The translations under genes were made by a program, and so were the position numbers. A stretch of 64,000 bases of DNA from Eledone cirrhosa (lineage: Eukaryota): assembly GCA_964016885.1 (NCBI GenBank), contig OZ024746.1, forward strand, positions 58,218,001 to 58,282,000. The letters are read 5' to 3'. The first letter of the stretch is position 1. Every line of letters begins with the position of its first letter. The notes beneath the pieces were generated by a model. The model saw nothing but the letters and a program-made list of their open reading frames with translations, searched no databases and had not been told where the DNA came from. Of the stretch, positions 1 to 64,000 are shown one piece after another.

Positions 1-82
1 CGTTTCTAACGCTGTATATACCACACAACTTAAACTAACAGCATGAACATCCCTTAATGGCTAGGAATATATATATATGTAT

Positions 83-240
83 AATTGTTTCTACTTTTCG
101 CACAAGATTAGCAAATACCCAGTTCATTACTGGTACTTTATTTTATCGACCCGGTAAGGGGGAAAGACAAAGTTAACCGCAGCGGAATTTGAACTCAGAC
201 CGTAAAGGGACGTATCTATGCTGGAAAGCATGGCGTCCGT
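83..240 (-). mobile_element. tRNA-derived SINE, family A (5'-truncated copy)
   Basis: Reverse complement of the repeated unit ...GAGTTCAAAT(B box)...GTCGATAAAATAAAGTACCAG...TTGTGCnAAAAGTAGAAACAATT seen ~16 times in the window. Confidence 0.8.
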
Positions 241-456
241 GGTTTCTTATGTAGGCACAAGGATAGCAATTTTGTGGGAGAGGAAAGTCGATTAAATCGT
301 CCCCAGTGCATTACTAGTACTTTATTTTATCGACCCGGTAAGGATGAAAGACAAAGTTAACCTAGGCGGGATTTGAACTCAGATCATAAAGGGCAGTAAC
401 TCGATGCTGCAAAGCATGGCGTCCGTCCCTCTACCGATACTGCCAATCCACCGCCC
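241..456 (-). mobile_element. tRNA-derived SINE, family A (full length, longer variant)
   Basis: Head GGGCGGTGGATTGGCAGTATCGGTAGAG (A-box-like) and B box GAGTTCAAATCC on the minus strand; abuts the previous copy. Confidence 0.85.
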
Positions 457-559
457 TTTTGAATATGTATATATATATACATGCTATTCAAGGGATATCA
501 ATTTCTTTTCTAGAAAAGTATCACAGGATCCACATGACAGGTGCAATGTGTCCGAAAAC

Positions 560-740
560 GAAAGAGCCTTAACTCCCACTGTCATCGCCTCCATCTCTCT
601 CGCCCTCCCCATCTCTCTTTGTTTTGAGCAAATGGGGTCCTACGTGCTGGCCGCCCCACAACCCCGGCGGACCGAATGGAGAAGGGCGTTTCCCCGAAGG
701 ATGGTAAGGGAGATGCGCTGGAAGAGACATTCCAAGATGT
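560..740 (-). mobile_element. 3' fragment of a CRE-clade-like non-LTR retrotransposon; part repeated at ~912-978
   Basis: Minus strand translates ECLFQRISLTILRGNA, resembling the QRIS.AI.RGNA C-terminal motif of CRE-type ORFs; ~65 bp recurs at 912-978. Confidence 0.55.
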
Positions 741-979
741 CCATACAATTTCCGTCTACCCAATTTCAATTCACATGTCTGAATGAAACCAAACCAACTT
801 AATGACACTCGAACTCGGAACAGCATGGTTGCGATGCAAAGTTTCTAGTCACTCAACTATCTAGTTATTCAATACCGTCGTAGTTCACCTTTATTATATT
901 AATACAAATTCCACGTGTTGGCCGCCCCACAGTCCCGGCAGACCGAATGGAGAAAGCGTTTCCCCGGAGGATGGTAAGT

Positions 980-1072
980 GATAAAATAAAGTACCAGTCA
1001 CGCAATGGAATCGATTTAATCAACTATCCCCTCCCTTACAAAATTGCTGGCCTTGTGCCTATATAAGAAACC
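980..1072 (+). mobile_element. SINE family A, 3' half
   Basis: GATAAAATAAAGTACCAG...AATTGCTGGCCTTGTGCC...AGAAACC. Confidence 0.7.
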
Positions 1073-1090
1073 ATTTTTTTTTTGTCTTCA

Positions 1091-1400
1091 GGTGAAGGTA
1101 CGTGGCTTTGTGGTTAGGCTCAAGATTGTAAGCTCGGGAGTTCGATTCCCAGTGGTACATTTGTGTCCTTGAGCAAAAGACTTTATTTCACATTGCTTAT
1201 GTTCACACAACTGGCAAAATTAAGCCACACCTGTAACTCGGAGGGTCAGTCTTGTCACATTTGGTGTCATGTGGAAACTCCCTGAGAACTAGGTTAAAGC
1301 TTACACGCGTTTGTGAAATGCTTGAGCCACATGCACGTTAATTTCACGAGTACGCTCATCTGTTGATCGTATCAATTCAAACACTGATCGTCGTAACCGA
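1091..1400 (+). mobile_element. tRNA-derived SINE, family B
   Basis: tRNA-like head (GTGGCTTTGTGGTTAGG; B box GAGTTCGATTCC) then TGTGTCCTTGAGCAA...CTTTATTTCAC, a CORE/V-like central motif; homologous to 62631-62850. Confidence 0.65.
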
Positions 1401-1762
1401 CGAGTTGTCTTCGCCTTGAAGTTGATGAAGGTGTTATTTGCGGTTATGATGTTGATATTATTATTATTATTGGCGGCGTTGAGGTATAATTCATTAAATT
1501 ATTAATGTTAGTCGTTACTGTATTATATTTGGTTCTACATAGATTACCTTAGGCTGTCTATGTAGAATTAGTCTTCAGTAATTACAGACTAACAGGACAC
1601 CATTCTGTCTTATCAATATAGTTCCTACTTGTACACAATTCCTTACATATTTCATTCATTTCCTGCTTTTTTTGCCGATGTGTTCCATTCCATCGAACTA
1701 CAACTACAATTATTGCTGCTACTACTACTACTACTACTGATACTACTACTAATAATAATAAT

Positions 1763-1930
1763 AATTGTTTCTACTTTTGGTACAAGGCCAGCAATCATCC
1801 CAGTGTATTACTGGTACTTTATTTTAACGACCCCGTAAGGATGAAAGGCAAAGTTAAACTCGGTGGGATTTGAACTCAGACCATAATGGGTCGCAAAACA
1901 TTGCGTCAGACTCTCTACCGATACTGCCAA
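1763..1930 (-). mobile_element. SINE family A, flanked by (AAT)n on both sides
   Basis: Family A sequence; (AAT)n at 1751-1765 and 1929-1937. Confidence 0.85.
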
Positions 1931-1937
1931 TAATAAT

Positions 1938-4900
1938 GATTTCTTTATTAACCACAAGTGTTTACATAAAGTAGACATTAAGGACAGTACAGTACAGGAC
2001 TGCCGTTAGGTAACGATGGTCTACCCTATCGAAGGCTTTCGACTGATCTAAATTGATCAAAGACCCACCCGAGCCAGGTTCCCTAGCTACCCTCTCTACG
2101 ATGTATCGCATGAGGTGGAGGTTGTCGTGGATGGATCTGTCGGGAATGGCGCATGTCTGTGTCTCTCCCACCAGACCACCAACGACAAGCGCCAACCTCT
2201 TTGCTAGCACCTTGGCCAAAATCTTGATCTCTGTGTTTAGCAGTCCATCCCTCGATCCGGCCCGCCACTGCCCCTGAACAATTGAGCGAAGTGTATCTGC
2301 AAAGCTTCACACATTTGCCCGGGATCGAGTAGCATGCGCACGTCGTGGTCCACCAAAGACCGGATCGTGGCTTTGTTGCCACGAAGCGCCTCTGCCACTC
2401 GGGCACATTGAACGGCTTTCGTCCCCTCGTGTCTGAGAGCACGCACCCTAGCTCTGACAACGCAGCCTTCGTGGTTTGCATTGAAGAATTGGTCAAGGGC
2501 CAATTTCGCCGCAAATACGTCGGTCGCGATGCCTTTGCTAAGCGCCTCGTCTAATTTTCTAACTAATACTCCCTCTGCTCTATTTTTCTCTATTACTAAA
2601 GGCTTACTAATCCTAATGGACTCTATTCTAATTGCTCTTTTAAGAGCAAACCACCACTTGTTGTTGACGATGGCCCCCGTCAACGTCCGCTTAAGTAGCT
2701 CGCTAATCCGGTTTCTGTAGGCCTTGAGCGCTGGTAAGGATGCGTTTAGCTTCCAGTAGCCGGGTCCTCGTCTATGAATCCTATCTAAGTCAAGCACACA
2801 GATCACGAATTTGTGGTCCGTGTAGCTGACTATCTTGAATTGTGGACAGCCTATGCTAGACCTATCTATTTCCCTAAAAAATACTCTATCTAGATATGAT
2901 CTGGATGACCCTATGCGATTTGTCCATATCCACATTGGTACATTCGGGAAATCCAATCGGTACCTATCAGTCATTTCAAAACGCCACCTCTATCCGCTGA
3001 TCCCACACAATCCCAGCGTGCATCTAAGATCCCGTTCCAGTCGCCCACTAACACTAAAGAGCGGGACGTTCCAAGAAAGGTCTCTAGCCGGAAGAAATCA
3101 GGCCGCCCTGCTCCTGTCGTGGCATGGACGGCCACTAGCCTGAAAGCTTGCCCGTCTCCGCTGGTCACGTCCAGCACCACCATCTTACCTTCTGGGTCCA
3201 GGAAGATGGCCCGTATGGCGAGATCCAAACCTCTCCGAAAAAGCTCAGCAACTCCTCCCCCGATCCAGGAAAGCTGGGAGATGCTTACACATCGTAGCCG
3301 CCGAAAATTGCTGCGAAGACCCGTGCTTCGGAGATTCTGGTCTCGCTGATGGCCACTACATCTATGTTTAGTGACCTGAGGTCGTTGAGCAGGTGGCCCT
3401 GCTTCCATGACGACCGCAAGCCACGCGCATTTATGCTGCCTATTCTGAGTGAGGTCATGTTGAAATGGAGTGGAAAAGATGGGAAAGACCACTTACCTTA
3501 CTTCTCGTTGAGGAAGGATGGTTTCTCCATCCTTTTCACTGCTTGTGGCCTCCTCAGGAAGGATGTCCTTAGAAATCCTCCTGGAGAGTGTTTGTCGGAA
3601 GTCTCCGATGTCTTTGGGGAATTTTTGTTTTAGTGTCATGTACGTTTTCTGTGTGATGCGAGTGATTTGTATGTGTGGAGGTGGTGTGAACTTTTGGGTT
3701 GTTGTGTAGTCTTTTTCTGTGATGCTGGTATTGTGTTGGATGTAGTGTAATAATTGGTTGTTGTTCAAATGTAATGCTGTTTAGTGTGTATCGTTTTGGT
3801 TGTTTTGTTTTGTTTGCGTTTGTTGTGGATTTGTTTATGTTTCGCTTTTTGGTGACTTTTGTGGTGTTGGTGATGGTGGTGTTGGGGTTAATGATGGTGA
3901 TAGTGTTGGTGTTTGTATTGATGGGGTTGGTGATGCTGGTGTGGTTGGTGGCATATCTGTCCTAACTTTTTTGTTTGATAGTTTATTTGTTTCCCTCTGT
4001 ATTTTGTTTTTGGAGGGGGAGGGAAGAGAATTTTTTTCTTTTTTGGTTTCCTTTTTTTCTTTTTTCCTGACACCGTTTCCCACTCCTCGTCGTCACAATC
4101 TGTGTCCAGTTGTGATAGGCTGGGGAGTGGAAAATCCTCCCAAGGCGTTGGTTTGTGTTGTAGCGTGGTGGATGGTGTAGGCGCTGGTGCTAGTTCTGGC
4201 GCGTTGTGTGGTGGTGGTGTTGGTTTTGCTACTGTTGCTGGGGTTGTTGCTGTTACAGTTGCTTCTGTTGTTGCTGCTACAGTTGTTGCTGCCATCTCTG
4301 CTGCTGGTGGTGTTGATGGTTGAGTCTCTGGTGTGGGTAAGAGAGGTGGCCTCAACCTTTTAGCCTGAGGGCAGAAAGCCCTTAGGTGGGCTCCTTCACC
4401 ACAAACGACACACCTAGGCCTTCAGCCCTCGACGATTACGGTGAGGTGGCTGCCGTCAGTGAGGTCTATTACTTCTGGGATCTCCTCAATGCTTTTTTTG
4501 GTCCGCTTGTATCAGGAGCTCCATCCCTGATCCGGACAAGTTCTCCTGCTTTTCTTTCGCTATTTCGATTATCTTGGTGTTGGCTTCGATGCCGACGAGG
4601 ACGGCAGCTATTAGTCAGGGAATTTCGATGGCCGGTGGAACGTGGGCCACTACGAGTCTCTGGCCACAATAGCTTGGGACGAGTGTGAAGTCCTCACTTC
4701 TTAATGGGGCCATGGAGTGTACTCTAGCCTCCTGTGGTGTTTCAAAGAACATGTCCACGGTTCCATATTTTTGCCCACGTCTGATGTGGATTTTTTTTGC
4801 CCTCACATGTCCCAATGCTTTTTGGATTTGGGACTCGGATGCCCGTTCCACTCGACGCGATTTTATATTAATTGTTCGATAAGACACGGTGCATAAGCGC

Positions 4901-5660
4901 CGATGCTCCATTTTATTAGGTGTGTGAGGGGGGCTGAACCTGTACCCATCTTTCTTTACCATTTGTTTGGCTTCTTCTAATTCCTCCTGAGTTACATGAA
5001 ACGGCTTCGCACTGTTTTGCTACTCTGGCAAAACTCAGGGTGGTTTTCTTAATGTCATTGTTGCTGTTGTTGTTATCGTTATTTTTGTTATTATTAATTT
5101 TAGTTTCAGTTGTGGTGGTGGTGGCGTCAGTGGCGTTCGGTGTGGAAGAGTTCATTTTGGTTGAATTCATTTCGATATCACGAGTTCATTTATTTTTTTA
5201 TTTTGTTTCTGTTGTCGCGGTGGTGGTGGGGGTGGTTGTCGCGGTGATGGTGGGGGGTGGTTGTCGCGGTGGTGGTGGTGGCGGCTTTAACACCTGCAGT
5301 CATTGGTAATGGCGGGAAATGAATGTCTACCTGAGACAAATTTAAAATATTGCTACTGCTTAGTAGCAATATTTAGTAATATTTACAATGGTGGTGTCGG
5401 TGTGAGCTGTTAGTTTGTGAGGAAGGAGTGACTCTGAGTCATCCATGATTTTTCTAAAAAAAATTTTTGTTTGATAATTATAAAAGTTTAAATATTGGGC
5501 TCAAGGCCCCAATCTTTTTGGGTGTCCTTTTCAGATAACAATGTATGTGCACTTATATACAGTTAACTATAAAAATTTTCCATGAATGGCAATTTTAAAC
5601 AACTGAAAATAACAAACCTTTGCGGAGCTCACGATGATAAAATTTACTACGTCGGTCGCC
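1938..5660 (-). mobile_element. Tx1/L1-clade retrotransposon copy T0 (ORF1 type B), internally deleted
   Basis: 5' end matches T2/T3 (GGCGACCnACGTAGTAAAT); ORF1 remnant ~3493-5446; ORF2 APE and part of RT (DQSKAFDRVDH) joined to the last ~60 bp of 3' UTR; AATAAAGAAATC(ATT)n end. Confidence 0.9.
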
Positions 5661-5685
5661 AATAATAATAATAATAATAATAATA

Positions 5686-6306
5686 GGCTCATATTGTATC
5701 CGAGTGTAAACAACTAGCCCAGACTCACTACAAAGGCTGGAAACCTGATGTGATAGGCAGGGTGATCCACTGGCATCTATGCAAAGTAAATAATTTACCA
5801 CATTCTGAGAAGTGGTATGAGCATAAGCCAGAGTCGTTGATAGAAAACGATCAGGTGAAGGTGCTATGGGATTTTAGGATACAGACGGACAAGAAACTGG
5901 AACACAATAGGCCTTACCTGGTGGTTTTGGACAAGGAAAAAAGGTCGTGCCTGATTGTAGATGTAGCCTGCCCATTTGACACTAGAGTGCAAGACAAGGA
6001 GAGGGATAAAATTAAACGATACCATGATTTAAAGTGGGAGTTAAAAAGAATTTGGAACTGCCATGAAATCAAGGTCGACCCGATTGTCATAGGCGCACTA
6101 GGTACTACATCAAAGAATGTCCAAGGATGGTTAAAGAAGATTAGTCTAGCTCCGCATTTTTGGAACACTTCAAAAAGCATATTTACTGGGAACAGCAAGA
6201 ACCCTCCGATACATCCTGAATATCTGAGGCTGCAGGTAGCGGCTTGATATTCATTTCAACAAACTTTCCAGTTAAATAACATCAACGACTGAGACTCACT
6301 CAAAGA
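5686..6306 (+). mobile_element. 5'-truncated R4/Dong-like RLE retrotransposon (copy D0)
   Basis: ORF 5750-6247 (WDFRIQTDKKLEHNRP.LVV.D...IVDVACP) matches the C-terminus of ORF 34479-35777; same 3' UTR; (AAT)n on both sides. Confidence 0.9.
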
Positions 6307-6350
6307 ACAATAATAATAATAACAATAATAATGCAGATGCTGCTGCCTTT

Positions 6351-6538
6351 GGGGCTGTGAATTGGCAGTATGGTTAGAGGGCCGGACGCCATGCTCTCCA
6401 GCATAGTTACGTTGTTTTACGGTCTTAAAATCCCGCCGAGGTTTACTTTGCCTTTCGTCCTTTCGAGGTCGATAAAATAAACCACCAGTAATTTACTGAT
6501 AAATTGCTGGCCTTGTGCCAAACGTAGAAACAATTATT
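6351..6538 (+). mobile_element. SINE family A
   Basis: Head TTGGCAGTATGGTTAGAGGG through tail AGAAACAATTATT. Confidence 0.8.
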
Positions 6539-6908
6539 TTACTTTACTATCAAGCTATAAAGTTAACAAAAATACCTACATAAAATTATGAAGGAACATG
6601 TTGAGATACATATAAACATTTTAAAACATACGTTAGTACTTCGCTAATGAATGTTGCTGTTTTCTTATGCTTGAAAATTAACTTAACAGACGTATTTATA
6701 TAAAATTATGTTAATATAAATATAAATATCTAAAATCAAATACTGTTGTATTATAGAACTAAGCGCGTTTTGAGGTTCAGTAGCTAATGCGTTAACTCTT
6801 CAAATCTACCCCAGTCACTTAACGGTGAACGTTTCTCTAACCGTATATTATAACTTGTATATAACTTATTCCCTATTTCATACATAGCCTATTTACTAAT
6901 CTGCTAGC

Positions 6909-7112
6909 CGGTAAAGTCGGACACCATGCTTTGCAGCATTGAGTTACGGCCCCTAACGGTCTGAATTCAAATCCCGCCAAGGTTAATTATGCCTTTCGTC
7001 CTTATGGGGACGATAAAATAAAGCACCATTAACGTACTGGAGTCGATTTAATCGACTTCCACACTCCACCCCTTCAAATTACTGGCCTTGTGACTATACT
7101 AGAAATCATTAT
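6909..7112 (+). mobile_element. SINE family A (longer variant)
   Basis: B box GAATTCAAATCC, GCCTTTCGTCC...GATAAAATAAAG, tail GGCCTTGTG...AGAAATCATTATT. Confidence 0.75.
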
Positions 7113-7375
7113 TAATCTGTTAGTCCTTTAATCTTCGTTTCAACCATCATGTTTATTAAGGTTGACGCAGGACGCAGGACGAAAGGCTGAAAGCTAAGAT
7201 AAATTTGAATTAACTGCTCATTGGATGAATCTTAACAAACTATTAATCTCGAATATAGCATTCATCACTCACGATCATGATTGGCTATACTATATATATA
7301 TATATATATATATGTTCGGATCTAGCTTTCGAAACGGCCGGAGCACAGCCGTCGAGGTCAGGTCCTGACTATTTT

Positions 7376-7414
<39 letters not shown>

Positions 7415-7418
<4 letters not shown>

Positions 7419-7604
7419 GTTTGTACTTTTGGCACAAGGCCAGCAAATACCCAGTGTATTACTGGTACTTTATTTTATCGACCCCGTAAGGATGAAAGGC
7501 AAAGTTAACCTTGGCGTTATTTGAACTCGGAATGGCAAAGGCCGTAACTCTATGCGTCAAAGCATGGCGTCTTACCCTCTACCGATACTGCCAATCCACC
7601 GCCC
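7415..7604 (-). mobile_element. SINE family A
   Basis: Full-length match to family A, between (TA)n tracts. Confidence 0.85.
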
Positions 7605-8146
7605 TTATATATATATATAATAATTAGAAGTTGACGGACCCGGCGTATTTAACAATGCCAGGACCACTTGCATTTCAGCGTACTCAATAGATAATGTAGA
7701 ATACATTCCAGTGTATACTCATAGTTATTCGCTACAACACAACACACTTAAACGGGTGTTTATGTTAGTTCCTGGACTCGAGGTTTGGCCACACTTAATG
7801 CAGCAATAGTGTGCACTGCACCCTCTGTCTGCATAAATTATGCAACAATGTATAATCGGCGCATGTGGGTTCATCAGCAGGTATCGTCTAATCAATTACC
7901 AATCGATGGACAGAGTTCAATGCCGGCTATGTTCTTTGCCAGTCTATGCCGGCTATGACTATATGTGACGGCCGACATAGTAAAGTGATTAGCAACTGGA
8001 ATCTAATACAACTCTGTCCTCCGATCAGCCACCGATTTACAAATTTACGTAGTGGCAGGAGATTAGAAAATAAATATTTTCGCTCCTGCCAAAGGTACTC
8101 AGCCAACGTGCCTCAAACACACATTGATAAGATTGTGAAACATTGG

Positions 8147-8182
<36 letters not shown>

Positions 8183-8322
8183 TAAAAGTTTAACAAGATT
8201 CAATGAATTCATGAATGAATAAAGTTTCACAATAGATTAGAAGCACTCTACAGCGAGATTTTCTGGAGTTATTAATATTACTTCAAAATATTAATAAATA
8301 TAGACATTCATGTTATCAAATA

Positions 8323-8388
8323 TATTTTATTATACATATTTCAGAGGTACTGAACTATTTCAACAGTACCTCCTCATCAGATAAAATA
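8323..8388 (-). ncRNA. Type I minimal hammerhead ribozyme motif
   Basis: Minus strand: TATTTTAT-CTGATGA-GGAGGTACTG/CAGTACCTCT-GAAA-TATGTA-TA|ATAAAATA; 8-bp stem I, 10-bp stem II, complete core. Confidence 0.8.
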
Positions 8389-8513
8389 AGTTGATGCTTG
8401 ACATACCTTGACTATGTTTGATGGTTATAATTTAGTCATGGCAGAATTGACTAAATGATAACCATAACTAAATGATAACCATCAACATAGTCATGGTATG
8501 TCAGGCATCAACT

Positions 8514-8579
8514 TATTTTATCTGATGAGGACGTACTGTTGAAATAGCTCAGTACCTCTGAAATATGTATAATAAAATA
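8514..8579 (+). ncRNA. Type I minimal hammerhead ribozyme motif
   Basis: TATTTTAT-CTGATGA(8522-8528)-stem II with one mismatch-GAAA(8560-8563)-TATGTA-TA|ATAAAATA. Confidence 0.78.
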
Positions 8580-8621
8580 TATTTGATCACATGAATGTCT
8601 ATATTTATTAATATTTTGAAG

Positions 8622-8665
<44 letters not shown>

Positions 8666-9229
8666 AGAGAGAGAGAGAGAGAGAGTGAGAGAGAGATAGA
8701 AAGGGATATATAGATATAAATATATACATATACATGCATACACGTTAACGCACACGCTCACATACACATAAACACACACACACACACATATATAGTGTTT
8801 GTTTGCATTCATATCCCATGTCGTCTTCGGGTATTAGTGGTGTGTTATTTGTAAACAAGTTATCTACACAACTAGTAGTTCCCCTCCAGCCAATACAGCT
8901 AACTATATGACTATTACACTATGATGTACAGTATAAATACGATTTTATCTTTGAAAATGAAAGCAACTCTATTATGATGAAATAGATATAGCATTACACA
9001 AGCAAGGGTCTGAGATGCCTCATATATTGTGCCTTGAACCATTCTAGGTAGGAAAAAATAAGGGAGATAATTGCATTTTCTTTGCCGAAAATCTTCACGG
9101 CAAGAATAAATAATTGCATTTAACCACTGCGAATATTATCATAATTTCGTTAATACTGAAGTTTGTTTATGATATCATCATAAATTGTTGATATTCTTGT
9201 GGATATTCTTGTAGGTTTTTTTTTGTTCG

Positions 9230-9794
9230 TTTCTTTCGTTGTTGTTGTTGTTGTTTGTTTGAGTATTTGTGGCTGAGGCTGTAGGTGATTGTGTTGTTTG
9301 CAATTGGTTTTGTATTATTTGTATTGTTTTGTTTTGTTTTTTGTTGTTGTTGTTGCTGTTGTTGTTATTGTGTTTTTTTCAAGACATCAATAGGGAAGTT
9401 AATCATGATGATGATGATGAGGAGGAGGAGGAGGAGGAGGAGGAGGAGGGGGAGGGGGAGGGGCATTTGGCGATAATGGTGAAAATGAAATGGAAGGATG
9501 GTAATGATGCTGCTGCTGCTTCTGCTGCTGCTGCTGCTCGTGATGATAATGATGATGACGATGAGAAGGAGGAGGAGGAGGGGGGAGGAGGAAGGGAATG
9601 AGGACAACGGGGAGAAATAGTTTATGATAATGGTGAAAACGAAGTGGAACTATGGTGATGATTATTATCATGATGGTGATGATGATGGTGATGATGATGA
9701 TGGTGTGAATGATTATGATGATGATGATGGTGATGATGATGATGATGATGATGATGGCGGTGGTGATGATTGATGATGTTGATAATGGTGAAGG

Positions 9795-9840
<46 letters not shown>

Positions 9841-9995
9841 ATTGATGATGATGATGATGATGATGATACGGATGGTGATGATTATGATAATGGTGATGAT
9901 GACGATGATGATGATTATACGGATGGTGATGATGATAACTTTGAACGTGATGATGATCATCACGTTCATGCTCATGATGATGATGATGATGATAC
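9230..9995. repeat. Compound trinucleotide microsatellite (GTT/GAG/GCT/GAT)n
   Basis: Seen directly; source of the poly-D/M/H/I pseudo-ORFs. Confidence 0.95.
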
Positions 9996-11152
9996 GTGTG
10001 TTACCGTAACATATATAGTTTGGTTCCTGTTGATGGTGATTTGTTTAAAGCCAATTCAATGTATAACAACGACATTTCTGCTTGGTTCTTGTATGAATGT
10101 TTATACATATTTCATATGACCACTCTTTCTTTGCCTTTACCGTTGCCATATTTCTAAAGAAATACACTGCCTATGTCTTTCAAATAACTTTGTAAATAAT
10201 CAAGAAGCTGGAATAGTTTAGTAATATACGTTCTACATTATTGCTCGAAGATATCCCAGATAAATATCTTAAACGCGGATAGGTCTCCGTAACCAACAAC
10301 TATCTACTTGAGTTGGCCATATTGTCTAAATCCTGATTTGAAAGACTTCGCCAGCTGGTGTTATTAATTTAGACACGGCCTGGGCATATAGTGACCGAAA
10401 CCTATCAAATTTATCAAAGTTATGAAATGTATCTCGTGTTTGAGTTAAAACTTTGGAAAAACTCATAAATATACCGAGTATGGTTAGTTATATTTTAAAT
10501 AAACAGACATATTAAAAGAAACCGTTTTGTAGAACGAGCAGTGATTTCAGCAAGTTTGGTATCAAAGTATTCAATAGTTAAGTCGGCACGATGTTCAGAT
10601 TTATAAGACTATTGATCATATAAATACCAAAAATCAATAGTGATATTATTACGAAGTCTTATAAATACAATTAGCGGTTCTTTCAGCTTACTTTTTTTAA
10701 TCTAATTGTTTATCTTTATGTATCATATGAGAGATTCTTAAGATATTCTCACGTATGTGTCCCGCCTTGTAATATTAATACAATTATATATCTAGATATT
10801 ATAATCCGAATTATGAACATTGTTAATCATGATAACATCCTCAAAATAGTAATTAATTAAGGATAAACCTGATTTATCAATAGTAAGACAAGTTATAATG
10901 GAATTTATGATTCATAATTATTTATATGAAGTAGCATTAGCAATATATGAATAGATATTATGGTGTCCATGGACCCTTATACTATACAGTAACTTTTTTA
11001 TTTAAATTACATATAGAGTCGTTAGCAGTAATGCTGTAGTTGTGAGTATGTCACAAATACTTTGCTGGATATTGTAATGGTGCTGTATACATGTGTTTTC
11101 TATTCATTTTCATCGAACGCTCAATTTCTACGATATCATTAACAACTTCCCA

Positions 11153-11520
11153 TCTTCTTCTTCTTCTTCTTCTTCTTTTTCGCCTACTTATTCCTGAGAC
11201 GGTCGTGGGGCAGTGTCCTTAAACACCCCTTCCGGTGGGTCCTCTCAGAAATAAGGTTTTGCAACTGATCCAGCTGAATCTCCGAGCGAGACCAGCCAAG
11301 CTAGTGGATGTTATCCAACGATCTTTCTCGAACTCTACACCTAGGTCTCCTGCCTGTTCGTTTTACACGTAAAATCTGGCCAGCGATTCTGTTCTGAGAT
11401 ATTCTAACCACAAACCTATAGTATCGGAGCTTTCATCTCTTAATAGCGTCTCTACATGGAGTGACACGCAGATCTCCGAGCTACGGATTCTACTGAGTAT
11501 CAGACCTCCAAAGAACACCA
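11153..11520 (-). mobile_element. 3' fragment of an RTE-like LINE with (GAA)n tail
   Basis: Minus strand translates RISQNRIAGQILRVKRTGRRPRCRVRERSLDNI, resembling the RTE C-terminal G.R.RGRP..RW.D.I motif; (TTC)n at 11153-11177. Confidence 0.65.
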
Positions 11521-12494
11521 GACCTCAATAAATTCTTACTTTTAGATTTTTGCACATACCTTGTGTTTGATGATGCTTTATTTATATAAAGTATATGCTT
11601 GGTGTAATAATAATTAGCAATAACAATAACACACTTTAATTCAGACTAAAGTTGTTTATGGAAACAGGAACAATAAGGTTTTGTACAATGAACATACGTA
11701 TAATCTCGTTTTGTATATTTTAAGCTGCTATCATATCACATCTACTCCATTAAGCAGTGCAGGACCTTCCTGTACATGCATTTCAGAATTATTACCTACC
11801 AAATGCTTACTTACGCCAAGATGCTAGATGATCATGCATTCAGACTTTAAGTATAATACTTAATATCAATTTTATAGGGGAAAATCAATAACACAAGCTG
11901 ATTTATTTTAGTGTGTATTTCGATATATCACTGATTATCATTGTCTTTATTTATCCCCACATGTCACTAATTATTTGTCACTCTACCCTCAACCACTTCC
12001 ACCACACACTCAGGGATATATTAGGCTATATCCTCAGAATTAATGTGTCAATTTAGTACAAAGATAATCTTTTTTTTTAAGGGAAGAATTATAATCAGAT
12101 ATAATAAAGATAAATCATATTTTTCGGATGCTCTAATTGAATTTGTCGTTTTGCAGCTGTTAGTTATCTCTGCAGTTCTCTTCATGTTTGCAGCCAGCTT
12201 AGATTAGTATCAAGTTCGTTTTCCATTTGATAATCATATCCCAAAATATATACAAATAAATAAATATAATCTTACTAAAATTGGTACATTTATGAGGATA
12301 ACCTAGTTTGCCTGCTGTTTCATCACGAGTAAAATGTATATTAAGCAGCAAGATATATATATATATATGTGTGTATATATATATGTATGTGTGTCTGTGC
12401 ATGTATATGGGCTTATAAATAAATGAATATATATATATATATATATATGTATATAATATATATATATATATAGACATAGAAATATATATATATG

Positions 12495-12581
<87 letters not shown>

Positions 12582-12744
12582 AGAGAGAGAGGGGAGGCAG
12601 TGTATTATATCTCTCATGATATCAGAAACAGGCTTCACGTTTGAAGTTAGATAAATTGCCGATATCGATATTTAGGAGTGATCCACCAATGTATAGCTAT
12701 ATATATAGCACCGTGAGATAAATGTTCTTGAAAACATGTTCTGA

Positions 12745-12745
<1 letters not shown>

Positions 12746-12808
<63 letters not shown>
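12746..12808. repeat. (AAT)21 tract, tail/target of T1
   Basis: Seen directly; abuts the T1 3' end. Confidence 0.95.
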
Positions 12809-12810
<2 letters not shown>

Positions 12811-13072
12811 TTTCTTTATTAACCACAAGGGTTTACATAAAGTAGACATTAAGGACAGTGCAGAACAATGGAGGACGGTACAAATGGGCATTTCTGCGTG
12901 TAAAAAAAAAAAAAAACAGAGGATGTAACAAAAATAACAATGAAAATAACAATGAAAAATTCCCCAATAGGGGGGAGACTTCGGAGGGACATTTGTGGAG
13001 AAAGCCCAGTGAAAAGCCACAATGACCCTGACCACCAAGGCAAGTGCCCTCTCCCAGTTTTCCACCTTTAGT

Positions 13073-16000
13073 TTACAGATATATACTCAGAGTCGGCCCA
13101 TTCACTCGGGCCATTCTTGCTTCTCTCACCCATCTTTCAACAAAATGCTGGGAAGAGAGCACTTCCCTCTCTACTCTGATTTTCCTTTTCAAATGAAATT
13201 TGAAAAAGTCAATCAGAGCATCACCGAAGAGGTAAGTGCTCGTCTTCAGCCCTTTCAAACGTGTCCACCATACTATCTCTTTCGCCATGGCCACCAGACA
13301 GATAAAAACTGCCTGCCCTTCCCGGCTAAAGGAGGAGGGCGGGGCAATCCTCACGATGGCCTCAGATGATAGCTGGATCCGTCCTAAACGCGACAGCAGG
13401 TGTTCGACATAAACCCACAAGTCAGCAATTTTCGGACACTGGACGAGTGCGTGCAGGACGGTTTCGTCGCCCTGCGCGCATCTCGGACATGCCCGACTGA
13501 CGGCACCTCCATGCCTGTAGAGTTTATCCCGAACTGGCAAGGCTCCTCGGTAGCACTGCCAGGCCAGAGATTTCTGGAAGTTGTCCATAGGCCCTGGCCC
13601 GAAAGTTCTTCCGAAGAGATTGGCTAGTTGATTTTCGTCGACGCCTAGAGTTTCCCCAAGTACGTCGTCGCTCTTCCCCTCCACTAATCCTCTATAGAAC
13701 GCCGAGGTGGAGTTTCCACCGATCACATTGCCCGATTGGTCGAGGGCTGTGAGCGCCTGAAGACATTCCAGTCTCCAGGCGCTCCCTCTCGGTCTTCGCT
13801 TGACCCAGGACTGCAGCTCCGTCAAGGAAACGAGCTGGGGAAAAACGCGTCTAGCAAACGGCGACCACACGTGATCACCGTCGAGGAAGAGGTGGAGATG
13901 TCGTAGCCTGAGCGCGTGCCTGCGCATCATCAGCCACGGCATGCCCAGCCCCCCACGTAGCGGGTGTTGACAACAGATGGACCGCCTGACCATCGGAGCG
14001 CGTCCCTTCCACAAAAAGCGAAAGAGCAAACGCTCCAGCGCAGTCAGGCGAGGCTTAGGACAAGGTACGACGGTCAGGCGGTAGCAGATGACGGACGCGA
14101 TGTACGCGTTAGCCACCTCCGCTCGACCTTTCAGGGATAGCTTCCTCTCGGCCCATTTCTGGGTGAGAGAAGCCACCCTGCTCGTCACCTCGTCCCAGTT
14201 TTTGTCCGTCTGGAGGTCCGGACCGAACCAGACCCCTAGCAATTTAACCGGTCCGTCCGTCCAGCGTCCGACGACGCTGTTGGACGGCATGGACCTGCCT
14301 CTCCAGGTGCCGAGCTGCAGGCCCACTGACTTTTCCTGGTTGATCATTGCTCCTGTCACCGCTTCGTATTCTCTTAGTGTAGTGCCGATCGCCTCGATGT
14401 GTTTGGCGTTCGACACCACTACGGTGACATCGTCCGCATATGCTGACACGGATCTTCCGCATCCTAGTTCGCGCGGGACTCCCCTCAACGTCTCCAGTTT
14501 GTGCAGTAATGGCTCGAGAGTCAATACGTACAAGAGGGACGAGAGGGGACATCCTTGGCGGACCGAGCGCATGATGTTGAACGGTTCCGACAGGTGACCG
14601 TTCACTCTCACCACAGAGCAGATGTCGCTGTGCATGGCAGCGATCCAGCCTCTGAAGACGGGCCCAAAGCCAGCCGCCCTCAGGACTGCCGCTAGGTAAC
14701 GATGGTCGACCCTATCGAAAGCTTTCGACTGATCTAAATTGATCAAGGACCCACCCGTGCCAGGTTCCCTAGCTACCCTCTCTACGATGTATCGCATGAG
14801 GTGGAGGTTGTCGTGGATGGATCTGTCGGGAATGGCGCATGTCTGCGCCTCTCCCACCAGACCACCAACGACAAGCGCCAACCTCTTTGCTAGCACCTTG
14901 GCCAAAATCTTAAACTCTGTGTTTAGCAGAGTTATGGGCCGGAAATTGTCTATGTTATCCCCCTTGTTCGGATCCTTTCTCAGCAGTGCCACCGCTCCTC
15001 GGCTCACAGAACTGGGAATTCTCCCGTTCTGTTGCCAGTTGCAGTAGACGTCCGCCAAGAGGCCTCCGAACAAGTCTGGCATCTGTACGTAAAGTTCATA
15101 GGGCAGACCATCCAAACCAGGCGATTTACCCCTTGTGCAGCCAGTCATTGCCTCCCGTACTTCAGCGGCTGTTATCGGCTTTTCGCAACACCTCGCCTCA
15201 GTGGCCGAGAGCCGCGGCAGTCCGTCGAGGTAGACACTAAAGTCCATCCCTCTACCCGGCCCCCCGCTGCCCCCGAACAGCTGAGCGAAGTGTCGCTGAA
15301 AAGCTTCACACATTTGCCCGGGATCGAGTAGCATGCGCCCGTCGTGGTCCACCAAAGACCGGATCGTGGCATTGTTGCCACGACGCGCCTCCGCCACTCG
15401 GGCCCATTGAACGGCTTTCGTCCCCTCGTGTCTGAGAGCACGCACCCTAGCTCTGACAACGCAGCCTTCGTGCTTTGCATTGAAGAATTGGTCAAGGGCC
15501 AATTTCGCCGCAAGCACGTCGGTCGCAATGCCTTTGCTAAGCGCCTCGTCTAATTTTCTCACTAGTTCTCCCTCTGCTCTATTTTTCTCTATTGCTAAAG
15601 CCTTACTAAACCTAATCGATTCTATTCTAATCGCTCTTTTCAGAGCAAACCACCACTTGTTGTTGACGATGGCCCCCGTCAACGCCCGCTTAACTAGTTC
15701 GCTAATCCGGTCTCTGTAGGCCTTGCGCGCTGGTAAGGAGGCGTTTAGCTTCCAGTAGCCGGGTCCTCGTCTATGAAGCCTATCTAAGTCAAGCACACAG
15801 GTCACGAATTTGTGGTCCGTGTAGCTGACTATCTTGAATTGTGGACAGCCTATGCTAGACCTATCTATTTCCCTACAAAATACTCTATCTAGATATGATC
15901 TGGATGACCCTATGCGGTTTGTCCAAGTCCACATTGGCACATTCGGGAAATCCAATCGGTACCTGTCAGACAGTTCAAAACGCCTGAGCAGGTTGGTGAG

Positions 16001-16492
16001 GCTCTTGCACCCTCCACCCCTATCCGCTAATCCCACACAGTCCCAGCGTGCATCTAAGATCCCGTTCCAGTCGCCCACTAACACTAAAGAGCGGGACGTT
16101 CCAAGAAAGGTCTCCAGACGCCGGAAGAAATCAGGCCGCCCTGCTCCTGTCGGGACATAGACGGCCACTAGCCTGAAAGCTTGCCCGTCTCCGCTGGTCA
16201 CGTCCAGCACCACCAGCTTACCCTCTGGGTCCAGGAAGATGGCCCGTATGGCGAGATCCAAACCTCTCCGAAAAAGCACAGCAACTCCTCCACCCGATCC
16301 AGGACGGCTGGGAGATGCGTACACATCGTAGCCGCCGAAGATCGGTGCGAAGGCCCGTGCTTCGGAGATTCTGGTCTCGCTGATGGCCACTACATCTATG
16401 TTTAGTGACCTGAGGTCGTTGAGCAGGTGACCCTGCTTCCATGACGACCCCAAGCCACGCGCATTTATGCTGCCTATTCTGAGTGAGGTCAT
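13073..16492 (-). CDS. T1 ORF2: AP endonuclease, reverse transcriptase and C-terminal Cys-rich region (1139 aa)
   Basis: APE motifs SINARG, SET, GDWN, SYLDR, TDH; RT motifs KSPGLDG, FRPITLLN, DQSKAFDRVDH, RQGCPLS, YADD; C-terminal CPRC..ETVLHALVQC. Confidence 0.96.
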   Translation of the reverse strand: MTSLRIGSINARGLGSSWKQGHLLNDLRSLNIDVVAISETRISEARAFAPIFGGYDVYASPSRPGSGGGVAVLFRRGLDLAIRAIFLDPEGKLVVLDVTSGDGQAFRLVAVYVPTGAGRPDFFRRLETFLGTSRSLVLVGDWNGILDARWDCVGLADRGGGCKSLTNLLRRFELSDRYRLDFPNVPMWTWTNRIGSSRSYLDRVFCREIDRSSIGCPQFKIVSYTDHKFVTCVLDLDRLHRRGPGYWKLNASLPARKAYRDRISELVKRALTGAIVNNKWWFALKRAIRIESIRFSKALAIEKNRAEGELVRKLDEALSKGIATDVLAAKLALDQFFNAKHEGCVVRARVRALRHEGTKAVQWARVAEARRGNNATIRSLVDHDGRMLLDPGQMCEAFQRHFAQLFGGSGGPGRGMDFSVYLDGLPRLSATEARCCEKPITAAEVREAMTGCTRGKSPGLDGLPYELYVQMPDLFGGLLADVYCNWQQNGRIPSSVSRGAVALLRKDPNKGDNIDNFRPITLLNTEFKILAKVLAKRLALVVGGLVGEAQTCAIPDRSIHDNLHLMRYIVERVAREPGTGGSLINLDQSKAFDRVDHRYLAAVLRAAGFGPVFRGWIAAMHSDICSVVRVNGHLSEPFNIMRSVRQGCPLSSLLYVLTLEPLLHKLETLRGVPRELGCGRSVSAYADDVTVVVSNAKHIEAIGTTLREYEAVTGAMINQEKSVGLQLGTWRGRSMPSNSVVGRWTDGPVKLLGVWFGPDLQTDKNWDEVTSRVASLTQKWAERKLSLKGRAEVANAYIASVICYRLTVVPCPKPRLTALERLLFRFLWKGRAPMVRRSICCQHPLRGGLGMPWLMMRRHALRLRHLHLFLDGDHVWSPFARRVFPQLVSLTELQSWVKRRPRGSAWRLECLQALTALDQSGNVIGGNSTSAFYRGLVEGKSDDVLGETLGVDENQLANLFGRTFGPGPMDNFQKSLAWQCYRGALPVRDKLYRHGGAVSRACPRCAQGDETVLHALVQCPKIADLWVYVEHLLSRLGRIQLSSEAIVRIAPPSSFSREGQAVFICLVAMAKEIVWWTRLKGLKTSTYLFGDALIDFFKFHLKRKIRVEREVLSSQHFVERWVREARMARVNGPTLSIYL

Positions 16493-16527
16493 GTTTAAAA
16501 TAGAGTGGAAAAGATGGGAAAGACCAC

Positions 16528-18621
16528 TTACCGTACTTTTGGTAGAGGAGGGATGGTTTTTACATCCCTTTTCACTTGATCGTCTGGTGAAGGGACCGTT
16601 GAATCGTCCCTTCGGCTGGTCGTTGGCTCTTCTAAGAGAATGTCTGAGTATACTCTTCGATTGATGGTTCCTCCTAGGTCCCTGAAATCACCAACTGCGT
16701 TGGGGAATTTCGTTTTAATATTTGTGTATTGTTTCTGTGCTATTTTTAGCAGTCTTATGTTAGTTGGCGTTTTGATTGGTGCTGGTATTATGTAGTCCTG
16801 TTGTGAAATGTCTGTGTGTTCAATTATGTAAGTCATTAGTTTCTTGTTGTGTGTATTTATTGCCGTGCATTTGTTTTTCTGGGGGTGGGGTGTGGTTCTG
16901 CTATTTTCTTGTCGTTGTTGCTGGGTGTGTGTGTTTTGTTGTTGTGTTTGCGATGTTGGTGCTTGTGGTGGTGGTGTTGAAGGTGTTGTTGGCGGTGGGG
17001 TTGTCGCCGGTGGTGATGGTGGTGCTGGTGTGGGTGGTGATGGTGTTGGTGGTGTTGCTGCTGTGGGTCTCTTTGCAGTAGACTTTACCCTTTTCTCATT
17101 TCTTTCCTCCCTTTTCAAAGGCGACGATGCGCTGCTTCTGCGTTTGTGCCTTCTTGCGACCTTTTGCCATCCCTCTCCCACCTCACACTCCATGTCTGAT
17201 TCTGTAAGGTCGGGGAGGGGTACCAGCTCCACTCTTTCACTTGTTGTTGTTGGTGATGTTTGCACTGGAGTCTCTGTTGCAGCTGCATTTGGTATTGCTG
17301 TTGTTGTTGTTAATATTTCCACTGCTGCTGCTGTCTTTGATTTCCGTGGAGTGGGTATGGGTGCCACGGACCTATCGTTCCTGGTTGCCGCTTGTCCTGT
17401 TGCTGGTAGCCGTGGAGCCGGATTCGGAAGGAGGGGGGTTTTCTCCTTTCTCAGGGTCTTCTCGTTGCAGAAGGCCCTGAGGTGAGTCTTCGATCCACAG
17501 CGAAAGCATTTCGGGCGTTTGCCCTCAACACTTATGGGCAGTTGAGTGCCGTTATCGAAGTCTATCACATCCGGGATAGCTTCGATGCACTCATGGTTGG
17601 TTTGGATTAGCATCTCAATGGAGGAGCCGACCCAATCTTCTCTTACTTTTTTCTGTACTTGCAGTACAGTTGTTTTGTCCTCGATTCCGACGAGGACAGA
17701 CGCGGCCAGCCAAGAAGGGGTCATTCCGGGGGGGACGTGGGTCAGTTTGACCCTCACAATTTTTTGCCCGCAGTAGGAGGGCACCAACACCATTTCCTCG
17801 CTCCTTAGGGTCACTACTGATTGGGCCTTTGCCTCCTGGGGTGTGGCAAAAAGTACGTCTACGGTGGCGTATTTTTTGCCTCGGGTGATGTGCGTTTTCC
17901 TCTGCCACACAGACCCCAAGGCTTTTTGTATTTGGGCCTCTGTGGCTCTTTCCACCCTACGGGATTTTGTACTTACTGTACGGTACGTGACCGTACAGTG
18001 CTCTTGGGTTTCGAAAAAATTTTTCGCTGCCTTGCAGATTGCTCGGTGTCCGTTCTTTGTCACCATCTTCTTCGCTTCCTCTAATTCCTCATTTGTTATG
18101 AGGATTGTTTCCAAGTTTTTCGCAATACCTGCAAATGAGATTGGTTTTTCTCTGCTGTTGTTGTTGTCGTCAGAGCTGCTGGTACTTTTGTTGCTGCAGG
18201 TACTACGACTACTGCCTCCGCCGCTGTTGCTGTGGTTGTTGTTGGTGTTGCTGCTGCTAATGCTGTTGTTGTTTATGCTGCTGGTGATGCTGTTGCGGCT
18301 GCTACTGTTGTTTTCATTGTCACTGTTGCTGTTGTTATTACGGCTGCTACTGCTATTATTCCTGACGTCAGACGAATGAACTGGGTTTTCGTATTTCCCG
18401 CACACCTGTTTCGTCGCTGTCGTCGTCGTCGTGGAGAAACCTTGCACGCTTTGCACGAGACTTTTCTTTTCTTTCGTCACTTGCGAAAGAGAAGGGAGGG
18501 AGAGAGACACATTTAAAGAAGGGAGGGAGAGAGACAATCTTCTCTCTGCTGTAGTGATGATTGAGGAAGAAGAAGACGGAATGAGTGGGAGTGACGTATG
18601 AAATTTATTTTTGGTAGCCAT
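16528..18621 (-). CDS. T1 ORF1: nucleic-acid-binding protein with one CCHC zinc knuckle (697 aa)
   Basis: CFRCGSKTHLRAFC = CX2CX4HX4C; Asn/Ser- and Pro/Thr/Gln-rich linkers; homologous to ORF1 of the other copies. Confidence 0.9.
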   Translation of the reverse strand: MATKNKFHTSLPLIPSSSSSIITTAERRLSLSLPSLNVSLSLPSLSQVTKEKKSLVQSVQGFSTTTTTATKQVCGKYENPVHSSDVRNNSSSSRNNNSNSDNENNSSSRNSITSSINNNSISSSNTNNNHSNSGGGSSRSTCSNKSTSSSDDNNNSREKPISFAGIAKNLETILITNEELEEAKKMVTKNGHRAICKAAKNFFETQEHCTVTYRTVSTKSRRVERATEAQIQKALGSVWQRKTHITRGKKYATVDVLFATPQEAKAQSVVTLRSEEMVLVPSYCGQKIVRVKLTHVPPGMTPSWLAASVLVGIEDKTTVLQVQKKVREDWVGSSIEMLIQTNHECIEAIPDVIDFDNGTQLPISVEGKRPKCFRCGSKTHLRAFCNEKTLRKEKTPLLPNPAPRLPATGQAATRNDRSVAPIPTPRKSKTAAAVEILTTTTAIPNAAATETPVQTSPTTTSERVELVPLPDLTESDMECEVGEGWQKVARRHKRRSSASSPLKREERNEKRVKSTAKRPTAATPPTPSPPTPAPPSPPATTPPPTTPSTPPPQAPTSQTQQQNTHTQQQRQENSRTTPHPQKNKCTAINTHNKKLMTYIIEHTDISQQDYIIPAPIKTPTNIRLLKIAQKQYTNIKTKFPNAVGDFRDLGGTINRRVYSDILLEEPTTSRRDDSTVPSPDDQVKRDVKTIPPLPKVR

Positions 18622-18858
18622 GTTTTTTTGTTTAAAATGAAATTTTGGCTACAAAACCCCAATAACTGGTTATTTAACCCCGAAGGGCCAAATAACGGAC
18701 AGAAAGACCCCTCTCACGAGGAGGAGGGTGTCTTTATCAACAATTTGGTTCAAGTTTTAAACAATTTACAATTGTTTTAACGGTTAAAAATTACTATACC
18801 TTACAGAGCCGAGCCTCCGTCAACCATGGCATTCAATAATAATAATAATAATAATAAT

Positions 18859-21800
18859 GTTTTCTTTATTAACCACAAGGGTTTACATAACGCAGACATT
18901 AAGGACAGTACAGGACAATACAGGACGGTACAGATGGGCATTTCTGCGTGTAAAAAACAAAAACAGAGGATGTAACAAAAAATAACAATGACAAATTCCC
19001 CAATAGGGGGGAGACTTCGGAGGGACATTTGTGGAGAAAGCCCAGTAGAAGGCCACAGTGACCCTGACCACCAAGGCAAGTGCCCTCTCCCAGTTTTCCA
19101 CCTTTAATTTACAGATACATACTCAGAGTAGGCCCATTCACTCGGGCCATTCTTGCTTCTCTCACCCATCTTTCAACAAAATGCTGGGAAGAGAGCACTT
19201 CCCTCTCTACTCTTATTTTCCTTTTCAAATCAAATTTGAAAAAGTCAATCAAGGCATCACGAAGAGGTAAGTGCTCGTCTTCAGCCCTTTCAAACGTGTC
19301 CACCATACTATCTCTTTTGCCATGGCCACCAGACAGATAAAAACTGCCTGCCCTTGCCGGCTAAATGAAGAGAGTGGAGCAATCCTCACGATGGACTCAT
19401 ATGATAGCCGGATCCGTCCTACAGGCGACAACAGGTGTTCGACATAAACCCACAAGGTAGCAATTTTCGGACACTGGACGAGTGCGTGCAGGACGGTTTC
19501 GTCGCCCTGCGCGCATCTCGGACAAGCCCGGCTGACGGCACCTCCATGCCTGTAGAGTTTATCTCGAACTGGCGAGGCTCCTCGGTAGCACTGCCAGGCG
19601 AGAGATTTCTGGAAGTTGTCCATAGGCCCCGGCCCGAAAGTTCTTCCGAAGAGATTGGCTAGTTGATTTTCGTCGACGCCTAGAGTTTCCACAAGTACGT
19701 CGTCGCTATTCCCCTCCACTAATCCTCTATAGAACGCCGAGATGGAGTTTCCACCGATCACATTGCCCGATTGGCCAAGGGCTGTGAGCGCCTGAAGACA
19801 TTCCAGTCTCCAAGCGCTCCCTCTCGGTCTTCGCTTGACCCACGACTGCAGCTTCGTGAAGGAAACGAGTTGGGGAAATACGTGTCTAACAAACGTCGAC
19901 CACATCTGATCACCGTCGAGGAAGAGGTGGAGATGTCGTACCTGAGCCCGTGTCTGCGCATCATCAGCCACGGCATGCCCAGCCCTTTACGTAGCGGGTG
20001 TTGACAACAGATGGACCGCCTGACCATCGGAGCGCGTCCCTTCCAGAAAAAGCGAAAGAGCAAACGCTCCAGCGCAATCAGGCGGGGCTTAGGACAAGGT
20101 ACGACGGTCAGGCGGTAGCAGATAACGGACGCGATGTACGCGTTAGCCACCTCCGCTCGACCTTTCAGGGATAGCTTCCTCTCGGCCTATTTCTGGGTGA
20201 GAGAAGCCACCCTGCTCGTCACCTCGTCCAAGTTTTTGTCCGTCTGGAGGCCCGGACCAAAACAGACCCCAAGCAATTTAACAGGCCCGTCCAGCGTCTG
20301 AAGATGCTGTTGGACGGCATGGACCTGCCTCTCCAGGTGCCGAGCTGCAGGCCCACTGACTTTTCCTGGTTGATCATTGCCCCTGTCACCGCTTCGTATT
20401 CTCTTAGTGTAGTGCCGATCGCCTCGATGTGTTTGGCGTTCGACACCACTACGGTGACATCGTGCGCATATGCTGACACGGATCTTCCGCATCCTAGTTC
20501 GCGCGGGACGCCCCTCAACGTCTCCAGTTTGTGCAGTAATGACTCGAGAGTCAATACGTACAAGATGGACGAGCGCAAGATGTTGAACGGTTCCGAAAGG
20601 TGACCGTTCACTCTCACTACAGAGCAGATGTCGCTGTGCATGCACAGCGATCCAGCCTCTGAAGACGGGCCCAAAGCCAGCCTCCCTCGGGACTGCCACT
20701 AGGTAACGATGGTCGACCCTATCGAAAGCTTTCGAGTGATCTAAATTGATCAAGGACCCACCCGTGCCAGGTTCCCTAGCTACCCTCTCTATACGATGTA
20801 TCGCATGAAGTGGAGGTTGTCGTGGATGGATCTCCCACCAGCCCACCAACGACAAACGCCAACCTCTTTGCTAGCACCTTGGCCAAAATCTTGAACTTAT
20901 GGGCCTGAAATTATCTATGATATCCCCGTTGTTCGGATCCTTTCTCAGCAGTGCCACCGCACCACGGCTCACAGAGCTGGGAATTCTCCCGTTGTGTTGC
21001 CAGTTGCTGTAAACGTCCGCCAAGAGGCCTCCGAACAAGTCTGGCATCTGTACGTAAAGTTCATAGGGCAGACCATCCAAAACAGGCGATTTACCCCTTG
21101 TGCAGCCAGTCATTGCCTCCCGTACTTCAGCGGCTGTTATCGGCTTTTCACAACACTCCGACTCAATGGCCGAGAGCGGCGGCAGTCCGTCGAGGTAGAC
21201 ACTAAAGTCCATCCCTCGATCATGCCCGCCGCTGCCCCCGAACAGTTGAGCGAAGTGTCGCTGAAAAGCTTCACACATTTGCCCGGGATCGAGTAGCATG
21301 CGCCCGTCGTGGTCCACCAAAGACCGGTTCGTGGCTTTGTTGCCACGTAGCGCCTCCGCCACTCGGGCCCATTGAACGGCTTTCGTCCCCTCGTGTCTGA
21401 GAGCACGCACCCTAGCTCTGACCACGCAGCCTTCGTGCTTTGCATTGAAGAATTGTTCAAGGTCCAATTTCGCCGGAAGTACGTCGGTCGCGATGCCTTT
21501 GCTAAGCGCCTCGTCTCATTTTCTAACTAGTTCTCCCCCTGCTCTATTTTTGTCTATAGCTAAAGCCTTACTAAACCTAATGGACTCTATTCTAATCGCT
21601 CTTTTCAGAACAAACCACCACTTGTTGTTGACGATGGCCTCCGACAACGCCCGCTTAACTAGTTCGCTAATCCGGTCTCTGTAGGCCTTACGCGCTGGTA
21701 AGCACGCGTTTAGCTTCCATTAGCCGGGTCCTCGTGTATGAAGACTATCTAAGTCAAGCACACAGATCACGAATTTGTGGTCGGGCAGCTGACTATCTTG

Positions 21801-24663
21801 AATTGTGGACAGCCTATGCTAGACCTATCTATTTCCCTACAAAATACTCTATCTAGATATGATCTGGATGACCCTATGCGATTTTCCAAGTCCACATTGG
21901 CAAATTCGGGAAATCCAATCGGTACATGTCAGACAGTTCAAAACGCCTGAGCAGACTGGTGAGGCTCTTGCACCCTCCTCCCTTATCCGCTAATCTCTAC
22001 ACAGTCCCAGCGTGCATCTTACATCCCGTTCCAGTCGCCCACTAACACTAAAGAGCGGGTCGTTCCAAGAAAGGTCTCCAGACGCCGGAAGAAATCAGGC
22101 CGCCCTGCTCCTCTCGGGGCATAGACGGCCACTAACCTGAAAGATTGCCCGTCTCCGCTGGTCACGTCCAGCACCACCAACTTACCTTCTGGGTCCAGGA
22201 AGATGGCCCGTATGGCAAGATCCAAACCTCTCCGAAAAAGCACAGCAACTCCTCCCCCCCCCGATCCCGGACGGCTGGGAGATGCGTACACATCGTAGCC
22301 GCCGAAGATCGGTGCGAAAGCCTGTGCTTCGGAGATTCTGGTCTCGCTGATGGCCACTACATCTATGTTTAGTGACCTGAGGTCGTTGAGCAGGTGGCCC
22401 TGCTTCCATGGCGACCCCAAGCCACGCGCATTTATGCTGCCTATTCTGAGTGAGGTCATGTTGAAAAGGAGTGGAAACGATGGGAAAGACCACTTACCTT
22501 ACTTCTCGTAGGGGAAGGACGGCTATTCCATCCTTTTCACTGCTTGTGGCCTCCTCAGGAAGGATATCCTTATAAATCCTCCTGGAGAGTGCTTGTCGGA
22601 AGTCTCTGATGTCTTTGGGGAATTTTTATTTTAGTGTAATGTACGTTTTCTGTGTGATGCGAGTGATTTGTATGTGTGGAGGTGGTGTGAATTTTGGGGT
22701 TGTTGTGTAGTCTTTTTCTGTGATGCTGGTGTTGTGTTGGATGTAGTGTAATAAATGCTTGTTGTCAAATTTAATGCTGTGTAGTGTGTATCGTTTTGGT
22801 TGTTTTGTTTTGTTTGCGTTTGTTGTAGGTTTGTTTCTGTTTCGCATTTTGGTGACATTTGTGTTGTAGGTGATGGTGGTGTTGGAGTTAATGATGGTGA
22901 TGGTGTTGGTGATGCTGGTGTGGATGGTGGCATATCTGTCCTAACTTTTTTGTTTCTTAGTTTATTTGTTTCCCTCTGTATTTTGTTTTTGGAGGGGGAA
23001 GGAAGAGAATTTTTTCTTTTTTGGCTTCTTTTTTTTTTTCCGGATATCGTTTCCCACTCCTCGACGTCACAATCTGTCTCCAGTTGTGATAGGCTGGGGA
23101 GTGGAAAATCCTCCACAGAGCGTTAGTTTTGGTTGTGGTGTGGTGGATGGTGTAGGCGCTGGTGCTAGTTGTGAAGCGTTGGGTGGTGGTGGTGTTCGTT
23201 TTGCTACTGTTGCTGGGGTTGTTGCTGTTATAGTTGCTTTTGTTGTTGCTGCTACAGTTGTTGCTGCCATCTCTGCTACTGGTGGTGTTGATGGTTGTGT
23301 CACTGGGGTGGGTAGGAGAGGTGGCCTCAACCTTTTAGCCTGAGGGCAGAAAGCCGTTAGGTGGGTTCCTTCACCACAAACGACACACCTAGGTCTTCTA
23401 CCCTCGACAATTACCGTGAGGTGGCTGCCGTCAGTGAGGTCTATTACCTCTGGGATCTCCTCAATGCTTTTTTGGTCCGCTTGGATCAGGAGCTCCATCC
23501 CAGATCCGGACCAGTTTTCCTGCTTTTCTTTTGCTATTGCTATTATTTTCGTGTTGGCTTCGATGCCGGCGAGGACAGCCGTTATTAGCCAGGGAATTTC
23601 GATGGGCGGTGGAACGTGGGTCACCCTGATCTTTACGAGTCTCTGGCCACAATAGCTTGGGACGAGTGTGAAGTCGTCACTTTTTAATGGGGCCATGGAG
23701 TGTTCTCTAGCCTCCTCTGGTGTTTCAAAGAACACACACACGGTTCCATACTTTTGCCCACGTCTGATGTGGGTGTTTCTTGCCCACACATGTCCCAAAG
23801 CTTTTTGGATTTGGGACTCGGATGCCCGTTCCACTCGGCGCGATTTTACATTTATTGTTCTATACGACACGGTGCATAGGCGCCGATGCTCCATTTAATT
23901 AGGTGGTGGGGGGGGGGGGGGTGAGGATGACCCTGTACCCATCTTTCTTTACCATTTGTTTGGCATTTTCTAAATCTTCCTGAGTTACCGTGAAAGCTTC
24001 GAAATGTTTTGCTACTCTGGCGAAACTGAGGGGGGTTTTTATAATGTTATTGTTGTTGTTGTTGTTGTTGCTATCGTTATTTGTGTTAATATTAATTTTA
24101 GTTTCAGTTGTGATGGTGGTGACGTCAGTCGTCTTTGGTGCGGAAGAGTCCATTTTGCTTGATTTCATTTCGACATCACGAGTTAATTAATTTTTTTCTT
24201 CTTTTGTTTCTGTTGTCGCGGTGGTGGTGGGGGTGGTGGTTGTCGCGGTGGTGGTGGTGGTGGAGGCTTTAACACCTGCAGTCATTGGTAATGGCGGGAA
24301 ATGAATGTCTGCCTGAGACAAATTTAAAATATTGCTACTGCTTATATTTTTTTTTGTGTTGGCAAACGTAGTAACATTTACAATGGTGGTGTCGGTGTGA
24401 GGTGTTATTTTCTGAGGAAGGCTTTCAGCTGCTTCGTGCAGAGGAAAATTAGCCATTTTTTTCAAATAAATTTTTGGATAATAATAAAAGTTAAAATTTT
24501 GGGCACAAGGCCCCAATCTTTTTGGGTGTCCTTTTCGGAAAACAATGTATGTGTGCTTATAAACAGTTAACAATAAAATTTTCCATAAATGGCAATTGTT
24601 AACAAACGGAAATAACAATCCTTTGCGGAGCTCACGATGATACGATTTACTACGTAGGTCGCC
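18859..24663 (-). mobile_element. Full-length degenerate Tx1 copy T2 (ORF1 type B)
   Basis: ORF1 ~22494-24456 and ORF2 19109-22459 broken by stops, frameshifts and small deletions; (AAT)8 at 18835-18858 and (AAT)18 at 24664-24717. Confidence 0.93.
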
Positions 24664-24718
<55 letters not shown>

Positions 24719-24959
24719 TTTTCTTTATTAACCACAAGGGTTCACATAAAGTAGACATTAAGGACAGTACAGGACAATACAGGACGGTACAAATGGGCAT
24801 TTCTGCGTGTAAAAAAACAGAGGTTGAAATAAAATAACAAAGAAAAATCCCCAATAGGGGGGATACTTCCAAGGGACATTTGTGGAGAAAGCCCATTAAA
24901 AGACCACAGTGGCCCTGACCACCAGGGCAAGTGCCCTCTCCCAGTTTTCCACCTTTAAT

Positions 24960-27900
24960 TTACAGACACATACTCAGAGAAGGCCCATTCATTCGGGCCA
25001 TACTTGCTTCTCTCACCCATCTTTCAACAAAATGCTGGGAAGAGAGCACTTCCCTCTCTACCCTAATTTTCCTTTTGAAATGAAATTTGAAAAAGTTAAT
25101 CAGGGCATCACCGAAGAGGTAAGCGCTCGTCTTCAGCCCTTTCAAACGTGTCCACCATACTATCTCTTTCGCCATGGCCACCAGACAGATAAAAACTGCC
25201 TGCCCTTCCAGGCTAAAGGAAGGGGGCGGGGCAATCCTCACGATGGACTCAGCTGATAGCTGGATCCGTCATACACGTGACAGCAGGTGTTCGACATAAA
25301 CCCACAAGTCAGCAATGCTCGGACACTGGACGAGTGCGTGCAGGACGGTTTCGTCGCCCTGCGCGCATCTCGGACATGCCCTGCTGACGGCACCTCCATG
25401 CCTGTAGAGTTTATCCCGAACTGGCAAAACTCCTCGGTAGCATTGCCAGGCCAGGGATTTCGGGAAGTTGTCCATAGGCCCCGGCCCGAAAGTCCTTCCG
25501 AAGAGATTGGCTAGTTGATTTTCGTCGACGCCTAGAGTTTCTCCAAGTACGTCGTCGCTCTTCCCCTCCACTAATCCCCTATAGAACGCCAAGGTGGGGT
25601 TTCCACCGATCACATTGCCCGATTGGTCGAGGGCTGTGAGCGCCTGAAGACATTCCAGTCTCCAAGCGCTCCCTCTCGGTCTTCGCTTGACCCAGGACTG
25701 CAGCTCCGTCAAGGAGACGAGCTGGGGAAAAAAGTGTCTTGCAAACGGCGACCACACCTGATCACCCTCGAGGAAGAGGTGGAGATGTCGTAGCCTGAGC
25801 GCGTGTCTGCGCATCATCAGCCACGGCATGCCCAGCCCTCCACGTAGCGGGTGTTGACAGCAGATGGACCGCCTGACCATCGGAGCGCGTCCCTTCCACA
25901 AGAAGCGAAAGAGCAAACGCTCCAGCGCAGTCAGGTGGGGCTTAGGACAAGGTACGACGGTCAGGCTGTAGTAGATGACGGATGCGATGTACGCATTCGC
26001 CACCTCCGCTCGACCTTTCAGGGATAGCTTCCTCTCGGCCCATTTCTGGGTGAGAGAAGCCACCCTGCTCGTCACCTCGTCCCAGTTTTTGTCCGTCTGG
26101 AGGTCTGGACCGAACCAGATCCCTAGCAATTTAACCGGTCCGTCCGTCCAGCCTCCAACGACGCTGTTGGACGGCATGGACCTGCCTCACCAGGTGCCGA
26201 GCTGCAGGCTCACTGACTTTTCCTGGTTGATCATTGCTCCTGTCACCGCTTCGTATTCTCTTAGTGTAGTGCCGATCGCCTCGATGTGTTTGGCGTTCGA
26301 CACCACTACGGTGACATCGTCGGCATATGCTGACACGGATCTTCCGCATCCTAGTTCGCGCGGGACCCCCCTCAACGTCTCCAGTTTGTGCAGTAATGGC
26401 TCGAGAGTCAATACGTACAATAGGGACGAGAGGGGACATCCTTGGCGGACCGAGCGCATGATGTTGAACGGTTCCGAAAGGTGACCGTTCACTCTCACTA
26501 CAGAGCAGATGTCGCTGTGCATGGCAGCGATCCAGCCTCTGAAGACAGGCCCAAAGACAGCCGCCCTCAGGACTGCCGTTAGGTAACGATGGTCGACCCT
26601 ATCGAATTCTTTCGACTGATCTAAATTGATCAAAGACCCACCCGTGCCAGGTTCCCTAGCTACCCTCTCTACGATGTATCGCATGAGGTGGAGGTTGTCG
26701 TGGATGGATCTGTCGGGAATGGCGCATGTCTGTGCCTCTCCCACCAGACCAGCAACGACAAGCGCCAACCTCTTTGCTAGCACCTTGGCCAAAATCTTGA
26801 ACTCTGTGTTTAGCAGAGTTATGGGCCTAAAATTATCTATGTTATCCCCCTTGTTCGGATCCTTTCTCAGCAGCGCCACCGCTCCTCGGCTCACAGAGCT
26901 GGGAATTCTCCCGTTCTGTTGCCAGTTGCAGTAGACGTCCGCCAAGAGGCCTCCGAACAAGTTTGGCATTTGTACGTAAAGTTCATAGGGCAGACCATCC
27001 AAACCAGGCGATTTACCCGTTGTGCAACTAGTCATTGCATCCCGTACTTCAGCGGTTGTTATCGGCTTTTCGCAACACTCCGCCTCAGTGGCCGAAAGCC
27101 GCGGCAGTCCGTCGAGGTAGACACTAAAGTCCATCCCCCGATCCGGCCCGCCACTGCCCCCGAACAGTCGAGCGAAGTGTCGCTGAAAAGCTTCACACAT
27201 TTGCCCGGGATCGAGTAGCATGCGCCCGTCGTGGTCCACCAAAGACCGGATCGTGGCTTTGTTGCCACGACGCGGCTCCGCTACTCGGGCCCATTGAACG
27301 GCTTTCGTCCCCTCGTGTCTGAGAGCACGCACCCTAGCTCTGACAACGCAGCCTTCGTGCTTTGCATTGAAGAATTGGTCAAGGGCCAATTTCGCCGCAA
27401 GTACGTCGGTCGCGATGCCTTTGCTAAGCGCCTCATCTAATTTTCTAACTAGTTCTCCCTCTGCTCTATTTTTCTCTATTGCTAAAGTCTTACTAAACCT
27501 AATGGACTCTATTCTAATTGATCTTTTCAGAGCAAACCACCACTTGTTGTTGACGATGGCCCCCGTCAACGCCCGCTTAACTAGGTCGCTAATCCGGTCT
27601 CTGTAGGCCTTGCGCGCTGGTAAGGATGCGTTTAGCTTCCAGTAGCCGGGTCCTCGTCTATGAAGCCTGTCTAAGTCAAGCACACAGATCACGAATTTGT
27701 GGTCCGTGTAGCTGACTATCTTGAATTGTGGACAGCCTATGCTAGACCTATCTATTTCCCTACAAAATACTCTATCTAGATATGATCTGGATGACCCTAT
27801 GCGATTTGTCCAAGTCCACATTGGTACATTCGGGAAATCCATTCGGTACCTGTCAGACAGTTCAAAACGTCTGATCAGGTTGGTGAGACTCTTGCACCTT

Positions 27901-28379
27901 CCTTCTCTATCCACTAATCCCACACAATCCCAGCGTGCATCTAAGATCCCGTTCCAGTCGCCCACTAACACTAAAGAGCGGGACGTTCCAAGAAAGGTCT
28001 CCAGACGCCGGAAGAAATCAGGCCGCCCTGCTCATGGCGGGGCATAGACGGCCACTAACCTGAAAGCTTGCCTGTCTCCGCTGGTCACGTCCAGCACCAC
28101 CAACTTACCTTCTGGGTCCAGGAAGATGGCCCGTATGGCAAGATCCAAACCTCTCCGAAAAAGCACAGCAACTCCTCCCCCCGATCCCGGACGGCTGGGA
28201 GATGCGTACACATCGTAGCCGCCGAAGATCGGTGCGAAAGCCTGTGCTTCGGAGATTCTGGTCTCGCTGATGGCCACTACATCTATGTGTAGTGACCTGA
28301 GGTCGTTGAGCAGGTGGCCCTGCTTCCATGACGACCCCAAGCCACGCGCATTTATGCTGCCTATTCTGAGTGAGGTCAT
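24960..28379 (-). pseudogene. T3 ORF2 (APE-RT): frameshift at ~28035, in-frame stops at 26187 and 25269
   Basis: ORF pieces 28032-28379, 26187-27971, 25269-26177, 24960-25241 are colinear with T1 ORF2. Confidence 0.92.
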
Positions 28380-28413
28380 GTTGAAAAGGAGTGGAAAAGA
28401 TGGGAAAGACCAC

Positions 28414-30374
28414 TTACCTTACTTCTCGTAGGGGAAGAACGGCTTTTCCATCCTTTTCACTGCTTGTGGCCTCCTCAGGAAGGATGTCCTTATAAATCCT
28501 CCTGGAGAGTGCTTGTCGGAAGTCTCCGATGTCTTTGGGGAATTTTTGTTTTAGTGTCATGTACTTTTTCTGTGTGATGCGAGTGATTTGTATGTGTGGA
28601 GGTGGTGTGAATTTTGGGGTTGTTGTGTAGTCTTTTTCTGTGATGCTGGTGTTGTGTTGGATGTAGTGTAATAATTGCTTGTTGTTCAAATTTAATGCTG
28701 TGTAGTGTGCATCGTTTTGGTTGTTTTGTTTTGTTTGCGTTTGTTGTGTGTTTGTTTCTGTTTCGCATTTTGGTGACTTTTGTGGTGTTGTAGTTAATGA
28801 TGGTGATCGTGTTGGTGTTTGGGTTGATGGGGTTGGTGATGCTGGTGTGGATGGTGGCATATCTGTCCTAACTTTTTTGTTTCTTAGTTTATTTGTTTCC
28901 CTCTGTATTTTGTTTTTGGAGGGGGAAGGAAGAGAATTTTTTCTTTTTTGGTTTCTTTTTTTTCTTCCGGATATCGTTTCCCACTCCTCGTCGTCACAAT
29001 CTGTCTCCAGTTGTGATAGGCCGGGGAGTGGAAAATCCTCCACAGCCGTTAGTTTTGGTTGTGGTGGATGGTGTAGGCGCTGGTGCTAGTTGTGAAGCGT
29101 TGGGTGGTGGTGGTGTTGGTTTTGCTACTGTTGCTGGGGTTGTTGCTGTTATAGTTGCTTTTGTTGTTGCTGCTACAGTTGTTGCTGCCATCTCTGCTAC
29201 TGGTGGTGTTGATGGTTGTGTCACTGGGGTGGGTAGGAGAGGTGGCCTCAACCTTTTAGCCTGAGGGCAGAAAGCCGTTAGGTGGGTTCCTTCACCACAA
29301 ACGACACACCTAGGTCTTCTGCCCTCGACAATTACCGTGAGGTGGCTGCCGTCAGTGAGGTCTATTACCTCTGGGATCTCCTCAATGCTTTTTTGGTCCG
29401 CTTGGATCAGGAGCTCCATCCCAGATCCGGACCAGTTTTACTGCTTTTCTTTTGCTATTGCTATTATTTTCGTGTTGGCTTCGATGCCGGCGAGGACAGC
29501 CGCTATTAGCCAGGGAATTCCGATGGCCGGTGGAACGTGTGTCACCCTGATCTTTACGAGTCTCTGGCCACAATAGCTTGGGACGAGTGTGAAGTCGTCA
29601 CTTTTTAATGGGGCCATGGAGTGTTCTCTAGCCTCCTCTGGTGTTTCAAAGAACACATCCACGGTTCCATACTTTTGCCCACGTCTGATGTGGGTTTTTC
29701 TTGCCCACACATGTCCCAAAACTTTTTGGATTTGGGACTCGGATGCCCGTTCCACTCGACGCGATTTTACATTTATTGTTCTATCCGACACGGTGCATAG
29801 TCGCCGATGCTCCATTTTATTAGGTGGGGGGGGGGGTGAGGATGACCCTGTACCCATCTTTCTTTACCATTTGTTTGGCATTTTCTAAATCTTCCTGAGT
29901 TACCGTGAAAGCTTCGAATTGTTTTGCTACTCTGGCAAAACTGAGGGGGGTTTTTATAATGTTATTGTTGTTGTTGTTGTTGTTGTTGCTATCGTTATTT
30001 GTGTTAATATTAATTTTAGTTTCAGTTGTGGTGGTGGTGACGTCAGTCGTCTTTGGTGCGGAAGAGTCCATTTTGCTTGATTTCATTTCGACATCACGAG
30101 TTAATTTATTTTTTTCTTCTTTTGTTTCTGTTGTCGCGGTGGTGGTGGGGGTGGTGGTTGTCGCGGTGGTGGTGGTGGTGGAGGCTTTAACACCTGCAGT
30201 CATTGGTAATGGCGGGAAATGAATGTCTGCCTGAGACAAATTTAAAATATTGCTACTGCTTATATTTTTTTTTGTGTTGGCAAACGTAGTAACATTTACA
30301 ATGGTGGTGTCGGTGTGAGGTGTTATTTTCTGAGGAAGGCTTTCAGCTGCTTCGTGCAGAGGAAAATTAGCCAT
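28414..30374 (-). pseudogene. T3 ORF1 (type B), disrupted
   Basis: Pieces 29820-30374, 29438-29857, 28994-29419 (CVVCGEGTHLTAFC knuckle), 28414-29043. Confidence 0.85.
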
Positions 30375-30581
30375 TTTTTTCAAATAAATTTTTGGATAAT
30401 AATAAAAGTTAAAATTTTGGGCACAAGGCCCCAATCTTTTTGGGTGTCCTTTTCGGAAAACAATGTATGTGTGCTTATAAACAGTTAACAATAAAATTTT
30501 CCATAAATGGCAATTTTTAACAAACGGAAATAACAAACCTTTGCGGAGCTCACGATGATACGATTTACTACGTAGGTCGCC

Positions 30582-30654
<73 letters not shown>

Positions 30655-30807
30655 GATAAGGGAAGAAGACGCACGAGGTGACGGAGGTCATGAAATCGCT
30701 CCCGTAAGTTTTGAATTTTTAACATATTTAAACCATTTGTGAAATAACAACTCTTAGCACAAATGCTACGTAAAGCACCCGGCTTGAGCCCCAAAAAATT
30801 CGGACCC

Positions 30808-32084
30808 AAAATATATTGTTATAAGGCTCAAATATTCAAATATTCAACTTTGTATTGTACACTGTATATCCAAAAAAAATGGCTATAAATGGAAGAAGAA
30901 CCCCTCCTCTCCTCTGGCTACACTATATAGGTCAGCTAAACTCACCAACACCAGAAACTAGATACACCACCCACCCCATCATATGTGTACACTAAACACA
31001 ACAGCCAGATAACGACACATTTTCACCTTCACCGCCACCGCTCACTACGGCCATCATTACCACCACTATCCCATCACCGCCGCCACCACCCCTTGACTCC
31101 GCTACAGCACCATCACTACAGTAATACGGTCACATCACGGCCACCACTGCCTCGGTATCGACATCACCACCACCACTGTCTCAGTATCGCTAACGCCGCC
31201 AGTCTCCCACTTCCCTGCTGGCTGCTACTCCCACATTATAGAATTCCTACTACTAACAAAGAGGAAGGCATCAAAATATATAGATAGACCCAAAAGAAAA
31301 AAGAAAAAACAAACAACAAAACCAAAGCAGCACAGCAACAACAGCAAAAAACGAGAAAAACAAACAGAGAAAAACAAAAACAAAAAAAAGAAACCCAAAA
31401 AACGTAAAGAAAATATATTGTTATAAGGCTCAAAACGTAAAGGAAATATATTGTTATAAGGCTCAAAACGTAAAGAAAATATATTGTTATAAGGCTCAAA
31501 TATTCAAATATTCAACTTTGTATTGTACACTGTATATCCAAAAATAAAAAAATGGCTATAAATGGAAGAAGAACCCCTCCCCTCCTCTCCTCTGGCTACA
31601 CTATATAGGACAGCTAAACTCACCAACACCAGAAACTAGATACACCACCCACCCCATCATCTGTGTACACTAAACACAACAGCCAGATAACGACACATTT
31701 TCACCTTCACCGCCACCGCTCACTACGGCCATCATTACCACCACTATCCCAGCACCGCCGCCACCACCCCTTGACTCCGCTACAGCACCATCACTACAGT
31801 AATACGGTCACATCACCGCCACCACTGCCTCGGTATCGACATCACCACCACCACTGTCTCAGTATCGCTAACGCCGCCAGTCTCCCACTTCCCTGCTGGC
31901 TGCTACTTCCACATTATAGAATTCCTACTACTAACAAAGAGGAAGGCATCAAAATATATAGATAGACCCAAAAGAAAAAAGAAAAAACAAACAACAAAAC
32001 CAAAGCAGCACAGCAACAACAGCAAAAAACGAGAAAAACAAACAGAAAAACAAAAACAAAAAAAGAAACCCCAAAAACGTAAAG
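30808..32084. repeat. Tandem duplication of ~600 bp with two extra ~33-bp junction copies between units
   Basis: 30808-31409 matches 31476-32084 (ORFs 30985 and 31663 nearly identical); AAATATATTGTTATAAGGCTCAAAACGTAAAG repeated at 31410-31475. Confidence 0.92.
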
Positions 32085-32392
32085 AAAATAAGAATGAAGA
32101 GAGAAGCAGGCGGACGGACAGAGAAGAGGGGGGAAAAAGTAAAACTTAAAAAACTAAAACTAAGTCAGACATTCGAACACTACATTACAATGAAACTTAT
32201 GCTTATTCATTTCTGGGGCCCTTTCTGCCTGTGTGTTTGTTTGTTTATGTGTGTTCGTATACAGCGTGGTGATAATGCCACACAAGGGCCAAGTGGGATG
32301 GCGGATCCACAGATGGCTATGTAAACATACATTCGCCAATCCTCGATAAGAGTGTTTAAATATCGAACATAAACAGTTCGAATAACGGTGAA

Positions 32393-35300
32393 ATGGAGAC
32401 TAGAACGTCATGTGACAGACTCTCACCCAACAGGTGCCCCCTGACTCAGCAGCAGGAACCTGACTGTCAACCAAATACTGCTGATGTTGGAGGAAGGAGA
32501 AGAAGGAAAGGGGCCAGAACCAACTGGACGAAAGAATTGAATAGAACTGTTATGCAATGCTACCTGAAAAGTAACCCCAAGGAGAGGGGCTACAGGAGAC
32601 GGATGCATAACATCTGGAACGAGATTGGTTTATTTAAATTAGATGAACAAAAATTGGCCGGGCAGGCTCGGGTAATAAGAACTAATGGGTGGATAAGCGA
32701 GCTGGAACTGGAGGAACTGAGCAGAGAGAATGGCTTGGAGATGGCGGGTGTAGTATGCCAGACAAGCGAGCCGGTGGGAAATGAAGGTGAGGAGGTCCTG
32801 AGAACGGAGGAACCACACGAAGCAGACAATGATCTGAGTACTGAGATAAATAATACCTGGAACAGAGATACGGCCACTGAGGAGATGAATGCTGACGGGC
32901 TAGGACAAGATTCGGTTGACATCCTAAATTTAGTGGTAGATGAATTGAACAATGATAGTGGGAGATCTATGAACCTAAGATTTGTAGACAGGAAAAAGTT
33001 AAAAGAAACAACAGCTAAGGTAAACAAAGTCATCCCATACCTTGAGGCGAGGAGCCTTCACCAGTGCAACAATATCGTCAGAGCAACAGCAAATACGGTG
33101 AGGAAACTACTTGGTATAAAAGCGAGAGGAAACAACAGACAAGAAAGAGCAGAGCCGTGGTGGAAGAAGCGACTGAGTGGGCAAATCGGGGAAATGAGAA
33201 ATGACATAGGAAAGCTTGAGTCACTACTGAATGGGACACTAAAAAACATAGGCACTAAAAATAGACTGGAAATAAAATACAAAACTAGGAGTAAAAAGCT
33301 AAATATTATCATAGAGGAATTGAAGCAACGCATTGTAGCAAAGAGTGCAAAAATCAGGCGATACGAGAACAGAGTCAGTCAGTATAAACAGAACCGCATG
33401 TTCGACAACAACCAGAAGATGCTGTTTGGACAGCTTGAGGGCAAAGAAAGAGGCAACGACTTGATCCCTGGGGCGGAGCAAACTAAAACATTCTGGAGAG
33501 GAATATGGGAGCAGGATGTTAGACACAATGCCCAGGCAGGGTGGATTGAGACAGTACAGAGGGAGATCGGTGAGCAGGCACAGCAACAGACTGATTTGAG
33601 TATCACAGTTGAAACTCTTAAGGGACAAGCCAAAAAACTAACCAACTGGAAATCGCCAGGCCCAGATGGTGTGCAGGGGTATTGGATTAAACATCTAACA
33701 TCCCTCCACCCGAAGATGACGGCCATGTTCAATGACTGCTTGGTGTCGGGTGAGGTGCCAGAGTGGTTGACAAAAGGTACCACAGTTCTGATAATGAAAG
33801 ACCGAATCAAGGGTAATGATGCTACCAACTATAGACCTATCACATGTCTGCCCGTAATGTGGAAACTGTTGACGAGCATTGTGTCTGAGGAAATCTACCA
33901 TCACCTCCACACAAACAACTTGTTACCGGACGAACAGAAAGGATGCCGAAAGAAGTCACGTGGTACAAAGGACCAGTTGCTTATTGATAAGATGGTAATG
34001 GGGAATTGCAGGAGGAGACACACTGATCTTGCCATGGGATGGATAGACTACAGAAAGGCATTTGACATGGTGCCTCATTCCTGGATCACCAAAAGCCTGG
34101 AGATCTTCAGGGTGGCGGATAACATCAGACAGTTGCTAGGCAGGAGTATGGGGTCCTGGGAGACAGAGTTGACATCAACTGGAGTATCCTTGGGAAGCGT
34201 GAAGATCAAGAGAGGTATCTTCCAGGGAGATAGCCTGTCCCCTCTGTTGTTTGTCCTTGCCCTGATGCCCTTGACCATTATGCTGCGAAAAGTGAGAGCA
34301 GGATACAAGTTGGGAAGGGGAGAGCTTACCATCAATCACCTCCTCTTCATGGACGATCTTAAGCTCTTCGGGAAAAGTGAGAAGGAGTTGGATGTGCTTG
34401 TTGACACTGTCCGTATTTTCAGCAGTGATATATGTATGCAGTTTGGTATTGGTAAATTTGGAGTCATTGTGATGAAGGTTGAGCAGAAGTAACGGGATCC
34501 AGATACCAACAAGTGAGATGATAAAGGAAATTGACTCTGAGGAAGGATACAAGTATTTGGGCGTTCTGGAGGCTGATGGCATAAAGAACAAAAAAATGAA
34601 GGAATTGTTAAGAACTGAATACATTCGGAGAGTAAGGAGCGTATTGAAGTCACATCTGAACAGCAGAAATGCCATAAGCGCAGTAAATTCCCGAGCTGTG
34701 TCTATTATTAGGTACAGTGCGGGAATTCTGAGATGGAATGTTGCTGAACAGAAAGAAATGGATAGGAAGACTAGGAAGCTATTGACTATCTACAACATGT
34801 TCCACAAGAGGAGTGATGTCGATAGACTCTACCTAAGGAGATCTGAGGGTGGAAGAGGTCTTATCAGCATAGAGGACTGTGTTCAGATGGAGAAAAACAA
34901 CCTATACAAATACGTGACCTATAGTAAGGAGCCAATGCTCAGAGCTGTACTGAAGGAGGGGACAGTAGGCCAGGGGATGTCCAGGGAGGAAATAACATCA
35001 AGGAGGAAGAGCAGCCTTAAGGGAAAACCCCTTCATAGTACCTTCTTTGAGAAAACTGAATTTAGAGATCCACAGACATGGAACTGGTTGAGAAGAGGAG
35101 ACCTCAAAAAGGCTACAGAAGGAATGCTAATGGCTGCGCAGGAGCAGGCCCTCAAAACGAAGTGGTTGAAGCACCATATCTACAAGGAGGAGGCCAGCCC
35201 ACTGTGCAGGATCTGTGGAGAGAGAGAGGAGACTGTGGCTCACATTGTGTCCGAGTGTAAACACCTAGCCCAGACCCACTATAAGGGCTGGAGACACGAT

Positions 35301-35777
35301 GTGATGGGCAGGGTGATCCACTGGCACCTGTGCAAAGTAAACAATCTACCACATTCTGAGAAATGGTATGAGCATAGGCCAGAGGCGGTGATGGAGAACA
35401 ATCAGGTGAAGGTGCTGTGGGATTTTAGGATACAGACGGACAAAAAACTGGAACACAATAGACCTGACCTGGTGGTTGTGGACAAAGAAAAAAGATCGTG
35501 CCTGATTGTGGATGTGGCCTGCCCGTTCGACACGAGAGTGCAAGAGAAGGAGAGGGAGAAAATTAACCGATACCAGGACCTAAAGTGGGAGGTGAAAAGG
35601 ATTTGGAACTGCCATGAAGTCAAAGTGATCCCGATTGTCATAGGCGCACTGGGGACTATCTCCAAAAGTTTCCAGGGATGGTTAAAGAAAATCGGCCCCT
35701 TCACGCTTTTTGGAACGCTTCAAAAGGCATGCTTGCTTGGAACAGCAAGAACCCTCCGATACGTCCTGAATATCTGA
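32393..35777 (+). pseudogene. D1 ORF: N-terminal domain, RT, CCHC finger and restriction-like endonuclease; one frameshift at ~34480
   Basis: RTNWTKELN..MQCY N-terminus, WKSPGPDG, YRPITCL, GIFQGDSLSPLLF, FMDD; CRICGEREETVAHIVSEC, RHD, RPDLVVVD...DVACP...K..Y. Confidence 0.92.
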
Positions 35778-35884
35778 GGCTGCAGGTAGTGGCTTGATAT
35801 TCAATCCAACGGACTTTCCAGTTAACCAACATCAATGACTGAGATTCAAGGAATAACAATAACAATAATAATAATAATAATAAT

Positions 35885-38800
35885 GATTTCTTTAGTGGCC
35901 ACAAGGGCCGACATCAAGAAATACATTACAGACGTGCACAGGACGCTACAGGACGGTACAATGTGGGTTTTGCGCGTGTAAATATTTTTATTATTTATAT
36001 AAGAAAAGAAAAAAAAATAGACATAGAAACATATATATATAAACAATAAAAATGAAAATTGAAACAATGAAAAATTCCCCAATAGGGGGGAAACCTCCGA
36101 GGGTTACTCGTGGCGAAAACCTCACAAAAGACCACGGCCACTCTGACCACCAGTGCAAGCGCCCTCTCTCAATGTTTCCATTTCTCAAACTACAGACGTA
36201 TATTCAGAGTGGTCTCTTTCACTCGGACCATTCTCGCTACATTCACCCACCTTTCAACAAACTTGCTAGAAGGCAGAACTTTCCTCTCCACCCTGATTTT
36301 CCTCTTCAAGTGGAACTTGAAAAAGTTAATTAGGGATTTGCCGAAGAGGAAAGTGTCTGTCCTTAACACTTTTAACCTTGTCCAACACACAATATATTTC
36401 GTCATGGCCACCAGGCAGATGAAAACCGCCTGCGCTTCTTCCTCGAAGGAAGACGGCGAGACCATCTGCACAATGGACTCAGTCGACAACCGGATGAGTC
36501 CTACACGCGACAGTAACTGTTAGACATAACTCCACAAGTCAGCAATGCTCGGGCACTGAACGAGTGCGTGCACGGCGGTTTCGTCGCTATGCGAGCATCT
36601 CGCACAGGCTCGGCTGACGGCACTTCCGTGCCTGTAGAGCTTATCTCGAACCGGCAGCGCTCCCCGGTAGCACTGCCAGGCCAGAGATGTTTTATTTTTC
36701 TCCGGAAGAGAGCAAGCAGCTGATCCTCTTCGACGCCCAGGATCTCTCCGAGAATATCGTCGCTCTTCTCCTCCACTAGTCCTCTATAGAACGCCAAGGT
36801 GGATGTTCCACCGACACTGGTGCCCAGCTGGCAGAGGGCAGTGAGCGCCTGGAGACATTCCAGTTTCCAAGCGCTAAACCTCGGCCTTTTTCTGACCCAG
36901 GACTGCAGCTCCGTCAAGGAGACGAGCTGTGGGAAAACGTGCCTGGCGAACGGTGACCATCAAGGAAGCACCAGAGATGTCGCAGCCTCAGCGCATGTTT
37001 GCACATCATCAGCCATGGCATGCCCAGTCCTCCACGCAACGGGTGTTGACAGCAGATAGATCGTCTGATCATGGGAACGCATCCCTTTCACAAAAAGCGG
37101 AAAAGGAGGCACTCCATTTTGGTGAGAGTTGGGCTGGAGCAAGGGACGACGGTGAGGTGGTAGCAGATGACGGATGCGATGTACGGATTGCGCCACCTCC
37201 GCCCGGCTTTTCAGGGACAGCTTCCTCTCGGCCCATTTCTGGGTGAGGGAGACCACCCTGCTCGTCACCTCGTTCCAGTTTTTCTCCATCTGGAGGTCCG
37301 GTCCGAACCAGACCCCGAGCAATTTAACCGATCCGTCCGTCCAACACCCCACGACGCTGTCGGACGGCATGGACTTGCCTATCCAGGTGCCGAGCTGCAA
37401 GCCCACCGACTTTTCCTGGTTTATCTTACTTCTGTCACCGCTTCGTATTCCTTGAGAGCGGTGCCGAGCATCTGGACGTGTCTGGTGTTCGACACCACCA
37501 CGGTGACGTCATCAGCGTAAGCCGACTCGGATTTCCAGCATCCTAGTTCGCGCGGGTAGTCCCTCAACGTCACCAGTTTGTGCAGTAACGGCTCGAGAGC
37601 CAAACGTACAAGAGGGACGAGAGGGGACAACCCTGGCGGACTGAGCGCATGATGCTGAACCGCTGCGACAGGTGACAGTTCAGCCTCACAACTGAGCAGA
37701 TGTCGAAGTAAATTGCTGCGATCCAACCCCTGAAAACGGGCTCAAAACCGGCTGCCTCGAGGACCGCCGCCAGGTACCGATGGTCGACCCTATCGAATGC
37801 TTTGGATTGATCCAAGTTGATCCAGGCCCCACCCGTGCCAGGTTCTTTAACCACCCTCTCTATGATGTATCGCATGAGGTAGATGTTGTCGTGTATGGAA
37901 CTGTCCGGAATGGCACATGTCTGCGCCTCTCCCACCAGACCCTTTACGACAAGCGCCAACCTCGTTGCTAACACCTTGGTCAAAATCTTGAACTATGAGT
38001 TCAGAAGGGTTATGGGCCTGAAATTATCGATAACATCCCCCCTGTTCGGGTCTTTTCTTAGCAGCGCCACTGCTCCCCGGCTCACAAAACTGGGAATGCT
38101 CCCGTTCTACTACCAGTTGCAATAGACGTCTGCCAAGAGGTCACCGAACAAGTCTGGCATAAATGCATAAATCTCGTAGGGCAGACCATCCAGACCTGGC
38201 GACTTACTCCTTGTGAAGTTAGCCATCGCTTTCCGTATTTCACCGGCTGTTATTGGCTTTTCGCAACACTGTGCTGCGGTCGTGGAGAGCCGAGGCAGTC
38301 CGTCGAGGTATGCACTGAAGTCCATGCCCCGATCCGGGCCGCCGTCGCTACCGAACAGTTCAGCAAAGTGCTGCTGAAAAGCTTCACACATCCGCTCGGG
38401 TTCGAGCATCACGCACCCGTTTTGGTCAGACAAAGACCGAATTGTGGCTTTGTTGCCACGTTGCGCCTCTGCCACCCGGGCCCATCGACGGCTTTTGTCC
38501 CCTCGTGTTTCAGAGCACGCGCTCTAGCTCTGACAACGCAGCCGTCGTGTTTTGCGTTGAAGAATTGGTCGAGTGCCAATCTCGCCGCAAGCACGTCTGT
38601 TGCGATGCCTGTCCTAAACGCCTCTTCTAGATTTCTGACTAGCTCTCCCTCTACTCTATTTTCCTCTATCACTACTCCTTTGCTAAACCTAATCGACTCT
38701 ACTTTAATTGCCCTTTTCAGGGTGAACCACCACCTGTTTTTGACGACCGCTCCCGTCAACGCCCGCTTAACTAATACGCTAATCCGGTCTCTGTAGTCTT

Positions 38801-41800
38801 TGCGCGCCGGGAAAGACGCGTTCAGCTTAGTAACAAGGCCCTTGTCTATGAAGTCTGTCTATGTCGATCTCACAGATCACAAATTTGTGGTCTGTGTAGT
38901 CGACTATTTTAAATTGTGGACAACTTATACTAGCCTTATCTAATTCTCTGCAGAATACTCTATCGAGATACGATCTGGATGATCCGATGTGATTTGTCCA
39001 CATTGGCACATTCGGGTGATCCAGTCGATACCTGTCAGACAGTTCAAAACGTCTGAACATGTTGGTGAGGCTCTTGCACCCTCCTCCCCTATACACTAGC
39101 CCCACACAATCCCAGCGTGCATCCAAGATACCGTTCCAGTCGCCCACTAACACCAAAGAGCGGGACGTTCCAAGAAAGGTCTCTAGACGTCTGAAGAAAT
39201 CTGGCCGTCCTGCCTCTGATGGGGCGTAGACGGCTACTAGCCTGAAAGCATTGCCTTCGCTGCCGGTCACGTCCAGCACCACCGACTTACCTTCTGGGTC
39301 TGGGAATATGGCCCGTATCGAGAGATCCAAGCCTCTCCGAAAAAGGACGGCAACGCCTCCCCCCCCCCCCGATCCTGGACGGGTGGGAGACATCGTATAC
39401 AACGTAGCCGCCGAAGATCGGTGCGAAGGCTTGTGCTTCGGAGATTCTGGTTTTACTGATTGCCACCACATCTATGTTTAGTGACCTGAGGTCGTTGAGC
39501 AGGTGACCCTGCTTCCAAGATGACCCCAGACCACGTGCATTTATACTGCCTATTCTGAGTACGGCCCTATTGGATGAGAAACGGGGCAAGTGAGAAAAGG
39601 TCAATTACCTTGATCGTGTGGTGAAGGGACAGTAGAACCGTCCCTTTCGCTGGTCATGGGTGTTTCCAAGAGGATGTCAGTGTATAGCCTCTTGGCAACC
39701 GACCCCCTGAAGTCTCCAACTGCGTTGAGGAATTTTGGTTTAAAGATTTGTACTGTTCTATTGAGATTTCGATGATGCTTATGTATGTCGAGAGAGTTCT
39801 TGGTGCTGGTGAGGTGTAGTAGTTTTTTTCTCTGATGTATGTGTGCTGTTTTATATATTGTATGAGTTCTTTTTTTGCCATGTTTATGGTTGTGTACATT
39901 TTGGGGGGAGGGGTGATTTTGTTGCCGTTTTCTTCTTGTTGCTGTTTGGTGTGTGTGTCTTGTTGTGTTTGCGTTGTTGGTGATTTTGGTGATGCTGGTG
40001 GTGGTGTGGTTGTTGTTGTCAATGGTGCTTGTGGTGATGATGGTGGTGGTCTTGCTGCAAGTTTCCTTGCTGCCTTTACCCCTCTTTGTATGCCTTCGCT
40101 TTTGGAGGGTGAATCTAAGGTTTTTTTTCTTTTTTCTTTTTTTTTTGTGGCAGACCGTTTGCCACTTCACTCCTGCTTCAAACTCCATATCGGATTTGTG
40201 GCGTCTGGGAGGGGTATGTGCTCCACGGCTGTTGGTGGTGGTAGTGGAGCCCTCTTCGGCAATTTTGTTGCTGGTGTAGCTACTTCAAATGTAGCTATTG
40301 GTGTTGCCGCCACTGATGTGGCTGCTTTAGTTGTCCGTGGCCTTGGTACGGGTGCTACGGACGTTGCCCTCCTACTCACCGTGGAAGGGACTTCTTCGTT
40401 TGTTGCCTGCCATGCTCTTGGTAGCAGCGGACCAGGTATTGGAAGGAGAGAGGCCTTCTTCGCTGTCTTCTGCGGGCAAAAGGCCCTGAGGTGACCCTTC
40501 GATCCACAGAGATAACATTTTCGCCGTCTTCCTTCTACACTTATACGGAGTTGGAGTCCTTCCTCGATGTCTATGATATTGGGAATAGCGTCGATACATT
40601 CCTGGTCAGTTTGTATAAGCATTTGCATGCCTATACCTGACCAGTTCTCTATCCCTATTTTTTCTACTTGCAGCATGGTCGTCCTTTTCTCGATTCCAGC
40701 AAGGACAGACGCGGCCAGCCAAGGTATGGGCACGTCGGGTGGGTCCTGGGTCACTTTGACCCTCACAATTTTCTGCCCGCAGTAGGAGGGCACCAAGAAT
40801 ATCTTCTCACTCTTTAGGGTTTCCAAAGAGTGAAACTTTGCTTCCTGGCGGGTGGCGAAAAGTACGTCTACTGTGGCGTACTTTCTGCTTTGGGTGATGT
40901 GGGTTTTGCGTGCCCAAACGCACCCCAAGGCCTTTTGGATTTGAGCCTCCGTGGCTCTCTCCACCCGATGTGAGATTTTGCTTACGGTGCGGTATGTCAC
41001 CGTCCGTAGCTGCTGGTCCTTGAAAAAATCGAGTGGAGGTTTGAGGGAGACTCTATTGGCGCTTCTTGTCACCATGGCCCTTGCGACTGCCATCTCCTCC
41101 TCTGTGACTAACACTGTCTCGATATTTCGGGCGACACCTGCAAAATAAATGGTCCCTTTTTCAGCAGCACCAGTATTGCTGCCACTACTGGTCTTACTGG
41201 TGGTACTGAGATCGCTATTACAGGTATCGGTGTCATTGTTGTTGTTTTCGTTGGTACAGTTGTTGGTGTTCTTGTTGTTGTTTTCGTTGATACTGTTGCT
41301 GTTGTTACTGTTATTGTGTGTTGTTATTATTGTTGTTTTTGTTGATACTGTTCTTACTATTAATGTTGTTGTGGCTGTTGTTATAGTCATTGTTATTGTC
41401 GTTCTCAACCTTACCGCTTTATTTTTGTTATTGTCGTTCTCGACTTTACCGCTGTTATTTTTGTTGTTGCTGTTGTTATTGATGGTGTTGTTGTTGGTGT
41501 TGTTGGTGTTATTGTTGGTGTTGTTTGTGTTAGAAATATTTGTTAATTTTAAATCTGTAACAATCGTTTTTTCCTTTGTAATATTTTCGTTTATATTTAC
41601 CTCCGCTGGAACGCTGTCTTGTTGACATGCTGATAAAGTCTCCCTCTCTCTGTGTTGTCTGACAGCGCTCTCTCTCTGTTTCTTGTGATATCCATGTTGA
41701 AATTTTTTCAATAATAATATTCTTTTATTATTAGCCAAACACATTGAGAAAATATTATGACAGCACATGACCACAGAGGGCAGGAAAAATCGGTAAGATG

Positions 41801-41820
41801 TTGTTTTTTTGTGTTAAGGA
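35885..41820 (-). mobile_element. Older degenerate Tx1 copy T4 (ORF1 type C, related to type A)
   Basis: ORF2 fragments 36190-39604 colinear with T1; ORF1 fragments 39601-41695 with CYLCGSKGHLRAFC; 3' end CCTTGTGGCCACTAAAGAAATC(ATT)n; 5' boundary approximate. Confidence 0.9.
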
Positions 41821-42621
41821 GGAAACATAATGATGATGTCACAGGTGTGTGATAGAAGAATTTTGATAGACTATATATATACATATATATTAGAAAGTAA
41901 GGTTTTTTTTACAAAATGAAAAAAAAATACGAGGTGTCCTACACGAGTGAAAGTGTAAGGAAAAAAGATGAAATCGAAAAATATATATTTATTTAGTTCC
42001 TTTACCGGTTTCGCAATTATTCTGCTTTTCAAAAGTAGAATTGAGATGGAGGGTTTGTGGTTTTTCTCACGCATATATATATATATACAAATTAAAATTA
42101 AGAAGTAGATATAGAAGCCAGGACTATCCATCATCTGTAGTCTACTAGCCATCATAGGTATGTCTTTCACCCCCTCTGCTACTCACGCTCTCTCTCACTT
42201 CCTCCATCGTCCCACACCGTGCGAAATTCTTTCCTCACTTACTTTCGCACGGTTAAAATGTGTCTTTCGTCTTCTCGTCAATATTCGCCAGTTCTGATGA
42301 ATCATTGATCTGATGAATCATTGATTTGATTTTCTCATTTTTTCCTCTCTTTACGTAGCCTCACCATTCGTGTTTGTTCACCTGTCTATTTTTCTCCACC
42401 CAATTCTTTTTATCCCAATAACTTCTTTTAGTTATTGTTCGCGCTAACCTGAGGAATCAAAATGGTATTTAATGCGAAGAAATACCTATGATCGCTAATA
42501 GACCACGCATGATTGATAGTCCTGGCTTCTATTTCTAATTCTTCATTTTAATTTGTATATCTCATTTACAACATCACAGCACGCCATTTTTCATTATATA
42601 TATATATATATATATATATAT

Positions 42622-44771
<2,150 letters not shown>

Positions 44772-44909
44772 ACCGTTGCTCAATCAATGATAAAATTGCC
44801 AGCTAAATTAAATATAAGGATATAAAATATACAGGAGAGGAAGCCAATCCAAGCCAAACAGTGAGTGAGTTTTATTATTATATCTGTCAATATTATGACA
44901 ATATAACCC

Positions 44910-45094
44910 GGGTGGGGGATTGGCAGTATCAGTAGAGGGTCAGACGCCATGCTTTCCAGCATAGTTACGTCCCTTTACGATCTGAGTTCAAATCCCGCCG
45001 AGGTTGACTTTGCCTTTCATCCTTACGGGGTCGATAAAATAAAGTACCAGTAATGTACTGGGTAATTGCTGGCCTTGTGCCTAAAGTAGAAACA
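44910..45094 (+). mobile_element. SINE family A with 18-bp target-site duplication
   Basis: ATTATGACAATATAACCC at 44892-44909 and 45095-45112. Confidence 0.9.
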
Positions 45095-45316
45095 ATTATG
45101 ACAATATAACCCACCCCAAAATATAGCACAATTTATTAGATATACTGAGAAAACAAACATGTAAAATCTCAAACTTATTCTTATCTATAGTTTTCAAACC
45201 AGGTTCAGTACTAACTCTTGAATATTCCTCATCTCTGCCGGTTTGAATTTTGCCTTCCTCCATTGGTACTACATATCTCTCACCTATGTCTCCTGCAGTG
45301 TCAGTTATACCTCCAT

Positions 45317-45497
45317 TGGCAGGATCGGTAGAGGGTCGGACGCCATGGTTTGCAGCCAAGAGTTACGGCCCTTTATGGTCTGAGTTCAAATCCCGCTGAG
45401 GATAATGTTGCCTTTCATCCTTACGATGTCGATAAAATAAAGTACCAGTAATGCACCGGTTTAATTGCCGGCCTTGTCCCCAAAGTAGAAATAATTA
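45317..45497 (+). mobile_element. SINE family A
   Basis: TTGGCAGGATCGGTAGAG head to AGAAATAATTATT tail. Confidence 0.85.
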
Positions 45498-45511
45498 TTT
45501 TCACGATTTTA

Positions 45512-45685
45512 TGGGCGATGTATTGGCAGTATCGGTAAAGATTCGGACGGTATGCTTTGCAGCATAGAGTCACGGAGTTGAGATCCCACCGTGGTTAAGT
45601 TTGCATCCTTACGTGGTCGATAAAATAAAATACCAGTAATGCACTGGCATAATTGCTGGCCTGTGCCAAAAGTAGAGACAATTAT
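45512..45685 (+). mobile_element. SINE family A (with internal deletion)
   Basis: GGGCGATGTATTGGCAGTATCGG head to AGAGACAATTATT tail. Confidence 0.8.
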
Positions 45686-46458
45686 TTTCAGTATCTTCAT
45701 TATCCTTGTGTGTGCATATACGTACAATTATGTACACACTTTAACGCAAGTAACTCGGACACGGACACACACGTATATACGCACAAACACACACGTACAC
45801 ACATAGAAGTGCACGAAAATAATAAGATTTACACATAAAGATTGTAAACAAGCAAAATTAACATATTAATACACACATCTAAATATGCATATATATATAT
45901 AGAGATACACACACACCACCACACATACATCTGCACATACGCGCACATATATTAATCCACACATTCACTGGCAATACACACAAATACACATAAACTTGAA
46001 TAAACTCACATACACTGTGACCGTCTGCGACCTATATGCACGTAATCAAGTAAAAACACACACATATCCAGACAGAGACCCGGGCATACACATACACACC
46101 CATCTATACATATTCTCCCGCTATATGCATCAACACCCACACACATTTAATACCAAACGCACATCTGCATATGTACAAACACATATATTCACACATATAA
46201 CCGCACGCATACATACTCGTTAGCAATATACAGAAGCATACACAAACATATATACATTGAGATACAAATGGTACACACGAACACATACTTAGACTGATTA
46301 TTTCCAACACACTAACACGCACATACACACAGACCATAAAAGAGAAACTTACATACACCCAGCTTAATACATTTGCTTTTTACACACATTCACTAAGACA
46401 CACAAACAAATAAAACAGGCATATCACTTTTAATGATACACATGACGCATTGAACCAT

Positions 46459-46519
<61 letters not shown>

Positions 46520-46520
46520 A

Positions 46521-49500
46521 TTGGGATGGACACACGCGTATAACTTGCTGAGTAAGTTCTGTTTAAATTTCTATAGAAATTCTTGTCTGTTAACTTTAAT
46601 TTTTGTACTATTTTGTAGAGGGACTGCCAGGTCAAACTTTGATCTGGTCAGTCTCTCAAAATATTCTACGCCTTTAGGCGAAATAGTTAAACAAATGTTG
46701 AAAAGTTAATATTTTTTTAAATGGCTGAAGCTTCTTCACCAAAATTCAAAGGAGGAAAGGGGAAGATAAACTTACAGCTTCCCCCTGCCACTGTCACAGT
46801 AGCAGAGGTCAAGAAGAAAGGTCAGCCAGAGGAAGAATTTTCTCCAACTGTCAACCGACAACTTGACGTTTCCATGGCAACAACCCAAAGAACAAGCGGC
46901 ACCAGCAACAGCAACAACAACAACAATGCGACGGACGAAAACAACACCAATAACAATAACAACAACAACAAGACCAATAACCGTGACAACAACAACAATG
47001 ATAACAACAACACCACCAACGACAACAACAACACAAACAAAAAAAATGTCTCCTTCGCCGAGACGACAAGGAAAACCCTCGACTATCTGCCAGTAGATAT
47101 AACCAAAGCGAAGGAGCTACTGGCAGATGCCAAAAAATATATAGTGTACGGGGAAAATGGTTCATTCACAATCCATTCCCCGACGGAACTAAAAAGCCAG
47201 AGACTCCTAAACACTGTCATGTTTAGGACAATCTCGAATAAAAGTAAAAAACCAGCTCAACCATCACAGAGTGAGATAGAGCTGGTTTTAAAAGACGTCA
47301 TGAAGGACATCACCTTCATTCAGAAGGATAGACTCTACGGGAGTCTATCCATTCTCATGAAGGACAGGGACACAGCAGTGAAACTGTCCATCAAACCAAT
47401 CACATCCACCGCATACACCTTCTACCCTACGTACATGGGTAGAAGAACACAAAAAATAAAAATCCACACCATCCTGCCGATTATGGACATATGGTGGGTT
47501 TTGACAGGTTTCCTGGATCTGGAGGATGACATGCTGGTGTCCATGGGAAAGGCATCGGGTGACGCGTTCAGTGGAACGAGCCTCGAAATTGTAGTTCAAA
47601 TGAGGCCCGAAAGGATCGCCCCGATCCCTGAACGCGTCATACTGCATGATCTAACCTTCATCAACATTACCGTTGAGGGTAGGCGGCCCTCGTGTTACCT
47701 CTGTCCCCAACTTAATAAGAAAACCCCAATCCTGCCTACACCACCAACAACTGCACAACCAACACAATCACCACAACTACCACTACAAAAACAACCACCA
47801 CAGCTCAAACCAAAACAAAACAATGTCCAACCCATCCTCTCCACTCAAAAAACAAAAACAATTTCCAAAACACCCGCACCGCAAACACAACCCGAAAATA
47901 TTGCCCTCCCCATCCAACGCGGAAGATGACCCTAGTTCGTCGTCAGGCGAGGAGGAGCACTTCCACACAATCAAAAGAAAAAAAAGAAAACACGCCTCAG
48001 ACACACAAATGAAAACAACCCCTCCCCAAAACATAACACTGACACCAACACAAAAGAGCTCACAACAACAGCAAACAAAAAACACCACACAAAAACAAAA
48101 ACATGCAAACACATACATAAACACAAGAAACAAAAAACTGTTAAACATTGTGTACAACAACAATCTAGTAAAAACACAAGGGTCTAACTTCACCCAGGCA
48201 GGGGATTTCCCCCACCTCAAAATGATTAAGGCCCCACAGGACACCTCTAAATCTTTAAAAAACAATTTCAAGGAGGACGTGCGTCCCCCCTGCGTCGGGC
48301 CCATTAACCGCGTCCTCCTAAAAATCTACCCCACCCACTCCCCAAACACCCACACAACTCCAAACTCCCCAACCACACAACACACTGATGCCCCTACACT
48401 TCCACAAACCACCACCCCACCCAACAACCCATCCCCCACCCTAATGGAAATTGTGCAGCCCGATACCCGGGACGCAGAGAGGTAAGTGCCTTTTCTCTTC
48501 ACCACCAACATGGCTATGTTAAGAGTAGGCTGTTTAAATGCGCGTGGCCTGGGCTCAACTTGGAAGCAAGCAATGCTTCTAAATGACCTCAGGTCACAAC
48601 GTATAGATGTGATGGTTATTTGCGAGGCCCGGATCAGCAGCGTGCGACAGCTGGCCCCCACCTTTGATGACTTTGAGATGCACGCATCTCTCTGTCAGCC
48701 CGGAGGTGGGGGTGGAGTTGTCGTTCTGCTGCAAAAACATCTGGGTCTCGCAACACAGATGGTACATTTGGACCCGGAGGGTCGACTAGTGGTTCTGGAC
48801 CTTGGCAGTGGTAAAGGCGGAGCGTTTAGATTGGTAGCCGCCTACGGCCCTTTCGGGTCAATGCGGCCGGACTTCTTCCATCGTTGGAAACTTTTCTAGG
48901 GACGTCCCGCTCCTTGCTATTAGTGGGGGACTGGAATGGTATCCTAAATGCACGCTGGGACTACGTAGGGGCCTGTCCCGATAGAAAGGGGTGTAATAGC
49001 CTCAAAGGGTTAATCGGTCTATTTGACCTGGCCGATAGATATTGACTTGATTTTCCGACTGCGCCAACCTGGACTTGGGCAAATCGTAGCGGATCATCTA
49101 GGTCGTACCTAGATAGGTTATTAGTTAGAATTAAGGATAAGGACTTTTTAAGTTGTGGAAAAATGCGCATGGTTGGCTATTCAGACCACAAGTTAGTGAC
49201 CTGCATGATCAACCTTGACACAACTCAACCGGTTACTGGAAGCTCAACTTGTCCTTACCGGAAAGTAAGGCTTACAGGGTCCGGATTAGCACTTTAGTTA
49301 AGGAGCGGTTGACGGGCGCCATCGTCAACAGCAGGTGGTAAGGATCTCTCAAAAGAGAGATTAGAGTAGTCTCTATAGAATTTAGTAAGGAGTTAGCCTC
49401 AAATAGAAATAGGAAGGAAAGGGAGTTGGTAGATAGTGGAGAAGAGGCAATTAGAAGCGGCGACGTGGCCAGAGTGCTAGCGTCGAGAACGGCCCTGGGC

Positions 49501-51553
49501 CAGTTCTTCAACGCGAAACACGAAGGCTGCATCGTCCGAAGCAAAATACGTGCTCTGGGAAACGAGGGGACCAAAGCTGTTAGCTGCGCCCGCGTGACAG
49601 AAGCCAAAAGAGGGAGCAGATCCACTATCCGATCTTTGCGAGACCAGGTTGGACGGGTGATCCTTGAACCTAAGCAGATGTGCGAGGCTTTTCAAAAGCA
49701 CTTTGCCGGATTGTTCAGAAGGGGCCGGGGGCCGGTTGGGGATGTGGACTTCGGTCCATACCTCGACGGCCTGCCGCGTGTCTCGGACAGGGAGGCGAAG
49801 TCCTGCGAGGAGCCGATTTCAGCCGCTGAGATAGAGGACGTGCTGAGCCAATGCGGCAAACGCAAATCCCCAGGTCTCGATGGTCTTCCATACGAACTAT
49901 ATCTAGCTATGCCGGACTTGTTCCCCGATCTCCTCGAGGCGGTCTACTGCAACTGGCAACAGAACGGGAGAATTCCCTGTGCTGTGACCAAGGGCGTAGT
50001 CACGCTAGTGAGGAAGGACGATAACAAGGGGGACGATATAAATAATTTCAGGCCCATAGCTCTGCTAAATACAGAGTTACAGATTTTGGCCAAGGTGCTA
50101 GCAAAGAGGTTGGCGCTTGTCGTGGGCAACCTGGTGGCAGATGCGCAGACATGTGCTATCCCGTACAGGTCCATCCACGACAACCTCCACCTCACGCGAT
50201 ACATCATAGAGAGGGTTGGGAACGAACCCGGCTTTGGTGGGGCCCTGATCAACTTGGATCAATCTAAGGCATTCGATAGGGTTGACCATGGTTACCTGGA
50301 TGCGGTGTTAGCGGCGGCAGGCTTCGGACCCGTTTTCAGGGGCTGGATCAATGCCATGCACAGCAGCCGCATCTGCTCTAGGGTCAAGGTGAACGGCTAC
50401 CTCTCGGAGCCGTTCGAAATCGCGCGGTCCATCCGACAGGGGTGCCCTCTCTCCTCCCTTCTGTATGTAATGACTCTAGAGCCACTGCTGCGGAAGTTGG
50501 AGCTGTTGCAGGGCATCCTGTTGGAACCGGGATTGCGGAAAGCGGTGTCAGCCTACGCCGATGACGTAACAGTAATGGTGTCGACGGCCTCGGAAATCGG
50601 GGCGATCGGCACCTTACTGGAGGAGTACGAAAGGTTTACAGGGGCTAAGCTGAACCGGGACAAGTCGATCGGTCTGCAACTCGGCACGTGGAGGGGCAGA
50701 TCGATGCCCTCCGATGGCAAACTGGCCAACCTGTTCGGTAGGACATTCAGCCCGGGACCCATGGGTAACTTCCAGAGGTCCCTGGCCTGGCAATGCTACA
50801 GAAGGGCTCTGCCCGTTCGAGAAAGGCTCTACAGACACGGGCGCCCGGGTAGGGACCCCTCGAAAAAGATCTGTCCCAGATGCGTGTGCGACGAGGAAAC
50901 CGTTGCACACGCATTGGTACACTGCTCGAGCATTGCCGATCTGTGGGGCTATGTCGAACAACTGCTGTCAATGGTGGGACCGATCCGGTTGACCACCAAG
51001 TCTATTGTAACGATCAAGCCGCCCCCCCTCTTCAAAAACGAAGGAGAGGCGGTGTTTCTGTGCGTAATAGCCATGGCGAAAGAGGTTGTATGGTGGACGC
51101 GTCTGTAAGGACTGAGGTCAGACACCTTTCTCTCTGGCCAACAACTGGTCCGTTCTTCCGATATCATTTCGGAAGAAGGATCAGGATGGAGAGAGAGGTG
51201 CTGCACTCCAGCCGTTTTTATGAAAGATGGATGAAAGTGGCGAGAATGGCCCGTGTGAATGGGCCTTCACTCTACATCAGACTCTAGGTGAGGAAGATGA
51301 CAGACCAAGGGAGCACCCCTTCTCTGTGCTCCTGAGGAGAAGGGTTGCACGCTTTTTTTTCGGGGGTGTGTGCGACCCCCCAAGGCGCCTCCTCTCTATT
51401 GAGGACTTTGTTATAAATTTTATTTTTTGTTATATTTTATTTTATTTTTATATATTGTTATTGCCTCCTCCTTATTGAGGACGCCTTGTTTTGTAAACTC
51501 CCCCCATTGTACTTGTCCCACTTTTGATGCCCTGGTGGCAAATAAAAGAAACA
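46521..51553 (+). mobile_element. Divergent Tx1 copy T5 (ORF1 type D) flanked by (TATC)n
   Basis: ORF1 46721-48485 (frameshifted); ORF2 ~48510-51287 with APE/RT motifs, stops and an internal deletion at ~50715; AATAAA at 51541; (TATC)n at ~46460-46516 and from 51554. Confidence 0.92.
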
Positions 51554-51606
51554 TATCTATCTATCTATCTATCTATATATCTATCTATCTATATGTCTGT
51601 CTGTCG

Positions 51607-51668
<62 letters not shown>

Positions 51669-51812
51669 TATTTACACTCACACATACTCACAAATCTAGC
51701 CGCACTCTGACAATCCCTATGCAAACTATTTTTATTTTTAGAATTGGCTTAAAGACCATTGATAATTACATAAATGTGAAAAAGATTAAAATAGAATTAA
51801 GTAACGTGAAAT

Positions 51813-51997
51813 AATTGTTTCTACTTTTAGCACAAGGCCAGCAATTCACCAGTACATTACTGGTACTTTATTTTATAGACCCCGTAAGGATGAAAGGCAA
51901 AGTTAACCTCGGCGGGATTTGAACTCAGAATGGCAAGGGCAGTAACTCTATGCCTTAAAGCATGGCGTCCAACTCTCTACCGATACTGCCAATTCAC
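51813..51997 (-). mobile_element. SINE family A
   Basis: Near full-length match. Confidence 0.85.
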
Positions 51998-52159
51998 AAT
52001 GGATGAGGTTAATGGGCAGACCTGGCTGTATTGGAAAGTAGAGGAAAAGAGAATAAATTACCTAAATGAGGGGAAAAGGATGGGGAAAGCAAGGACTCTT
52101 GGGCTACAGAAGAAAGAGAGATGGAAGGGTAGAGGGTTATGGGCTTTGGGCCTAGAAAG

Positions 52160-52530
52160 GATAAAATTGTAAAGGCATTTCCGCGGACAATGTCCAGTAA
52201 TGCCCCCTTTAACTGCCCCCCATCTCACGGGGCTACTTCCACAGACCTTTTGCGTAAGAGCTCGGCCAACCGATTCGAAGAGGATGTGGCCGGACCGGAC
52301 AAATCCTGGTATCTATTTGTATTCCTGTTGTATGCATTAGAGGACGCAGTAGCAGAGATTTGGGCCGAAGCCACGAAGTTTGTGGCGGAGAGTGTATCAC
52401 AACTAGTGGCGTCCGAGAAGAGGTATTTACCTCCTTCGAATTGGAAGAGGGTAATTCCGTTAGAGAACTTGCCATCTCCGCAGTCGAGGGACTATTGGCG
52501 TCAGAGGTTGGGAAACCATCTGGATCCAGA
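52160..52530 (-). mobile_element. Decayed CRE-clade-like RLE fragment
   Basis: Minus strand translates LDCGDGKFSNGITLFQFEGGKYLFSDATSCDTLSA...RYQDL and later DIVRGNA, resembling CRE-type DGKRPDG.TL.PW..GK.L.WD.T..DT and RGNA motifs. Confidence 0.65.
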
Positions 52531-53039
52531 TAGAAAAGGACGAAAAAAAACCCTATTCAGTCAACCCACATTCTTTACATTGTTTTCTTACCAGCGATAC
52601 ATACTCACACACATCAATATGGGCACACGCACACTCACAAAACTAAGCTCACCCTGAGCTTTTGTGCCAAAAAAATAATTTATGTGATTGATAACACCCA
52701 GCAATAAATATATCTTGAAACGTTTTGATTCCTTGTAACCACATCCTTCCCACTTCACCTACACACATACAGTGTGCCACTATACATATTTCCACTCTCC
52801 TATCCTTTATAGTTTCTGACTGCAGTCATAACATCACTTGGACTTCTCACATCTCAGTGATTCATCTGTATTTCCACCGTCACCGATACTTAGTTAAATA
52901 CTTAGTTAAATACTTACTGCTTAATTATCGATATGTTGGAGACATTTCAAGATTTTACAATTTTATATATATCTGAAATAAATAAAACTTGTTCAAATTG
53001 TTAAGATGTTTGTTTCTACTGTCCTTATTGATAACTTAT

Positions 53040-53088
<49 letters not shown>

Positions 53089-53294
53089 ACCAGACTTCAG
53101 ATTTATTTTTATTACTATATATATATATTAAAATAACAGATTAAAGTTTAAGCAAAGAATCGCTGCATTCATCCTTAACGGGATCTATTGATCTGAAAGC
53201 ACCGATTCTTTGCTTAAACTTTGCTCTACGGTTCTTATATATTTGATATATATTTATCCTTATCGAGCGCTCTTTGGATTTTAGTCTTCAAATA

Positions 53295-53325
<31 letters not shown>

Positions 53326-53326
<1 letters not shown>

Positions 53327-53759
53327 TCTTCGGCCAATCCCTCATCAACTTCTTCAAGTTTCACCTGGAAAGGAAGCTGAGGGTGGAGAGAGAAGCCCCC
53401 CCCCCAATACATTTGCTAAAAGGTGGATGAATGTGGCGAGAATAGCTCGTGTGAATGGGTCTACTCTGACCATGCGCCTATAGGCGAGGTAACTTGAAGA
53501 GAGGGGTGCTCTCCCTGGGTGCCCTAGAAGCGCAGGGTGGTTCAGGATTGGTGGGGTATCCGAGTCACCCCAGGGTCCTCCACCCCCTATAAGGGAATTT
53601 ATTTTATTATATTTATGCATAGTTTATTTTATATTTTTATATCTTCATTAAATTAGTCTTGCCATTGTGCACTTTTACTCGACCTTATTGTAAACCCCCA
53701 CAGTCCCTGTCTTTGTATTGTCTCCTACATGTTGACCCTTGTGGCTAATAAATGAAATC
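53326..53759 (+). mobile_element. 5'-truncated Tx1 stub T6
   Basis: Follows (ATT)10; LFGQSLINFFKFHLERKLRVERE...RVNGSTLTMRL matches ORF2 C-terminus; ends CCCTTGTGGCTAATAAATGAAATC-ATT. Confidence 0.88.
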
Positions 53760-53762
53760 ATT

Positions 53763-53941
53763 GGTGGATTGGCAGTATCGGTAGAGGGTCGGACGCCATG
53801 CTTTAACGCATAGAGTTACGGCTCTTTATGATCTGAGCTCAAATCCCGCCGAGGTTAACTTTGCCTTTCATCCTTATGTCGTCGATAAAATAAACTAATG
53901 CACTGGGTAATTTGCTGGCCTTGTGCCTAAAGTAGAAACAA
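53763..53941 (+). mobile_element. SINE family A directly after the T6 tail
   Basis: Full match, tail (ATT)4. Confidence 0.88.
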
Positions 53942-53948
53942 TTATTAT

Positions 53949-54016
<68 letters not shown>

Positions 54017-54568
54017 GGAAATCAGTAAAATTGAATCTCTTTGCAACTTAATTCGGCCTACTTATATGAAATGATGAGTTAGCAAAGCACTCGATAAGAT
54101 AGGGTCTTAGAGTAATAAAATATGTTTTAATAGCTTGAAAAATCGAACATTGTGGTAGGCGAATCTAACACACAGTATATACCAAAGTAACGATAAAACT
54201 AATCAGGTTGAGAAAAGTACACACACATATATATATATATATATATATGTAAGTTAAAGTCATTCTGGGTTTAATCGGAGGTAACCACAGTAAGTAAGGT
54301 AGAGATTCTACAGGACTAGAACTGTTTCATTCGTGAGAAATCATCAGGAATCCGACTGTCCAAGTAAGTATGGTGGTATTTATATATTTTCTGTTGGTAG
54401 GGGAGGGTGAGGAGTGGGATGGGTGGAGGCCATTGGTTGAAAGAAAAGGGAATTCATTAAAAGCTAATTCTTTAAAGCTATAATTTATATTTAGAGTGAG
54501 AAAGAATTCTATAAACAAGTTCAAATTGGAGTGCCACTCCTTATTTTTAAGTTTCTCTTAAGCTATTA

Positions 54569-54754
54569 ATTGTTTCTACTTTAGGCACAAGGCCAGCAAT
54601 TATCCAGTTCATTACTGGTACTTTATTTTATCGAGCCCGTATGGATGAAAAGCAAAGTCAACCTCGGCGGGATTTGAACTCAGATCGTAAAGGGACGTAA
54701 CTATGCAGGAAAGCATGCGTCCGACCCTAAACCGATACTGCCAATCCACCGCCC
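54569..54754 (-). mobile_element. SINE family A with target-site duplication
   Basis: AGCTATTAAT at 54561-54570 and 54758-54767. Confidence 0.88.
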
Positions 54755-55531
54755 TTGAGCTATTAATGCCTATATTTCAGGTGTCTATAATATGGTTGGG
54801 GGTCAGTCATGGTTGATGGGTTTAAAGAAAGGGGAATTCTTTAAAGCTTTACTTAGTGACAAAAAGGTAGAAAGGATTCTATAAACAAGTTCAAATTATA
54901 TCTCCTTATTGTCAAATTTCTCTTAAGCTATATTTCCGGTGTCTACAAACAGATTCACTCACACACACACAGATAAATATATATATATACATATATATAC
55001 ACACATATATATAGAGATATATATACACATACGCACATATACATATATATTATATATATATATATATATACGTATATATATATATATATATATATATATT
55101 CACATTTACATATACACATAAATATACATATATATATATTTTCATATATATATATACACATATACACACATAGACACACACATACATATATATATGTATA
55201 TCTACACGCACACATATATATATACATATACATATATACGCACACACCTATATATATATACACAAATGTTAAGGGTGAAAGGGTGGAAGCAACGAATCTT
55301 TGCTTAAACTTTAATCTGTTCTTATAATAAATAAATAAATATAGATATATATATATAAACTAACATACACTCGTACAAACAGGTGTAAATATATATATAT
55401 ATGTATACATCTGGTTAACCTACAGTGACTCGACGTAACACTCCATATATATACGTAGATAAATATATATATGGGTGTGTATATATATATCTGGTAAAAC
55501 TTGAGTAACTGGTCGTTACATAATATATATA

Positions 55532-55589
<58 letters not shown>

Positions 55590-55871
55590 TACACATAGTT
55601 ATTTGTATTTGCATACAGTTCTTTAGGAATTAAATTTATTTAAAATTCAATCCATCATAATTTTATTATTCAATCTAACACTACATAGGCTTCTTATGTG
55701 TTTGACCCTCGGGTGATACGGATCAATACAGCAGTTAATTTTACATTATTAACCAATCAAATACCCTCACTGCTTTAAAAACGTGGTAAATAATATATAT
55801 GTATTATATGTATGTGTGCGTATATGTATATATATATACATATATATATATTTGTATTATATATATATATA

Positions 55872-55912
<41 letters not shown>

Positions 55913-55967
55913 TTGTGTGTGTGTGTGTGTGTGTGTGTGTGATAGAGAGTGAGAGAGAGAGAGGGAA

Positions 55968-56000
<33 letters not shown>

Positions 56001-56765
56001 GAGAGAGAGATATGCACACAGACCGATCGACAAATACGAAAAACGCACAGACGTATAGAAGCGATAAAAATAAACAGAAAATCGTTCAGTAATACTAAAG
56101 CAATCTTTAGTACGAATGCTTGCAAGAACCAGTTCATGTCTCCAGGCATATAACAAGGGGAAGTGTTTGAAATCTTCCAGTCAAGGGTAATGAAGCAAGC
56201 AATTCCATCGCATCATATATGTCTGGAAGGGACACTTGTGTGTAATCCATTCGTTGGAAAAACCATTGCTTCGCTTTCAATTTGACGATATTGACTAAGT
56301 TGAGTAGCTTTTATTGCCGCTAGCTATATGTTATTGATAGGAAACAGTATTCTCCTAACCGGATGTTTCGTCAGCGGAACTCACTGATTACTTGGTGAGA
56401 GAATACGCTTCCGAAATATTTAGTTCCTTTGGTTTTCATTGTGTGGAAGAATGGAAGAATATTCAAGATGTCTGTCAGCTAGTTTCATTGAATTATCACT
56501 ACCCTCCCACACACACACACGAACGCACCAGAAACGCAGTAACATAGACGGCCTGACATCTACACATGTACCAACATACTCTCCTTCTCGCCCATTAAGA
56601 TGTTGTACTTGGAATGCCAGTTTGCGGAATACATTGCTCAACCACTCTGTTGGCAACAAGCATGTCCAACGATATCAAAATTAAGAATGGACGGCAAAAT
56701 TTAAAGGTTAATTTCGATAAAAATAGAGATAAAAACGAAGATATTGCTAAGAATTAAATACAGAT

Positions 56766-56800
<35 letters not shown>

Positions 56801-56805
<5 letters not shown>

Positions 56806-56918
56806 AAAAAGTATGACACCGACGGCAGAGCTCAAGCCGTTTCGACGGCTTTTTCTGGACTCCAGAAATAATCGTCGAAACGGCTTGAGCTCTGCCGTCG
56901 GTTCATACTTTTTCCTAT
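56801..56918. repeat. ~118-bp hairpin/inverted repeat next to (TA)n
   Basis: ATAGGAAAAAGTATGA.ACCGACGGCAGAGCTCAAGCCGTTTCGACG at 56801-56847 and its reverse complement at 56873-56918. Confidence 0.9.
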
Positions 56919-57013
56919 TTCCCTCCCTACTACCCTAAGTATTAAGTACTCTGGTGCGTTATGGTCCATCTGGTTCCTTACTAAAATTCCTTTGTTATAT
57001 ATATATATATACA

Positions 57014-57098
<85 letters not shown>

Positions 57099-57301
57099 TA
57101 TCATTTCAGTCATTGTGGTCAGGCATTTGTCTGCAGCCATACTGGAGCACAGAAATTTATCGATCACAATTTGATCCACAGAAGTTATATTTCACATCTC
57201 TTACGTATTTTGTCGGTTCATATTTTTCGAACAGCTCAGATAAGAGACATTTAAACCTCCCAAACTAAACAAACATAAACACACACACACATAAATGCAT
57301 A

Positions 57302-57338
<37 letters not shown>

Positions 57339-57376
57339 TCGCACACAGACAGAGAGAGAGAGATAAACACACACAT

Positions 57377-57407
<31 letters not shown>

Positions 57408-57454
57408 TAAGAAAACGCGAAGTAGTTTCAGATGTTAAAATCCTTTATGATAAG

Positions 57455-57529
57455 GCCGTGATACATATTTCAATGAGGACTGTGGCCACGTGATACCGCA
57501 TATCCAGTGCCATGATCTCATCAGACAGC
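57455..57529 (-). ncRNA. Type I hammerhead motif (Penelope pseudo-LTR-like)
   Basis: Minus strand GCTGT-CTGATGA-(long imperfect stem II)-GAAA-TATGTA-TC|ACGGC. Confidence 0.62.
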
Positions 57530-57877
57530 AACTTACATAAAAAGGTTAAGTACCCGTGGCAATCCGAATTGAAACTACAAGGGAACGTACAAAGGGGACT
57601 TTATTGAAGCCTTCGCTCGTTCCTTTGTGAGGTCCAATTCACCTCCACATGCTTGCGCAGGCGCAAATGGGAAGGATGTTGAACAGCTAACAACCTACAC
57701 CAAAACACAACAAATCTAGCCTAGGTAGGTACACCCCCCTCCACCACCACCACCAACCAACCAATCAGGATACAGAGACACAGGGTTCATGACTGCCACC
57801 AAGTTGTAGCTTACCGCTAGTCGCATGTCTAGTGGCGGCCGAACAAAACACTGTGGTAGTGGATATTATATATATAT

Positions 57878-58031
57878 AGAGGGTCGGACGCCATGTTTGC
57901 AGCATAGAGTTACGGCCCTTTGCGGTCTGAGTTCAAATCCCACCGAGGTTGGCTTTGCCTTTCATCCTTGAAATGAAATACCAGTAATGCACTGGGGTAA
58001 TAGATGGCCTTGTGCCAAAAGTAGAAACAAT
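57878..58031 (+). mobile_element. SINE family A (truncated)
   Basis: B box GAGTTCAAATCC and family tail. Confidence 0.8.
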
Positions 58032-58056
58032 TATATATATATATTATATATATATT

Positions 58057-58096
<40 letters not shown>

Positions 58097-58179
58097 GTGC
58101 CCTTCACCCCTATCTCCTCGTGAGTTATTGGGCTGCGTAATAATATACCTAATATTATTTAAAGAAATTTCTTTGACGT

Positions 58180-58315
58180 ATAGAGTTACGGCCCTTGCCA
58201 TTCTGAGTTCAAATCCCGCCGAGGTTAACTTTGCCTTTCATCCTTACGAGTTCGATAAAATAAAGTACCAGTAATATACTGAGTAATTACTGGTCTTGTG
58301 CCTAACGTAGAAACA
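58180..58315 (+). mobile_element. SINE family A (5'-truncated) with probable TSD
   Basis: ATTATTTAAAG.AAT at 58154-58168 and 58316-58330. Confidence 0.8.
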
Positions 58316-58618
58316 ATTATTTAAAGGAATGAAACAGAAAAAGCTAGGTATTTTAAATTGTGTCAAATATGGATTTATGTGTTTTGTCTATGAAACTAAC
58401 AGTACTCATCTCTCTCCAGATCTAAACACAGTTGAGTGATATTACTACAGCACTTTTCTGCGTTTCGATTCCCATATTTCAAATTTAAAACCATCCAATC
58501 GCTTTCACAAGACTAAAACTAAGCAAACTAAATCAAATCAAATGAATATGATTTTCCATTTAGATCGGGTTTCAGCTTATCAAGAACCTTATTTTACCTT
58601 TCTTCTGAATGAAAATAG

Positions 58619-58832
58619 TTAACCCTTTAGCATTTAAACCGGCCATATCCGGCTAGAATTTCCTCACCTATTTCCGTTCAAACTGGCTGTAAACAGTCAC
58701 TCATATTGATGTTAAAGTATTGTTCTCAAAATCTCAAAATCTCGTAGATTTGATATTATGTGAGGTAATTATGTGATATAAAGTGTTACTGTGAAAATAC
58801 AATGGTATATATAGAGTAATGTAAATGCTAAA
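58619..58832. mobile_element. Possible non-autonomous piggyBac-like MITE remnant
   Basis: Starts TTAACCCTTTAGCATTT; partial inverted end AAATGCTAAA at 58823-58832. Confidence 0.35.
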
Positions 58833-58859
58833 AAAACAATTATTGCATCATGTTTCCAA

Positions 58860-60980
58860 ATGACAACGCAGGGGAAGCTGACTGACACCGGGGTGCCTTA
58901 TCTGTTGACGGTATACTCACATGTGGTTTGATTCTTAAATTCCCATTACCAAATACTTTTCAATCGGGCTTTGTTCTGGTATGACTGGTTGTACCACTTC
59001 ATTTGTCATATTGGTTGTTGTTGTTTATTTCTAACTTTGGTCTTGCTCTATAATTATTTTAAATTGTTTGGTTCCCGTTTGCTTTGATTTAGCTTTCAAT
59101 CAGTATTTAGATCCTGTGAGGCATTATACTGCCTGATATTCGATATTATAGGTTTACCTATTTATAATTATTCACTTCGAATGTTATATAATATTTCGTA
59201 TAATAATGAATGGATATTTATGTTTTAGTAAAATTATTTCTTCTCTTGTAATTACATCACCATAAATGGTACCAACGTTTAGCGATAGAGAGTATACAAT
59301 GTTATGGTTTGAAATTCTGGTAATGGTGTTACTCTGTGCTTTTATATCTGTTGTGATAGTGGTGTTTTTATAATCACCATTATGTACAGAAAAGGTAATT
59401 TGTATTGTCTCCTTTATACATTCTAGGGTTTGAGGTGAATTCTTCAGGCTTCTGTTGAAATGTTCTAAAAATCTACATATCCTCTCCATATCACAAAGAA
59501 ATTATATATATATCTTCTAAATTGTCTATTATTATTTTCTTTTACGATTTGGTATAATTGTGTACTTCTAAAGATCCTATTAGCAGAGTTTAATGTGTTT
59601 GAGCAAACCTGGTTCCCTTGAATGTACCTCTGATTTGTCTGCATGAGTTCACATTGAAAATAAATATAGAGATACCTGCTTCTAATATGTAGCCAATAGG
59701 GAATCGATGAAAATCATTTCTCTGTGTTTTACGATCTAATATTTCACCGGTGATTTTCTTAAGTAATGCGGAATATTGGTATAGAGACTTAACGCATCAA
59801 ATCTAAATAATAGAGAATTTGGTTTCCTGGTTTTAGTTAGACATGACAACAAATCAATATAATACCGAATGAATCTCGGTAAGGAAGTACGCAAGGTTTT
59901 CACTATAATGTCCACGAATTTATTTATCCGAACATGGCGAAAAAAGTATGATAGGTTTAAGTTTTAGATGATTTATGCTAAGAAAGTTTACAAATACATT
60001 CATTTGTTATTTTTGCGTTTCCGATTTCCTTTGAATTTATGTATTTTTGTTAGACGATAAGGATTGGTCGGATTTAGTTCAAAATTGATTTTTACTCAAT
60101 TTTGTTTGTGGCAAACGATTTTGATGTTTGAAACTAGATGATTGGGTTGCATAATAATTGTTTCTATTTTTGGCACAAGGCCAGCAATTACCCAGTACAT
60201 TACTGGTACTTTATTTTATCGACCCCGTAAGGATGAAAGGCAAAGTTAACCTCGGCGGGATTTGAACTCAGATCATAAAGAGACGTAACTCTATGCTTCA
60301 AAGTATTGTGTCCGACTCTCTACCGATACTTCCAATAATAGTGATCTATATTTGCAGGTATTTCTGAATAATAGTTCGTGTCCTTCAGCTAAATCCCTAT
60401 AATATTCAACATCCATTTTGAAAATGGCCCCAAGGTTTTTCTACCTGGTTCATAACTATTTTTTCATAGTTTTGGAGACGGTTGAGAGGAAACGTCTCCA
60501 ATTCGATAACATTTTATCTGACATACGTATTCTGTTCGGGTGAGAATTTGGAAGGGCTAGCAATATATTGATCCAAAGGATTATCACTTAGTTTAGATGG
60601 GGTAAATTCTGAATTGTTGCTCAGCACAGATTCATCCTCCTCCTTGTCTTTATCAAATAAAAGCTCAATCCACGCTAATTCTCGATAGAACTTTCAGATA
60701 TCTTTCTCTCGTTCTTGATGCTTGACTGTTTATTTCGTCAAGAATTTTATTCCTTTTATTCAAGTTAAAACTTCATCATTATCTAGGTTTCGTTTTGGTA
60801 AATTATATTATATTTGGGTTCAAATGTTTTTGAATGTTTTCTTCCTGATATTAAAATTCCGGTGTTTGTTGTCCCAACACGAAAAGATAAATTCATATTT
60901 GTTTAGTATTCATGTTTGCTTCTTCAATTGTCTCAGTGTTTTTGTTTGCTTATGTTTCATTATCTACTCTGCCTTAGTTG
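58860..60980 (-). pseudogene. Heavily decayed Penelope-like RT/GIY-YIG coding region interrupted by a SINE
   Basis: Minus-strand motifs in expected order: YRLTKIHK (~60050), FDALSLYTNIP (~59790), HNIVYSL (ORF 59184-59489), RQQIRHP (~58900); boundaries approximate. Confidence 0.6.
60156..60335 (-). mobile_element. SINE family A
   Basis: Near full-length match with AATAAT on both sides. Confidence 0.85.
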
Positions 60981-61801
60981 TGGATTATTTTTCACTTTAA
61001 TATCAGTTTAACTAGCAGAGAAAACGACGTAAGTTTATATGCCGGTGGAAATGACATAGGTTGATATAATAAGAAATCAGCTTTAACATTTCTGACGATT
61101 GCCTGTTATCGGCAGATTGAGAGAGGGATGAAATAGAAAGGGTGATGAGAGCATGACAGATAAGAAAGAAAAACATGAAATGTATATCCATAATTCATAC
61201 ATTAGACAATAAATTCCTGAATACGTAAAGCAATTTCCTCAAATGCCTCTTGGTCCAAACTATAGATTCCCTGAAAGGACTAGACCAGATATTCCAATAA
61301 TTTATCATATCAATCTAGAAGAATGGGCTTTTAAGGTGGAAAATGAATTCCTATCTCTAGCAACGACATTTACTTGCCAACTTGTTAACTATAAATCACG
61401 TAATAGTAGTGGCTTTCAAATTCTCTTAATACGAGGTTTCCCGAAGAGCTCATTCTCATAGCCTGTTATGTTAAATTATTAGAATATCTGGTATAGTCTT
61501 TACGACGAGACTGCTGTTGAGACCAAGAATTATTTAAAGTAATTCTTCATCCTGATTGCTTTACATATTCATGATTTTATAAGGATTTGAATAATTGATT
61601 AATTATTTAATTAATTCATTCATTGAGCAAGAAATGTTATTGACGTACAAATGTATATGTATATATGTATGTATCTTCAATTATTTGTTATATTGCATAA
61701 CATATAATATAATGTGTGTGTGTATGTATATATATGTATATATATATAGAGAGAGAGATAGATTTCTTTATTTACCATAAAGGCATAATATATATATAGA
61801 G

Positions 61802-61850
<49 letters not shown>

Positions 61851-62391
61851 TTATATTTACACACATATACATACATATACTTATATATATGTGACCATGT
61901 GTGCGCTCTCGTATATAAGTATAATTATAGGAAAGAAAGACTTATTTTTTTGATATAAGTGTCTCATTGAATCTCCCTGAGAAATACCTTGAAGTGGTAG
62001 ATGACCGAGGAATGCTCAGCCACCTAAGCCTTAATATAACATGACATATACATATATAGTTATATGATATGGTCTTGTGAATCCCGAGGGATTCGTGGAG
62101 TACCTTTATTGAGCCTTTTGTGCCTGGCGGAGTACAGCATATTTCTTCCAGAGAAGGATAGAACATGAGAGGGATAAAGTGAGAAAGAGATATAGATGAA
62201 GGAACGACCCCAATACTACAATGGTACCTCAAAAGGTTGTTATTGACCTTGGTGAGATTTGAACTCAAAGCTGGGAGCAAGAACGAACACGACAAAACAC
62301 TTTCTCCAATGCATAAGTCACTCTGCCAATTCACCGCCTCATGTATGTATATATATATATATATACATATATGTGTGTGTGTGTGTGTGTA

Positions 62392-62425
<34 letters not shown>

Positions 62426-62461
62426 CATATATATATATATTTATATGTATGTATGTATATG

Positions 62462-62538
<77 letters not shown>

Positions 62539-62575
62539 CTGTATGTATATGTATATAGATATAGATATTTATATG

Positions 62576-62630
<55 letters not shown>

Positions 62631-62633
<3 letters not shown>

Positions 62634-62850
62634 AAGGCGCGTGGCTGAGTGGTAAGAGAATTGAACTCTTAATCGTGAGGTTGTGCGTTCGATTCCTGGA
62701 CCGGGCGATGCGTTATGTCCTTGGACAATACACTTTATTTCACGTTGCTCCTTCTACATGGAGTTGCAACCGATAGATAGTATTAGCAATTGGAAAGACC
62801 AATGGAAACATTGTTTGCTCGGTTCGATTTGACGAAAGTCAATCGACTGA
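62631..62850 (+). mobile_element. tRNA-derived SINE, family B
   Basis: GTGAAGGCGCGTGGCTGAGTGGTAAG (A box), GTTCGATTCC (B box), TGTCCTTGGACAATACACTTTATTTCACG. Confidence 0.7.
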
Positions 62851-62919
62851 CATATAAATATATACATATATATACACATATACATATATATATATATACA
62901 TACATACATATATATTTAC

Positions 62920-62952
<33 letters not shown>

Positions 62953-62995
62953 GAGAGAGAGAGCGAGATAGAAGAAGACAGAGAGAGAGAGAGAG

Positions 62996-63033
<38 letters not shown>

Positions 63034-63750
63034 AGTGACACAGACACTCAAGCAGAAAAGTCTATAACTCTAGTGTATTTTAAAGAAGTTTTAAAGACAT
63101 TCTGTACGAAAACCTTCTGAACTTTACCACGATTTTAGCCGAAATGTCTGTCTATATATTAACTATTTTTCTCTGCCATTGTCACATTCCAATTATCGTT
63201 TCAACGTAACACTTTGTTCTATTAATAAGTCATTGTCTTCCAATTCTTGATATCTGTGCCACTGTTCGACTTGGAGAACAAATTCCAAAATGTTATCCGA
63301 CCTGCTATTTTCAACTTTGAACCCCACCATTGTTTGTATTTTAGAGATAATTTCAAAACTGACATTAATTCTGCGTCCATTTTTGTATAGCTTTCATTAG
63401 TATTCCGTCGGATTTCAAAGAATGCTTTTCTTTTTATTCATGTTCTTAGTGAATATATATATGGCAGCGAATCCATACACGCATTGATCACAATTCAGCC
63501 GTGATTACATAGATGCCAGCAAATTATATGGAAAGATAATGCACCAATCTGTGCTATAAAGAACACAAACAATGAGTCAGTTTGGACAACGGTGCACTAC
63601 TGCTACAATAATGGTCACTAAATCTGGCTTGAAGCCACATTCTGTCTCTGCTACCTCTTCCATGGTAGGCAATGTAAGTACATGTAATGACGTGACTGAT
63701 ATACATGCATATATGTAGACGATATAATGATATATATATACATATATATG

Positions 63751-63914
<164 letters not shown>

Positions 63915-64000
63915 TGTATATATAATATATTTACCCCTAACTTTTACTTCTGTATATATATATATATATATATATAAATATATACATATACTGAAGTAAA

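Follow-up and report, generated by a model that had tools for sequence, protein, structure and literature searches.

Tx1-mobilised SINEs have been proposed for crocodilians, from the target of the SINEU elements, and 3' tails shared with L1-clade LINEs are known in plants and algae. The crocodilian elements SINEU-1/2/3, which are associated with Tx1-Mar, carry U1/U2 at the head and poly(A) at the tail and insert into Mariner, and no LINE with the 3' end of SINEU-1 was found (Kojima 2015, PMC4494074). The pairs ZmSINE2/3 with LINE1-1_ZM and SINEX-3_CR with L1-1_CR each join a tRNA SINE to an L1-clade LINE with a common 3' end, which in the monocot pair forms a compensated hairpin with a conserved loop (Ohshima 2012, PMC3472496; 2013, PMC3747384). 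These pairs come from plants and green algae, share 50-80 nt and end in poly(A) or poly(T); of 58 pairs, three from plants and algae underlie the proposal that dependence on a 3' structure was ancestral in L1-clade LINEs, and no Tx1 element appears in Ohshima's table of SINE/LINE pairs (PMC3472496, PMC3747384). Tx1 elements of the APE-RT type are also known from simple repeats, namely Kibi in (TC)n, Koshi in (TTC)n and crocodilian elements in (TTCC)n or (TTTC)n (PMC4494074).

The 64-kb stretch of DNA analysed here (the window) likewise holds a SINE with a candidate target-specific Tx1 partner, a shared target and tandem insertions, but the SINE has a tRNA-like head, an ATT target and a predicted terminal hairpin in common with Tx1. 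As in the monocot pair, the common 3' end has a compensated stem and a conserved loop, whereas the LINE is an animal Tx1, the shared part is about 25 nt long and the end is ATT. The Tx1 elements of the window lie in simple repeats as well, their targets being (ATT)n and (ATCT)n. No tRNA-type animal SINE with a Tx1 3' hairpin was found in the literature searched, which did not extend to Repbase, Dfam or subscription papers. In the Octopus vulgaris assembly, SINEs account for 11.6% of the sequence and the recently active families are nearly all unclassified (PMC13282606); across the octopus literature searched, the partner LINE of octopus SINEs is unnamed. A Tx1 partner, if true, would explain the association of the SINE with (ATT)n and would provide an animal test of the proposal of an ancestral 3' structure, and for a reverse transcriptase with a site preference, a tail of 25-30 nt would be a cis signal of unusually small size. 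As one copy, T1, has both ORF1 and ORF2 open, a direct assay is possible.

LINEs and SINEs of the window

The ORF2 of T1 contains the Pfam domains PF03372, PF00078 and PF13966 and its ORF1 a CCHC knuckle, which is the domain layout of the Tx1 clade. It scores 326 bits against the Xenopus Tx1 ORF2 (YTX2_XENLA) and about 179 against human L1 ORF2, values that favour Tx1. In a reverse transcriptase tree of 25 chosen rows, none of them an L1 sequence, T1 and T5 fall into an unresolved group with YTX2; the two make up a separate clade together with an Argonauta protein. Insertion is target-specific, T0-T4 and T6 having ATT on either side and T5 and the 30-nt stub (ATCT)n; an earlier note on this DNA had ascribed the ATT target to Tx1 in general, and T5 departs from it, being flanked on both sides by (ATCT)n and not by ATT.

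Table 1. LINE and SINE copies in the window
Feature	Positions	Strand	Remarks
T0, internally deleted T2/T3-type copy	1938..5660	-	last 59 nt kept
T1, Tx1-clade LINE	12809..18834	-	open ORF1 (CCHC knuckle), open ORF2 (APE endonuclease, RT, zf-RVT); 3' hairpin 12821-12833; (ATT)n both sides
T2, Tx1 copy	18859..24663	-	ORF2 broken; 3' end as T1, 5' part different
T3, Tx1 copy, T2 type	24718..30581	-	
T4, second Tx1 family	35885..41709	-	76-81% to T1-T3; ATT both sides; stem GGCC/GGCC
T5, third Tx1 family	46520..51552	+	in (ATCT)n; stem TGCC/GGCA; 3' end is top non-SINE match of SINE-trained model
T6, 5'-truncated Tx1, 434 nt	53326..53759	+	long (ATT)n tract upstream
Tx1-like 3' stub, 30 nt	61761..61790	-	lies in (ATCT)n; stem of 4 bp intact, loop now TTTAT
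R4/Dong-like LINE	32360..35851	+	RT, zinc knuckle, PD..D restriction-like endonuclease; ends (AAT)n; motif absent
R4/Dong-like LINE, second fragment	5686-6304		
SINE dimer	86..456	-	long-form B (241-456) and truncated A (86-240), no ATT at the joint
SINE B, 3' fragment	981..1072	+	
SINE A, truncated at own ATTGG	1766..1931	-	directly behind T0 3' end plus ATTATT
SINE A	6358..6532	+	
SINE B	6908..7107	+	ends AGAAATC-ATT like T1; decayed 16-17-nt TSD starting ATT
SINE A	7418..7602	-	within ATT/(AT)n tract
SINE A, near-full-length reference	44910..45094	+	A-box-like TGGCAGTATC and B-box-like GTTCAAATCC ahead of the body; 3' hairpin at 45070-45082, followed by AGAAACA
SINE A, two in tandem	45315..45680	+	second copy flanked by 10-nt repeat starting ATT (45494, 45681)
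SINE A	51816..51995	-	TSD looked for, none found
SINE A	53763..53940	+	directly behind T6 3' end plus ATT; then (ATT)4
SINE A, full length	54571..54753	-	14-nt TSD starting ATT
SINE A, truncated	57877..58029	+	within ATT/(AT)n tract
SINE A, 5'-truncated	58169..58315	+	15-nt TSD starting ATT
SINE A, truncated at ATTGG	60159..60336	-	tail is top SINE match of LINE-trained model

The SINE is present in 16 copies, 13 of a short form A and three of a long form B. At 190-220 nt it is short (<700 nt), interspersed, non-coding and of high copy number, and its size is that of a SINE2 element. Its head has an A-box-like (TGGCAGTATC) and a B-box-like (GTTCAAATCC) element, recognised by eye against the box consensus, and GGCGG/CCGCC complementarity was likewise seen by eye; neither ARAGORN nor Rfam gave a tRNA match. 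From this visual likeness the SINE would have a tRNA-like promoter head and belong to the tRNA type (SINE2). The copies are 78-96% identical to their own majority sequence, whereas T1 is still open, which counts against a Tx1 partner, the ages being unmatched. In sequencing run X1, which may be the window's own source, 168,119 contigs matched the SINE; runs X4, X22 and X20 gave 30 records, one and one, leaving X1 as the sole informative run of the four. Scans of sequence collections gave no host match, one chance bacterial contig and eight chance Pelagibacter matches, and no relative of Tx1 was found in viral contigs.

A shared motif and predicted hairpin at the 3' ends

The earlier note had proposed that the SINE and Tx1 share a 3'-end motif, and this was borne out: exact CCTTGTG-N7..10-AGAAA occurs 14 times in the window against a mean of 0.04 in shuffled sequence, the matches coming from two repeat families and thus not representing 14 independent events. 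Ten are SINE ends and four are LINE ends (T1 at 12811, T2 at 18861, T3 at 24720 and T4 at 35887), and reading both the T1 and the T4 end confirmed them as quoted earlier. A scan allowing one mismatch adds further SINE copies and T0, T5 and T6; the last two had also been credited with the motif and do carry it, but with CCTGGTG in T5 and TGAAA in T6. With some mismatches, the motif stands at the extreme 3' end in 8/8 Tx1 ends and 16/16 SINE copies. The spacer is mostly AATAAA in the LINEs, a poly(A)-signal-like hexamer that is absent from the SINE.

As plain sequence, the SINE tail is identical to the terminal 25-mers of Tx1 at 13-15 of 25 positions when anchored at the end, and identities of at least 14/25 occur at 123 of 121,326 background positions. 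Internal LINE positions match the tail equally well or better, with a best value of 18/25 in the T2/T3 5' UTR, which counts against a Tx1 partner. When a model was trained on the LINE ends alone, a SINE tail was the first of 10 matches other than LINE ends (E 0.31) and SINE tails made up four of them; with the structure removed they were two of 14, at lower ranks. A model trained only on the SINE placed the T5 end directly below the 16 SINEs (E 0.033) and the T4 end fifth below them, missed the T1-T3 ends at E 10 and left the 3' ends of the R4/Dong-like LINE unmatched. The SINE tail is therefore nearer by score to T5 and T4 than to T1. A Tx1 family akin to T1, which need not be T1 itself, is the likely partner.

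The feature common to the SINE and Tx1 ends is a predicted hairpin, a CUUGU-type loop with a stem of 4 bp, after which comes GAAA. From T1, T4, T5 and T6 to the SINE the letters of the stem arms vary, and pairing is nevertheless kept in 14/15 variable cells of these five lineages, a value reached by 3 of 120 arm permutations. Before the reduction to five lineages, 81% of 84 cells are paired, compared with 24-54% in slid controls; as the hairpin was drawn after inspection of the sequences and the copies are related, these shuffle counts are not probabilities. Three of the four stem pairs have changed on both sides, and pair 2 is G-C in the SINE and C-G in all LINEs. Pairing kept across four diverged Tx1 lineages, the 30-nt stub and the SINE suggests that pairing has been under selection. 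The predicted hairpin is weak: the closing pair has a probability above 0.5 in six of 15 folded SINE copies, four of the 15 have a T-T mismatch at the stem end, and none of the z-scores is significant. When 75-80-nt ends were folded, the loop-closing hairpin came out as the minimum structure for just two of seven, T1 and T4. Stem breaks in single copies are to be expected after insertion.

Target sites and target site duplications

ATT lies directly 3' of 15/16 SINE copies, against a background of 2.1-3.4%, in agreement with the bias claimed earlier. Together with several truncations and three clean target site duplications (TSDs) among 15 loci, it marks the SINE as retroposed. In X1, the largest loose end listed 3' of the SINE comprises 2,782 contigs with the consensus (ATT)n, and head-to-tail SINE-SINE joints are common. 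The reference copy has a perfect 18-nt TSD (44892..44909, + strand, and 45095-45112); those of the copies at 54571 (14 nt, 54754-54767 and 54557-54570) and 58169 (15 nt, 58154-58168 and 58316-58330) have one mismatch each. All three start with ATTA, at exactly the positions given before (44892, 54570 and 58154), at one offset and in the orientation of Tx1, which is opposite to that of the R4/Dong-like LINE. At the other 12 of the 15 loci the TSD is decayed, embedded in microsatellite or absent. Mismatched flank pairs scored at least 11 in 19 of 210 cases; TSD scores alone are thus not decisive, and the calls therefore rest on position at both junctions.

L1-clade TSDs measure 7-18 nt with a mode of 13-15, and those of RTE elements have a mode of 10-12 and are mostly no longer than 13 nt (PMC6007223). 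The SINE TSDs of 14, 15 and 18 nt (n = 3) fit the L1-clade range better, and the T-stretch near -10 that marks the RTE type is absent from all three copies. Two SINEs, at 1931 and 53763, each follow a Tx1 3' end, in its orientation and 3-6 nt of ATT away from it, as had been observed before. Most Tx1 copies are embedded in long stretches of (ATT)n and the three clean SINE insertions in unique DNA with just one ATTA, a difference that counts against a Tx1 partner. Since the motif is also present in the T5 family, which targets (ATCT)n, it is not bound to the ATT target, and ATT at the start of a TSD could arise by annealing of primer and template, so that it does not name the endonuclease.

Other cephalopod and bivalve SINEs

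The octopus tRNA SINEs OK, OR1 and OR2 were reportedly described by Ohshima and Okada in 1994. Their library entries measure 465, 1092 and 484 nt as against 190-220 nt here, a comparison by length only, and the SINE of the window may be one of the three or a relative. The bivalve HCD SINEs and squid Ceph-SINEs are mollusc tRNA SINEs with swapped LINE-derived tails, whose reported partners are CR1, CR1-Zenon, L2 and Nimb (PMC11481361, PMC4824008, PMC5786205); PMC11481361 and PMC5786205 make no mention of Tx1. By eye, the SINE body is unlike the BivaMeta and BivaMD alignments, and a Meta domain, considered as the body, was dropped after comparison with published alignments.

Mobilisation of the SINE

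We consider it probable that a Tx1 family with an ATT target mobilises the SINE, its ORF2 protein acting through the 25-nt hairpin tail. The SINE would be transcribed by Pol III, and the Tx1 ORF2 protein would bind the CUUGU hairpin and the downstream GAAA. Its APE domain would then nick the bottom strand at an ATT, the ...AAT-3' end set free in this way would pair with AUU of the RNA and prime reverse transcription, and a second nick 14-18 nt away would create the TSD. Copies frequently stop at an ATTGG of the SINE itself, which would be in keeping with microhomology at their 5' junction. Use of an ATT-targeting Tx1 ORF2 via a 3' motif, as put forward in the earlier note, is thus supported in part: a Tx1-clade partner is the best reading of the hairpin, the ATT polarity and the TSD length, and the motif would be a putative requirement for mobilisation.

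The comparison of tails covered the only LINEs in the window, Tx1 and R4/Dong-like. It is unlikely that the partner belongs to a clade absent from the window, such as RTE, CR1, Hero or Penelope-like elements, the Tx1 likeness being due to chance, to convergence on a common small hairpin or to an old tail swap. The low plain identity of the SINE tail to Tx1 would agree with such a partner, as would the recent activity of RTE, CR1 and Hero in Octopus vulgaris (PMC13282606), and for RTE elements the base that opens the TSD follows the 3' microsatellite of the element itself, so that an ATT bias need not identify the partner (PMC6007223). A similar hairpin also occurs in the squid Sepioth-SINE1/2A, which have an RTE 5'-UTR body and a 4-bp stem around the same loop about 30 nt from the listed end (PMC5786205 supplement), and the hairpin may therefore not be private to Tx1. 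On the other hand, terminal position, spacing and compensated stem all match Tx1, TSD length and the missing T-stretch in the three clean copies speak against it, and no mark of a longer shared tail was seen among the six X1 loose ends listed, besides which X1 has 388 more.

A Tx1 partner could also act in a relaxed fashion, through the AUU tail and the shared target, with the hairpin a dispensable relic of tail capture. The stem is broken in many SINE copies, mammalian L1 is relaxed (PMC3472496) and the crocodilian SINEU was assigned to Tx1 by target, with no shared tail (PMC4494074); this mode nevertheless appears quite improbable in view of a stem that stays paired, despite different letters, in all the lineages compared above. 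Mobilisation by the R4/Dong-like LINE, which uses the same microsatellite, is very improbable. It lies in the same ATT/AAT tracts, one SINE (6358) is located about 30 nt behind an R4 tail, and Dong-R4 has the most recently active insertions of any LINE in O. vulgaris (PMC13282606), but (AAT)n lies behind both R4 ends, on the strand opposite to the ATT of the SINE, and neither end has the motif. Within the window, this LINE thus fails on tail and polarity.

Beyond mobilisation by an ATT-targeting Tx1 family, a wider reading can be offered tentatively, as somewhat short of an even chance: a major octopod SINE would be driven by a site-specific Tx1 via a 25-nt tail, as the first animal SINE with a stringent L1/Tx1 3' stem-loop; the Tx1 families of octopods would all recognise a single CUUGU hairpin, with endonucleases that have diverged to different microsatellites; and the junctions of a SINE behind Tx1, or of one SINE with another, would be template jumps within one Tx1 particle.

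LINEs and SINEs of the window

Self-comparison and translated searches showed the window to be eukaryotic and microsatellite-rich, with one SINE family, in a short form (A) and a long form (B), and two LINE clades. The ORF2 of T1, a Tx1-type LINE, has as its nearest named relative an Argonauta hians protein (69% over 59% of the query). Among the next named matches is Xenopus Tx1 ORF2, and from these matches the host is probably an octopod. T1 ORF2 scored 326 bits with Xenopus Tx1 ORF2 versus about 179 with human L1 ORF2. T1, T5 and the Argonauta protein grouped together (100/99) in an RT tree of 25 chosen rows without any L1 row. Further Tx1-type copies are T0, T2, T3, T4, T5, T6 and a short 3' stub. 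The other LINE was labelled R4/Dong-like because of its established domain order.

Positions of the features discussed
Feature	Position	Strand	Content
T1	12809-18834	minus	ORF1 open with CCHC knuckle; ORF2 open with APE endonuclease, RT, zf-RVT
T1 5' part	16577-18834
T2/T3 5' parts	22542-24663, 28462-30581
SINE-tail-like segments, T2/T3 5' UTR	24483-24518, 30401-30436	minus
T0	1938-5660
T5	46520-51552 (region 46459-51592)
Stub, 30-nt Tx1-like 3' end at 61761	61761-61790 (region 61761-61850)	minus
R4/Dong-like LINE	32360-35851		RT, zinc knuckle, PD..D nuclease motif
R4/Dong-like fragment	5686-6304
LINE nest	12746-41718
Tx1-like piece	30654-32100	plus	500-nt duplication, 30848-31345/31516-32023
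SINE dimer	86-456
Inverted-repeat pairs, MITE-like	8279-8623, 42083-42560, 61232-61544

A predicted 3' hairpin common to the SINE and Tx1

The earlier note had claimed a 3' motif common to the SINE and Tx1, and this was borne out: CCTTGTG, a 7-10-nt spacer and AGAAA matched exactly 14 times in the window (0.04 expected), always at an element end, and with mismatches allowed the motif was present in 16 SINE copies and 8 LINE ends. At the level of letters the likeness is modest: the SINE majority 25-mer has 13-15 positions identical to the Tx1 terminal 25-mers, a background of 123/121,326 positions reaching 14. AATAAA is part of the LINE spacer and is absent from the SINE. The best match of the 25-mer in T2/T3 (18/25) lies in the 5' UTR, where a SINE-tail-like segment, ~150 nt from the 5' end, has the stem polarity of the SINE and is followed by ATT. 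Its score was reached by 0-4 of 200 shuffles for two A copies and was not significant for B (30 tests); it is possibly a captured SINE end.

Structure, as predicted, is the stronger tail signal. The CTTGT loop is enclosed by the arms AACC/GGTT in T1-T3, GGCC/GGCC in T4, TGCC/GGCA in T5, GACC/GGCT in T6 and TGGC/GCCA or GCCT in the SINE. Stem pairing was found in 81% of cells of a 22-row alignment versus 24-54% in slid controls, and with the rows reduced to five lineages, pairing held in 14 of the 15 variable cells, a result equalled by 3 of 120 arm permutations. The stub keeps the four stem pairs with a changed loop. A model of six LINE ends placed a SINE tail first among 10 non-LINE matches, four of them SINE tails, versus two SINE tails among 14 with a sequence-only LINE model. 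The reciprocal model of 15 SINE tails matched T5 (E 0.033), the T2/T3 5' UTR (0.48) and T4 (1.3) and did not recover the T1-T3 ends in the window; E-values of both models are rough, and the hairpin structure was picked after inspection of the sequences. The predicted hairpin probability was 0.74-0.96 in T1-T5 and did not exceed 0.10 in T6 and T0; of 15 SINE copies, only 6 had a value above 0.5. In the squid Sepioth-SINE1 and -2A, TGAC-CTTGT-GTCA, a fully paired variant with the same loop, occurs in the unassigned 3' part (PMC5786205, available part of supplement 1).

Target sites and junctions

ATT stands two bases past the AGAAA block in 15 of the 16 SINEs, the exception being fused to another SINE, and occupies 2.1-3.4% of background positions. 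Clean TSDs in unique DNA were found at 3 of 15 SINE loci (18, 14 and 15 nt), each beginning at the ATT behind AGAAA; they lie at 44892, 54570 and 58154, where the earlier note had placed them. Ten of the 11 (ATT)4+ tracts of the window touch a SINE or LINE of these families. T5 and the stub are located in (ATCT)n, and the hairpin is therefore independent of the target. They represent an (ATCT)n-targeting Tx1 family, closely related to the ATT-targeting families, with which it forms a natural pair for a study of endonuclease target change.

Two SINEs do lie directly behind Tx1 tails, as previously noted, with ATT linkers of only 3 and 6 nt, shorter than a TSD. These junctions fit either tail insertion with microhomology at the ATTGG of the SINE or a template jump of SINE RNA to the 3' end of the next RNA. 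In the SINE dimer a long-form copy is fused to a shortened short-form copy; since no ATT lies between them, the element end is AGAAACC, and the dimer is compatible with a template jump. In sequencing run X1, which may be the source of the window itself, one SINE copy is matched by 168,119 contigs. Of the loose ends listed behind the SINE, the largest (2,782 contigs) gives a consensus of (ATT)n with an agreement of 0.42. Tandem SINE copies are evident from tail-to-head joints; the two closest to the head comprise 73 and 27 contigs.

Candidate partners of the SINE

Among the visible candidates Tx1 is favoured because of the tail, the ATT polarity and the TSD length; in the available part of PMC6007223, L1-clade values are nearer to our TSD lengths (n=3) than RTE values. 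The ATT start alone names no enzyme, since annealing of tail and primer gives the same start bias in RTE systems (same source). The R4/Dong-like LINE is disfavoured as the mobilising element, as it is followed by AAT, opposite in polarity to the ATT that follows the SINE and Tx1. The partner may also belong to a LINE clade that the window does not contain. Recent activity in O. vulgaris is described for RTE, CR1 and Hero (PMC13282606, in part), and squid Sepioth-SINEs, whose bodies are RTE-derived, carry a like hairpin away from the listed end (PMC5786205, in part). Possibly, too, Tx1 mobilises the SINE in a relaxed fashion and the tail is a relic.

On balance we consider it fairly probable that the SINE, with its 3' hairpin in common with Tx1, is mobilised by a Tx1 family, not necessarily that of T1. 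Most likely, Tx1 ORF2p would bind the SINE hairpin and GAAA and nick the DNA at ATT, and reverse transcription would be primed on AUU of the RNA. The earlier proposal of Tx1 mobilisation is supported in part, by tail, ATT polarity and TSD length, and not for a particular partner family.

The crocodilian SINEU was assigned to Tx1-Mar by common targets, but no LINE with the same 3' end is reported for SINEU-1 in the available part of that study (Kojima 2015, PMC4494074), whereas the SINE described here has its 3' hairpin in common with Tx1. The accessible sections of Ohshima 2012 (PMC3472496) and 2013 (PMC3747384) list 58 SINE/LINE pairs; the three that have tails of the L1 clade come from plants or algae, and none is Tx1. 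Mollusc SINEs are linked to CR1, L2, Nimb and RTE (PMC4758252, PMC4824008, PMC11481361, PMC5786205, excerpts), and excerpts of three octopus papers (PMC8967140, PMC9115989, PMC12988792) name no SINE partner. Full-text literature searches found no tRNA SINE with a Tx1 tail. They did not extend to Repbase, Dfam or subscription papers, the 1994 paper on octopus SINEs among them, and the SINE family itself may therefore already be named.

Organisation of the LINE copies

T1, T2 and T3, then a 5' fragment, the R4-like LINE and T4, follow directly on one another with ATT/AAT tracts between them, Tx1 and R4 on opposite strands, and this 29-kb nest looks to have grown from one microsatellite. T1 shares ORF2 and 3' UTR with T2/T3 (92-95%), whereas its 5' UTR and ORF1 differ and are closer to T4, a comparison that points to a 5'-module swap between Tx1 families. 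What remains of T0 is the 5' 3.4 kb, a piece of ORF2 (249 nt) and, at the 3' end, no more than the final 59 nt. Upstream of the R4-like ORF, an internally duplicated piece resembling a Tx1 5' UTR and ORF1 start comes after (AAT)n, not (ATT)n. The arms of the three MITE-like inverted-repeat pairs measure 84-140 nt and are 72-96% alike.

Follow-up and report, generated by a model that had tools for sequence, protein, structure and literature searches.

A train of LINE retrotransposons from two clades, about 29 kb long, occupies positions 12746 to ~41820 of the 64,000-nucleotide stretch of DNA analyzed here (the window). Its members were likely gathered, with a probability of about 0.75, by repeated target-primed insertion into one (AAT)n tract that was shared by both clades. 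The order of the train is (AAT)21-T1-(AAT)8-T2-(AAT)18-T3-(AAT)24-D1-(AAT/AAC)11-T4, in which the T members are L1-group, Tx1-like LINEs and D1 is an R4/Dong-like LINE. The five internal junctions consist of AAT repeats alone, with zero other DNA, and each pure AAT run of the train is made up of complete AAT units. The leftmost run, (AAT)21 (12746-12808), is the tail of T1 or the left remnant of the target. (AAT)8 (18835-18858) joins the 5' end of T1 to the 3' end of T2, and (AAT)18 (24664-24717) joins the 5' end of T2 to the 3' end of T3. (AAT)24 (30582-30653) has the 5' ends of T3 and D1 on either side and no tail facing it, and 11 AAT/AAC triplets (35852-35884) lie between the tails of D1 and T4. 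The right edge carries only ~4 degenerate ATC/ATT units and no intact AAT run. An AAT-joined train of 29 kb had been described in a first-pass annotation, and its runs, coordinates, and five clean junctions were confirmed.

T1 to T4 are minus-strand copies with ATT-repeat tails, and the Dong-like copies, D1 and D0, are plus-strand copies whose tails are AAT repeats. The T3/D1 and T0/D0 pairs are therefore head-to-head and the D1/T4 pair is tail-to-tail. Because D1 is on the strand opposite to the T copies, the train is not purely head-to-tail. The same annotation had reported a smaller SINE-T0-D0 train, which is present at ~1752-6332 and consists of a SINE copy (1752-1931, minus strand) adjoining the T0 tail, (AAT)3, T0, (AAT)8 (5661-5684) lying between the T0 and D0 5' ends, D0, and an AAT/AAC run. 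The SINE itself is not microsatellite specific. Eleven (AAT)≥4 runs occur in the window, of which eight touch LINE ends, two are SINE tails, and one is free, and AAT runs make up 342 of the 25,362 non-element bases (1.35%).

T1 (12809-18834, minus strand) has both reading frames open. Its 5' untranslated region (UTR) of ~210 nt is followed by ORF1, with an ATG near 18622 and a CCHC knuckle, and by an ORF2 of 1,139 amino acids (13073-16492) with APE-RT-zf organization (Pfam Exo_endo_phos, 6e-14; RVT_1, 1e-28; zf-RVT, 7e-8). A separate ORF1 with a CCHC zinc knuckle is a feature of the L1 group/Tx1 clade. A pattern search recovered the CX2CX4HX4C knuckle in ORF1 of T1, T3, and T4 and returned nothing in that of T5; the Pfam zf-CCHC model gave a weak match in T4 only. 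Among solved structures, human LINE-1 ORF2p was the best match to T1 ORF2 (E value, 6e-52; residues 5-854), and R2 proteins matched at 1e-21 or weaker. L1 itself has a poly(A) tail and a weak target preference, whereas T elements end in ATT repeats and carry a CCHC ORF1. By their predicted RT, T0 to T6 are assigned to the L1 group, being nearer to L1-group than to R2-group proteins. The T elements are called Tx1-like here; their tree contained only unnamed relatives and no named Tx1, Keno, Kibi, or Koshi protein, and homologue searches with T returned no named Tx1 proteins. The nearest named matches were from Octopus sinensis (64% identity across 5% of the query) and Argonauta hians (58% across 45%), so the host is probably an octopod cephalopod.

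The remaining T copies are in various states of decay. T2 (18859-24663, minus strand) is full length and broken, its ORF2 having 4 private stops and 12 indels relative to T1. T3 (24718-30581, minus strand) is also full length, with 3 stops and no indels in ORF2, and its 5' start is the same as in T2 and T0. T4 (35885-~41820, minus strand) is a diverged copy, 76 to 81% identical to T1 to T3 at the nucleotide level, its ORF2 differing from that of T1 by 5 stops and 10 indels. The 5' end of T4 lies at ~41820 or at ~41871, beside a TA run; the latter would give a 5' UTR of a length like that of other T copies. The T4 5' region has no significant likeness to the other leaders. A high-copy repeat seems to start near 41893, to the right of T4. 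T0 (~1940-5660, minus strand) is an internally deleted copy of the T2/T3 family with an intact 5' start; both ends are kept, and two large ORF2 deletions leave a 249-nt island that is 96 to 97% like T1/T3. T6 (53326-53760, plus strand) is an isolated, 5'-truncated T-like copy of 435 bp.

The ORF2 region of T1 is 93 to 95% identical in nucleotides to those of T2 and T3. The core of its ORF1 shares 43% of amino acids with T4 and 29 to 30% with T2, T3, and T0. The segment 16531-18834 of T1 thus places a T4-like ORF1 and a 5' UTR of its own on a T2/T3-type ORF2, as though 5' modules had been swapped between subfamilies. Folding of the 5'-terminal 120 nt of T0, T1, T3, T5, and D1 was no better than that of shuffled sequences (z, 0.65 to 1.64).

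D1 (30654-35851, plus strand) contains one ORF (32393-35777) with a single frameshift near 34480. The layout of Dong/R4 elements is a single ORF with an RT followed by CCHC, RHD, and PD..D restriction-like endonuclease (RLE) motifs and no APE. The predicted C-terminal motifs of D1 after the RT are CCHC, RHD, and a PD..D restriction-like nuclease, and no APE match to D1 was found with Pfam. Full-length homologues of 1,110 to 1,160 amino acids run through the frameshift point, and no named Dong protein was among the 120 listed of 316 homologues. As judged by motifs, D1 has the R4/Dong layout. D0 (5685-6308, plus strand) is a 5'-truncated Dong-like copy with 86% nucleotide identity to D1, and AAT is found on both flanks of both D copies (2/2).

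The D1 5' leader (30654-32090, plus strand) resembles the leaders of the T family. Its first 232 nt are collinear with the T1 and T3 5' UTRs up to the ORF1 ATG context, with an alignment score of 66, compared with at most 60 in shuffles for T1 and a shuffle P value of 0.001 for T3. Control alignments with flank sequence did not exceed 51, and T1 aligned to T3 with a score of 52. An internal duplication in the leader (30808-31415 and 31476-32090) is 97% identical; a degenerate T/P-rich stretch follows the collinear part, and three 33-bp repeats lie at the duplication join. The leader is either a T-type leader on a Dong subfamily or a separate 5' stub, and capture of a 5' module by a Dong-like element is possible. 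No Rfam ribozyme matched D1 up to an E value of 5, and a ribozyme descriptor, itself not calibrated on a known ribozyme, gave 0 sense matches in the leader. All Rfam matches across the window were below the gathering score and are simple-repeat noise.

The arrangement of the 5' junctions supports the view that ATT next to T elements is more than a tail, on the basis of six copies in one window. Of the six T copies with ATT tails, five (T0, T1, T2, T3, and T6) carry 8 to 24 ATT units at their 5' junction, contrary to the opposing reading, raised at the outset, that ATT is only a tail. The exception is T4, whose 5' flank lacks an intact ATT run. The 5' runs of T1 and T2 may be a neighbor's tail, but their exact abutment still calls for a reason. 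The runs of T0, T3, and T6 are opposite no neighbor's tail: those of T0 and T3 face D 5' ends, and (ATT)10 (53296-53325) lies at the truncation point of T6. At a coverage of 1.35%, the chance of such a run in all three is ~2.5e-6, a crude figure in that the events are not independent. The proposal of an (ATT)n-specific Tx1 group is supported in part: 5' ATT extends beyond tails in T0, T3, and T6, but half of the proposed mechanism belongs to an RLE-type, Dong-like clade.

T5 (46521-51552, plus strand) represents a paralogous family with 65 to 70% nucleotide identity in ORF2 and has (CTAT)n, not (ATT)n, as the repeat at each flank (span, 46463-51590). It groups with T1 to T4 (SH-aLRT, 100) in a quick version of the tree, from which T0, T6, L052, and L054 were omitted as too short. 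This suggests, from one T5 copy, that the microsatellite target has switched within the T lineage. The long branch of T2 in the same tree was rejected as real divergence, being probably a frameshift artifact.

The SINE is ~190 bp long, with an ATTATT tail and target site duplications (TSDs) of 14 to 20 bp, and has 15 BLAST matches in the window (e.g., 44913-45099, 53761-53950, and 54564-54750); two copies directly adjoin T tails (T0 and T6). None of the 13 copies with a 3' end (of the 15 matches) has (ATT)≥4 at its 5' side, which excludes the SINE as a microsatellite-specific member of the trains. If T proteins mobilize this SINE, the T nuclease would need only a short ATTA site. In an improbable alternative to the main reading, the T family favors nothing more than a short ATTA-like site and supplies ATT as its tail, trains arise since tails are the richest local targets, and long 5' runs come from the tails of earlier elements, slippage, and Dong targeting. 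The 3' ends of the SINE are like those of T (shuffle P values of 0 to 0.04 for five T copies and ~0.75 for D copies), its TSDs begin with ATTAT or ATTAA in five of the six found, its sites are mostly not microsatellites, and the degenerate 5' flank of T4 would also fit. However, T6, although isolated and truncated, still begins at (ATT)10, no T tail lies upstream of the (ATT)8 of T0, T5 is bounded by its own tetranucleotide on both sides, and the LINE partner of the SINE is presumed. The available portions of PMC3747384 and PMC6007223 contain nothing that settles the SINE question.

A different kind of alternative concerns how copies at the locus are related. The members are too different for the train to be one duplicated unit, but the T2/T3 part could reflect gene conversion, unequal crossing-over, or a local duplication instead of two insertions; this account is less favored and is compatible with repeated insertion as an added process. 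T2 and T3 are 98% identical over the 5' 2.5 kb (52 substitutions) and ~93.5% identical over the rest; the contrast is between 6 differing sites in the first 750 nt and ~6.5% in the 3' 3.4 kb. They also start at the same 5' position and have identical letters at the 3' junction, and simple independent insertion followed by decay does not predict the contrast between their 5' and downstream similarity. Against duplication, the private ORF2 changes of T3 are biased toward synonymous sites, and T1, T4, D1, and the small train would be left unexplained. Private codon changes (synonymous/nonsynonymous/stop) number 28/11/0 in T1, 27/38/3 in T3, and 24/61/4 in T2, an excess over the neutral synonymous share of 0.24 for T1 (P = 4e-10) and T3 (P = 0.003) and none for T2 (P = 0.30). 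Such an excess is expected if T1 and T3 passed through separate active lineages. T1 is a separate insertion, since it is intact, has a different ORF1, and has synonymously biased changes. The private changes of T2 are rich in transversions and indels, so its age may be inflated by sequence error. Judged from the alignments, the T2/T3 pair has been touched by gene conversion, unequal exchange, or consensus error, which makes the relative age of the two soft. The copies fit insertion at different times, with T4 old and T1 and D1 the youngest.

Mis-assembly, in which contigs from different loci were joined through AAT runs, is highly improbable. All junctions are simple repeats, T2 has error-like changes, and no contig or read crossed any train junction among the records listed, in which rows at repeats were skipped. 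On the other hand, the window has no N bases, the AAT runs of the train are only 24 to 72 bp long, the members are distinct in sequence, and the same architecture recurs in the small train and in a joint among reads of a separate run. Depth and joints came from four sequencing runs mapped to 24400-42300. In a RAD run, 132 reads join T (at 27217) via an AAT run to D (at 35704), among the joints listed, with both partners apparently 5' truncated. This has the look of a further T-(AAT)n-D locus with truncated members and lends modest support, as the joint ends beside an SphI site of the library and the reads may all derive from a single molecule. The large piles of loose ends in the RAD data at 27376 and 35560 were rejected as flank evidence, since they lie at AATT sites and are probably library cut sites. 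Along T3 and D1, summed contig depth declines toward the 5' end, the pattern of dispersed LINE families.

Under the favored explanation of repeated target-primed insertion, each event would likely leave the new element between two AAT runs, into which the next element can insert, and the target would multiply in this way. The APE endonuclease of T elements would nick the AAT strand and the RLE of the Dong-like elements the ATT strand; nicks on opposite strands would account for the opposite orientations of T and D. Both nicks would probably fall at the T-A step, the exact bond being unreadable inside a repeat, and the AAT|AAT phase common to the T junctions and the D1 5' junction is compatible with such nicks. 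Because the 5' flank of T4 lacks an intact run, the seed may have been the tail of T4 itself rather than a long preexisting microsatellite, and the 5' halves of T2 and T3 were probably partly homogenized later. The T4 flank, the T2/T3 similarity pattern, and the SINE copies lacking 5' (ATT)≥4 (0/13) are evidence against this explanation. The proposal that one microsatellite became a landing pad for multiple families is retained for the joined families, but the T4 tail may be the seed and T2/T3 conversion or duplication may contribute.

Microsatellite targeting, tandem insertion, and the TAA specificity of Dong are already known (PMC3812793, PMC3774820). Dong elements, placed in the R4 lineage (PMC3774820), use TAA repeats as a target, including DongBg of the snail Biomphalaria glabrata (PMC3812793). 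Like Bombyx mori Dong, DongAg, and DongBg, D1 has RT and RLE-type motifs with AAT on both sides. The B. mori element has an HDV-like ribozyme that self-cleaves at the 5' end after TAA repeats (PMC3774820), whereas none was found in D1, whose leader resembles a T-family 5' UTR instead. Among mollusks, R4-Dong elements have been reported nearly exclusively from cephalopods (PMC10294476), which fits an octopod host. In Octopus vulgaris, Dong-R4 was recently active, with 5 families and 1,129 insertions (PMC13282606, table 1), as was L1-Tx1. That paper and PMC8967140, on octopus/coleoid repeats, list both LINE groups as abundant or active, and their accessible parts describe targets for neither.

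Kibi, targeting (TC)n, and Koshi, targeting (TTC)n, are microsatellite-targeting Tx1 families (PMC3812793), and crocodilian Tx1 families target TTCC/TTTC (PMC4494074), the criterion for a specific family in the latter study being the target repeat at >20% of flanks genome-wide. T elements are likewise APE-RT LINEs with two ORFs, and a microsatellite borders them at each end. What sets them apart is the target, (CTAT)n for T5 and (ATT)n for the others, the probable cephalopod host, and a repeat shared with an RLE element of opposite polarity. Tandem insertion in U2 genes is known for Utopia-1_NVit, and Keno and Utopia are APE and RLE elements that converge on U2 (PMC4640811). The trains resemble these systems in their tandem copies at a regenerated target and in the convergence of two nuclease types on one target. 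They differ in having a microsatellite as the target, one tract common to several families, and opposite orientations of the two clades. No ATT- or CTAT-targeting Tx1-like family, none sharing its repeat with Dong, and no mixed Tx1/Dong train was found in the literature searched, and Repbase, Dfam, the supplements of PMC4494074, and Kojima and Fujiwara 2004 may already hold such elements.

Relatives of the T family were found in other data sets. A sister family (41% amino acid identity) fills contigs of a GTDB genome labeled Arenicella (CAXXMW01; L081-L115 and L118), where it forms spacer-less, head-to-tail trains of 6.4- to 6.8-kb units, with some 5'-truncated units inside. All 36 distinct full ORF2 matches of this family lack stops, and its ORF2 copies differ by 0.03 to 6.8%. 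No microsatellite was seen at the train junctions viewed, and TA/GA microsatellites occur in the flanks. The CAXXMW01 contigs probably come from an animal and were mis-binned as bacterial, and their trains suggest that train-building may be a trait of the wider lineage. Another contig, L116, labeled a Metamycoplasmataceae MAG and probably a eukaryotic contaminant, carries a complete L1-like ORF2 surrounded by long microsatellites with di- and tetranucleotide units. AAT flanks were seen at none of 13 inspected of 80 metagenome loci plus one genome-contig locus; all are distant relatives, and their flanks are therefore uninformative on the T family. A viral contig collection held no relatives. 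Elsewhere in the window, palindromes at 8275-8627 and 56801-56918 (~92% self-complementary) are possibly MITE or foldback elements, and inverted repeats occur in flanking DNA at 53143-53222 and 42083-42166/42477-42560.

How such nucleases recognize microsatellites is not well understood (PMC3812793). If genome-wide counts agree, the T elements would provide a natural set of related APE endonucleases with ATT versus CTAT targets, including intact T1, and self-renewing targets would explain some cephalopod transposable element hotspots, with AAT tracts as their products. A broader and more speculative scenario, considered doubtful, is that a cephalopod L1/Tx1 lineage diversified in its targets (ATT in T0 to T4 and T6, CTAT in T5) from a train-building ancestor whose sister lineage makes long arrays without spacers in another animal, with AAT shared with Dong through nicks on opposite strands at one T-A step and, in an active Dong subfamily, a captured Tx1-type leader replacing the ribozyme. 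If that scenario is true, AAT microsatellites would be self-renewing, two-way landing pads on which unrelated LINE clades stack and 5' modules are swapped.

Follow-up and report, generated by a model that had tools for sequence, protein, structure and literature searches.

A conserved junction cassette with a splice-donor match over the ORF1 stop codon in Tx1-like LINEs of Eledone cirrhosa

How the second ORF of bicistronic LINEs is expressed has been settled for few elements. In the 64,000-nucleotide stretch of the Eledone cirrhosa genome analyzed here (contig OZ024746.1, positions 58,218,001 to 58,282,000; from here on, the window), six copies (T0 to T5) of a two-ORF Tx1-like LINE carry a match to a 5' splice donor over or beside the ORF1 stop codon, just ahead of ORF2. 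What is a splice donor doing in that place? The first-pass annotation had read it as the start of a 52- to 53-nt intron, the removal of which would fuse both ORFs in frame, or else as a binding site for U1. Our analysis indicates that the donor is part of a genuine cassette that this otherwise ordinary LINE family conserves at the junction, and this cassette, donor plus hairpin at the ORF1 stop, offers a small, mutable target for the ORF2 expression question.

Six copies and three junction lineages

T1 is full length, with both ORFs intact (Table 1). T3, T2, and T1 are arranged head to tail with (ATT)n between them, and T0 to T4 all have (ATT)n at their end or as flanking sequence, as in insertion into a specific repeat target, while T5 sits in a (TATC)n tract that continues on both sides. 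T0 is internally deleted and T2 is frameshifted. ORF2 has the domain content of Tx1 elements, with an N-terminal APE endonuclease, a reverse transcriptase (RT), and a C-terminal zinc-binding domain (Pfam PF03372, PF00078, and PF13966), and its best PDB matches are L1 ORF2p. In ORF1, a CCHC knuckle is visible, with a weak Pfam match in T4 only; the Atlas neighbors of ORF1, to be taken as a lead only, are of the ZCCHC3 type (RBD/RRM plus CCHC, 0.89 to 0.93). We file the elements as Tx1-like, a placement made by domain order and microsatellite targeting.

Microsatellite-targeting Tx1 LINEs include Kibi, Koshi, and crocodilian groups (PMC4494074), and 13 L1-Tx1 families are listed for Octopus vulgaris (PMC13282606); ORF1 of the Tx1 type is covered in PMC5203782. 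The elements in the window share with the microsatellite-targeting LINEs the two ORFs, APE plus RT, a probably RRM/CCHC-type ORF1, and insertion into microsatellites. They differ in their targets, here (ATT)n and (TATC)n, and a splice signal over the end of ORF1 is not mentioned in the available text of PMC4494074 and PMC13282606. Octopus sinensis, O. bimaculoides, and Argonauta are the sources of the named relatives; five of five window proteins were absent from the protein cluster collection, and scans of viral, metagenome, and prokaryote DNA found no relative. Three metagenome loci were rejected as relatives, having only the zinc knuckle in common.

Table 1. Features of the six element copies, in window coordinates
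Feature	Position	Strand	Remarks
T1, full-length Tx1-like LINE	12809..18834	-	ORF1 and ORF2 intact; (ATT)n on either side
T1 ORF1	16528..18621	-	697 aa with an RRM-like core and a CCHC knuckle; terminal Arg-stop
T1 ORF2	13073..16492	-	1139 aa with APE endonuclease, RT, and zf-RVT domains; starts at its own ATG (16492)
T1 match to a 5' splice donor over the ORF1 stop	16526..16534	-	CG|GTAAGT; GT starts at 16531
T1 candidate 53-nt intron	16479..16531	-	Donor, pyrimidine tract, ORF2 ATG, branch-like motif, first AG in Leu4-Arg5 codons
T1 ORF2 start context	16487..16495	-	AAC ATG; common to T0 to T3 and T5
T1 hairpin, T0-type	16549..16569	-	8-pair stem; 17 nt upstream of donor
T1 second hairpin copy, T4-type	16591..16611	-	Upstream of crossover near 16576
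T1 3' UTR acceptor-like site	12894..12915	-	T tract followed by CAG, the AG of which ends at 12894
T0 junction	3445..3496	-	AG|GTAAGT donor at 3496; 52 nt; phase 2
T2 junction	22446..22497	-	AG|GTAAGT donor at 22497; 52 nt; phase 2
T3 junction	28366..28417	-	AG|GTAAGT donor at 28417; 52 nt; phase 2
T4 junction	39550..39608	-	AG|GTAATT donor at 39608; phase 1; in-frame AG near the start only at +59
T5 junction	48482..48523	+	AG|GTAAGT donor at 48482; phase 2; 42 nt to AAG acceptor

The copies do not count as six witnesses. T0, T2, and T3 belong to a single family. T1 is chimeric: its ORF1 is T4-like up to approximately position 16576 and is followed by a tail, spacer, and ORF2 of the T0 type. 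T0 to T3 thus have one junction in common, which leaves three lineages instead of six. In ORF2, 65 of 200 fourfold sites (33%) differ between T4 and T1 and 116 of 242 (48%) between T5 and T1.

The donor over the ORF1 stop

Coordinates and frames of the annotated donor proved correct. In 6/6 copies, the consensus GT donor of U2-type introns is matched at 7 to 8 of 9 positions, on the sense strand of the element, as scored by a crude match count against the donor consensus. Such a match is rare: when all other stops on the sense strand of the six elements were counted, 15 of 1176 (1.3%) had a donor of at least 7/9 starting 1 to 6 nt before them. In T0 and T5, no other donor of the element scores better than the one at the junction, which ranks first; in T1 to T4, it is within the top 2 to 4. 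With the ORF1 frames confirmed via homology of the C-terminal domain, the TAA stop falls on intron positions +2 to +4 in T0 to T3 and T5 (phase 2); T4 ORF1 ends Gln-Gly-Asn-stop, and its donor is in phase 1. For retention of the donor between T5 and the T1-type copies, P is ~0.02 (six free positions, 52% fourfold-site identity); for retention of 7/8 donor positions in T4, P is ~0.2. Given that the donor is kept over three lineages and in two phases, what persists is a nucleotide motif, not a peptide or a stop position. We take the donor to be real, and probably under selection.

Since GTAAG contains TAA, donor and stop are not independent, and the likeness to a donor might be a by-product, in which case an RNA structure (a hairpin together with a purine-rich arm that pairs with the pyrimidine tract) or the stop context for termination-reinitiation would be what is conserved, or the motif would simply have been inherited. 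The small number of lineages is in keeping with this idea, which we nevertheless consider unlikely: the match extends to the full donor consensus and ranks at the top within the element, and T4 keeps AGGTAA although this TAA is not its in-frame stop.

A hairpin adds to the picture on both sides. It is present in T0 to T4, 15 to 17 nt upstream of the donor, with 39/40 cells paired and two pairs showing double-sided changes, and RNAalifold recovers its stem. Among controls, 24 of 500 shuffles scored as high, and slid controls reached 28 to 65%; with five related rows, the covariation is best called suggestive. T1 has two hairpin copies because the crossover lies just upstream of the second. In predicted folds, the pyrimidine tract pairs with sequence that overlaps or precedes the donor, and in the consensus fold its partners include the donor bases themselves, as would be expected if structure were the conserved property; some copies have lost this long-range pairing across the donor. 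Moreover, T5 keeps the donor, and a clear hairpin homologue was not found there, which speaks against the by-product idea. The covarying hairpin and the 3' UTR acceptor described below are additions to the first-pass annotation.

Candidate acceptors and the predicted outcome of splicing

Removal of 52 to 53 nt does join ORF1 to ORF2 in frame in T0 to T3, as had been proposed. The first AG after the donor ends at +52 in T0, T2, and T3, at +53 in T1, and at +42 in T5, and joining at this AG yields Arg and continues in the ORF2 frame. In T0 to T3, it is an in-frame CAG, in a region with three AGs within 10 nt, two of them in frame, and the fusion would lose Met1 to Leu4 and retain Arg5 onward, which is where the structural alignment with the L1 endonuclease starts. 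These features, the position of the donor exactly over the stop, and the freedom from AG between donor and acceptor (P of 0.03 to 0.05 each, values that are not independent) invite the reading of a retained intron, spliced in a minority of RNAs to give a functional, Gag-Pol-like ORF1-endonuclease-RT polyprotein, with the unspliced RNA serving as template. We regard this as an improbable alternative.

Its anatomy can be judged against fly introns, for which minima of ~35 nt from donor to branch and ~15 nt from branch to AG are given, introns of 40 to 50 nt still being spliced (PMC5762160); introns of 53 to 54 nt are cut from TART antisense RNA (PMC1636488). A pyrimidine tract follows the donor directly in all six copies (18 to 20 of 24 nt; in T1, 20/24 at +7 to +30). 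That it is not adjacent to the AG had been raised as a caveat, and correctly so, but this is not fatal, as short fly introns often lack a 3' pyrimidine tract (PMC5762160). A branch-like motif (TRAY) is found in T0 to T3 only, at -11 and overlapping the ATG, with none near the AG in T4 or T5, and no junction copy has a branch point at the ~15 to 40 nt before the AG that is typical of U2-type introns; the -11 position is marginal rather than impossible, because fly ultra-short introns average -14. By these limits, with the fly and not the octopus as yardstick, splicing would be feasible in T0 to T3, doubtful in T5, and inconsistent in T4. No mollusc intron sizes were found in the available text of PMC13644364.

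The other two lineages fit the fusion poorly. T5 does offer the annotated in-frame AAG at +42, but without a branch motif and below the ~50-nt sum of the fly minima. T4 does have an in-frame AG, at +59, but using it would delete Leu4-Arg5-Ile6 from the first strand of the endonuclease, presumably with harm, and its first usable AG, the homologous CAG, is out of frame and gives an immediate stop from the phase-1 donor. A YAG that is both first and in frame is thus confined to T0 to T3, a single lineage. Furthermore, the acceptor AG belongs to an Arg codon, and AGR accounts for 61 of the 115 Arg codons of ORF2. The predicted outcome on the acceptor side differs between lineages.

The ORF2 start codon lies inside the would-be intron. 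T5 and T0/T2/T3 have exactly the same context for it, CAACATG, and T1 has AAACATG; in this set of sequences, the context is as conserved as the donor. The annotated caveat that ORF2 has its own ATG holds for 5/6 copies; in T4, the codon reads AGG. A distant ORF2 (P0001, 40% identity) also begins with Met right at the endonuclease.

If ORF2 were made mainly from spliced RNA, most copies should be intron-less. A search for such copies had been suggested in the first-pass annotation; within the window, 0/6 are intron-less (upper bound, 39%). This template argument assumes for Tx1 the cis preference of L1 (PMC2951350), the proteins of which act on their own encoding RNA and the spliced RNAs of which leave intron-less copies (PMC5860796). 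GT..AG ends are absent from the internal deletions in T0 and T5. On that assumption, the count argues against fusion as the normal ORF2 route and is compatible with fusion as a minor product; together with the kept ATG context and the lineage-dependent outcome, it leaves routine fusion unsupported.

None of the best 150 of 758 ORF1 relatives runs into the endonuclease N-terminus, and searches for longer fused proteins, weak ones of which one missed known relatives of 527 to 861 aa, found none. Three candidates were rejected: P0138, the single one of the best 150 of 758 that also matches ORF2, does so at residues 136 to 178 and not at the junction; P0062 has a junction-like terminal string and lacks the ORF1 C-terminal domain; and the N-terminus of P0004 is not ORF1-like. 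None of 7 sequencing runs is recorded as RNA; contigs from four of them were aligned to positions 13000 to 18700. In X1, the RNA kind of which is a guess, depth is zero over 15865 to 16628; the joint 16478/16532 was not among the 15 of 2033 listed, nor a 53-nt gap among the 12 of 136 listed, and, with lists cut at these numbers and contigs that cannot show absence, this counts neither for nor against splicing. A contig from X6, a run of unrecorded kind, spans 16466 to 17877 free of gaps, reaching only 13 letters beyond the acceptor.

A different candidate partner for the donor lies in the 3' UTR. Among the six acceptor-like sites listed for T1 beyond its donor, the one in the 3' UTR has the strongest pyrimidine context, and homologous sites are found in T2 (18944) and T3 (24803). 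A phase-2 join would remove ORF2 as a 3.6-kb intron and leave an ORF1-only RNA, in which Arg is followed by 19 residues and a stop ahead of AATAAA in T1, T2, and T3; a donor over the stop would then serve to shift the stop into the last exon. Short gag RNAs of the copia-type elements EVADE and BARE1 (PMC12786077) are a precedent. Even so, the 3' UTRs of T1 to T3 are 93 to 95% identical and count once, U-rich tails are common, and no ORF1-only copy was found in the window. No such YAG is present in T4 or T5, where the donor is kept, and this makes the outcome less likely; we hold it to be quite unlikely.

Proposed U1 docking and known systems

U1 is known to protect RNA from early cleavage, and hairpins can aid reinitiation. 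On this background, the explanation that we prefer, at a confidence a little short of even, is that hairpin, donor match over the ORF1 stop, pyrimidine tract, and ORF2 start codon form one conserved cassette at the ORF1/ORF2 junction. Copies would be made from unspliced RNA, and translation of ORF2 would likely start at its own AUG, through termination-reinitiation of the kind seen in L1. The donor would dock U1 snRNP, regulating RNA stability or shielding the 3.4-kb ORF2 from early cleavage, and would be spliced only rarely; a short distance, a poor branch site, and base pairing between the tract and the purine-rich surroundings of the donor would keep splicing low. All six copies keep the segment and five keep the ORF2 ATG, which makes regulatory docking likelier than a routine fusion intron; the second option of the first-pass annotation, U1 binding at the site, is thus part of our best reading of these sequences. 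Several points weigh against docking. The splicing model better explains why the donor lies exactly over the stop, three lineages are few, and the small-intron anatomy of T0 to T3 is workable by fly standards. In addition, by analogy, the conserved donor of human L1 has been attributed to a DNA factor site, not to U1.

That human donor has been conserved for ~46 My and is mostly unspliced, spliced copies (SpIREs) making up ~2% of full-length L1s (PMC5860796). It resembles the present donor as a long-conserved and mostly unused donor in LINE RNA, but its place is within a RUNX3 site of the 5' UTR. The donor described here lies over the stop of ORF1, and spliced copies were not found. In Ogre, EVADE, and BARE1, how much structural protein is made relative to RT is controlled by splicing, with the intron retained in the element (PMC12786077), as a fusion would do here; these, however, are LTR elements, with particles able to choose the unspliced template, and in them splicing has been demonstrated, while our evidence is sequence. 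TART is a non-LTR element and likewise loses introns down to 53 to 54 nt, but these are antisense, noncoding, from fly, and fuse no ORFs (PMC1636488; the TART spacer is the subject of PMC5009743). Introns have also been reported in L1, Tad, and Penelope (PMC1636488), and rat L1 relies on reinitiation without fusion (PMC2241872). The open-licence PMC and bioRxiv literature, a scope that leaves Repbase reports outside, yielded no spliced ORF1-ORF2 fusion in a LINE, in agreement with the first-pass annotation.

If the donor is bound only by U1, it adds a new, modest regulatory feature to what is an ordinary family of elements. If it is spliced, this would be a LINE with a functional intron despite copying through RNA, in conflict with cis preference, and a true fusion would add a third route of bicistronic LINE expression to reinitiation and frameshifting. 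We give a low probability to the fuller scenario, in which octopus Tx1 LINEs use a retained micro-intron for a Gag-Pol-like fusion, or the 3' UTR acceptor for an ORF1-only RNA, and keep the spliced RNA out of retrotransposition.

Finally, ten ORF1 relatives with the C-terminal domain were compared as protein only (7/10 are in the training set of the model); two of these, P0012 and P0014, end in Gly-Lys, like T4, which is compatible with a phase-1 donor and is at most a faint indication that such donors are more widespread.

Exchange and variation at the ORF1-ORF2 junction

Copy T1 of the Tx1-like LINE is chimeric, combining an ORF1 of the T4 type with a tail, spacer and ORF2 of the T0 type. 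The crossover (around position 16576) lies immediately upstream of the predicted hairpin and leaves T1 with two hairpins, which suggests that hairpin, donor, spacer and ORF2 stay together when one ORF1 replaces another. Among distant ORF1 proteins recovered by database searching, P0012 ends in Gln-Gly-Lys-stop and P0014 in Glu-Gly-Lys-Ser-stop, both aligning with the Gln-Gly-Asn-stop of T4; at the protein level, these ends are compatible with a phase-1 donor like that of T4.

Donor-like sites occur in tandem in T0, T2 and T3, where an additional GTAAG precedes the main donor by 5 nt. Separately, the 3' UTRs of T1 to T3 contain a textbook-like acceptor followed by an open frame of 19 codons, which closes (at TAA in T1 and T2 and at TGA in T3) before AATAAA.

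LINE array, O. sinensis gene model and other repeats

Three near-full-length copies (T3, T2 and T1) lie head-to-tail, separated by (ATT)n tracts, as expected for an element targeting its own tail repeat. In a tectonic-3-like gene model of O. sinensis (P0004), residues 41 to 101 are a LINE endonuclease piece (61 residues, 64% identity to the endonuclease of the window LINE), representing either an exonised fragment or an annotation error.

A different non-LTR element, with RT and, at its C-terminus, a CCHC and a restriction-like endonuclease motif, looks like Dong-R4. Dong-R4 families are on record for O. vulgaris (PMC13282606). The inverted repeat is MITE-like, and the dispersed repeat (78 to 91% identity among copies) is SINE- or MITE-like.

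Junction variants and repeats in the window
Feature	Position	Strand
Second GTAAG, T0	3501	minus
Second GTAAG, T2	22502	minus
Second GTAAG, T3	28422	minus
3' UTR acceptor, T1	12894	minus
3' UTR acceptor, T2	18944	minus
3' UTR acceptor, T3	24803	minus
T3-T2-T1 array	12755-30635	minus
Non-LTR element, two ORFs (699 + 419 aa)	32393-35777	plus
Inverted repeat, ~360 bp, 92% self-complementary	8270-8634	
Dispersed repeat, ~190 bp	67-237, 6352-6548, 7378-7606, 44910-45099, 45315-45505, 51805-52001, 53763-53983, 54564-54756, 60151-60336	both
Direct duplication, ~610 bp, 97% identical	30808-31415 and 31476-32090

What the first reader, a model, noticed from the sequence alone, without database searches (positions are those of the whole stretch)
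46460..51592. Related Tx1 family with a different target: (TATC)n
Seen: T5 is flanked on both sides by (TATC)n in the same orientation, not (ATT)n. Its ORF2 is clearly homologous to T1, yet its APE differs visibly (RVGCLNARG, AYGPFGSMRPDFF, WTWANRSGSSRSYLDR vs WTWTNRIGSSRSYLDR). Known: in APE retrotransposons the hairpin loop just before the S.(I/L)D motif influences target choice. Inference: a tri- to tetranucleotide specificity switch between relatives, a natural pair for mapping specificity residues. Based on one copy only.
Basis: partly seen in the sequence, partly recalled or inferred. Interest (0 to 1): 0.7.

Follow-up and report, generated by a model that had tools for sequence, protein, structure and literature searches.

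The report
Octopod retrotransposon family targeting TATC repeats
A broken copy of an octopod jumping gene sits inside a (TATC)n microsatellite, as do other copies of its family in sequencing runs from two organisms, while its distant sister family sits in (ATT)n; repeat-targeting retrotransposons of this kind are known, and the likely cause of the different target is a predicted, untested change in the DNA-cutting domain.

Summary
T5 (46520-51553, +) is a decayed, internally deleted APE-type LINE with (TATC)n on both sides in the same orientation. Its relatives in the window sit in (ATT)n. In public runs from two organisms, 10 displayed contig junctions (8 truncation points) join in-phase (TATC)n to internal T5 sequence, and full-length 5' ends show three more TATC phases. 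Non-TATC flanks could not be counted.

The interpretation needs correcting. The families are not a close pair: endonuclease 55-60% identical, 64 of 236 fixed differences, and T5 groups with an Argonauta protein. The hairpin keeps its length and differs at 2 of 9 residues, and both T5 residues also occur on the ATT side of the tree. A better candidate is residue 115: Phe in T5 and Argonauta, T/P/R/S in ATT copies, equivalent to R1Bm Y98 and L1 N118. An RNA tail pairing with the target is a rival. The direction of the switch is unknown. Unit-length changes are already published for Tx1 (Kibi, Koshi, crocodilian families); I found no report of TATC or ATT targets. New variant of a known kind.

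The parts
46459..46519 (+). 5' flank, perfect (TATC)n, about 15 units (target repeat)
46520..46720 (+). 5' UTR of T5; no clear similarity to the T1 or T3 5' UTRs; three other junction phases on TATC are seen in other full-length copies
   Evidence: (no blastn hit), 22 table 4, 35, 51
46721..48485 (+). ORF1, frameshifted (46721-47929 and 47655-48485); 28% identical to T1 ORF1 over 166 aa; zinc knuckle incomplete
48510..49230 (+). APE-type endonuclease domain of ORF2, broken by frameshifts and a stop; 55-60% identical to ATT-family ENs
48852..48854 (+). Phe115 (catalytic Tyr112 + 3; equivalent to L1 N118 and R1Bm Y98); candidate specificity residue, shared with Argonauta P0005
49073..49105 (+). 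beta-hairpin between anchors T189 and S199; 9 residues as in ATT copies; differs at 191 (Ala) and 194 (Ser, equivalent to L1 P197)
49231..50719 (+). linker and reverse transcriptase (Pfam RVT_1, E 4.6e-25); 67.5% identical to T1 over 511 aa
50719..50720 (+). junction of a 646-nt internal deletion relative to T1 ORF2
50720..51290 (+). ORF2 C-terminus with zf-RVT CCHC finger, broken by a stop and a frameshift
51291..51553 (+). 3' UTR ending CCCTGGTGGC-AATAAA-AGAAAC-A, no poly(A); the end motif resembles the ATT families' ends
51554..51592 (+). 3' flank (TATC)n, 5 perfect units then degenerate, same orientation as the 5' flank
12809..18834 (-). T1, intact ATT-flanked sister-family copy used for comparison (ORF2 1139 aa)
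18859..30581 (-). T2 and T3, ATT-family copies in tandem, separated by (ATT)n
35885..41815 (-). T4, diverged ATT-flanked subfamily (EN 82-86% identical to T0-T3)
53326..53760 (+). T6, 5'-truncated copy of a third subfamily with (ATT)10 5' flank; 67% DNA identity to T1 and 68% to T5 over about 158 coding nt

Best explanation
T5 is a dead copy of a multicopy APE-endonuclease LINE family whose copies sit in (TATC)n microsatellites, and it likely split long ago from the (ATT)n-flanked sister family; its endonuclease would nick the (GATA)n strand to prime reverse transcription, with the changed preference likely set by the DNA-binding cleft (Phe115 the best candidate) rather than by the hairpin alone. 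Shown: both flanks; further TATC-flanked truncated and full-length copies; divergence figures; the residue differences. Inferred from L1/R1 biochemistry: target-primed reverse transcription, endonuclease-set targeting, and microhomology-joined 5' truncations. Inferred and untested: which residues read the target. The two cut strands, (AAT)n and (GATA)n, share an ATA core flanked by purines, so only a small change of preference may be needed; the nick phase cannot be read from the junctions.
For: Flanks. Other copies: 9 of the 12 displayed rows of table 5c, plus 1 row of table 5, join in-phase TATC, in T5's orientation, to internal positions 49082, 49402, 49541, 50071, 50939, 51029/30, 51153 and 51161/2 (7 rows in run X2, organism B; 3 in X4, organism D). 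At 7 of these 8 points the window's ATT copies are under 85% identical over the next 30 nt, so they would not have been laid there. Several junctions show TC/ATC microhomology. Full-length 5' ends in X4 show three more TATC phases (table 4). The family carries other alleles at several of T5's stops and frameshifts, so those lesions are private to this copy (tables 3, 4). Old split: ORF2 DNA 69% identical and fourfold sites 149 of 294 identical; T5 groups with Argonauta hians GAB1601854.1 at 95/93 and 94/94. Residue 115 is Phe in T5 and Argonauta but T/P/R/T/S in five ATT copies, and Phe in 2 of 53 close fragments covering it, against Thr in 29. The equivalent R1Bm Y98 changes +2 base preference when mutated (PMC1919474) and L1 N118 contacts the major groove (PMC8565326). 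The T1 EN model has pLDDT 96 and its top 12 Foldseek hits are L1 EN or ORF2p structures.
Against: There is no denominator. 241 rows of table 5c, 561 joints and 4,519 loose ends were not displayed, and non-TATC flanks would appear among the loose ends, so strict specificity is not shown. The 50071 junction could come from an ATT-family copy (93% local identity). Junctions recurring in both organisms (51029/30, 51161/2) may be one ancestral event each. The target of the Argonauta element is unknown, so F115 is tied to TATC by one family only. Whether F115 is fixed in the T5 family is not shown (1,112 variant rows hidden). T5 and Argonauta share 47 residues to the exclusion of the ATT copies, any of which could matter. 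Support for T5 plus Argonauta fell just under the tool's threshold with more taxa (94/94). No nicking assay exists.
Confidence: 0.7

Rival explanations
1. One reading: the beta-hairpin (T191A, I194S) is the switch, so a loop swap would move targeting between (ATT)n and (TATC)n.
For: Position 194 aligns with L1 P197, which touches a base in the minor groove (PMC8565326 passages; alignment and anchor counting). Ile194 is present in all 5 ATT copies. The hairpin contributes to recognition in TRAS1 and R1Bm (PMC2868851, PMC1919474 passages).
Against: The loop has the same length with 2 of 9 residues different. A191 and S194 occur together in P0171 and P0177, which group with the ATT families at 98/98 (their targets are unknown). 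The Argonauta member of the T5 lineage has a different loop. L1 loop grafts gave altered or lost specificity, not the donor's (PMC1950540, PMC8565326 passages).
Confidence: 0.15
2. Targeting is partly RNA-programmed. The endonuclease would nick AT-rich purine repeats loosely, and the transcript would run a few units into the downstream microsatellite, so its 3' end anneals to the nicked strand and only matching repeats prime synthesis. One chance insertion into (TATC)n could then found a new target family.
For: None of the 7 element 3' ends printed has a poly(A) tail, and 6 of 7 have AATAAA within about 7 nt of the repeat junction, so normal 3' processing would fall inside the repeat (processing distance recalled). 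All ends share C-A-T at the junction. RNA-target annealing aids priming in SART1Bm and R1Bm (PMC7265360 passages). [quoted passage not shown]
Against: No RNA data were examined. An EN swap between TRAS1 and SART1 transferred the insertion site (as cited in PMC1919474). The EN surface has diverged widely between the families. Missing poly(A) could have other causes.
Confidence: 0.2
3. The T5 family is not specific. It inserts broadly in AT-rich repeats, and the TATC-flanked copies are a visible minority, or the 3' TATC is only the element's own tail.
For: Non-TATC flanks could not be counted. With very many copies and about 0.2% TATC sequence, a few adjacent cases would arise by chance. My reference carried TATC ends, so TATC junctions were preferentially reported as joints.
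Against: 9 of 12 displayed rows are TATC junctions, all in T5's orientation and in phase. Full-length 5' ends occur on TATC in several phases. A tail cannot explain TATC at the 5' ends of truncated copies unless all are tandem insertions into TATC tails, which is itself targeting.
Confidence: 0.08

Closest known systems
Kibi (TC)n, Koshi (TTC)n and crocodilian Tx1 families on (TTCC)n/(TTTC)n (Kojima and Fujiwara 2004, seen only as cited; Kojima 2015, PMC4494074)
   Same: Related Tx1-clade APE elements that target microsatellites, with unit length 2, 3 and 4 among relatives: the same kind of switch as proposed here.
   Different: Those targets are pyrimidine-only strands in vertebrates. Here the targets are (ATT)n and (TATC)n in octopods. 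Relationship to those lineages was not tested by tree.
Waldo (ACAY)n and Mino (AC)n, R1-clade APE elements (PMC3812793 passage; clade from the cited paper's title)
   Same: APE elements on microsatellites of different unit length.
   Different: Different clade, insect hosts, different repeats.
Dong (TAA)n elements (PMC3812793); Dong-R4 and L1-Tx1 families are listed as recently active in Octopus vulgaris (PMC13282606, Table 1)
   Same: Same (TAA/ATT)n target as the T1 family; a Dong/R4-like element shares the array in this window.
   Different: Dong/R4 use a C-terminal restriction-like endonuclease (recalled), not an APE domain. The Octopus paper's main text has no occurrence of 'target'.
R1Bm EN Y98 and human L1 EN N118/P197/H198 (PMC1919474, PMC8565326)
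   Same: Same fold; residues 115 and 194 here occupy those base-contact positions.
   Different: About 21% identity to L1 EN; no assay or DNA-bound structure for the octopod enzymes.

Membership tests
APE-type non-LTR retrotransposon (L1 group) | N-terminal APE endonuclease in ORF2, closest in fold to L1 EN | tested here: met
   Pfam Exo_endo_phos on T1 ORF2; T1 EN model's top 12 hits are L1 EN/ORF2p, best E 6.8e-19, TM about 0.81; T5 EN is 55-60% identical to these. T5's own EN was not folded because it is broken.
APE-type non-LTR retrotransposon (L1 group) | RT domain plus C-terminal CCHC finger (zf-RVT) | tested here: met
   RVT_1 E 4.6e-25 (above cut-off) and zf-RVT E 1.1e-05 (26.4 bits, just under the 27.5 cut-off) on T5
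APE-type non-LTR retrotransposon (L1 group) | 5'-truncated copies sharing the 3' end | tested here: met
   8 truncation points and depth rising toward the 3' part (depth also includes relatives)
Tx1 clade | RT tree places it with named Tx1 elements (Tx1L, Keno, Kibi, Koshi) | not testable with these tools
   No named Tx1 reference sequences were available; trees used only session proteins
Tx1 clade | Two ORFs, ORF1 with CCHC zinc knuckle (feature recalled) | tested here: inconclusive
   Complete CX2CX4HX4C in T1 and T4 ORF1; only CX2C is left in the damaged T5 ORF1
Microsatellite-specific Tx1 families (Kibi/Koshi type) | Target seen in more than 20% of flanks of the family (threshold used in PMC4494074 for target calls) | tested here: inconclusive
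   10 displayed TATC junctions plus 3 phase variants, but no denominator
Microsatellite-specific Tx1 families (Kibi/Koshi type) | Target is (TC)n, (TTC)n, (TTCC)n or (TTTC)n | tested here: not met
   Flanks are (TATC)n for T5 and (ATT)n for its sisters: it works like Kibi/Koshi but is not one of them
Dong/R4 (restriction-like endonuclease) elements | No APE domain; C-terminal PD-(D/E)xK nuclease (recalled) | tested here: not met
   T5 has an APE-type N-terminus

The most novel reading that the evidence does not exclude
Octopod Tx1-like LINEs changed microsatellite target with an almost unchanged hairpin. One cleft residue (T/P/R/S to Phe at 115, the R1Bm Y98 position), together with a read-through RNA tail that carries the target repeat and pairs with the nick, would be enough to move the element between (AAT)n and (GATA)n. 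That would make target choice partly RNA-programmable in an APE retrotransposon with intact copies available.
Probability: 0.2. Interest if true: 0.68.

Novelty: new variant of a known kind. Interest (0 to 1): 0.42.

Why it matters
How APE endonucleases read their targets is still poorly resolved: L1 EN makes few base contacts, and hairpin grafts did not transfer specificity. Two sister families in one genome, on two simple and assayable repeats that share an ATA core, give a usable comparison. They point to a residue opposite the hairpin that has experimental precedent in R1Bm. The finding also adds two target motifs, (TATC)n and (ATT)n, that my searches did not find reported for Tx1-like elements, and shows octopod microsatellites acting as landing sites shared by unrelated retrotransposons. 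The impact is limited because the phenomenon is known and the pair is too diverged for simple residue mapping.

Tried and rejected
No whole genome was held, so no genome-wide flank count could be made. The metagenome scan gave only 4 distant loci at 26-36% identity, not used. Viral and prokaryote contigs gave nothing. A protein search with the T5 hairpin fragment found no hit among 5 candidates; the T1 EN search gave 2 hits. None of the 152 proteins held scored higher with the T5 EN than with the T1 EN by best local hit; P0005 was assigned to the T5 side by identity, shared residues and trees. Three look-ups of earlier findings returned nothing. Supplements of PMC4494074, which may list more Tx1 targets, could not be read.

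Rejected: chance adjacency or an assembly artefact for the window copy (and the same arrangement in other runs). Rejected: a recent switch between near-identical relatives. The nick position cannot be deduced from the junctions because every phase fits. A formal test of one clade was not run; the function name I tried did not exist. The trees left out T0 and T6 (too incomplete for the region).
Full report
Setting. The window holds a cluster of non-LTR retrotransposons in microsatellite-rich DNA. The nearest named protein hits are from Octopus sinensis (a gene model that includes an EN fragment) and Argonauta hians, so the host is probably an octopod. No whole genome was held. Five related copies lie on the minus strand: T0 (about 1930-5660), T1 (12809-18834, intact, ORF2 1139 aa), T2, T3 and T4. 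A truncated plus-strand copy, T6, lies at 53326-53760. All 7 of 7 perfect (AAT/ATT)n arrays of at least 16 nt abut an end of one of these or of a separate Dong/R4-like element.

Observation. T5 is bounded by (TCTA) x15.2 at 46459-46519 and by five TATC units at 51554-51573 that then decay, both reading TATC on the plus strand. The only other such array covers 48 of 25,352 non-element bases. The quoted EN motifs are correct. T5 is dead: ORF1 and ORF2 are frameshifted, ORF2 has stops, and 646 nt are missing after 50719.

Other copies. Eleven runs were listed, 7 holding part of the element. Four were laid on 46502-51572 at 85% likeness. Of the 12 rows displayed in table 5c, 9 join in-phase TATC repeat to an internal T5 position, 1 is only a longer repeat and 2 are internal rearrangements; one more TATC junction is in table 5. 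The 10 junction rows fall at 8 points: 49082, 49402, 49541, 50071, 50939, 51029/30, 51153 and 51161/2. Seven come from run X2 (organism B) and three from X4 (organism D). All have T5's orientation, and several show short microhomology typical of 5' truncation. At 7 of 8 points the window's ATT copies are under 85% identical over the next 30 nt; 50071 is ambiguous at 93%. Full-length 5' ends in X4 show three further phases on TATC (table 4). Several T5 lesions are absent from other copies (tables 3, 4). The limits are real: 241 rows of 5c, 561 joints, 4,519 loose ends and 1,112 variants were hidden, non-TATC flanks would be among the hidden loose ends, and the tool silently drops human-like reads. 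The data show repeated independent insertion into (TATC)n, not what share of the family does so.

How far apart the families are. Over EN residues 1-240 the five ATT copies are 82-95% identical to each other and 55-60% to T5. At 64 of 236 comparable sites the ATT copies are invariant and T5 differs. ORF2 DNA identity to T1 is 69%, with 149 of 294 fourfold sites identical, against 299 of 447 for T1 versus T4. ORF1 is 28% identical over 166 aa. Trees of ORF2 residues 106-600 group T5 with Argonauta P0005 at 95/93 (13 rows) and 94/94 (12 rows), apart from the ATT copies. If inheritance was vertical, the split predates the Argonauta/Octopus divergence. ATT-flanked T6 is about as far from T1 (67%) as T5 is (66%) over a short coding stretch. 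No outgroup target is known, so the direction of change is open.

Where specificity may lie. The T1 EN folds confidently (pLDDT 96) and matches L1 EN best. The hairpin anchors T189 and S199 correspond to L1 T192 and S202 (PMC1950540 passages). The loop is 9 residues in both families and differs at 191 and 194. But A191 with S194 also occurs in P0171 and P0177, which group with the ATT families at 98/98 (targets unknown), and the Argonauta loop differs from T5's. L1 loop grafts changed or lost specificity without transferring the donor's. Across the cleft, residue 115 (catalytic Tyr + 3) is T, P, R, T and S in the five ATT copies but Phe in T5 and Argonauta, and Phe in only 2 of 53 close fragments. 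It aligns with L1 N118, which contacts the major groove. R1Bm Y98, at the same position, alters +2 base preference when mutated. This makes 115 my lead candidate, but it is one of 47 residues shared by T5 and Argonauta against the ATT copies, and it is untested.

Mechanism. By analogy with L1 and R1 elements, the EN would nick the (GATA)n strand, the freed 3' end would prime reverse transcription at the element's 3' end, and the 5' end would join the TATC strand, often early and at microhomologies. The cut strands (AAT)n and (GATA)n share an ATA core with flanking purines, so a small change could separate them; the nick phase is not recoverable from the junctions. A rival or added factor is the RNA. 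None of 7 printed 3' ends has poly(A), and 6 of 7 have AATAAA within about 7 nt of the repeat, so transcripts may carry target repeats that anneal to the nick, as proposed for SART1Bm and R1Bm. No RNA was examined.

Prior knowledge. Tx1 relatives on (TC)n, (TTC)n, (TTCC)n and (TTTC)n are published (PMC4494074), as are Waldo, Mino and Dong (PMC3812793). Unit-length switching among relatives is therefore known. Five searches found no report of (TATC)n- or (ATT)n-targeting Tx1 elements or of targets for octopus Tx1. PMC13282606 lists 13 recently active L1-Tx1 families in O. vulgaris without mentioning targets. Repbase, Dfam, subscription journals and the supplements of PMC4494074 were not seen and may already hold this. 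What I saw of each paper: passages only for PMC1950540, PMC1919474, PMC8565326, PMC2868851, PMC7265360, PMC3812793, PMC13282606 and PMC3747384; passages plus section 15 for PMC4494074; Kojima and Fujiwara 2004 and Takahashi and Fujiwara 2002 only as cited. The Tx1 label rests on architecture and behaviour and was not tested against named references.

Verdict. The feature is real and family-level, a new variant of a known kind. The simple loop-swap story is unlikely; a sharper test centres on residue 115 and the RNA tail. Interest 0.42.

Noticed in passing
window 30654-35851 (+); truncated copy 5686-6308 (+): A full-length LINE of another kind (RT, zinc finger, C-terminal PD...D-like nuclease motif, no APE; Dong/R4-like by recall) sits in the same (AAT)n arrays as the T1 family but on the opposite strand. 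Two unrelated nucleases share one target and build a mixed tandem array at 12809-41815.
   Followed up: partly
window 48480-48509 (+) and the matching ORF1/ORF2 boundaries of T1, T3, T4: The ORF1 stop lies in a 5' splice-site-like motif (GGTAAGTG; GGTAATTG in T4) followed by a pyrimidine tract and the ORF2 start, conserved across families only 69% identical. Function unexplained: possibly U1 binding, splicing or translational coupling.
   Followed up: no
window 46550-46620 (+); 5' UTRs of T1, T3 and the Dong-like element: A donor-like GT motif (GTAAGT in T5) lies 30-60 nt from the 5' end, followed by an AT-rich stretch; in T5 and T1 it ends in TTTTGTAG, like a small intron, although these UTRs show no clear similarity.
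   Followed up: no
window 21-60334, 15 hits: A roughly 180-nt SINE-like repeat has 15 copies in the window; two lie directly behind the 3' ATT junctions of T0 and T6. Identification as an octopus SINE is recalled, not tested.
   Followed up: partly
window about 1930-5660 (-), junction near 1990: T0 jumps from mid-RT straight to the last 60 nt or so of the 3' UTR, and has a second internal deletion near 2243.
   Followed up: no
T0, T2, T3 versus T1 (window 24694-30635, 18835-24717, 12755-18834): T1 shares ORF2 and the 3' UTR with T2 and T3 at 92-95% but has a different 5' UTR and only 53% ORF1 identity, suggesting 5' UTR/ORF1 replacement within the ATT family.
   Followed up: no
protein cluster of P0043 (KAK6191799-KAK6191823): Eleven clustered ORF2 proteins with closely spaced locus tags in Patella caerulea suggest another tandem array of a target-specific relative in a limpet.
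   Followed up: no
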